From a virus (lineage: Duplodnaviria; Heunggongvirae; Uroviricota; Caudoviricetes): 25,083 nucleotides of DNA. How positions within the stretch are numbered: position 1 is the stretch's first letter; every line of letters starts with the position of its first letter. Shown here one piece after another: positions 1-25,083 of this stretch. The position numbers were made by a program, and so were the translations under genes. The notes under the pieces are model-generated. The model made no database searches and had not been told where the DNA came from. It worked only from the letters and a program-made list of their open reading frames with translations. The DNA is taken from the IMG/VR virus record IMGVR_UViG_3300027304_000003; one strand, 5' to 3'.

Positions 1-804
1 CTCCAGTTTCTCTATAGGATCTGAAGACCAACAGAATTCCAATTCAGGAATGTTTTTTGTTTCTTTCTCTCTAAGCCAAACGTTCCATAGCACAGCCCAC
101 ATATCTGCACACCAGCTTTGAAACCCTTTGTCTTCATTTTTGAAGAATTCTTTATTTATATTCTGAAGGTAAACACGTATTAGTATACAGTCATTCATTA
201 CCTTCTTCCAAAACTCACTGTCTATATTCTTAAGGAAGTATTGAGCTCCTCCTGAGTGATCATTGTTAGCTTCAGCTATCTCTCTTGTTATACCCACTAA
301 GCTTGTAAGCTCAGCTAAGACATCTCTAGTTCTATACTCTTCCAGTTTGTCTGGTAGAACATCTCTTTCTTTACTATCAAAATATGAAGCGTTGATATAA
401 CTGTTTGTATCAGACAAGTAGTTTATATCATCATCTTTAAATTTATCTATATCAAACTTTTCTGTGAAGATTACATCACAATCACAGTAAAATACTGCTT
501 TGGATACCATCTCAGGATTGTCCTGGAAATATCTCATTAAGCAGTATGGACGTAGGATAGGAATATAAACTCCTAAATACTTACTTACATCTCCTGTATC
601 CTTGTAGAAAGCAAACTTTGCTTCTGGATACAGTTCCATGATCTTCTCCCACTTTCCATTGTATTCTCTAAAACTAGGTGTATACACTAAGACAATTGCC
701 TTGTCTGAATGTCCAAGCTTCTTCAAGCTTTCCAACCATAGATGTACCTGCCATGTGTAGTATACATCATCTGGCTGTGCACAGATAAATTTAAGATCCT
801 TCAT
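1..804 (-). CDS. Glycosyltransferase resembling plant hydroxyproline O-arabinosyltransferase / peptidyl-serine galactosyltransferase (HPAT GT95 / SERGT GT96-like, GT-A); runs off the left edge
   Basis: Not in the ORF track; translated by hand from ATG 804, open to base 1 (268 aa). Starts MKDLKFICAQPDDVYYTWQVHLWLESLKK; contains YIPILRPYCLMRYF, DxD motif YCDCDVIF, GGAQYFL and WCADMWAVLWN. Confidence 0.7.
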   Translation of the reverse strand, partial: MKDLKFICAQPDDVYYTWQVHLWLESLKKLGHSDKAIVLVYTPSFREYNGKWEKIMELYPEAKFAFYKDTGDVSKYLGVYIPILRPYCLMRYFQDNPEMVSKAVFYCDCDVIFTEKFDIDKFKDDDINYLSDTNSYINASYFDSKERDVLPDKLEEYRTRDVLAELTSLVGITREIAEANNDHSGGAQYFLKNIDSEFWKKVMNDCILIRVYLQNINKEFFKNEDKGFQSWCADMWAVLWNVWLREKETKNIPELEFCWSSDPIEKLE

Positions 805-831
805 ATATGTAGTTTATTGGTTTTCTCTTTA

Positions 832-969
832 TTAAGGAGCAGGTGTGGTAGTTGTTGTTGTTGTCCCACCTTTATATAATATACCTGTAAGATATTCTAA
901 TTGCTTAGATATCTGCCAAAGTAATTTAGACTTTTGACTCCAGCCTATTTGTTGTGAAGGTATTGCCAT
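832..969 (-). CDS. 45-aa micro-protein, paralogue of the N-terminus of the adjacent fibre, with a Thr7-Pro-Ala-Pro tail
   Basis: Hand translation [45 protein letters not shown]. Matches [25 protein letters not shown] of 980..1981. ATG lies 10 nt after the upstream stop in an A-rich context. Confidence 0.85.
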   Translation of the reverse strand: MAIPSQQIGWSQKSKLLWQISKQLEYLTGILYKGGTTTTTTTPAP

Positions 970-979
970 TTTATTTTAT

Positions 980-1981
980 TTATCCTACTTGATTTACTGT
1001 TACAATAAGACCAGGAATAGCAGGAATGTTTCCTGTAGCTGCAGCTGATTGAATAGTTATTCCATCATCTACATTACTATTTATTTCCCATTTAAGTTGT
1101 ACATATTCATTAGCACTTGTTGTCTTAAAGAAAAAGTTCCATGCTGGTACAACATATATAGAGTTGGAAGGAAATCCTATTTGTGAAGCACTATTAGGTA
1201 CACTTACACCATTTTGTGCTAACCAAATATGTATATGTGATGCAGTATTACCAGCAGTCTTTTGCATCTGTGCACTAAACGCTATACTATATACACCAGG
1301 ATTAGCTATTGTTATTTGATTACCAGAAACAATTGAAACACCACTGTTCCAAGAATCTGAATTATTAAGACCCATTGTAAGAACAGTTCCTGCAAGACCT
1401 GTTTGACTTGTAGTATCATAGAAAGATCCTAAATAACCACCAACAGCTCCATTAGCTCCACTAGTTCCAGCAGTTCCTGTAAGACCAGCTGTTCCAGCTG
1501 TACCACTTACTCCTGAACTTCCTGATTCACCTGATGTTCCTGAAGTACCATCTATACCAGAAGTACCAGTTTCGCCACTTGTTCCTGATGAACCATTATC
1601 ACCTGAAGTTCCAGCTGTTCCATTTATTCCACTAGTACCATCTATACCAGAAGTTCCATCAATTCCTGAAGTACCACTTGTTCCACTAACTCCATTAGTA
1701 CCACTAACTCCATTAGTACCACTGATACCATTAGTACCACTGATACCATTGGTACCACTGATACCAGACGTACCAGAAAGACCTGAAGTTCCAGACGTAC
1801 CTACAACACCACTAGTTCCTGATGTTCCTGATAAACCAGCAGCACCACTAGTACCAGACGTACCTGTTCCACCACCACCTGCGTTGTATGCAACACCATT
1901 TATAGCCTCTAATTGCTTAGAAATTTGCCACAAGAGGTTTTCTTCTGTTCCCCATCCTATCTGTCTGCTTGGTATAGCCAT
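980..1981 (-). CDS. Gly-Thr-Ser repeat virion fibre-like protein with C-terminal C1q/BclA-C-like beta-sandwich
   Basis: About 140 aa of G-X-Y (GTS/GIS/GTN), followed by [11 protein letters not shown]...[10 protein letters not shown]...IWLAQNG...AWNFF...YVQLKW...[13 protein letters not shown]. Confidence 0.8.
1445..1870 (-). repeat. Coding 9-bp-period Gly-X-Y array, including a near-perfect 18-bp tandem at 1683-1766
   Basis: Units ccattagtaccactaact / ccattagtaccactgata / ccattagtaccactgata / ccattggtaccactgata. Confidence 0.9.
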
Positions 1982-2000
1982 GATTGCGAAAATTAATGTT

Positions 2001-2030
2001 CAAAGATATGTTACTTTTTAATATTAACAA
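2001..2030 (-). promoter_or_regulatory. Bacteroidota-type housekeeping promoter TTG-N19-TATCTTTG
   Basis: Minus strand TTG at 2030-2028, 19-nt spacer, TATCTTTG at 2008-2001; about 20 nt upstream of ATG 1981. Confidence 0.75.
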
Positions 2031-2082
2031 TGAGTGTCAATAATTTACAATAACAATTTTAGTTATATGTGTTTTAACTTTT

Positions 2083-2253
2083 TTAGTTAGAGAATCTTCC
2101 ATCAATCTTCCACATGATTTCATTCCCTATTTTGGTCTCAAGCTCAGGATTTACCACACTTAAAGTAAGCATAGTGAGCTGAAAGCCTAACGCAAACACT
2201 ACCCAGGCAAACATAAGACGTACAAATACATCAATAAATTTTATATTTTTCAT
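2083..2253 (-). CDS. 56-aa single-pass membrane protein
   Basis: Hand translation MKNIKFIDVFVRLMFAWVVFALGFQLTMLTLSVVNPELETKIGNEIMWKIDGRFSN*; ATGA overlap with the upstream gene. Confidence 0.7.
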   Translation of the reverse strand: MKNIKFIDVFVRLMFAWVVFALGFQLTMLTLSVVNPELETKIGNEIMWKIDGRFSN

Positions 2254-2372
2254 CGTCCTTGTCTATTATAAGGTTTAGTTGCTTTGTCCTTAGGACCTTT
2301 AAACTTGGTAGCTTTGCCACATTTACGCTTACCAAATGTAATTTTTCTTGAATTACCTACTGATTTTGCCAT
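2250..2372 (-). CDS. 40-aa highly basic peptide
   Basis: Hand translation MAKSVGNSRKITFGKRKCGKATKFKGPKDKATKPYNRQGR*; fills the gap exactly between its neighbours. Confidence 0.7.
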   Translation of the reverse strand: MAKSVGNSRKITFGKRKCGKATKFKGPKDKATKPYNRQGR

Positions 2373-2378
2373 ATTGGT

Positions 2379-2783
2379 TTATTTTAAACTTTGAAACTGT
2401 ATTAGAATAATTGCTATTAATATAATCTTTTGAGCTAAATGGTATCTCTCCATATTATCTATACTACTTTCTCTTCTAAAGAAAATGTCTCTGTTAGCCT
2501 CATACTTCCATTTGTATTGCATTGCATCATAAAGCTTTCTTCCTAGACTGTCACATTTGTTCTGTAATGAGTCTATAATAAGTCTATTTGCCTGAGCATC
2601 AACCTTTAATGAATCTATTTGAAACTTATATTGTTTATATAATGTATTAATTGCATTCCCTTGTTCAATGGTCATTATCACCACAGAATCCCTACCTATC
2701 TTTCTTGTCTTTGGGTATTGGGAATAGGATGAAATTGCTACCAGTGTCAGAACTAACACTATCAAGAGCTGCTTTAACTTCAT
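2379..2783 (-). CDS. Secreted coiled-coil protein with C-terminal hydrophobic segment (lysis accessory / spanin-like candidate)
   Basis: Signal peptide MKLKQLLIVLVLTLVAISSYS|Q, heptad-rich middle, C-terminal IILIAIILIQF. Confidence 0.6.
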   Translation of the reverse strand: MKLKQLLIVLVLTLVAISSYSQYPKTRKIGRDSVVIMTIEQGNAINTLYKQYKFQIDSLKVDAQANRLIIDSLQNKCDSLGRKLYDAMQYKWKYEANRDIFFRRESSIDNMERYHLAQKIILIAIILIQFQSLK

Positions 2784-3033
2784 TTAATTCTATTTTGAGA
2801 GTGGTAACCTCTTCTTTAAGGTTGGTTATGTTTTGAACTGTTTCCTTTACAATCTTCTTTTGTGTCTCAGTAGCCTGAGCTTGAACCTGTAGACTTAGTT
2901 TATTATTTGTTTCAACTTTGCTAAGAAGCTCTTCAAACTCCCTGTCTTCTTGAATAGAGCTATCAATTTTTTGAGCAGTTGTAGTTTGGCATCCATAGAT
3001 GAGTGGTATTAATATGATTAATAAATATTTCAT
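2692..3033 (-). CDS. Lipoprotein with coiled coil (o-spanin candidate)
   Basis: MKYLLIILIPLIYG|C lipobox-like signal; long heptad region; second gene after the endolysin. Confidence 0.6.
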   Translation of the reverse strand: MKYLLIILIPLIYGCQTTTAQKIDSSIQEDREFEELLSKVETNNKLSLQVQAQATETQKKIVKETVQNITNLKEEVTTLKIELNEVKAALDSVSSDTGSNFILFPIPKDKKDR

Positions 3034-3335
3034 TAGTTAAGTTTTTTGATTGCTCCCAACTGTTGCAAAGTTTGCAACTGTGTAGTAGTTACAGCCTTAG
3101 CTGAATCACTAACTCTTAAAGATTCTTGTACTCTATCTAATCTAGTTTCTACCTTATCAATACGTACATTCTGAGAAGCTGCTTGCTCTTTGAATGTTGT
3201 ACGAACATCTACGTATAGGTATGAAATAGCAATGAGCACCAAGAAAAGGGTGCCCACTATTGGGTTTTTAGCAAACTCCTTAAAGCTTATTGGCAAAGGA
3301 TTTGCTGAGATGTTTGTTTCTTTTTTCGCTGCCAT
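3033..3335 (-). CDS. Single-TM coiled-coil protein (i-spanin candidate)
   Basis: TM PIVGTLFLVLIAISYLYV then amphipathic helix; 1-nt stop/start overlaps with the endolysin and the lipoprotein. Confidence 0.55.
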   Translation of the reverse strand: MAAKKETNISANPLPISFKEFAKNPIVGTLFLVLIAISYLYVDVRTTFKEQAASQNVRIDKVETRLDRVQESLRVSDSAKAVTTTQLQTLQQLGAIKKLN

Positions 3336-3940
3336 TATATACTACCATTTAAAAGGTTATTGTATTCATTGAAGTGTTTGATACGATCTGGAAGACCAAT
3401 TGTTCCACCATTAACACGTTTAGTCACCTTAGTAACTACTACGTCTGTAGCCCCCTCGTCAGCAATCTTATGTAATCCATTCTTATGGAAGAACCAAGCT
3501 GCAGATAAAAGTGGGTACTTTGTAGCTACAAGATCTGGAGTAGCTAGGATGTCATCTTCTACAGTCTTGTCAAAAGCTGTATAGTTATCCTTTCCTGTTA
3601 ACTGGATGTAACCACGTCCTCTAAACTTATAGCCTTCACCAGAAGCCTGAGGACCATTACCCATACGATTAGCATAAACAATGTTAGCAATCTTTTCAGG
3701 CTTGCGTTGGTACTCTTTAGCACTTTCAGGTGTAAAATACTTCTTAAAGATGCTCTGTAAACCAGCAGCACCATAGTTTAAGTTTTCTGTAACAACTTTG
3801 AATCCACCAGATTCATGTCCACATTGGGCCAAGAAATGAGCTAAACGCAAAGGTGTATTGATTTCAAACTTATCTAATACACCAGGGATCTGTGCAATCA
3901 CTGTATCAGGAACATGTCCTTTTAACTTGTCTATGTTCAT
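3335..3940 (-). CDS. Endolysin, glycoside hydrolase family 19
   Basis: RLAHFLAQCGHESGGF, ENLNY, YKFRGRGYIQLTGKDNY, AAWF and TKRVNGG are GH19 phage lysozyme motifs. Confidence 0.95.
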   Translation of the reverse strand: MNIDKLKGHVPDTVIAQIPGVLDKFEINTPLRLAHFLAQCGHESGGFKVVTENLNYGAAGLQSIFKKYFTPESAKEYQRKPEKIANIVYANRMGNGPQASGEGYKFRGRGYIQLTGKDNYTAFDKTVEDDILATPDLVATKYPLLSAAWFFHKNGLHKIADEGATDVVVTKVTKRVNGGTIGLPDRIKHFNEYNNLLNGSI

Positions 3941-3942
3941 AG

Positions 3943-4539
3943 TTATTTAATTTTCCAATAGCTATTAAATCCATATATAACTTGGCTATTGTTGTTTATT
4001 CCAATATGTAAACCAAATATCTTATCCTTCTTAGTTTTGTAAAGTACTCCCCCCTGTATAGTTTGAAGTTCTAGTTGTTTGGTGTTGGTGAATCCACCAC
4101 CAATAAATAGAGCCCCCTTAGGAGGAGTCTGTTTAGTGATGATGTTTGTCACAGTAATTGTTGGGATCTTATAGTTGTATTTATAAGACCTGTTCTGTAG
4201 CTCGTTTTTATGTACTGTATCAGCTACAGCTACATAGCCTAAGGTATCTAGCTTGACAGTGTCAGCGTAGATCTTCTTTGCCAAATGGGCAACGACCAAA
4301 GCATCATATTGTGCTTTAAGCTTAGGGTAGTTTGTGTCTGCTATATATTCTGGAGGTAGTGTGTCATGGATTATCTCTTTAACCTTTAACTTCTTGATAA
4401 TCAATAAGTCATGATGTATCCAGGCTGTATCGTGTAACGTTACAGTATCAGCTTTTATTTGAGGAGCATTACATCCTTTGTGTTGAAGAGCCACTGTAAA
4501 CAGTAAAGCCATTATTACAAATACTAGAATTTTATTCAT
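3943..4539 (-). CDS. Envelope protein with N-terminal hydrophobic anchor and C-terminal amphipathic beta-strands (lysis accessory candidate)
   Basis: N-terminal hydrophobic stretch then KGC; C-terminal GALFIGGGF...GGVLYK...IFGLHIG...VIYGFNSYWKIK. Confidence 0.55.
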   Translation of the reverse strand: MNKILVFVIMALLFTVALQHKGCNAPQIKADTVTLHDTAWIHHDLLIIKKLKVKEIIHDTLPPEYIADTNYPKLKAQYDALVVAHLAKKIYADTVKLDTLGYVAVADTVHKNELQNRSYKYNYKIPTITVTNIITKQTPPKGALFIGGGFTNTKQLELQTIQGGVLYKTKKDKIFGLHIGINNNSQVIYGFNSYWKIK

Positions 4540-4783
4540 TATCTTCAGTTTGGTTTTTCTTATTGATAAACTTGTCTACAGAAGCAATTCCAAAACAAGC
4601 TATAGTCAAAACTTTGAATGAGTCATATATGAACTCATTGACAACCAACTCTTTATGTAATGTGCCAGTAACAATGTCTGCAATTGCAAACACTACCATG
4701 ATTACAAAAGAAGCAAAGCCAATTACAGCTTTCTCATTGATTGTGTTATTGTCATCAAATAGATCAGAGAAGAACTTTTTCAT
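4532..4783 (-). CDS. Holin-like two-TM protein
   Basis: 83 aa, two hydrophobic helices (AVIGFASFVIMVVFAIADIV; VLTIACFGIASV), charged C-terminus, upstream of the endolysin. Confidence 0.6.
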   Translation of the reverse strand: MKKFFSDLFDDNNTINEKAVIGFASFVIMVVFAIADIVTGTLHKELVVNEFIYDSFKVLTIACFGIASVDKFINKKNQTEDNE

Positions 4784-5066
4784 ATTTCTGTTTTTTTAAT
4801 AGGTCTTTATTAGGCAATATAGCATAATATGAGGTCATTAGAGACTCCTTAACTGGAAGATTAGAATAAGGAAAACTAGTTGTAGTCTTATACAATTGTC
4901 TCTCTAGGTTGTCAATACGTGTCTTATCTACATTAGACTGAGCCATCAAAGCTTTGACGTCAGACTTGATTTCGTTTACATCATTCCAAATTAGCAGGGC
5001 CATTGCTGATGCTAGACTTGGAAATATCCACACTTTAAATGCGTTAATTGCAGGGGTTTCTCTCAT
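4764..5066 (-). CDS. Single-TM coiled-coil protein (holin/antiholin-like); likely start ATG 5066
   Basis: MRETPAINAFKVWIFPSLASAMALLIW then heptads DVNEIKSDVKALMAQ...RIDNLERQL. Confidence 0.55.
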   Translation of the reverse strand: MRETPAINAFKVWIFPSLASAMALLIWNDVNEIKSDVKALMAQSNVDKTRIDNLERQLYKTTTSFPYSNLPVKESLMTSYYAILPNKDLLKKQKYEKVLL

Positions 5067-5123
5067 AGCTATAAATAAAAATGCACCCAAGTTGGGTGTA
5101 GTGTTTAAGATATTTAGATTTAA

Positions 5124-5327
5124 TTACTTCAGACCATACTTGATCCACTTGTACCATATACGCTCATGGATAAAGTATTGGATGGGCTTATAGATAAGCT
5201 CAGCTACACCAAAGGCAGCTCCCACCCTTATAGAACCAGATATCCACCACATCAAAAGGAACCCTATTAGGGTACTGATTATCCTATAGCTAATAGTCTT
5301 AGCTACATGTCTTTTAATTAGGGGCAT
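5124..5327 (-). CDS. DUF2061-like small membrane protein; likely start ATG 5327
   Basis: KRHVAKTISYRIIST...AELIYKPIQYFIHERIW matches the recalled K-x-x-S-W/Y-R ... Y-x-HER-x-W pattern. Confidence 0.8.
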   Translation of the reverse strand: MPLIKRHVAKTISYRIISTLIGFLLMWWISGSIRVGAAFGVAELIYKPIQYFIHERIWYKWIKYGLK

Positions 5328-5374
5328 GCTTAGGGGCAAAACTAAGTAAAAAAGTTGAAACTACCAAATCTTTT

Positions 5375-5752
5375 TTAGTAGGGCTGATAGGACTTCTCCT
5401 CTACAAAATCAGAGCCAAACTTCATATTAATTTCTTTCTTAATACGTGCTCTTTCATCATTCAATTTGTATACATTTCTAGCAAAAGCTACAAACTCTTT
5501 ACCAAAGTCTTTAGCTCTCTCTAGGTCCCTGAGATCATCTTCCACCTTCCATAGCTCCTTGTTGATTTCAAACAAGTTTTTGGTAAGAGGGTAGTCAGTC
5601 ATCAATGGATCTTCTGTTTTAAGAACCTCTATAAGATATATTAATTCTTTCTTAACATTCTCTAACTTAGTAGGGTCCTGTATCTTAGATGCTTTGATCA
5701 TAAGTATAGTGTACTTGTCTACAATTTCTCCTAATGAAACTTCAATTTTCAT
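5375..5752 (-). CDS. DUF6165-like protein
   Basis: IEVSLGEIVDKYTILMIK...INKELWKVEDDLR...FARNVYKLNDERARIKKEIN...GSDFVEEKSY matches the recalled family pattern. Confidence 0.8.
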   Translation of the reverse strand: MKIEVSLGEIVDKYTILMIKASKIQDPTKLENVKKELIYLIEVLKTEDPLMTDYPLTKNLFEINKELWKVEDDLRDLERAKDFGKEFVAFARNVYKLNDERARIKKEINMKFGSDFVEEKSYQPY

Positions 5753-5775
5753 AGCAAAATGTTTTTTATTTTAAA

Positions 5776-5806
5776 CAAAAGTAGTACATTTGTAGTAAAT
5801 ATCCAA
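5776..5806 (-). promoter_or_regulatory. Leftward Bacteroidota-type promoter TTG-N20-TACTTTTG
   Basis: Minus strand TTG at 5806-5804 and TACTTTTG at 5783-5776; 23 nt upstream of ATG 5752. Confidence 0.6.
5785..5792 (+). promoter_or_regulatory. Rightward Bacteroidota-type -7 element TACATTTG for the enzyme operon
   Basis: Exact TAnnTTTG 17 nt upstream of ATG 5810; no clear TTG at -33. Confidence 0.6.
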
Positions 5807-5809
5807 GAC

Positions 5810-6244
5810 ATGATTATAGTTATTTTTGGGCAGCCTGGAGCTGGTAAAACCACCATAGCCCAACACTTTGTCAAAGACACCTTTCATCATATTGATGGGG
5901 ACATATTACGAGACATTTTCAAGAACAAAGATTATAGTAGGGAAGGTAGGATCAAGAACCTAAATAGAGCTAGTGATATAGCCACCTACATAAACTCTGT
6001 ATACTCAAATGTAGTGTTATCAGTGGTGTATCCTTATGAAGAATGTAGAGAGTATCTAAACAAATTAAATAAAGGTGTTAAATGGATCTATCTCATCTAT
6101 CAAGAAGATAGAGGAAAAGACCAATTTAAAGTGGAAGATTTTGAGCTTCCATATATGGATAATGTAGATTTAATTCTAAACACTTCAGTAGACTCAGTGG
6201 ATGTGTGTGCTGATAAAATTAAAAATGTATGCAGAATATTCTAG
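5810..6244 (+). CDS. cysC: Adenylyl-sulfate (APS) kinase-like P-loop kinase; likely start ATG 5810
   Basis: IIVIFGQPGAGKTT Walker A, IDGDILR, DYSREGRIKNL, VYPYEECR and FELP match CysC-type motifs. Confidence 0.8.
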   Translation: MIIVIFGQPGAGKTTIAQHFVKDTFHHIDGDILRDIFKNKDYSREGRIKNLNRASDIATYINSVYSNVVLSVVYPYEECREYLNKLNKGVKWIYLIYQEDRGKDQFKVEDFELPYMDNVDLILNTSVDSVDVCADKIKNVCRIF

Positions 6245-6621
6245 CAAAGGGTAATGGTAAAGGAAATGGTTGGGCTATGTTTATAGGTAGATGGCAACCA
6301 TGGCATGAAGGACATAGATGGTTAATTGATCAACAGTTAAACCAGGGAAAGAAGGTATGTATAGCTATTAGAGATATGGAAACTGATGAAAAGAATCCAT
6401 ACTCAGCAATTCAAGTAATGATGAATATCACCAATGAATTAATAGATCTTGTAGAAGAGGGTATGATAAGAATCATGATTGTTCCTGATATAGAAAGTAT
6501 TAATTTTGGACGTGGTGTTGGCTATGATATCATTGAACATATTCCTCCTGCAGAAATACATGACATCTCAGCAACAAAAATTAGAGAACAAATGAATAAG
6601 AATGAAGAAGATATTTTATAA
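6229..6621 (+). CDS. Small HxGH nucleotidyltransferase (cytidyltransferase-like / ATP-sulfurylase superfamily)
   Basis: FIGRWQPWHEGH, ENPY-like KNPY, and C-terminal ISATKIR. Confidence 0.85.
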   Translation: MQNILAKGNGKGNGWAMFIGRWQPWHEGHRWLIDQQLNQGKKVCIAIRDMETDEKNPYSAIQVMMNITNELIDLVEEGMIRIMIVPDIESINFGRGVGYDIIEHIPPAEIHDISATKIREQMNKNEEDIL

Positions 6622-7420
6622 CGCATCACTGCCTAGATCTGGGTCTACATTATTGCAAAATGTGCTAGCACAAAACCCAGACATATATGCCACTCCTACT
6701 AGTGGTCTATCTACATTACTGCAATCAGCAAAAGAAACATACAGTAGGCGATCTGAGTTTGCTGCATTAGATACAGCTCTTATGAAGAAAGCTTTCTTAG
6801 GATTTTTAAGAGGAGGTATAGAAGGATTTACTAATAATCTTTCAGACAAGCAGTATATCTTAGATAAAAGTTTTAACTGGGGAGGTGATTACTATCTATT
6901 GAAATATATGTTCAATGGAGAGTCACCAAAGATTATAATAATGGTAAGAGATTTGCGTGAAACAATTGCTTCTATGGAATCACAGTATAGATTCTCTCCA
7001 CAACATGTCTATCCTAAAGTTGATTTAGAAACTACACAACTTACTACCTTAGAAAAAAGATTAAAATATTGGGGGACTACTAATCCTTTTGGATTGACTT
7101 TAGATTTTCTTCAAGAGATATTTACAGCTAAGATAGAGAATGAAATATTTTTTGTAAAGTTTGAGGACTTTTGTCAATTTCCAGAACCTATCATAAGGAG
7201 TTTATATAAATATTTAGAAATCCCATATTTTGCTCATGACTTTGATAACATTGAACAAGTGACTGATCAGAACGATGGGTTCTATATATTCAGTCATAAG
7301 ATACGAAAACAACTAAGACCTGTTGAACCTAAGGCTTTAGATATACTTGGACCAGAAGCATGTAACTGGGTGTATAAAAATTATGAGTGGTTCTTTAAAA
7401 AGTTTAATTATGCCTTATAG
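6602..7420 (+). CDS. PAPS-dependent sulfotransferase
   Basis: 5'-PSB loop SLPRSGSTLL, LDKS, 3'-PB IIIMVRDLRETIAS, VKFEDF. Confidence 0.9.
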   Translation: MKKIFYNASLPRSGSTLLQNVLAQNPDIYATPTSGLSTLLQSAKETYSRRSEFAALDTALMKKAFLGFLRGGIEGFTNNLSDKQYILDKSFNWGGDYYLLKYMFNGESPKIIIMVRDLRETIASMESQYRFSPQHVYPKVDLETTQLTTLEKRLKYWGTTNPFGLTLDFLQEIFTAKIENEIFFVKFEDFCQFPEPIIRSLYKYLEIPYFAHDFDNIEQVTDQNDGFYIFSHKIRKQLRPVEPKALDILGPEACNWVYKNYEWFFKKFNYAL

Positions 7421-7907
7421 CTCAACAGCGTTTAAAGAAGAAGTAAAGCGTCACATATTAGCTAACCTACCTCTTCATACTAAAATATTAGATGTAGGTC
7501 CTGGTGCAGGTACATATGGATCAATGTTACGTGACTACTATAATATAGATGGATTAGAAATCCATGAGCCTTATATAGATAAGTTTAACCTTAGAAGTAT
7601 ATACAACAAAGTAATGGTGGGAAACATCCTAGCATTTGACGTCTCTCCATATGATTATATTATATTAGGAGATGTACTAGAGCACATACCAAAGTATGAA
7701 GCTATCAATCTGGTAGCTAAGATTAACTCTGCAGGTAAGAAGTGTTTAATAGCTGTACCTTATCTATATGAGCAAGGAGAGTATGATGGTAATGTACATG
7801 AGATACATCACCAACCAGACTTAACAAATGAAATATTCCTAGAGAGATATCCAAGCATGCACTTGTTATATAAAGATGCAGGATATGGATACTATATAAA
7901 TTATTAA
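7410..7907 (+). CDS. Class I SAM-dependent methyltransferase; likely start ATG 7410
   Basis: ILDVGPGAGTYG motif I, DGLEI, YDYIILGDVLEHI. Confidence 0.9.
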   Translation: MPYSSTAFKEEVKRHILANLPLHTKILDVGPGAGTYGSMLRDYYNIDGLEIHEPYIDKFNLRSIYNKVMVGNILAFDVSPYDYIILGDVLEHIPKYEAINLVAKINSAGKKCLIAVPYLYEQGEYDGNVHEIHHQPDLTNEIFLERYPSMHLLYKDAGYGYYINY

Positions 7908-7908
7908 T

Positions 7909-8559
7909 ATGAGTAATATAGAAACTTTATATCCCCATGGTGGATATATATTTAAACTACACTTTGACTTTGATTGGAAAACATTATATCCAATATGCAA
8001 AGAGTTAGTTAACTCAGAACTTGCATACTCTCCACTAGTAAAGAATGGTAAGAGTTCACATATGAACAAGCTATCTCCTCATAAGATAGAAGAATTTAGA
8101 CCATATTATATGTGGTTGTCTTCTTTAATTAAAGAAATCTTTACAAAGAATTGTCAATACTCTGAGGATGTAATGGAATATTTTGTTGCTAATAGTTGGG
8201 TGAATGTACAAGGAAATGGAGGACACACTACAGTGCACAATCATGCTAATGTATTTATGGTGGCAACTGCTTATTTGAATCTACCTAAAAATGGTGGGTT
8301 CTTTGAATGCGTAGATCCATTGGAGTATAACAAAAGTAATCAGTATCACGATGATCCTAATTGGATGTGGAAAGAAGTGCCTGCAATAACTGGTGATGTG
8401 TTAGTGTTTCCTGGTTGGTTAAAACATAGAACACAAGTGAACAATGCTCACTCTAAATTACTTATTGATGACAATGGTGTAGGACGTGAGGAAAACTCAT
8501 CTGAAGATAGATGGGTTTTGACTACAAACTTTACACAAGAATTTAAAGAAATAGTATAA
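7909..8559 (+). CDS. 2OG-Fe(II) oxygenase, TIGR02466-like (HxH...H)
   Basis: NSWVN...HNH...AYL...VLVFPGWLKH...RWVLTTNF. Confidence 0.85.
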   Translation: MSNIETLYPHGGYIFKLHFDFDWKTLYPICKELVNSELAYSPLVKNGKSSHMNKLSPHKIEEFRPYYMWLSSLIKEIFTKNCQYSEDVMEYFVANSWVNVQGNGGHTTVHNHANVFMVATAYLNLPKNGGFFECVDPLEYNKSNQYHDDPNWMWKEVPAITGDVLVFPGWLKHRTQVNNAHSKLLIDDNGVGREENSSEDRWVLTTNFTQEFKEIV

Positions 8560-9512
8560 TGAAACCAGTCTGTTTAAACTTAGAAGAATGTAATGGGTTA
8601 GGGGACCTTATATGTGCCACCCCCACCATCAAGAAACTACATGATGCATACCAAAGAAAGATCACTGTCATCTCTCAGATGCCTGAGCTATTTAAAATGA
8701 ATCCCTATGTAGAGAAGAGCTACAAAGCTGCATCAATAGATATGGATTATTTCAAAGCTAATTACATAATGCACAACTCTTTCTATCTAGTAGGTAAGAA
8801 GGATGAGCGTGGTATAGAGATGAAGCATAACATGATGGACATCAGACAGTTCCATGCTATACACCTAGGATTTATGCTTGGACAAAATGAACTAGAATGT
8901 TATTACAAACCTACAGAAGAAGATGCTTGTACAGATGGATTTAGTGATAAAAGTACATCTGGTACCAAAAGATATATAGTGATACATCCTGTTAACAGCT
9001 GGCCTAATAGAACATGGTCACAAGAGAACTGGTTAAACTTATCTAAAGAATTGATTAAATGGGGATATAATGTAGTGGCTGTAGGAAAAGATAGCTCTGA
9101 GACAGGGTTCTTTAATGTACAGAAACCTGTACATGAGATGGACAATAACATTACTAATCTAATGAATAAGACATCCATATCTCAAACGTGGTATCTGATT
9201 AATAATGCTGCAGCTGTTATCACCATGGACTCAGGTATTCTTCATCTAGCAGGTACAACAGAAACACCTATAATTGAATTAGGATCTCCCATCAACCCTG
9301 AGTTTCGTAGACCATATAGAAAGACTAGTAAGCATATATACGTAAGAGGAGGCTGTGGATTACACTGCAGTTCTAACATGAAGTATGCTCTTGAGTATTG
9401 GCCTACGATAGACTACGTACAACCACTGATTGGATGCTTAGAGAAGAAAGAAACCTTTGAGTGTCATCCATCTGTAGCACAAGTAATTCATGCAATTAAC
9501 AATAACATATGA
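8559..9512 (+). CDS. GT9-family (heptosyltransferase-like) glycosyltransferase with C-terminal Cys cluster
   Basis: GLGDLICATP, IVIHP...RTW, ITMDSGILHLA; C-terminal CGLHC...C...FECH. Confidence 0.85.
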   Translation: MKPVCLNLEECNGLGDLICATPTIKKLHDAYQRKITVISQMPELFKMNPYVEKSYKAASIDMDYFKANYIMHNSFYLVGKKDERGIEMKHNMMDIRQFHAIHLGFMLGQNELECYYKPTEEDACTDGFSDKSTSGTKRYIVIHPVNSWPNRTWSQENWLNLSKELIKWGYNVVAVGKDSSETGFFNVQKPVHEMDNNITNLMNKTSISQTWYLINNAAAVITMDSGILHLAGTTETPIIELGSPINPEFRRPYRKTSKHIYVRGGCGLHCSSNMKYALEYWPTIDYVQPLIGCLEKKETFECHPSVAQVIHAINNNI

Positions 9513-12172
9513 AAAAACTATTAATCATCACTCCTCACTTATCAACAGGAGGAGCACCACAGGTAACTGTAAATAAAGTAGAACTATTAAAAGATCACTT
9601 TGAAATCAAAGTGGTAGAGTATGCATTCTTAGCATGGCAGTTTGTTGTACAAAGAAATAGAATCATTGACATGCTTACAGAAGGAGTTAACTTCCATTCT
9701 TTAGGAGAGAATAAGTTTGATGAACTGTTGCAAATTCTGCAAGACTTCAAACCAGATGTAATCTCTATGGAAGAATTCCCTGAGATGTTTATGAATGAAG
9801 AATGTGCTGACTATATATATGATGCAGAGAGACCATGGAAGGTTGTAGAAACTACACATGATAGTTCATTCAATCCTAAAAACAAATACTATCTACCTGA
9901 TAAGTTTGTATTTGTCAGCTCATATAATTCATTCCAATACATTACATTAAATGTGCCTACAGAGGTAATTGAATATCCTATTGATAAGAAGGTTAGAAAC
10001 AAGGTAGAAAGACAACAACAACTTGGCTTAGATCCTGAATACAAACACTTTGTAACTGTAGGGTTGTTTACTCCTAGAAAGAACCAAGCATATGCATTCC
10101 AGTTGGCAGAGAGACTTAAGAACAACAAGGTTAAGTTTCACTTCCTAGGTAACCAAGCTGGTAACTTTGCTAACTATTGGCAACCATTGATGGCTAACAA
10201 ACCAGACAACTGTGTTGTGTGGGGAGAGCGTAATGATGTAAGTGAATTCTTAGAAGCATGTGATGTGTTTTTGTTCCCATCTAAAGGAGACAGAGGTAAT
10301 AAGGAGTTAAATCCTATTGCTATTAAGGAAGCCATGGAATATGATGACTTGATCAAAGTAATGTACAACCTGGATGTATACTGTAACAAGTACAACGATG
10401 AAGAGAACATGGTTTATTTAACTGGAGATCTTGGTAGTGATACTACCAATATTATCAAAAAACTAAACCTAGATGTATTAGATGAAGAGTGTATCATCTT
10501 GGGCACCTATCCAAATATTAAGGACAGAGTGCAATGGACCAAGGATACCATACTGTCTCTAAAGCCATTAGGTAGAAAGATTATACTAGTATCTCACTAT
10601 CCTGTAGACCAGGACATACAACGTATGGTGGATTACTATATCTATGATAAGCACAACCCTTTAACTCACCACAGTTACTACACTAGGTTTTATCATGATA
10701 CACCAGAGTACTTTGCTGAGATCAATATCAATGGATTGAAGGATAGCAATCAGTCCCTTACAGTGCTAGTAAACATGTTCAATGCAGCTAAGGTTGCTAA
10801 AGAGCTTGGATTCAAGAGATTCTTCTATACTACGTATGATGTTATGTTAGATCCTAGAGACATACCTGCAGTGAATGAAGCATTTAGAACAGATAAAAAG
10901 TTATATGCTGCTACACTACCTACACCACAGGGTAAAGGTATTCAGACCAATGGTATTATGTTTGACACAGACTTCTTCTTAAAAGAGTTTGATGATGTAC
11001 GTACAGCAGAGGAATGGAATGCTGTATGTAAACGTAGAAGATGTGAGAACTATCTAGAAGACTATTTGTCAAAGGTTATTTTTAGCTTCAATCCTAATGA
11101 TATTCAAGTGGTTACAACTGACAAGGATACTATGTTGATACACAGTGGGTTAGGTGTAGCATCTAATAGTGAGTATTATTCTATCATCCCTGTTGTTGGA
11201 AAACCAAACACTTATGTGTTCTATTTCTTTACATATAACAGAGACTTTAGAAACATTTATATATCTATTGAAGATTACATGTGGAAAAGAATCATACCAG
11301 CTAAGAACCATGAACTTCTTTATCAGTTTGAATTCAAAGGAGAACCTATTAATGTAAGAATGGATTTCTATGATGGTGATATAACTTATAAGGTGGAAGA
11401 GTTTATAATAAACAAAGACACATTACCTCTATACAAAAATACAGGTAAGTTTCAATGGAAGAAGAAGGATAGACCTAAGATTAAATTAGTTCATATACAA
11501 ACCACACTAAATGATGAAAGAGAAAGAGCAAGTAGAGAGTCCCTTATCAGCGTTGTCAACCATGGATGGGAATATAAGTTACATCTTAACCAGCCCTATA
11601 AGTCATTACCACCATCATATAACTGTCTCAGACCCAGTTGTGTTTCAATGGAACTCTTCAATGAGGAGCAAGTTCGACAGTATGGCACTGCACTTACCCC
11701 AGCACATTATGGATGCTATCAAGCATTCAAAGATGCCATCTTAAGTGAATTCAATAACTGTGACTACTTGATAGTGTGTGAAGGTGATTGTATTATTGAG
11801 ACAGACATACACTTTTTCGTACAAAAAGTTGAGGAATGTGCACACTTATTGGGACCAAACAACATAGAGTTTATGTCCTTTGGAGATAAAGATACATTAG
11901 AACATGGATGGCCTCAGAGTCCTGTTATTAAAGATGTGAACGATGACATGTATGTCACTAATCATCTTATAGGTTTACAATGTATCATGTTCCCTGCACA
12001 TGTATCTCCATGGTTAAAAGAAACTTTAAGAATGCACAAATGGGATGCTGCTGATATGTATTTTAATAATATCTTTGCAGGAGACAAAATGGGTATAGTT
12101 AAGAAAAGACTTACCACACAGGCAGATGGATTTTCTTTAATAGACAACATGCAAAAAACATTTAGAAAATGA
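9509..12172 (+). CDS. Multidomain glycosyltransferase: GT4 (GT-B) + unknown middle domain + GT25-like C-terminus
   Basis: PHLSTGGA, VGLFTPRKNQ and CDVFLFPS...ELNPIAIKEAM (GT4); IILGTYPN...ILVSHYP...DYYIYDKHN (middle); YGCYQAF...LIVCEGDC (GT25-like). Confidence 0.75.
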   Translation: MKKLLIITPHLSTGGAPQVTVNKVELLKDHFEIKVVEYAFLAWQFVVQRNRIIDMLTEGVNFHSLGENKFDELLQILQDFKPDVISMEEFPEMFMNEECADYIYDAERPWKVVETTHDSSFNPKNKYYLPDKFVFVSSYNSFQYITLNVPTEVIEYPIDKKVRNKVERQQQLGLDPEYKHFVTVGLFTPRKNQAYAFQLAERLKNNKVKFHFLGNQAGNFANYWQPLMANKPDNCVVWGERNDVSEFLEACDVFLFPSKGDRGNKELNPIAIKEAMEYDDLIKVMYNLDVYCNKYNDEENMVYLTGDLGSDTTNIIKKLNLDVLDEECIILGTYPNIKDRVQWTKDTILSLKPLGRKIILVSHYPVDQDIQRMVDYYIYDKHNPLTHHSYYTRFYHDTPEYFAEININGLKDSNQSLTVLVNMFNAAKVAKELGFKRFFYTTYDVMLDPRDIPAVNEAFRTDKKLYAATLPTPQGKGIQTNGIMFDTDFFLKEFDDVRTAEEWNAVCKRRRCENYLEDYLSKVIFSFNPNDIQVVTTDKDTMLIHSGLGVASNSEYYSIIPVVGKPNTYVFYFFTYNRDFRNIYISIEDYMWKRIIPAKNHELLYQFEFKGEPINVRMDFYDGDITYKVEEFIINKDTLPLYKNTGKFQWKKKDRPKIKLVHIQTTLNDERERASRESLISVVNHGWEYKLHLNQPYKSLPPSYNCLRPSCVSMELFNEEQVRQYGTALTPAHYGCYQAFKDAILSEFNNCDYLIVCEGDCIIETDIHFFVQKVEECAHLLGPNNIEFMSFGDKDTLEHGWPQSPVIKDVNDDMYVTNHLIGLQCIMFPAHVSPWLKETLRMHKWDAADMYFNNIFAGDKMGIVKKRLTTQADGFSLIDNMQKTFRK

Positions 12173-13182
12173 GAATAGTACACGTAGCTACAGGACTAAT
12201 TACCATACCACCAAATGGATGGGGAGCTGTAGAAAGACTTATATGGGAATATAAACAAGGACTTGAGAAGCTTGGTGATGTTGTAGACATCAGATATATG
12301 AATGAGCTAGAGAGATGGCCTGATACAATTGTACACGCACATCTAGCTAACCAGGCTTTGTATTGTAGAGACAAAGGTATACCTTATGTATATTCTCTAC
12401 ATGATCATCATACAGAATGGTATGGTAAAGATAGCTGGGTATATAAGCAAAACCTAGAGGCTATGAAACATAGCATTATATCTTTTACACATGCTGAGTA
12501 TCTGATAGACTATTTCAGTGAGACTGATAAGTTGTTCTATCTAAGACATGGAGCTAACACAGAATTCTTCACACCAGAATACAGAATGGGTCCACATAAA
12601 CTATTGATGATAGCTAACAATGGACTAGCAGGTGACTCAGGCTTTGATAGAAAAGGATTTAGATATGGTATAGAAGCAGCTAGAGAACTAGATCTTCCTA
12701 TCACCATTGCTGGTCATCCTAATAATGAGAAGTTCTTTGATATACATATAGAGTTAATGAACTATAAAAAGTTAACTTTAAAGTTAACAAATCCTACAGA
12801 TGAAGAAGTCAGAGAATTGTATCAAGATCATAGCATCTTCTTACATCCATCTATGCTAGAAGCAGGACATCCTAACCTTACATTATGTGAAGCAGCTAGC
12901 TCTTGTATACCTATTGTAGGAACCTACAGAGGATCTAAACACTTCCCTGGTATGTGGGTGTTACCAAACATCAGTACAGAGAGTGTAATGCTTGGTATTA
13001 CAGAGACAATTAAGACATACGAACATCGTGTAAAAGAAATGCAAGATGCACGTGACTATCACAGCTGGGACAATGTAGCTAAGACATTACATAAATACTA
13101 TGAGAATATTTCTAAGATAACTGAAGGATATGACTCAGAGAAGACAAAACAATTATACATCAATTTATACAATAATTTATGA
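12169..13182 (+). CDS. GT4 glycosyltransferase
   Basis: IPPNGWGAVER, RKG, FLHPS..EAGHPNLTLCEA...PIV. Confidence 0.9.
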   Translation: MRIVHVATGLITIPPNGWGAVERLIWEYKQGLEKLGDVVDIRYMNELERWPDTIVHAHLANQALYCRDKGIPYVYSLHDHHTEWYGKDSWVYKQNLEAMKHSIISFTHAEYLIDYFSETDKLFYLRHGANTEFFTPEYRMGPHKLLMIANNGLAGDSGFDRKGFRYGIEAARELDLPITIAGHPNNEKFFDIHIELMNYKKLTLKLTNPTDEEVRELYQDHSIFLHPSMLEAGHPNLTLCEAASSCIPIVGTYRGSKHFPGMWVLPNISTESVMLGITETIKTYEHRVKEMQDARDYHSWDNVAKTLHKYYENISKITEGYDSEKTKQLYINLYNNL

Positions 13183-13775
13183 GAGTAGAAATGTTATCAA
13201 TTGCAGACTTCTATAATAACGTAGATGAGGTGAGAAACTTTGCAATGCAACAAGAATTTCTTGGTGAAGAAGCTCACTTCCCAGGTAAGAGAACTAAATC
13301 ATTTTTAAATGATAGTGTTAAAGAGATAATTCAAAGTACCATGAGACCATTTGCAGGAGACGTTACGTGGTGGGGAGATCACAACTCTGGAGCATTTCAA
13401 TACACCACAGCAGCAGACAGATCGTGGATACACTCTGATGGTAATGCTGATTGGGCTGGTGTACTTTATCTAACTCCTGATGCACCATTAAGTTCAGGTA
13501 CAGGGATATTTAAACATAAAGCAACTGGTCTTAGAAACTGGATATATAAAGATCATTTTACAGAAGAAGATAAATATGGTGTTAAAGATGCACCTCATCG
13601 TGGTGCTGATTCTGTTGACTATACCAAATGGGAGATGGTGGATAGAATAGGTAATATGTATAATAGACTTATAATATATAGAGGTGATCTATTTCATGTA
13701 TCTTTGGATTACTTTGGTAAAGATTTACAAACAGGAAGATTGTTTCAAACATTCTTTTTTAATACAGAGAAATGA
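13179..13775 (+). CDS. DUF6445-like 2OG-Fe(II) oxygenase-fold protein (HxD...H)
   Basis: DFY...FPGKRT...WIHSD...WAGVLYLTP...GT...YNRLIIYRGDLFH...RLFQTFFFN. Confidence 0.75.
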   Translation: MRVEMLSIADFYNNVDEVRNFAMQQEFLGEEAHFPGKRTKSFLNDSVKEIIQSTMRPFAGDVTWWGDHNSGAFQYTTAADRSWIHSDGNADWAGVLYLTPDAPLSSGTGIFKHKATGLRNWIYKDHFTEEDKYGVKDAPHRGADSVDYTKWEMVDRIGNMYNRLIIYRGDLFHVSLDYFGKDLQTGRLFQTFFFNTEK

Positions 13776-14869
13776 TAACATACAATTTACACCATGTTAA
13801 TGGTCTTTATTTTCAGCTATTAGATGATGCTGGTAAGAATAGAGAATATGATATAAGTTTTGTAGATAGAAAAGGTAAGGTGGAAGGTATGCTTACAGAT
13901 CAACATGTAACTATCTATGAAACAAAATTAAAGATAGGAGGTTGGGCTAGACTAAGTAGAAAGTATCTATCTGATATAGCCATATTTATTAAATATGAAG
14001 GACGTATAGTCAAGCAAGTAAACTTGTTAGACGAGCTTAAAGATAAACCTGTGTTTATTGTATTTGAATCTAAGAGTCTTGGTGATAGCATAGCTTGGAT
14101 GCCATATTGTTTAGAGATGCAAGAAGTTTATAAATGTAAGGTGATTGTATCTACATTTAAGAATGAGTTGTTTGAATCTGTTTATCCTGAACTAAAGTTT
14201 GTAGGCAGAGGAGTAACAGTAGATAATATCAAAGCAATGGTTGAACTAGGATGGTTTTGGGAAACTGATAAAGAACCTGTACACCCTGCAACTATACCAT
14301 TACAACAAGCAGCAAGTAATATATTAGCTTTACCATTTAGAGAGATACAACCTAGGATAGCTTTCACACCAGGAGAAAGACCTGTAGTTAATCAGTACAT
14401 CTGTATATCAACTAGATCTACAGCACAATGTAAGCATTGGTATTATTGGCCACAGCTAATAGAAAAACTAAAGAGCTGGGGATACAGAGTGTTTGAGCTT
14501 TCACAAGAAGCAGATGACTATGGAGCAGAGACATTAGAAGATAAATCATTACAGAACGTAATGAACTATCTACATCATGCAGATATGTTTATTGGTCTTT
14601 CTAGTGGTATCAGCTGGTTGAACTGGGGTATAGGTAAACACACTGTAATGATTTCTAACTTCACAACACCTGATCATGAATTCCAAGATAACTGTACACG
14701 TATAGTTAACTTAGAAGTATGTAATGGCTGTTGGAATAATCCTGTGTTCAAGTTTAATAAAGGTGACTGGAACTGGTGTCCAGAGCATGAAGATACACCT
14801 AGACACTTTGAGTGTCATAAGTCAATCACTGTGGATACAGTATTAGAAACAATAAAACAATTATTATGA
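13772..14869 (+). CDS. Autotransporter O-heptosyltransferase (Aah/TibC, BAHT)-like protein O-glycosyltransferase
   Basis: SLGDSIAWMPY, ICIST.STAQCKHW, ADMFIGLSSGISWL.W..GKHTVMISNFT...EF, and four-Cys CNGCWN...WCP...FECHKSI. Confidence 0.9.
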   Translation: MITYNLHHVNGLYFQLLDDAGKNREYDISFVDRKGKVEGMLTDQHVTIYETKLKIGGWARLSRKYLSDIAIFIKYEGRIVKQVNLLDELKDKPVFIVFESKSLGDSIAWMPYCLEMQEVYKCKVIVSTFKNELFESVYPELKFVGRGVTVDNIKAMVELGWFWETDKEPVHPATIPLQQAASNILALPFREIQPRIAFTPGERPVVNQYICISTRSTAQCKHWYYWPQLIEKLKSWGYRVFELSQEADDYGAETLEDKSLQNVMNYLHHADMFIGLSSGISWLNWGIGKHTVMISNFTTPDHEFQDNCTRIVNLEVCNGCWNNPVFKFNKGDWNWCPEHEDTPRHFECHKSITVDTVLETIKQLL

Positions 14870-15513
14870 AAGGAGAAGTATTTGGGATATTCCCAACACC
14901 AGTTTTGAAATTCAAAATGGATAGAGACTTTACTAAAGAAGAGATAGACTTTATATATGATCAACAGGATAAGGTTCCTCAACCTCCATACTTTATAAAT
15001 TTAGGAAACATTGCTACGACTAGTAAGAGAATTCTTGAGCGTCCAGAGATGGCTAGTTTAAAAAAGATTGTAGAAGATTGTTTGAATCAATGGTGCATTA
15101 ATATTTATGCTCCTCGCAACCCTGAGTCATTTAAACTAAAGATAACTCAATCTTGGTTAAACTATACAAAACCAGGAGAGCGTCATGATAGACACTATCA
15201 TCCAAATAGTATAGTGAGTGGTGCTATTTATATAGATACTAATCCAGTGCAAGATCAGATTACATTTAACTCTGGTAAGATGTATGATTACTATATACCA
15301 TGGATTGCTTTGAATCAATTCAACTCCATGGAATCTACTATATCTTTAGATAAAAAAGATATAGTTTTATTTCCTTCTAACTTAAATCATTCTGTTCCAG
15401 AAAATACAGGAACAACTACAAGAGTTAGCTTAGCATTTAATTCTTTCTTTGAAGGTACTCTTGGAGTTTCTTCTGATGTACCAAACTATATACAGTTCAA
15501 TAGTGTAGAATAA
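14866..15513 (+). CDS. 2OG-Fe(II) oxygenase, TIGR02466-like (HxH...H)
   Basis: IFPTP, ITQSWLN...HYHPNSIVSGAIYI...VLFPSNLNHSV...RVSLAFN. Confidence 0.9.
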   Translation: MKGEVFGIFPTPVLKFKMDRDFTKEEIDFIYDQQDKVPQPPYFINLGNIATTSKRILERPEMASLKKIVEDCLNQWCINIYAPRNPESFKLKITQSWLNYTKPGERHDRHYHPNSIVSGAIYIDTNPVQDQITFNSGKMYDYYIPWIALNQFNSMESTISLDKKDIVLFPSNLNHSVPENTGTTTRVSLAFNSFFEGTLGVSSDVPNYIQFNSVE

Positions 15514-15540
15514 AAAAGGGGCTTTAATTAGCCCCTTTTT
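15512..15540. terminator. Bidirectional intrinsic terminator
   Basis: AAAAAA-GGGGCT-ttaatt-AGCCCC-TTTTT between two convergent genes. Confidence 0.9.
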
Positions 15541-15548
15541 AATATATC

Positions 15549-16142
15549 TTATTTATAATGTCCTCCTCCCACCCAGAGAACAAATGAACGTCTCACTCCT
15601 TTAGTAACAGGTGTCACTCTATGCATCATGTAAGAAGGGAATATAAATACCACTCCTTTTCCTCTTGGTGCTTTTTGTATATCTTGACCACCTTTCCAGT
15701 ATTCAAGATCACCTCCTTCATATTCATCAGGACCTGATAGTTGAACTGTAATACTTACTTTTCTTGTAGATAGAGCACCAGGACCAATGTCTTGATGCCA
15801 TCCATAATGTCCATCATTAGTTGCATGGTATTCTGTATATTGAATATCATCTAACACTGAATACAGATCAAAGTTCCAAACATTATCATTGGCTTCTATA
15901 ATCATAGCCATCATTTTATCATATAGCCATCCCCACTCTTTATTTTTTGGAACCCATTTAACAGATGAAGATCTTATACTTTTATCTTGGTTATTTTCTG
16001 GACCAGTTCCAGCATTTATAAATTGAATATTTGCAACATCTTTATATATCTTATCTAGCTCTTCATCAGTAAATCCTTTTTCAAAGAAATAATAATTTTG
16101 AGTATCTACTAACTTTGGTTCAAACAATACATTGGAATACAT
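15549..16142 (-). CDS. 2OG-Fe(II) oxygenase, PKHD / prolyl-hydroxylase-like (HxD...H)
   Basis: QYTEY...YGWHQD...RKVSITVQLS...YEGGDL...IFPSYMMHRVTPVTKGVRRS. Confidence 0.9.
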   Translation of the reverse strand: MYSNVLFEPKLVDTQNYYFFEKGFTDEELDKIYKDVANIQFINAGTGPENNQDKSIRSSSVKWVPKNKEWGWLYDKMMAMIIEANDNVWNFDLYSVLDDIQYTEYHATNDGHYGWHQDIGPGALSTRKVSITVQLSGPDEYEGGDLEYWKGGQDIQKAPRGKGVVFIFPSYMMHRVTPVTKGVRRSFVLWVGGGHYK

Positions 16143-16162
16143 AAAAAAAGATTTAGTTCCTA

Positions 16163-16170
16163 CAAAGATA
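16163..16170 (-). promoter_or_regulatory. -7 element TATCTTTG for the oxygenase gene
   Basis: Same octamer as at 2001-2008, in a 36-nt intergenic gap; no matching -33 TTG. Confidence 0.5.
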
Positions 16171-16178
16171 CGTACAAA

Positions 16179-17477
16179 TTAAATATAAAGTTTTTCTTTT
16201 TCTGCTAGTTTAGCATCTAACTCTTGAAGAGCTTTTATCATTACACCTAATGAAGAGTTGATATCAATTCTATCATGTTTACTTGTAGCTAGTTCCTCTG
16301 GAGTATCTTCAGCTATGAAACCTATTCTAGTTGTATCATCCTGTCCATCCAGTTCATATTTATATGTAACTATCTCCGTACTATCTATTAGATCCATAGC
16401 AGATGCTGTAAATGGTTCTATGTTAGTCTTAACTTCTTCTGTAGATACAGTGAAGAAATAAGTAGATCCTATCGAAGCAAATGTATACCATCCAAATCCT
16501 TCTCCAAAAAAGGTTGGAGTTGAAGGACTTATCATTCCTCTATGACCACCTTGGTAAAATCTTTGTGCAGTATACCATTGACTTGTTGTTACACCTCCTT
16601 CAAAAACTGAATTATTACTAGCATTCAATGATTGGTTATTACTATTTGATGGGCCCTGAGGACCTTGAGCCCCTTGAGGACCTGTGGGTCCTTGTGGTCC
16701 AGGACCTCCTGTTGCACCTATTGGTCCAGTTGGTCCTTGAAAACCTGTAAGTCCTTGTGGACCTTGTGGACCTGTAGCACCAGTAGGTCCATTTACCCCT
16801 GATACACCACTAGATCCTGTTGAACCAGTGGGACCTTGTGTTCCTGTTGGACCTGTAGAACCAGTGGGACCATTAACTCCTGAAGAACCTGATGTTCCAG
16901 AAACTCCTGATGAAGCTGAAGATCCTGAAGAACCTGATGTACCACTTCCACCTGATGCACCTGTTGTAGCAGAAGAACCATTGGTTCCACTTGATCCAGA
17001 CGTACCACTTTCTGCAGACGTTCCTGAAGATCCACTCGTACCACTCGTACCTGTTGTACCAGATTGAGCAGAGTCACCTGCTGTTCCTGATGATCCACCT
17101 GTTCCAGATGAACCTGCAGATGCACTTGTGCCAGAGGTTGCAGCTGTTCCAGATGTACCAGAACTATCACTTTCTCCAGACGTTCCCACTGTAGCACTAG
17201 TACCAGCAGTACCAGCAGTACCAGCAGTTGCTGAGATACTTGATGTACCTGATGTAGCAGCTGTTCCATTGTATCCTGTTAAAGATACAGTCCAACTACT
17301 ATATGATCCAGATCCTTTATAGTCATATGGAGTGATTACTAATACACCAGTACCAGAATCATAAGATACAACTCTACCAATTATATAATTATTAGCATCA
17401 TAACTTACTTGGACGAAGTCATTGACAACGAACGCAAGTCCTGTACTAACATTAAATGTCATATTAGAGTATGGCAT
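16179..17477 (-). CDS. Tail fibre: N-terminal module + GTS/GSS array + GPT/GPQ collagen + short tip + peptidase S74 chaperone
   Basis: S74 signature STEEVKTNI...IGFIAED...ALQEL. Confidence 0.85.
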
Positions 17478-17479
17478 AA

Positions 17480-17848
17480 TTACTGATTGTTATTTTGTAA
17501 CCAAGTTGGTTTAATTAAAACGACTTTAGGAGTCACTTTATCTTCAAGTCTTTTATCTATCATGTTAGCTTTTATCCAAGCCATGTTTCTTTTCTTTCTA
17601 TTCTCACTAATCTCAACCCACGATTGAAGTACTTGAGGAGTTAATTGCTCAAAAGCAATGAACTCACCAGGAGCAACATCAGGTTTAATAGTAGTAGTAG
17701 CAGAGTATCTTTCTTCATGTATATTACCTGCAGCATCAACTGCTGTACCAACTAGAAACCAACTAATCTTCAATACAACTTGAGAATGACCTTCTAACGT
17801 TGGTGCTACGTGCAAATCATCAAGTATGAAATTATAATTAACTACCAT
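17480..17848 (-). CDS. Small phage protein, probably fibre-associated
   Basis: YNF...VV.KISW...G......FIAFEQLT...L.SWV resembles small proteins recalled beside S74 fibres; located between fibre genes. Confidence 0.5.
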
Positions 17849-17858
17849 ATCTTTATTT

Positions 17859-19142
17859 TTATAAATTATCTATTTTTTTGTTTAGTTCCTGTAAAGCTTT
17901 TAAAGCAACACCTATACTGTTAGTGATATCCATTTTATCATGATTTGGACCTGCAAATTCTTCAGCTGTATCATCTGCAATGAATCCTAACTTTACATGA
18001 TTATACATTGGATTCTCAAGTTCATATTCAACTATATCTACAGTGTTTATTAAATCAACTGCACATGCTTGATAAGGTTTAATATCTGTCTTATATATTG
18101 ATGAAGATGTACCAAAGTAGTTACTAGAACCTACTACGCCAGCAGAAACCCAGTTACCATTACTATACCAATATGCTCCTTGATTAGCACTACATGCTGC
18201 TTGATTTTGAATTCTCCATCCACCACCAGAATAAGCTTCATTCTGAGTAACTGTATTACTAAATTGAACAGCATCTCCTTGGTTAAGTGATTGATTGTAA
18301 ATTGTCTGAGGGCCTTGTCCACCTGGAGAGCCTGTAGGGCCTTGTGCACCAGCTGGACCTTGAGCACCCCCTGGACCAGTGCCCCCTTGAGGACCAGTGC
18401 CACCTTGTGGACCTCTTGGTCCTTGTGCTCCTTGTGCTCCTTGTGCTCCTGTTGCACCATTAACACCAGATGTACCACCTGCTCCTTGAGCTCCAGTGGG
18501 ACCAATTGGCCCTTGTCCACCAGTAGGACCTGTGGGTCCATTTACTCCTGATCCACCACTTGGACCACTTGCACCAGCTTTACCTGATCCACCACTTGCA
18601 CCAGCAGATCCAGATGTACCATTTGATCCTGAGCCACCACTGTTACCAGCTGAGCCTGAATTACCATTTGATCCTTTTCCACCAGCAGCTCCTGATGTTC
18701 TACTATTACCAGAACTACCATGAGCTCCAGCTTTACCACTAGATCCAGATTGACCACGTGTACCTGACGTACCTGTTGTTCCTGCACTACCAGCATCTCC
18801 TGATTGACCAGAAGTATTTGACTTACCTCCTTTACCAGAACTTCCTGATTGACCAGGTGCTCCATCTTTACCTGAGCTTCCACTTTCACCAGCTTTACCT
18901 GATGAACCTCCAGAAGCAGATGTTCCAGAAGAGCCAGGTGTACCAGTTAAGTTAACTGTCCAAGAGCTATATGTACCACTACCTTTCCAAGCAGTGGGAG
19001 TAATTGTTATTGAACCTGTTCCTTTATTATATGACACAACAGTACCAATGACATAGTTATCAGCATCATGGCTTAATTGTACATTATCACCTGCTTGATA
19101 AGCTAGCTCAGTATTTATATTAAAGGTCATGTTAGCTGGCAT
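17859..19142 (-). CDS. Tail fibre with Lys-containing G-X-Y array, collagen segment and S74 chaperone
   Basis: SSSIYKTDI...LGFIADD...ALQEL. Confidence 0.85.
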   Translation of the reverse strand: MPANMTFNINTELAYQAGDNVQLSHDADNYVIGTVVSYNKGTGSITITPTAWKGSGTYSSWTVNLTGTPGSSGTSASGGSSGKAGESGSSGKDGAPGQSGSSGKGGKSNTSGQSGDAGSAGTTGTSGTRGQSGSSGKAGAHGSSGNSRTSGAAGGKGSNGNSGSAGNSGGSGSNGTSGSAGASGGSGKAGASGPSGGSGVNGPTGPTGGQGPIGPTGAQGAGGTSGVNGATGAQGAQGAQGPRGPQGGTGPQGGTGPGGAQGPAGAQGPTGSPGGQGPQTIYNQSLNQGDAVQFSNTVTQNEAYSGGGWRIQNQAACSANQGAYWYSNGNWVSAGVVGSSNYFGTSSSIYKTDIKPYQACAVDLINTVDIVEYELENPMYNHVKLGFIADDTAEEFAGPNHDKMDITNSIGVALKALQELNKKIDNL

Positions 19143-20451
19143 TGTTCTTCTTATTTTGTAGGTTTACAATTCTTGCGTCAATCTCTTGTATAGCTTTTAA
19201 AACAAATGCTAAGGTACAACTTATTTCCATTTGATTTTTTGAATCAGTGGATAATTCTTTAGGAGTATTTTCAGCAATAAATCCTATTCTCTTATCCTCA
19301 TCACATTGTTCTATCTCTAAATTATAAGATACTATATCAACTTGTTTTAATAAATCCACTGCAGAAGGAGCATATGATTGGATGTTAGTCTTAGTATCTC
19401 TAGTTGATGTAATATAAAAACTAGCAGCACCTAATGATGCAGGAGTATACCAACCTGGACCAAAGCCTGTCCAACCTGCACCTTGATTTGCACCTTGCAC
19501 AAATTGCTTATAGTTATTAAAATATGTTCTATAATTTATTGTAGGAGCAACAGCACCAGCAAAGTTTGTAAAAACCATTGTTGGGCCTGCGTTAATATTC
19601 AAATTTTGATTATATGAAGCAGATGTACCTGTTGGTCCCTGAGCTCCAGTAGCTCCAGTTGGGCCTTGCCCTCCAGTAGGTCCTTGAGGTCCTTGTGGAC
19701 CTGGAGCACCTGCAGCACCTGGTGGACCTTGTCCACCAGCAGGACCTGTTGGACCTTGAGGACCAGTAGCTCCAGAAGATCCAGAAGCACCTTTGCCACC
19801 TGTTGCTCCTTGAGGTCCTGTTGGACCTATAGGTCCTTGAGGTCCTGTAGCTCCACTTGATCCAGAGGTTCCAGTTGTACCAGTAGATCCAGCAGTACCA
19901 GTAGATCCAGAGGTTCCTGAACTACCACTTGTACCTGATGCACCAGATGTTCCACTTGATGCACTACTTCCACTTGTTCCTGAAGTACCTGCTGTACCAG
20001 CAGATCCAGATGTTCCAGTAGATCCTGAGTCACCAACTGTTCCTGAACTAGCAGAAGTACCAGAAGATCCACTAGAATTACTTTCTGCAGATGTGCCACT
20101 TGTACCTGTAGATCCTGAACTGCCTTCTGTTCCAGCTGTGCCAGTTGTTCCAGCAGTTCCTGTTGTACCATTTGTACCAGAGGAACCACTTGTTCCAGCT
20201 GTACCTGTAGTACCAGATGATCCTGCAGTTCCAGCACTTCCATTGTATCCAGTGAGGGTTGCTGTCCAGCTACTAAACGTACCTGATCCAACTGCCTCAT
20301 ATGGAGTAACAACTAAATCACCAGTGGCTGGGTTGTAAGATACAACCCTACCAGTGATGTAGTTATTTGAATTAGCTGCAACTTTGACAAAGTCATCCAC
20401 TTTGAATGCACGACCTGTGGTGATATTGAATGTTATATTACTGTAAGGCAT
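19132..20451 (-). CDS. Tail fibre with GTS array, collagen segment and S74 chaperone
   Basis: STRDTKTNI...IGFIAEN...AIQEI. Confidence 0.85.
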   Translation of the reverse strand: MPYSNITFNITTGRAFKVDDFVKVAANSNNYITGRVVSYNPATGDLVVTPYEAVGSGTFSSWTATLTGYNGSAGTAGSSGTTGTAGTSGSSGTNGTTGTAGTTGTAGTEGSSGSTGTSGTSAESNSSGSSGTSASSGTVGDSGSTGTSGSAGTAGTSGTSGSSASSGTSGASGTSGSSGTSGSTGTAGSTGTTGTSGSSGATGPQGPIGPTGPQGATGGKGASGSSGATGPQGPTGPAGGQGPPGAAGAPGPQGPQGPTGGQGPTGATGAQGPTGTSASYNQNLNINAGPTMVFTNFAGAVAPTINYRTYFNNYKQFVQGANQGAGWTGFGPGWYTPASLGAASFYITSTRDTKTNIQSYAPSAVDLLKQVDIVSYNLEIEQCDEDKRIGFIAENTPKELSTDSKNQMEISCTLAFVLKAIQEIDARIVNLQNKKNNAS

Positions 20452-20460
20452 ATATATTTA

Positions 20461-21804
20461 TTAAGCAGGAGGTAATGTTTCTGTTGTACCACTTGTTCCT
20501 GAGTATATTGTTGTTTCACCTGATGTTGCTGCAGTTCCAGAAGAAGCACTTGTACCTGCTGAGGCACTTGTGCCAGATGTCCCACTTGATCCACTTGACG
20601 CAGACGTTCCATTAGTACCAGATGTTCCACTAGTACCAGAGCTTCCATCAGTACCTGATGTACCACTTGAACCTGATGTACCACTAGTTCCAGATGAACC
20701 ATCTGTTCCTGATGTAGCATCTTGTCCACTTGTACCAGCAGATGCTGAAGTACCTGCAGTACCTGAGCTACCACTTACACCAATAACGTTAAAATAGAAT
20801 ACATCATTAACATCTGGATCAGGACCTGCAGAAGCAATCTGTGAAACAGAGAATTGCTCAAAGCCAGGCTCCAATGGATCTCTTGCTGTAATTAATAATA
20901 TTTTATATGTATTCTTATCATCATTCTTAACTATCTTAAGAACTGTATTAGGTTGTAAATAGTCAAGGTAAGATGAGAAGTTAATTGCTGGGTCATAAGA
21001 TATGTTGTCAATAGCAATGCTTGTTGTAGTTGTACCCCAAGTTAAGCCACTGCTTAGAGCAAAGAAACCACTGCCTGGATCTGTTCCTGTGTTTGTAGAA
21101 CTAGATAATCTCCAAGTAGCTAAGTTACCATCCAAACCTTGCAAACCAGAAGTACCTGATGTACCATCACCTCCAGCAGCACCACCTAAGTTCACTTGCC
21201 ATGCTGTGTATGTACCAGAACCAGCAGTAGCACTAACGCTAACTGACATGGCACCTGTACCTGCGTCATATGATAACACATCACCACCCATACTATTACT
21301 TATGTCATAAGCAATAACTACCACCTGTCCTACAGTGTACGCTAACCCTGTACCAACAGTTAAGTTTTGTGTACCAGTTCCTATTGTTAAGCTACTAACT
21401 GATGTTGTTTTGTATAAGTCTCCAGAAAGACCTGCTGTACCAGAAGATCCACTTGTACCAGAAAGACCAGAAGTTCCAGCAGTTCCACTAGAACCATTGG
21501 TTCCTGAGCTACCATCTGTTCCACTGGAACCATTTGTTCCACTAGATCCATTGGTTCCACTAGAACCATCAGTGCCAGATGTTCCACTTGATCCTGGTAT
21601 ACCTGAACCAATTACAGTCCAACTAGTATATGTACCACTACCAACATAGTTTGTTGGTTCAAATACTAAGATTCCTGTAATTGAATCATATGTAACCACT
21701 TGACCATATAAGAAATTATTCTCATCATTGATCACTTGGATGTACTGACCAAGAACAAAGTTCAAATTAGGTTGTACTGTTATTGTAATATTAGCGTAAG
21801 GCAT
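20461..21804 (-). CDS. GTS-repeat fibre/adaptor with two copies of the ~65-aa module and one further globular domain
   Basis: N-terminal and internal (21187-21420) modules ending GSGTY.(S/A)W.V; domain DPGSGFFAL...YLDYL. Confidence 0.75.
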   Translation of the reverse strand: MPYANITITVQPNLNFVLGQYIQVINDENNFLYGQVVTYDSITGILVFEPTNYVGSGTYTSWTVIGSGIPGSSGTSGTDGSSGTNGSSGTNGSSGTDGSSGTNGSSGTAGTSGLSGTSGSSGTAGLSGDLYKTTSVSSLTIGTGTQNLTVGTGLAYTVGQVVVIAYDISNSMGGDVLSYDAGTGAMSVSVSATAGSGTYTAWQVNLGGAAGGDGTSGTSGLQGLDGNLATWRLSSSTNTGTDPGSGFFALSSGLTWGTTTTSIAIDNISYDPAINFSSYLDYLQPNTVLKIVKNDDKNTYKILLITARDPLEPGFEQFSVSQIASAGPDPDVNDVFYFNVIGVSGSSGTAGTSASAGTSGQDATSGTDGSSGTSGTSGSSGTSGTDGSSGTSGTSGTNGTSASSGSSGTSGTSASAGTSASSGTAATSGETTIYSGTSGTTETLPPA

Positions 21805-21827
21805 TTATATTTATTTTATATTTTTAT

Positions 21828-24413
21828 TTATATTGCACAAGTTGCAGAACAATCTGTTCCAGCTGATGCAGCTGTACTAAGATCAACAATAGGTGTTCCA
21901 GCTGGAGCTCCAAAGTTAACTTGGTAAACATAACCATCACCTATATTGTAATAATCTCCATTAGTTAATAATACTGTAGAAACTGCAAGTATTGATGGTG
22001 CAAATAGTGTACATCCTGGACAGTTATATTGATCTACATTATAGTAGTATACAGGTGCTGCTGTTGTTGTAGTAGATGTTGTAGATGTTGTACTTGTTGT
22101 TGTTGTAGCTTCAGCAGGAGGAATAGTGATTGAATCTCCAGATGTACCTAATGTACTTGTTGATGTACCAGAAGTTCCTGTTGTACCTGTTGTACCAGCA
22201 GTACCTGCTGTTCCACTAGATCCATCAGTTCCAGTTGTACCAGCAGTTCCACTTGAACCATTAGTACCTGAAGTTCCACTAGTGCCTGAACTTCCATCAG
22301 TTCCACTTGTTCCACTTGTACCACTTGATCCATCTGTACCTGTTGTTCCACTTGTTCCACTAGAGCCATCTGTACCAGAGGTACCAGAAGAGCCATCTGT
22401 TCCTGAAGAACCATCTGTACCTGTTGTACCTGAGGTTCCACTAGATGCAGATGTTCCTGATGAACCATCAGTACCAGCTGTTCCAGCTGTACCACTAGAA
22501 CCTGAAGTTCCACTTGATCCATCAGTGCCACTTGTACCTGAACTACCATCAGTTCCTGAACTACCATCAGTGCCAGAAGTTCCAGACGAACCATCTGTAC
22601 CACTTGTTCCTGCAGTTCCAGATGAACCTGAGGTTCCACTAGAAGCTGAAGTACCACTTGATGCAGAAGTACCACTAGAACCATCTGTTCCAGTTGTACC
22701 ACTAGTACCACTTGAGCCATCAGTTCCAGTTGTACCTGACGTACCTGTTGTACCACTTGTTCCTGTAGTGCCACTTGTACCAGAAGAACCAGAGGTACCT
22801 GTTGAACCTGACGAACCAGAAGTTCCAGATGATGCAGATGTACCACTTGATCCATCTGTAGCAGATGTTCCAGATGTTCCAGAAGAAGCAGACGTACCAG
22901 ACGTTCCACTTACTGCCACACCAATTTGTTTAGCGTATGCAGTTACTGCTGGAGCAGCAGGAGATAAATATGGACTGATTAATTGAGGAATTGCTTTGAT
23001 CCTAGCAGTGCTATCGTCACAAGCAAAATACCACTCAATATAATCACCTGGTAGTAAGTTTATAATTTGTGCTGTATGTGGTAATTGTTCTACTTCTTGA
23101 CCAACAAGTTCAATAGAAACTTTACTATTAGCTAAATCAGAACCATTAAGTCTTAACCATACATTTAATGTAGCACTACCAGGAGTTTGTTTATCAACAA
23201 TTGCTGTGAATGCAAACTCATATTGTCCAGGATATGCTACTACCAATCTTGATCCCAAGACATTTGTAATACCATATGATAATTCTGTATTTGTATAATA
23301 CCAAGCTGTTGGTGTATTCGCAGCACTAACTTGTTGAGATACTGAAGAATACCACTGACCATACCAGTTAGCAATGGCTGTACCAGAGCTACCATCTGCA
23401 CCAGATGTGCCTGAAGTACCAGATGTTCCAGGAACACCAGAAGTACCAGCTGTTGCTGATGTACCATTAGTACCAGACGTACCACCTGATCCTGTTGATC
23501 CTGTACCTCCTGAAGTACCAGAAGTACCTGTAATACCACTAGAACCATTGGTACCACTAGAGCCATTTGTTCCACTTGATCCACTAGTTGCACTTGATCC
23601 AGAAGATCCTGAGGTTCCTGTAGATCCAGATGTACCAGAGCTTCCACTTGTACCACTAGAACCATCACCACCTGCTGCTCCAGCTAAGTTAACTGACCAT
23701 ACTGAGTATGTGCCAGAACCAGCAACGTCTGTAGGAGTATCAAAAGTCAACACTCCTGTAGTAGGATTATAAGAAATTATCTCAGAAGTTTGGTGATTGC
23801 TTGCATTATATGCTATGATTACGTTCTGTGCTGCTGTATAAGCTAAGCCTAATCCAATAACAATAGAACCTGCAGCACCTAATGTAAATGTGCTACTAGA
23901 TATAGTTGCATATCTGTCACCTGAAATACCAGAAGAACCTGCTGTTCCTGAGCTAGCAGATGTTCCACTAGATGCAGAAGATCCAGACGTACCACTAGAG
24001 CCTGAGCTACCAGATGTAGCAGAGGTTCCTGATGTACCATTATTTCCACTAGAGCCAGAACTGCCTGATGAACCTGATGTTCCAGCAGTACCATTCTTTC
24101 CAGAGCTACCAGAGCTTCCTGATGTACCAGCTGTACCTGAATTACCAGAGCTAGCAGAAGTACCAGCAGTTCCTGAAGTGCCTGACTTACCACTAGAACC
24201 TGCTGTTCCAGATGTGCCATTCTTTCCAGAGGAACCAGAGGTACCAGACGTACCATAGCCAGCTGATGCAAAAGCTGCATCAATCTTCTCTAATGCTGTT
24301 TGTAAATTGTCGTTAGTATTAATACCAGAGTATACAAGGTATGGGCCTTCGTAGAATACGCAGGTCGAATCCAGTATTACTGGGCAAGGGATTGCTTGAC
24401 AGGTGACGTTCAT
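21828..24413 (-). CDS. Large GTS/GSS-repeat virion protein: Cys-containing N-terminus, internal module, C1q/BclA-C-like domain, poly-Thr stalk, Cys-rich C-terminus
   Basis: CVFYEG...NDNLQTALEKID; internal module at 23685-23918; beta-sandwich at 22921-23370; TTTTSTTSTTSTTTT; CPGC...CSATC. Confidence 0.75.
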   Translation of the reverse strand: MNVTCQAIPCPVILDSTCVFYEGPYLVYSGINTNDNLQTALEKIDAAFASAGYGTSGTSGSSGKNGTSGTAGSSGKSGTSGTAGTSASSGNSGTAGTSGSSGSSGKNGTAGTSGSSGSSGSSGNNGTSGTSATSGSSGSSGTSGSSASSGTSASSGTAGSSGISGDRYATISSSTFTLGAAGSIVIGLGLAYTAAQNVIIAYNASNHQTSEIISYNPTTGVLTFDTPTDVAGSGTYSVWSVNLAGAAGGDGSSGTSGSSGTSGSTGTSGSSGSSATSGSSGTNGSSGTNGSSGITGTSGTSGGTGSTGSGGTSGTNGTSATAGTSGVPGTSGTSGTSGADGSSGTAIANWYGQWYSSVSQQVSAANTPTAWYYTNTELSYGITNVLGSRLVVAYPGQYEFAFTAIVDKQTPGSATLNVWLRLNGSDLANSKVSIELVGQEVEQLPHTAQIINLLPGDYIEWYFACDDSTARIKAIPQLISPYLSPAAPAVTAYAKQIGVAVSGTSGTSASSGTSGTSATDGSSGTSASSGTSGSSGSTGTSGSSGTSGTTGTSGTTGTSGTTGTDGSSGTSGTTGTDGSSGTSASSGTSASSGTSGSSGTAGTSGTDGSSGTSGTDGSSGTDGSSGTSGTDGSSGTSGSSGTAGTAGTDGSSGTSASSGTSGTTGTDGSSGTDGSSGTSGTDGSSGTSGTTGTDGSSGTSGTSGTDGSSGTSGTSGTNGSSGTAGTTGTDGSSGTAGTAGTTGTTGTSGTSTSTLGTSGDSITIPPAEATTTTSTTSTTSTTTTAAPVYYYNVDQYNCPGCTLFAPSILAVSTVLLTNGDYYNIGDGYVYQVNFGAPAGTPIVDLSTAASAGTDCSATCAI
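22140..24255 (-). repeat. Three coding Gly-X-Y (GTS/GSS/GTD) arrays, synonymously diversified
   Basis: 9-bp periodicity from cc(a/t) every third codon on the plus strand; interrupted by two globular domains. Confidence 0.9.
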
Positions 24414-24511
24414 GTTTTTAGATTGTAATGTTATAACAATTTTTTGCTATACATATGTGTATGATATACAAGAAGGTGCATAACTAGCCATAGCATATGC
24501 ACCTGTATTAG

Positions 24512-24540
24512 CAAAAATAGTGAATTTAATTTATTTTCAA
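24512..24540 (-). promoter_or_regulatory. Bacteroidota-type promoter TTG-N18-TATTTTTG for the fibre operon
   Basis: Minus strand TTG at 24540-24538 and TATTTTTG at 24519-24512, in the 165-nt intergenic region. Confidence 0.55.
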
Positions 24541-24578
24541 TGAGTTAGGAAAAGTATTACTACATAATATAGCAATAA

Positions 24579-25082
24579 CTATCTAACAAATCCATATTGT
24601 GCTTGGGCCCTAATTCCTAGGTCTTTGGCTGCTTGAGGATAGAACATTGGTAACCAAGATGCAAACTGATTCAAACCAGGAACAGCTTTCATACCATATT
24701 TAAGTACAAAGTTTTTATCTGCAGCTTTTTCATCTCCTGTAACTATGTAGTAGTTTTCTAACATGAAATTGTTAAAGAACTTTACATAGTTTTCAATAAG
24801 ACCTTTTGCTGGGAAGAAACCTTGTGAAACTAGATTAAGTATGCTTGTAGGATTGTAGAAATATAAAAGCTCATCCTTAAGTTTATCTGTTGCTTTGACA
24901 AAGAATCTGTGTTGGTTTTTGCTAAGCTCATCATCATCTGGAGCGTATGCTTTAACTCCAGCATATAAAGAAACTAATGTTAATAAGAAGATGGTATCAA
25001 GTAACTGAGCCTTAACATTCTTTACATTTAAATCCATGAATGCCACTTCATCCATTTCTAGTTCCTTACCTGTATCTGATTC
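24579..25082 (-). CDS. C-terminal end of a larger protein (probably a large virion protein), truncated by the window edge
   Basis: The frame stays open upstream of the listed ATG 25055 (ESDTGKELE-MDEVAF...). Function not recognisable. Confidence 0.6.
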   Translation of the reverse strand, partial: ESDTGKELEMDEVAFMDLNVKNVKAQLLDTIFLLTLVSLYAGVKAYAPDDDELSKNQHRFFVKATDKLKDELLYFYNPTSILNLVSQGFFPAKGLIENYVKFFNNFMLENYYIVTGDEKAADKNFVLKYGMKAVPGLNQFASWLPMFYPQAAKDLGIRAQAQYGFVR

Positions 25083-25083
25083 A

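Follow-up and report, generated by a model that had tools for sequence, protein, structure and literature searches.

A putative phage-encoded pathway for O-glycosylation of collagen-like fibres, with two candidate acceptor-enzyme pairs

Closest described systems

BclA, the collagen-like glycoprotein of the Bacillus anthracis exosporium, possesses a bacterial-type Gly-X-Thr array whose Thr residues receive heavy O-glycosylation from dedicated transferases in the cytoplasm; the protein builds a hair-like nap on the surface. Virion O-glycosylation by phage-encoded glycosyltransferases (GTs) has reportedly been found in mycobacteriophages Che8, Corndog and Myrna (Freeman et al. 2023, Cell Host Microbe, as cited in PMC12619734). 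In E. coli, the cytoplasmic bacterial autotransporter heptosyltransferases (BAHT) TibC and Aah hyper-glycosylate Ser of a long repetitive protein encoded nearby (TibA and AIDA-I, respectively), the acceptor being a beta-helical autotransporter passenger (PDB 4RAP/4RB4; PMC4358343). The Golgi membrane-bound plant enzymes SERGT1/SGT1 (GT96; peptidyl-serine alpha-galactosyltransferase of plants and algae) and HPAT/RDN (GT95; hydroxyproline O-arabinosyltransferase) start O-glycan chains on stretches of hydroxy amino acids in repetitive structural proteins. Animal collagens are glycosylated by COLGALT1/GLT25D1 and LH3/PLOD3, and mimivirus has the collagen enzymes L230 and R699 (PMC9546862, PMC12279948).

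The window, that is the whole stretch of 25,083 nucleotides analysed here, represents the fibre and lysis end of a phage genome that measures about 100-117 kb. The phage is uncultured, has a Gram-negative host and, judged by its terminase, is distant kin of Cellulophaga phi4:1-like and crAss-like phages. All features listed in the initial annotation were found in place (Table 1), including five GT genes, which hold seven GT domains. Similarly to the mycobacteriophages, this phage would modify its own virion proteins with its own GTs, and C-terminal tails of capsid or tail-tube subunits are again putative acceptors in Gram-positive relatives of its phrog_4417 enzyme; however, the two systems differ in host phylum and in the families of their enzymes, and the candidate acceptors here comprise poly-Thr tails as well as collagen-like arrays, carried by fibres and a micro-protein. 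As in mimivirus, collagen-like proteins, tandem GT-A transferases and 2OG oxygenases occur together in one virus. BclA differs in its rhamnosyl/anthrose-pathway enzymes, in its GPT repeats with Pro at X and in covering a spore rather than a virion.

Table 1. Features of the window, with strand and supporting match
Feature	Coordinates	Strand	Match
GT-A glycosyltransferase, phrog_4417, SERGT1/HPAT-like fold	1..804	-	phrog_4417 E 1e-45
45-aa poly-Thr micro-protein, ends GGTTTTTTTPAP	832..969	-	ORF list
Collagen-like fibre, 333 aa	980..1981	-	PF01391 E 4.6e-21; tail-fibre PHROGs
DUF2061 small membrane protein	5124..5339	-	PF09834 E 5.8e-15
DUF6165 protein, first cassette member	5375..5752	-	PF19662 E 2e-11; 46/80 TibC-bearing viral loci (best 80)
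APS-kinase-like P-loop kinase	5759..6244	+	PF01583 38.7 bits, cut-off 21.1
HxGH nucleotidyltransferase, 130 aa	6229..6621	+	PF01467 20.9 bits
PAPS-type sulfotransferase	6602..7420	+	PF13469 49.6 bits; PF00685 38.5 bits
Class I SAM methyltransferase (weak)	7347..7907	+	Methyltransf_23 24.5 bits, below cut-off 27
2OG-Fe(II) oxygenase, Oxy_5 type	7909..8559	+	PF13759 49.1 bits; phrog_81
GT9-fold glycosyltransferase	8559..9512	+	PF01075 83 bits; 49/80 TibC loci (best 80)
Three-module transferase, 887 aa	9509..12172	+	PF00534
GT4 glycosyltransferase	12169..13182	+	PF00534 28.7 bits; 54/80 TibC loci (best 80)
DUF6445 protein, probably 2OG-oxygenase-like cupin	13179..13775	+	PF20043 50.6 bits
TibC/Aah-family (BAHT) protein O-glycosyltransferase	13772..14869	+	TIGR04414 243.3 bits, cut-off 200
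2OG-Fe(II) oxygenase, Oxy_5 type	14866..15513	+	PF13759 71 bits
P4H/PKHD-type 2OG oxygenase, last in fibre operon	15549..16142	-	PF13640 50 bits
Collagen-like fibre, Pro-containing triplets, S74 chaperone domain	16179..17477	-	PF01391; PF13884 32 bits
DUF7936 small protein, amid fibre genes	17480..17848	-	PF25590 31 bits
Collagen-like fibre, borderline S74 domain	17859..19142	-	PF01391; PF13884 19.1 bits, cut-off 22
Collagen-like fibre, S74 domain	19132..20451	-	PF01391 92 bits; PF13884 24 bits
Collagen-like protein, Pro-poor, Gly-Thr/Ser-Ser	20461..21804	-	PF01391
Collagen-like Gly-Thr-Ser protein, 861 aa, 127 triplets	21828..24413	-	PF01391 177 bits, 9 stretches

Two candidate acceptor-enzyme pairs

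Both of the protein-priming transferase types proposed in the initial annotation are present, each recurring beside a candidate acceptor in unrelated phages: across phage genomes, the TibC family co-occurs with Ser/Thr Gly-X-Y arrays and the SERGT/HPAT-like GT-A enzyme with poly-Thr tails. The six window proteins previously described by their Gly-(Thr/Ser)-(Ser/Thr/Ala) arrays all pass the Pfam Collagen cut-off and together hold 389 uninterrupted Gly-X-Y triplets (X is Thr in 42%, Y is Ser in 49%), hence these arrays are collagen-type repeats. Since Lys occupies Y in just two of the 389 triplets, hydroxylysine-linked sugars are unlikely. The fibre at 980-1981 combines 49 triplets, with mainly Thr at X and mainly Ser at Y, with a globular C-terminal head; the Peptidase_S74 tail-fibre chaperone domain was matched in three fibres (two above the cut-off, one borderline), the 20461-21804 protein carries, by module match, an internal copy of the N-terminal module, and the 861-aa fibre carries a TTTTSTTSTTSTTTTAAP tract close to its C-terminal domain.

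Sequence comparison identifies the product of 13772-14869 as a true member of the TibC/Aah family, which is defined by a curated HMM (Table 1); it matches TibC (4RAP) with a phmmer E of 1.5e-47. Of the residues with roles assigned in TibC (PMC4358343), the catalytic Asp-110, the phosphate- and sugar-binding Thr-226, Lys-230 and Trp-305, and the four iron-finger cysteines (Cys-339/342/358/370) are invariant across 70 phage and MAG homologues. The adenine-contacting Arg-286 is replaced by Val in this enzyme and by Thr or Val in most phage homologues, hence the donor nucleotide may differ from that of TibC; together with the absence of gmhA from the phage genomes, the replacement suggests that ADP-heptose may not be the donor. 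Unlike TibC and Aah, the phage enzyme sits inside a five-gene transferase cassette, and its candidate substrate, also repetitive and encoded nearby, is a Gly-X-Y collagen-like fibre array.

The IMG/VR collection holds at least 580 TibC-like loci, and 62 of the best 80 have Gly-X-Y arrays, in most of which Ser/Thr fill 80-97% of the X/Y positions. When 98 loci with a TibC-like gene were grouped at 65% identity, a Ser/Thr-rich array gene lay within 10 kb in 20 of the 24 sequence clusters, the flanks being cut in three of the four array-less ones. Moreover, among loci with at least 9 kb of flank, the array lies downstream of the TibC-like gene in 38 of 49 and upstream in 9 of 75, a comparison in which the control is internal rather than a random genome sample and the loci are phylogenetically non-independent. 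The pairing recurs in Microcystis phage Mel-JY01 and in phage LR756501, whose genome measures 735 kb. Homologues with 32-39% identity on bacterially binned contigs show it too; several of these contigs (from Arenicellales and further Gammaproteobacteria bins) have genes for small lipoproteins bearing GSS/GTS arrays as neighbours. Some TibC-like loci (L063, L066, L075, L107) have no array despite full flanks. In the window, the Pro-containing S74 fibres are the nearest arrays, and the Pro-free GTS genes begin 5.6 kb from the TibC-like gene. Collagen-like genes were found in five of five whole-genome relatives tested, all picked up via cassette genes, and both collagen-like genes and TibC are absent from three of three cultured distant relatives.

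The second enzyme (1-804) is clipped by the window edge, with 268 of its 338 aa inside and the C-terminal 70 aa beyond, and is called GT-A by structure alone, from a model of the full-length relative P0121 (pLDDT 97.5). The top Foldseek matches of this model are SERGT1 (Q8VYF9, E 2.7e-9) and HPAT1-3, which align along the whole enzyme with TM 0.58-0.62, followed by glycogenin; each of these acts on protein acceptors, and the HPAT likeness noted earlier was thus retained at the level of fold. The DxD residues, which the plant GT-A enzymes share, are invariant here (D108/D110) in 80 homologues. In contrast to the plant enzymes, to which it is about 12% identical without a sequence-family match, the phage enzyme is soluble and cytoplasmic, and its acceptor is probably Thr. 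It is a candidate poly-Thr O-glycosyltransferase, which may likewise prime O-glycans.

The poly-Thr micro-protein was confirmed at 832-969 and is kept in relatives. It consists of an N-terminal peptide common to the adjoining fibre, followed by GG-T7-PAP, and is a candidate glycan acceptor; the same design recurs immediately upstream of the GT gene in L001-L007 and in L027, where the linkers vary. A virion gene just upstream on the same strand encodes a poly-Thr tract in 17 of 18 phrog_4417 loci, chiefly as a C-terminal tail and otherwise as a linker, the background rate of poly-Thr ORF ends being about 0.9 per 100 kb. The carriers include major tail or capsid proteins of Enterococcus phages phiFL1A and 4995_1, Clostridium phiCTP1, Lacticaseibacillus R3.3 and Staphylococcus PMBT8.

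Cassette and accessory genes

The conserved cassette comprises DUF6165, an iron-finger GT9, a GT4 plus tandem GT-A protein, a GT4 and TibC, and its core genes accompany TibC in 43-54 of the best 80 viral loci. The GT9-fold enzyme has a TibC-like four-Cys cluster at its C-terminus, without the N-terminal barrel; D16 and C266/C270/C293/C302 are conserved without exception across 34 homologues (37-88% identity), and the four-Cys tail ascribed to both GT9-fold enzymes holds at motif level. The 887-aa protein consists of a GT4 module (aa 1-319), a GT-A domain, a beta-sandwich and a second GT-A domain. The model of aa 320-887 (pLDDT 79.7) found COLGALT1, LH3 and mimivirus R699 as its top Foldseek matches (E 1e-10 to 1e-7) and aligned end to end with COLGALT1 (E 1e-10), which points to a COLGALT1-like tandem GT-A architecture. 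Hence the resemblance to collagen galactosyltransferase survives at fold level, but GT25 membership is unsupported: the protein has no Pfam GT25 match, and domain by domain it comes nearest to GnT-I (Z 15.8) and to glycogenin (Z 13.8). In a further difference from the animal and mimivirus systems, no lysyl hydroxylase domain was identified.

The predicted sulfation set comprises a kinase, a nucleotidyltransferase and a sulfotransferase. The kinase is best matched by NCBIfam adenylyl-sulfate kinase models, yet below their own cut-offs, and the sulfotransferase has a weak PDB sequence match to protein-tyrosine sulfotransferase 1 (E 4e-4); the two occur together in 13 loci, and the DUF2061 gene is gained and lost in step with the sulfation genes. 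The nucleotidyltransferase has an archaeal NMNAT as its top NCBIfam model, below cut-off, and scores as NMNAT-like rather than as an ATP sulfurylase. Fusion of the HxGH nucleotidyltransferase fold with a kinase is seen in phrog_10255, and we regard the 6229-6621 product as a candidate APS-forming enzyme. The methyltransferase shows the SAM motif ILDVGPGAG, with a score under the Pfam cut-offs. Of the four 2OG oxygenases proposed earlier, those starting at 7909, 14866 and 15549 score above the Pfam cut-offs, whereas the DUF6445 protein is assigned to this type only from an HxD...H pattern. PDB sequence matches of the 15549-16142 product are PiuC-type hydroxylases and the prolyl 4-hydroxylase 6IUQ (E 1e-3); its P4H-like gene adjoins Pro-containing fibres in eight orthologous loci, but Pro-free arrays in 14 of 22 loci bearing it count against such a pairing. 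The accessory genes come and go among near relatives, and the same fibres may be sulfated, methylated and hydroxylated.

Alternative readings and the proposed pathway

GT9 and GT4 are classic LPS and polysaccharide families, and the enzyme operon (5759-15513) could be an auxiliary host-conversion cassette that, in the course of infection, remodels surface glycans of the host such as LPS core, O-antigen, capsule or glycolipid, e.g., for a superinfection block or as a release aid, its siting beside the fibres being the usual spot for cargo genes at the end of a structural module. Consistent with this, the GT9 scores best against LPS heptosyltransferase models, the GT4 is typical of polysaccharide synthesis, the cassette lies between fibre and lysis genes, a frequent cargo site, relatives differ by gain and loss of its accessory genes, and PHROGs label both oxygenases and GTs as auxiliary metabolic. 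However, only one of the enzymes can be placed in a family by a curated model, and no activity other than O-glycosylation of protein Ser is known for that family. Homologues as little as 32% identical to it still sit near Ser/Thr arrays, whether in phages of 50-735 kb or on bacterial contigs, and the arrays are strongly biased to the downstream side. Additionally, the GT9 bears a TibC-type four-Cys cluster, which to our knowledge the LPS heptosyltransferases WaaC and WaaF lack, and we saw neither an undecaprenyl-phosphate transferase nor a flippase or polymerase among the window genes. We thus consider host conversion unlikely.

Still less probable, in our view, is that the acceptors are other virion, small secreted or host proteins, or that arrays and enzymes travel together with no enzyme-substrate relation. 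Small poly-Thr-tailed ORFs between the TibC-like gene and giant fibres (L026, L034, L043, L099), the lipoproteins that adjoin in place of fibres on several bacterial contigs and the TibC-like loci without arrays fit this explanation, but the Gly-Ser/Thr-Ser array is common to all neighbours, phage fibres and bacterial lipoproteins alike, as expected of an acceptor, and hitch-hiking as one module fails to explain persistence over distant lineages whose flanking genes are unrelated. Glycosylation of DNA is a common role of phage GTs, as is generally known (discussed in PMC12619734), and sugar hypermodification of bases against restriction might be envisaged; we give this very little credence, as we saw no genes for hydroxymethyl-pyrimidine synthesis in the window, BAHT, GT9, SERGT/HPAT-like GT-A and sulfotransferase enzymes are not known to modify DNA, and the genes sit in the fibre rather than the replication module.

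Hence, we favour with fair confidence the reading that the phage O-glycosylates its own collagen-like fibres via two acceptor-enzyme pairs; our literature search found no paper describing either the TibC/Gly-X-Y or the phrog_4417/poly-Thr pairing. This reading builds on what was observed of enzyme families, catalytic residues, folds and associations in gene neighbourhoods; from these observations we infer the role of the fibres as substrates, the order of steps, the identity of the sugars and whatever sulfation, methylation or hydroxylation takes place. Soluble phage-encoded enzymes would glycosylate the Gly-X-Y fibres in the host cytoplasm, ahead of virion assembly: the TibC/Aah-family enzyme would prime Ser, the commonest Y residue of the arrays, and the remaining cassette transferases would probably then extend the glycan. 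The SERGT1/HPAT-folded enzyme would glycosylate poly-Thr tracts, here the T7-PAP tail of the micro-protein and probably also the T-rich-AAP tract of the 861-aa fibre, and the accessory genes (APS kinase, nucleotidyltransferase, sulfotransferase, DUF2061, methyltransferase and the four of oxygenase type) may decorate glycans or fibres. Since both kinds of transferase recur beside likely targets in many unrelated phages, it is most likely the phage's own fibres that would be glycosylated.

Gene layout and collagen-like fibres

The genes of the 25-kb window are arranged in three blocks (see the table), and the Ser/Thr-rich fibres and candidate modifying enzymes listed in the initial annotation were confirmed, the enzymes by Pfam, PHROGs and NCBIfam and the fibres as six proteins that score 60-177 bits against Collagen PF01391 (cut-off 27.2) and share 389 uninterrupted Gly-X-Y triplets. 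A composition count gave Thr at 42% of the X and Ser at 49% of the Y positions; judged by this pattern, the "GTS arrays" described earlier are Gly-X-Y repeats of the collagen type, for which a triple helix is predicted. Pro is mainly limited to the three S74 fibres and is scarce in the other collagen-like proteins. Animal-type glycosylation linked to hydroxylysine was rejected, as Lys occupies only 2 of the 389 Y positions (and 9 X positions). Four fibres start with a module of ~68 aa (51-66% identity between copies), which recurs inside the 447-aa protein (aa 150-208) and the 861-aa fibre (aa 186-245) and is probably a shared attachment or trimerisation module. The 861-aa fibre also has a TTTTSTTSTTSTTTTAAP tract.

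Coordinates and assignments of the features in the window
Feature	Position	Strand	Assignment or remark
Minus block	1-5752	-	
phrog_4417 enzyme	1-804	-	cut gene
Micro-protein	832-969	-	45-aa ORF
333-aa fibre	980-1981	-	collagen-like
Small membrane/coiled-coil proteins		-	
Lysis block	2379-5090		endolysin with small membrane proteins on its flanks
Small ORF of lysis block	2379-2783		overlaps 2692-3033
Small ORF of lysis block	2692-3033		lipobox LIYGC
GH19 endolysin	3335-3940	-	phrog_181, E 4e-68
DUF2061, DUF6165		-	
Plus operon	5759-15513	+	eleven tightly packed genes, in the order below (Pfam, PHROGs, NCBIfam)
Kinase	5759-6244	+	APS-kinase-like, P-loop
Nucleotidyltransferase		+	130 aa, HxGH
Sulfotransferase		+	
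Methyltransferase		+	class I, weak
2OG oxygenase		+	Oxy_5
GT9	8559-9512	+	
887-aa protein	9509-12172	+	GT4 start
GT4	12169-13182	+	
DUF6445		+	
TibC-like enzyme	13772-14869	+	TibC/Aah family
Second 2OG oxygenase		+	Oxy_5
Fibre operon	24413 down to 15549	-	five collagen-like proteins, DUF7936 protein, oxygenase
861-aa fibre	21828-24413	-	collagen-like
447-aa protein	20461-21804	-	collagen-like
S74 fibre	19132-20451	-	Peptidase_S74 chaperone domain, 24.0 bits (passes cut-off 22)
S74 fibre	17859-19142	-	Peptidase_S74, 19.1 bits (borderline, below cut-off 22)
S74 fibre	16179-17477	-	Peptidase_S74 chaperone domain, 32.1 bits (passes cut-off 22)
DUF7936 protein		-	
2OG oxygenase		-	P4H/PKHD-type, last gene

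Megablast of the whole window against cultured phages returned no nucleotide match. Its relatives in IMG/VR, whose 887-aa proteins are 78-88% identical, lie on contigs of 60-117 kb, two of them rated complete. The terminase of one complete relative (G001, 117.6 kb) shares 40% identity with its counterpart in Leptolyngbya phage Lbo-JY46, 31% with those of Cellulophaga phages phi4:1 and phi17:2, and 26-28% with those of crAss-like phages. The same genome encodes, at 50712-90910 and ahead of the glycosyltransferase cassette, giant proteins of 1583, 1135, 976, 894, 4129, 1653 and 2631 aa, the last of which is collagen-like; its fibre beside phrog_4417 is free of a long Gly-X-Y array. The two overlapping ORFs of the window's lysis block look like a spanin pair, and this lipobox-bearing pair beside the endolysin suggests a Gram-negative host, plausibly in Bacteroidota.

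The TibC-like enzyme and the neighbouring Ser/Thr arrays

The TibC-like protein scores 243.3 bits against TIGR04414, a curated equivalog model of autotransporter O-heptosyltransferases for which 200 is the cut-off; its residues 33-364 align to model positions 27-374, and it matches TibC (PDB 4RAP) with E 1.5e-47. A study of TibC (PMC4358343) names Asp-110 as its catalytic base and Thr-226, Lys-230 and Trp-305 as donor-binding residues, with Arg-286 in contact with adenine N1 and an iron finger made up of Cys-339/342/358/370. The equivalents of the first four residues (D105, T217, K221 and W282) are invariant in 70 unique phage/MAG homologues, and those of the cysteines (C317, C320, C336 and C348), which would form a predicted iron finger, are kept in 68-69 of the 70, the rest being gaps. 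By its score and these residues, the enzyme is a member of the BAHT (TibC/Aah) family with an intact active site. At the Pro-300 position of TibC it has Ser, as does Aah. Arg-286 of TibC, the adenine contact on which ADP-sugar use is based, is replaced, here by Val, and hence the donor nucleotide may be other than ADP; across the 70 homologues, the position is Thr in 31, Val in 22, Arg in 8, Ala in 6 and Ile in 3. BAHT enzymes transfer heptose from ADP-heptose to Ser; we did not find gmhA in five related phage genomes. The setting differs as well: the acceptor of TibC and Aah is an autotransporter passenger domain encoded nearby, whereas the phage gene adjoins Gly-X-Y array genes, and no autotransporter was found in the window or the related loci.

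Homologue searches with the TibC-like, phrog_4417 and 887-aa proteins gave only relatives of at least 70% identity, and wider diversity was drawn from a representative library and viral loci. An alignment scan of IMG/VR yielded at least 580 TibC-like loci, of which the 80 best, with 46-79% identity and on contigs of up to 322 kb, were analysed. Gly-X-Y arrays were present in 62 of these 80, nearly all with 80-97% Ser/Thr at X/Y; most are encoded by a convergent gene that starts 0.4-2.5 kb past the enzyme gene, and some exceed 3000 aa. The two flanks served as internal control: in flanks of at least 9 kb, taken from phylogenetically non-independent loci, Ser/Thr arrays occurred on 38 of 49 downstream sides and on 9 of 75 upstream sides. 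When the enzymes were clustered at 65% identity, 20 of 24 clusters had an array within 10 kb, and the flanks were cut in three of the other four. The pairing recurs in the 735-kb phage LR756501, in Microcystis phage Mel-JY01, whose TibC domain is part of a larger fusion enzyme, and, on bacterially binned contigs, with homologues that share only 32-39% identity; several such contigs, binned to Arenicellales or other Gammaproteobacteria, have small lipoproteins with GSS/GTS arrays and poly-Asp tails next to the TibC-like gene. At the level of whole genomes, collagen-like genes occur in 5/5 cassette-carrying relatives, and neither collagen-like genes (0/3) nor TibC (0/3) were found in three cultured distant relatives.

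Several of these loci deserve separate mention. In the Mel-JY01 record (L010), 202 Gly-X-Y triplets lie in a plus-strand frame (2-3049) that continues past the start of the record and is overlapped by two annotated minus-strand CDSs; a giant collagen-like gene has thus probably been missed in the deposited annotation. In this phage, the C-terminus of a 1226-aa protein annotated "FkbM methyltransferase" forms the TibC domain. Six loci (L104-L106, L108, L109 and L111), on contigs binned to Arenicellales and other Gammaproteobacteria, have the TibC-like gene flanked by lipoproteins of 113-217 aa with the lipobox GCGGG and GSS/GTS arrays ending in poly-Asp/Glu, possibly a class of bacterial glycolipoproteins. 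In four others, poly-Thr-tailed ORFs of ~120-145 aa directly follow the TibC-like gene (L026, 11462-11827; L034, 11333-11722; L043, 11758-12117; L099, 6441-6878), with the giant fibre gene, if the locus has one, on their far side.

The core genes found with TibC in the best 80 viral loci are DUF6165 (46), GT9 (49), the 887-aa protein (43) and GT4 (54), and the variable ones are the kinase (16), sulfotransferase (14), nucleotidyltransferase (5), DUF2061 (5), P4H-like oxygenase (21) and methyltransferase (2). GT9 shows distant similarity to the TibC-like protein; its residue at the position of the catalytic base is an invariant Asp, and its C-terminus, with four invariant Cys and ending FEC-H, resembles the iron finger of TibC. 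For the 887-aa protein, Pfam at E up to 1 gave no family, including Glyco_transf_25, on aa 320-650 and aa 651-887, and PDB sequence searches with parts of aa 320-887 gave no match. A model of aa 320-887 from 33 homologues (pLDDT 79.7) has two GT-A domains with a beta-sandwich between them. In Foldseek it aligned over its entire length with human COLGALT1, LH3 and mimivirus R699 (E 1e-10 to 1e-7; 9EVJ at E 1.2e-10, model residues 1-567), the last of which is a proven collagen glucosyltransferase (PMC9546862, PMC12279948), and the top 30 Swiss-Prot matches were all collagen galactosyltransferases, GT25 or PLOD (procollagen lysyl hydroxylase) proteins. TM is only 0.25-0.28, since the domain orientation differs. 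When the domains were compared one by one, GnT-I/POMGNT1 (Z about 15-16) and glycogenin (Z 13.8) came out on top; in the VIA-align comparison of the C-terminal domain, GnT-I reached Z 15.8 and POMGNT1 Z 15.0, against Z 13.4 for COLGALT1 (both domains, rmsd 13.9). Hence, of the GT25-like domain proposed initially, the tandem GT-A layout stands and the modelled architecture is collagen-galactosyltransferase-like, but GT25 membership is not established, given the Pfam result and the higher per-domain scores of GnT-I and glycogenin.

The phrog_4417 enzyme and poly-Thr tracts

The gene at the window edge had no family match in Pfam and NCBIfam at E 0.01; in PHROGs it belongs to phrog_4417, a family with full-length relatives of 338 aa and 772 clusters at 50% identity in the representative library. 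A structure model from 80 homologues (pLDDT 97.5) was compared by Foldseek with afdb_swissprot, and its best whole-length folds are Arabidopsis peptidyl-serine galactosyltransferase and hydroxyproline arabinosyltransferases (Q8VYF9, E 2.7e-9, TM 0.58; Q8W4E6, E 5.6e-8, TM 0.62; query residues 2-335), followed by glycogenin and GNT1. The HPAT likeness proposed in the initial annotation therefore holds at fold level over the whole length, with TM 0.58-0.62; identity to HPAT/SERGT1 in the structural alignment is 11-13%, and glycogenin (GT8) is nearly as good in PDB. D108 and D110 of the DxD motif are invariant in the 80-sequence alignment (30-49% identity to the query).

Homologues of this enzyme follow structural genes in cultured phages. 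The gene immediately ahead is that of the major tail protein in phages phiFL1A (Enterococcus) and phiCTP1 (Clostridium); in Staphylococcus phage PMBT8 the homologue comes after a gene annotated major tail protein, and in phages 4995_1 (Enterococcus) and R3.3 (Lacticaseibacillus) after that of the capsid. In all five, the upstream product ends in a poly-Thr tail, of sixteen Thr in PMBT8. In the window's lineage, the upstream gene encodes the 45-aa micro-protein or a close variant, in which a variable linker joins an N-terminal peptide also found in the fibre to T7 plus PAP, AAP or ATP. Overall, a poly-Thr tract lies just upstream on the same strand in 17 of 18 phrog_4417 loci, against a background of ~0.9 poly-Thr ORF ends per 100 kb. 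Chryseobacterium phage MA9V-3 has the phrog_4417 enzyme and poly-Thr linkers with TibC and collagen-like genes both absent, and so the TibC and phrog_4417 systems are separable modules.

In Enterococcus phage Planchet (L116), the 228 nt (2273-2500) that separate the annotated capsid gene from the phrog_4417 homologue encode a long poly-Thr tract in a frame that differs from that of the capsid gene's end. Either a small gene missing from the annotation or a frameshift that extends the capsid protein may account for this tract.

Accessory enzymes, proposed glycosylation and its alternatives

The presence of both putative glycosylation systems, a candidate sulfation set and four oxygenase-type genes in one phage is unusual. 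The kinase exceeds the Pfam APS_kinase cut-off and has, by eye, a P-loop and a DGDxxR motif, and every NCBIfam APS-kinase model scores below its cut-off. The sulfotransferase exceeds the cut-off in two Pfam models, and its only PDB sequence relative, a weak match, is a protein-tyrosine sulfotransferase. By NCBIfam score, the 130-aa nucleotidyltransferase is archaeal NMNAT-like; it matched no ATP-sulfurylase family, and a PF01467 search found only this known gene. Kinase and sulfotransferase occur together in 13 loci, mostly without the nucleotidyltransferase, and among close relatives the four sulfation-related genes are all present or all absent. Since the N-terminal half of phrog_10255 (230 positions) matches the kinase and its C-terminal half the nucleotidyltransferase (window 5759-6621), the two occur fused in other phages, in an order that recalls bifunctional PAPS synthases and is taken as a lead only. 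The methyltransferase ORF has a listed TTG start and a 74-nt overlap with the sulfotransferase gene (7347-7420); translation more likely starts at an in-frame ATG 12 codons downstream. In the eight orthologous loci whose flank is long enough, the P4H-type oxygenase gene always lies ~50 nt or less from the gene of an S74 fibre that contains Pro, and orthologues at 55% identity or more adjoin Pro-containing fibres; more distant P4H-like homologues accompany Pro-free arrays, which 14 loci with a P4H-like gene have. An action of this oxygenase on fibre Pro is thus only partly supported by gene neighbourhood, and it is gene position alone that ties sulfation, methylation and hydroxylation to the fibres.

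We propose that the fibre subunits would be made in the cytoplasm, where the TibC-like enzyme would prime Ser of the Gly-X-Ser arrays and the GT9, GT4 and tandem GT-A enzymes would extend the glycan; separately, the SERGT/HPAT-like enzyme would load the poly-Thr tags, and the accessory enzymes may decorate the products. Glycosylated Thr stabilises Riftia collagen and BclA, and by analogy the glycans could possibly stabilise Pro-poor triple helices and form a glycan nap. Because the pairing is broad and positionally biased, an enzyme-acceptor relation is the most economical reading of the TibC-like genes and the arrays, and that the fibres are glycosylated as such seems to us rather probable. 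The full "factory" proposed initially, in which one locus initiates, elongates and decorates the glycans, is much less likely than that. We also regard as unlikely the joint reading, in which the phage would own a complete collagen-maturation pathway, convergent with those of animals and mimivirus. TibC-type O-glycosylation of Y-position Ser, extended by COLGALT1-like and GT4/GT9 transferases, would in that case replace hydroxyproline as the stabiliser of proline-free triple helices, sulfation with phage-made PAPS would give proteoglycan-like fibres, and a separate, second system would act on a docking micro-protein, whose poly-Thr tags it would cap, so that the two would constitute new, widespread classes of virion glycosylation.

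Remodelling of the host surface by the same transferases would be an alternative role; against it stand the downstream position of the arrays and the recurrence of the pairing from giant phages to bacterial contigs, and we hold it improbable. Slighter still is the chance that they act on other protein targets or that arrays and enzymes are merely co-transferred, and modification of DNA by the transferases is hardly credible. The reading we prefer is fibre glycosylation. Our literature searches turned up no account of TibC-like or SERGT/HPAT-like enzymes from phages, nor of either enzyme-acceptor pairing. To our knowledge, phage virion glycosylation has been shown experimentally only for some mycobacteriophages, and the BAHT enzymes described so far all modify bacterial adhesins.

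If the pairings are real, the two enzyme families would mark a widespread, unrecognised sugar-coating of phage fibres, tails and capsids, reaching across at least 580 TibC-like loci of IMG/VR and 772 phrog_4417 clusters, including phages of Enterococcus, Staphylococcus and lactic acid bacteria. They would also provide new protein-glycosylating enzymes with simple peptide tags (Gly-Thr-Ser arrays and poly-Thr tails) for glyco-engineering. Such a coating would bear on the stabilisation of proline-free collagen-like helices, on host recognition and virion stability, and on the antibody recognition of therapeutic phages.
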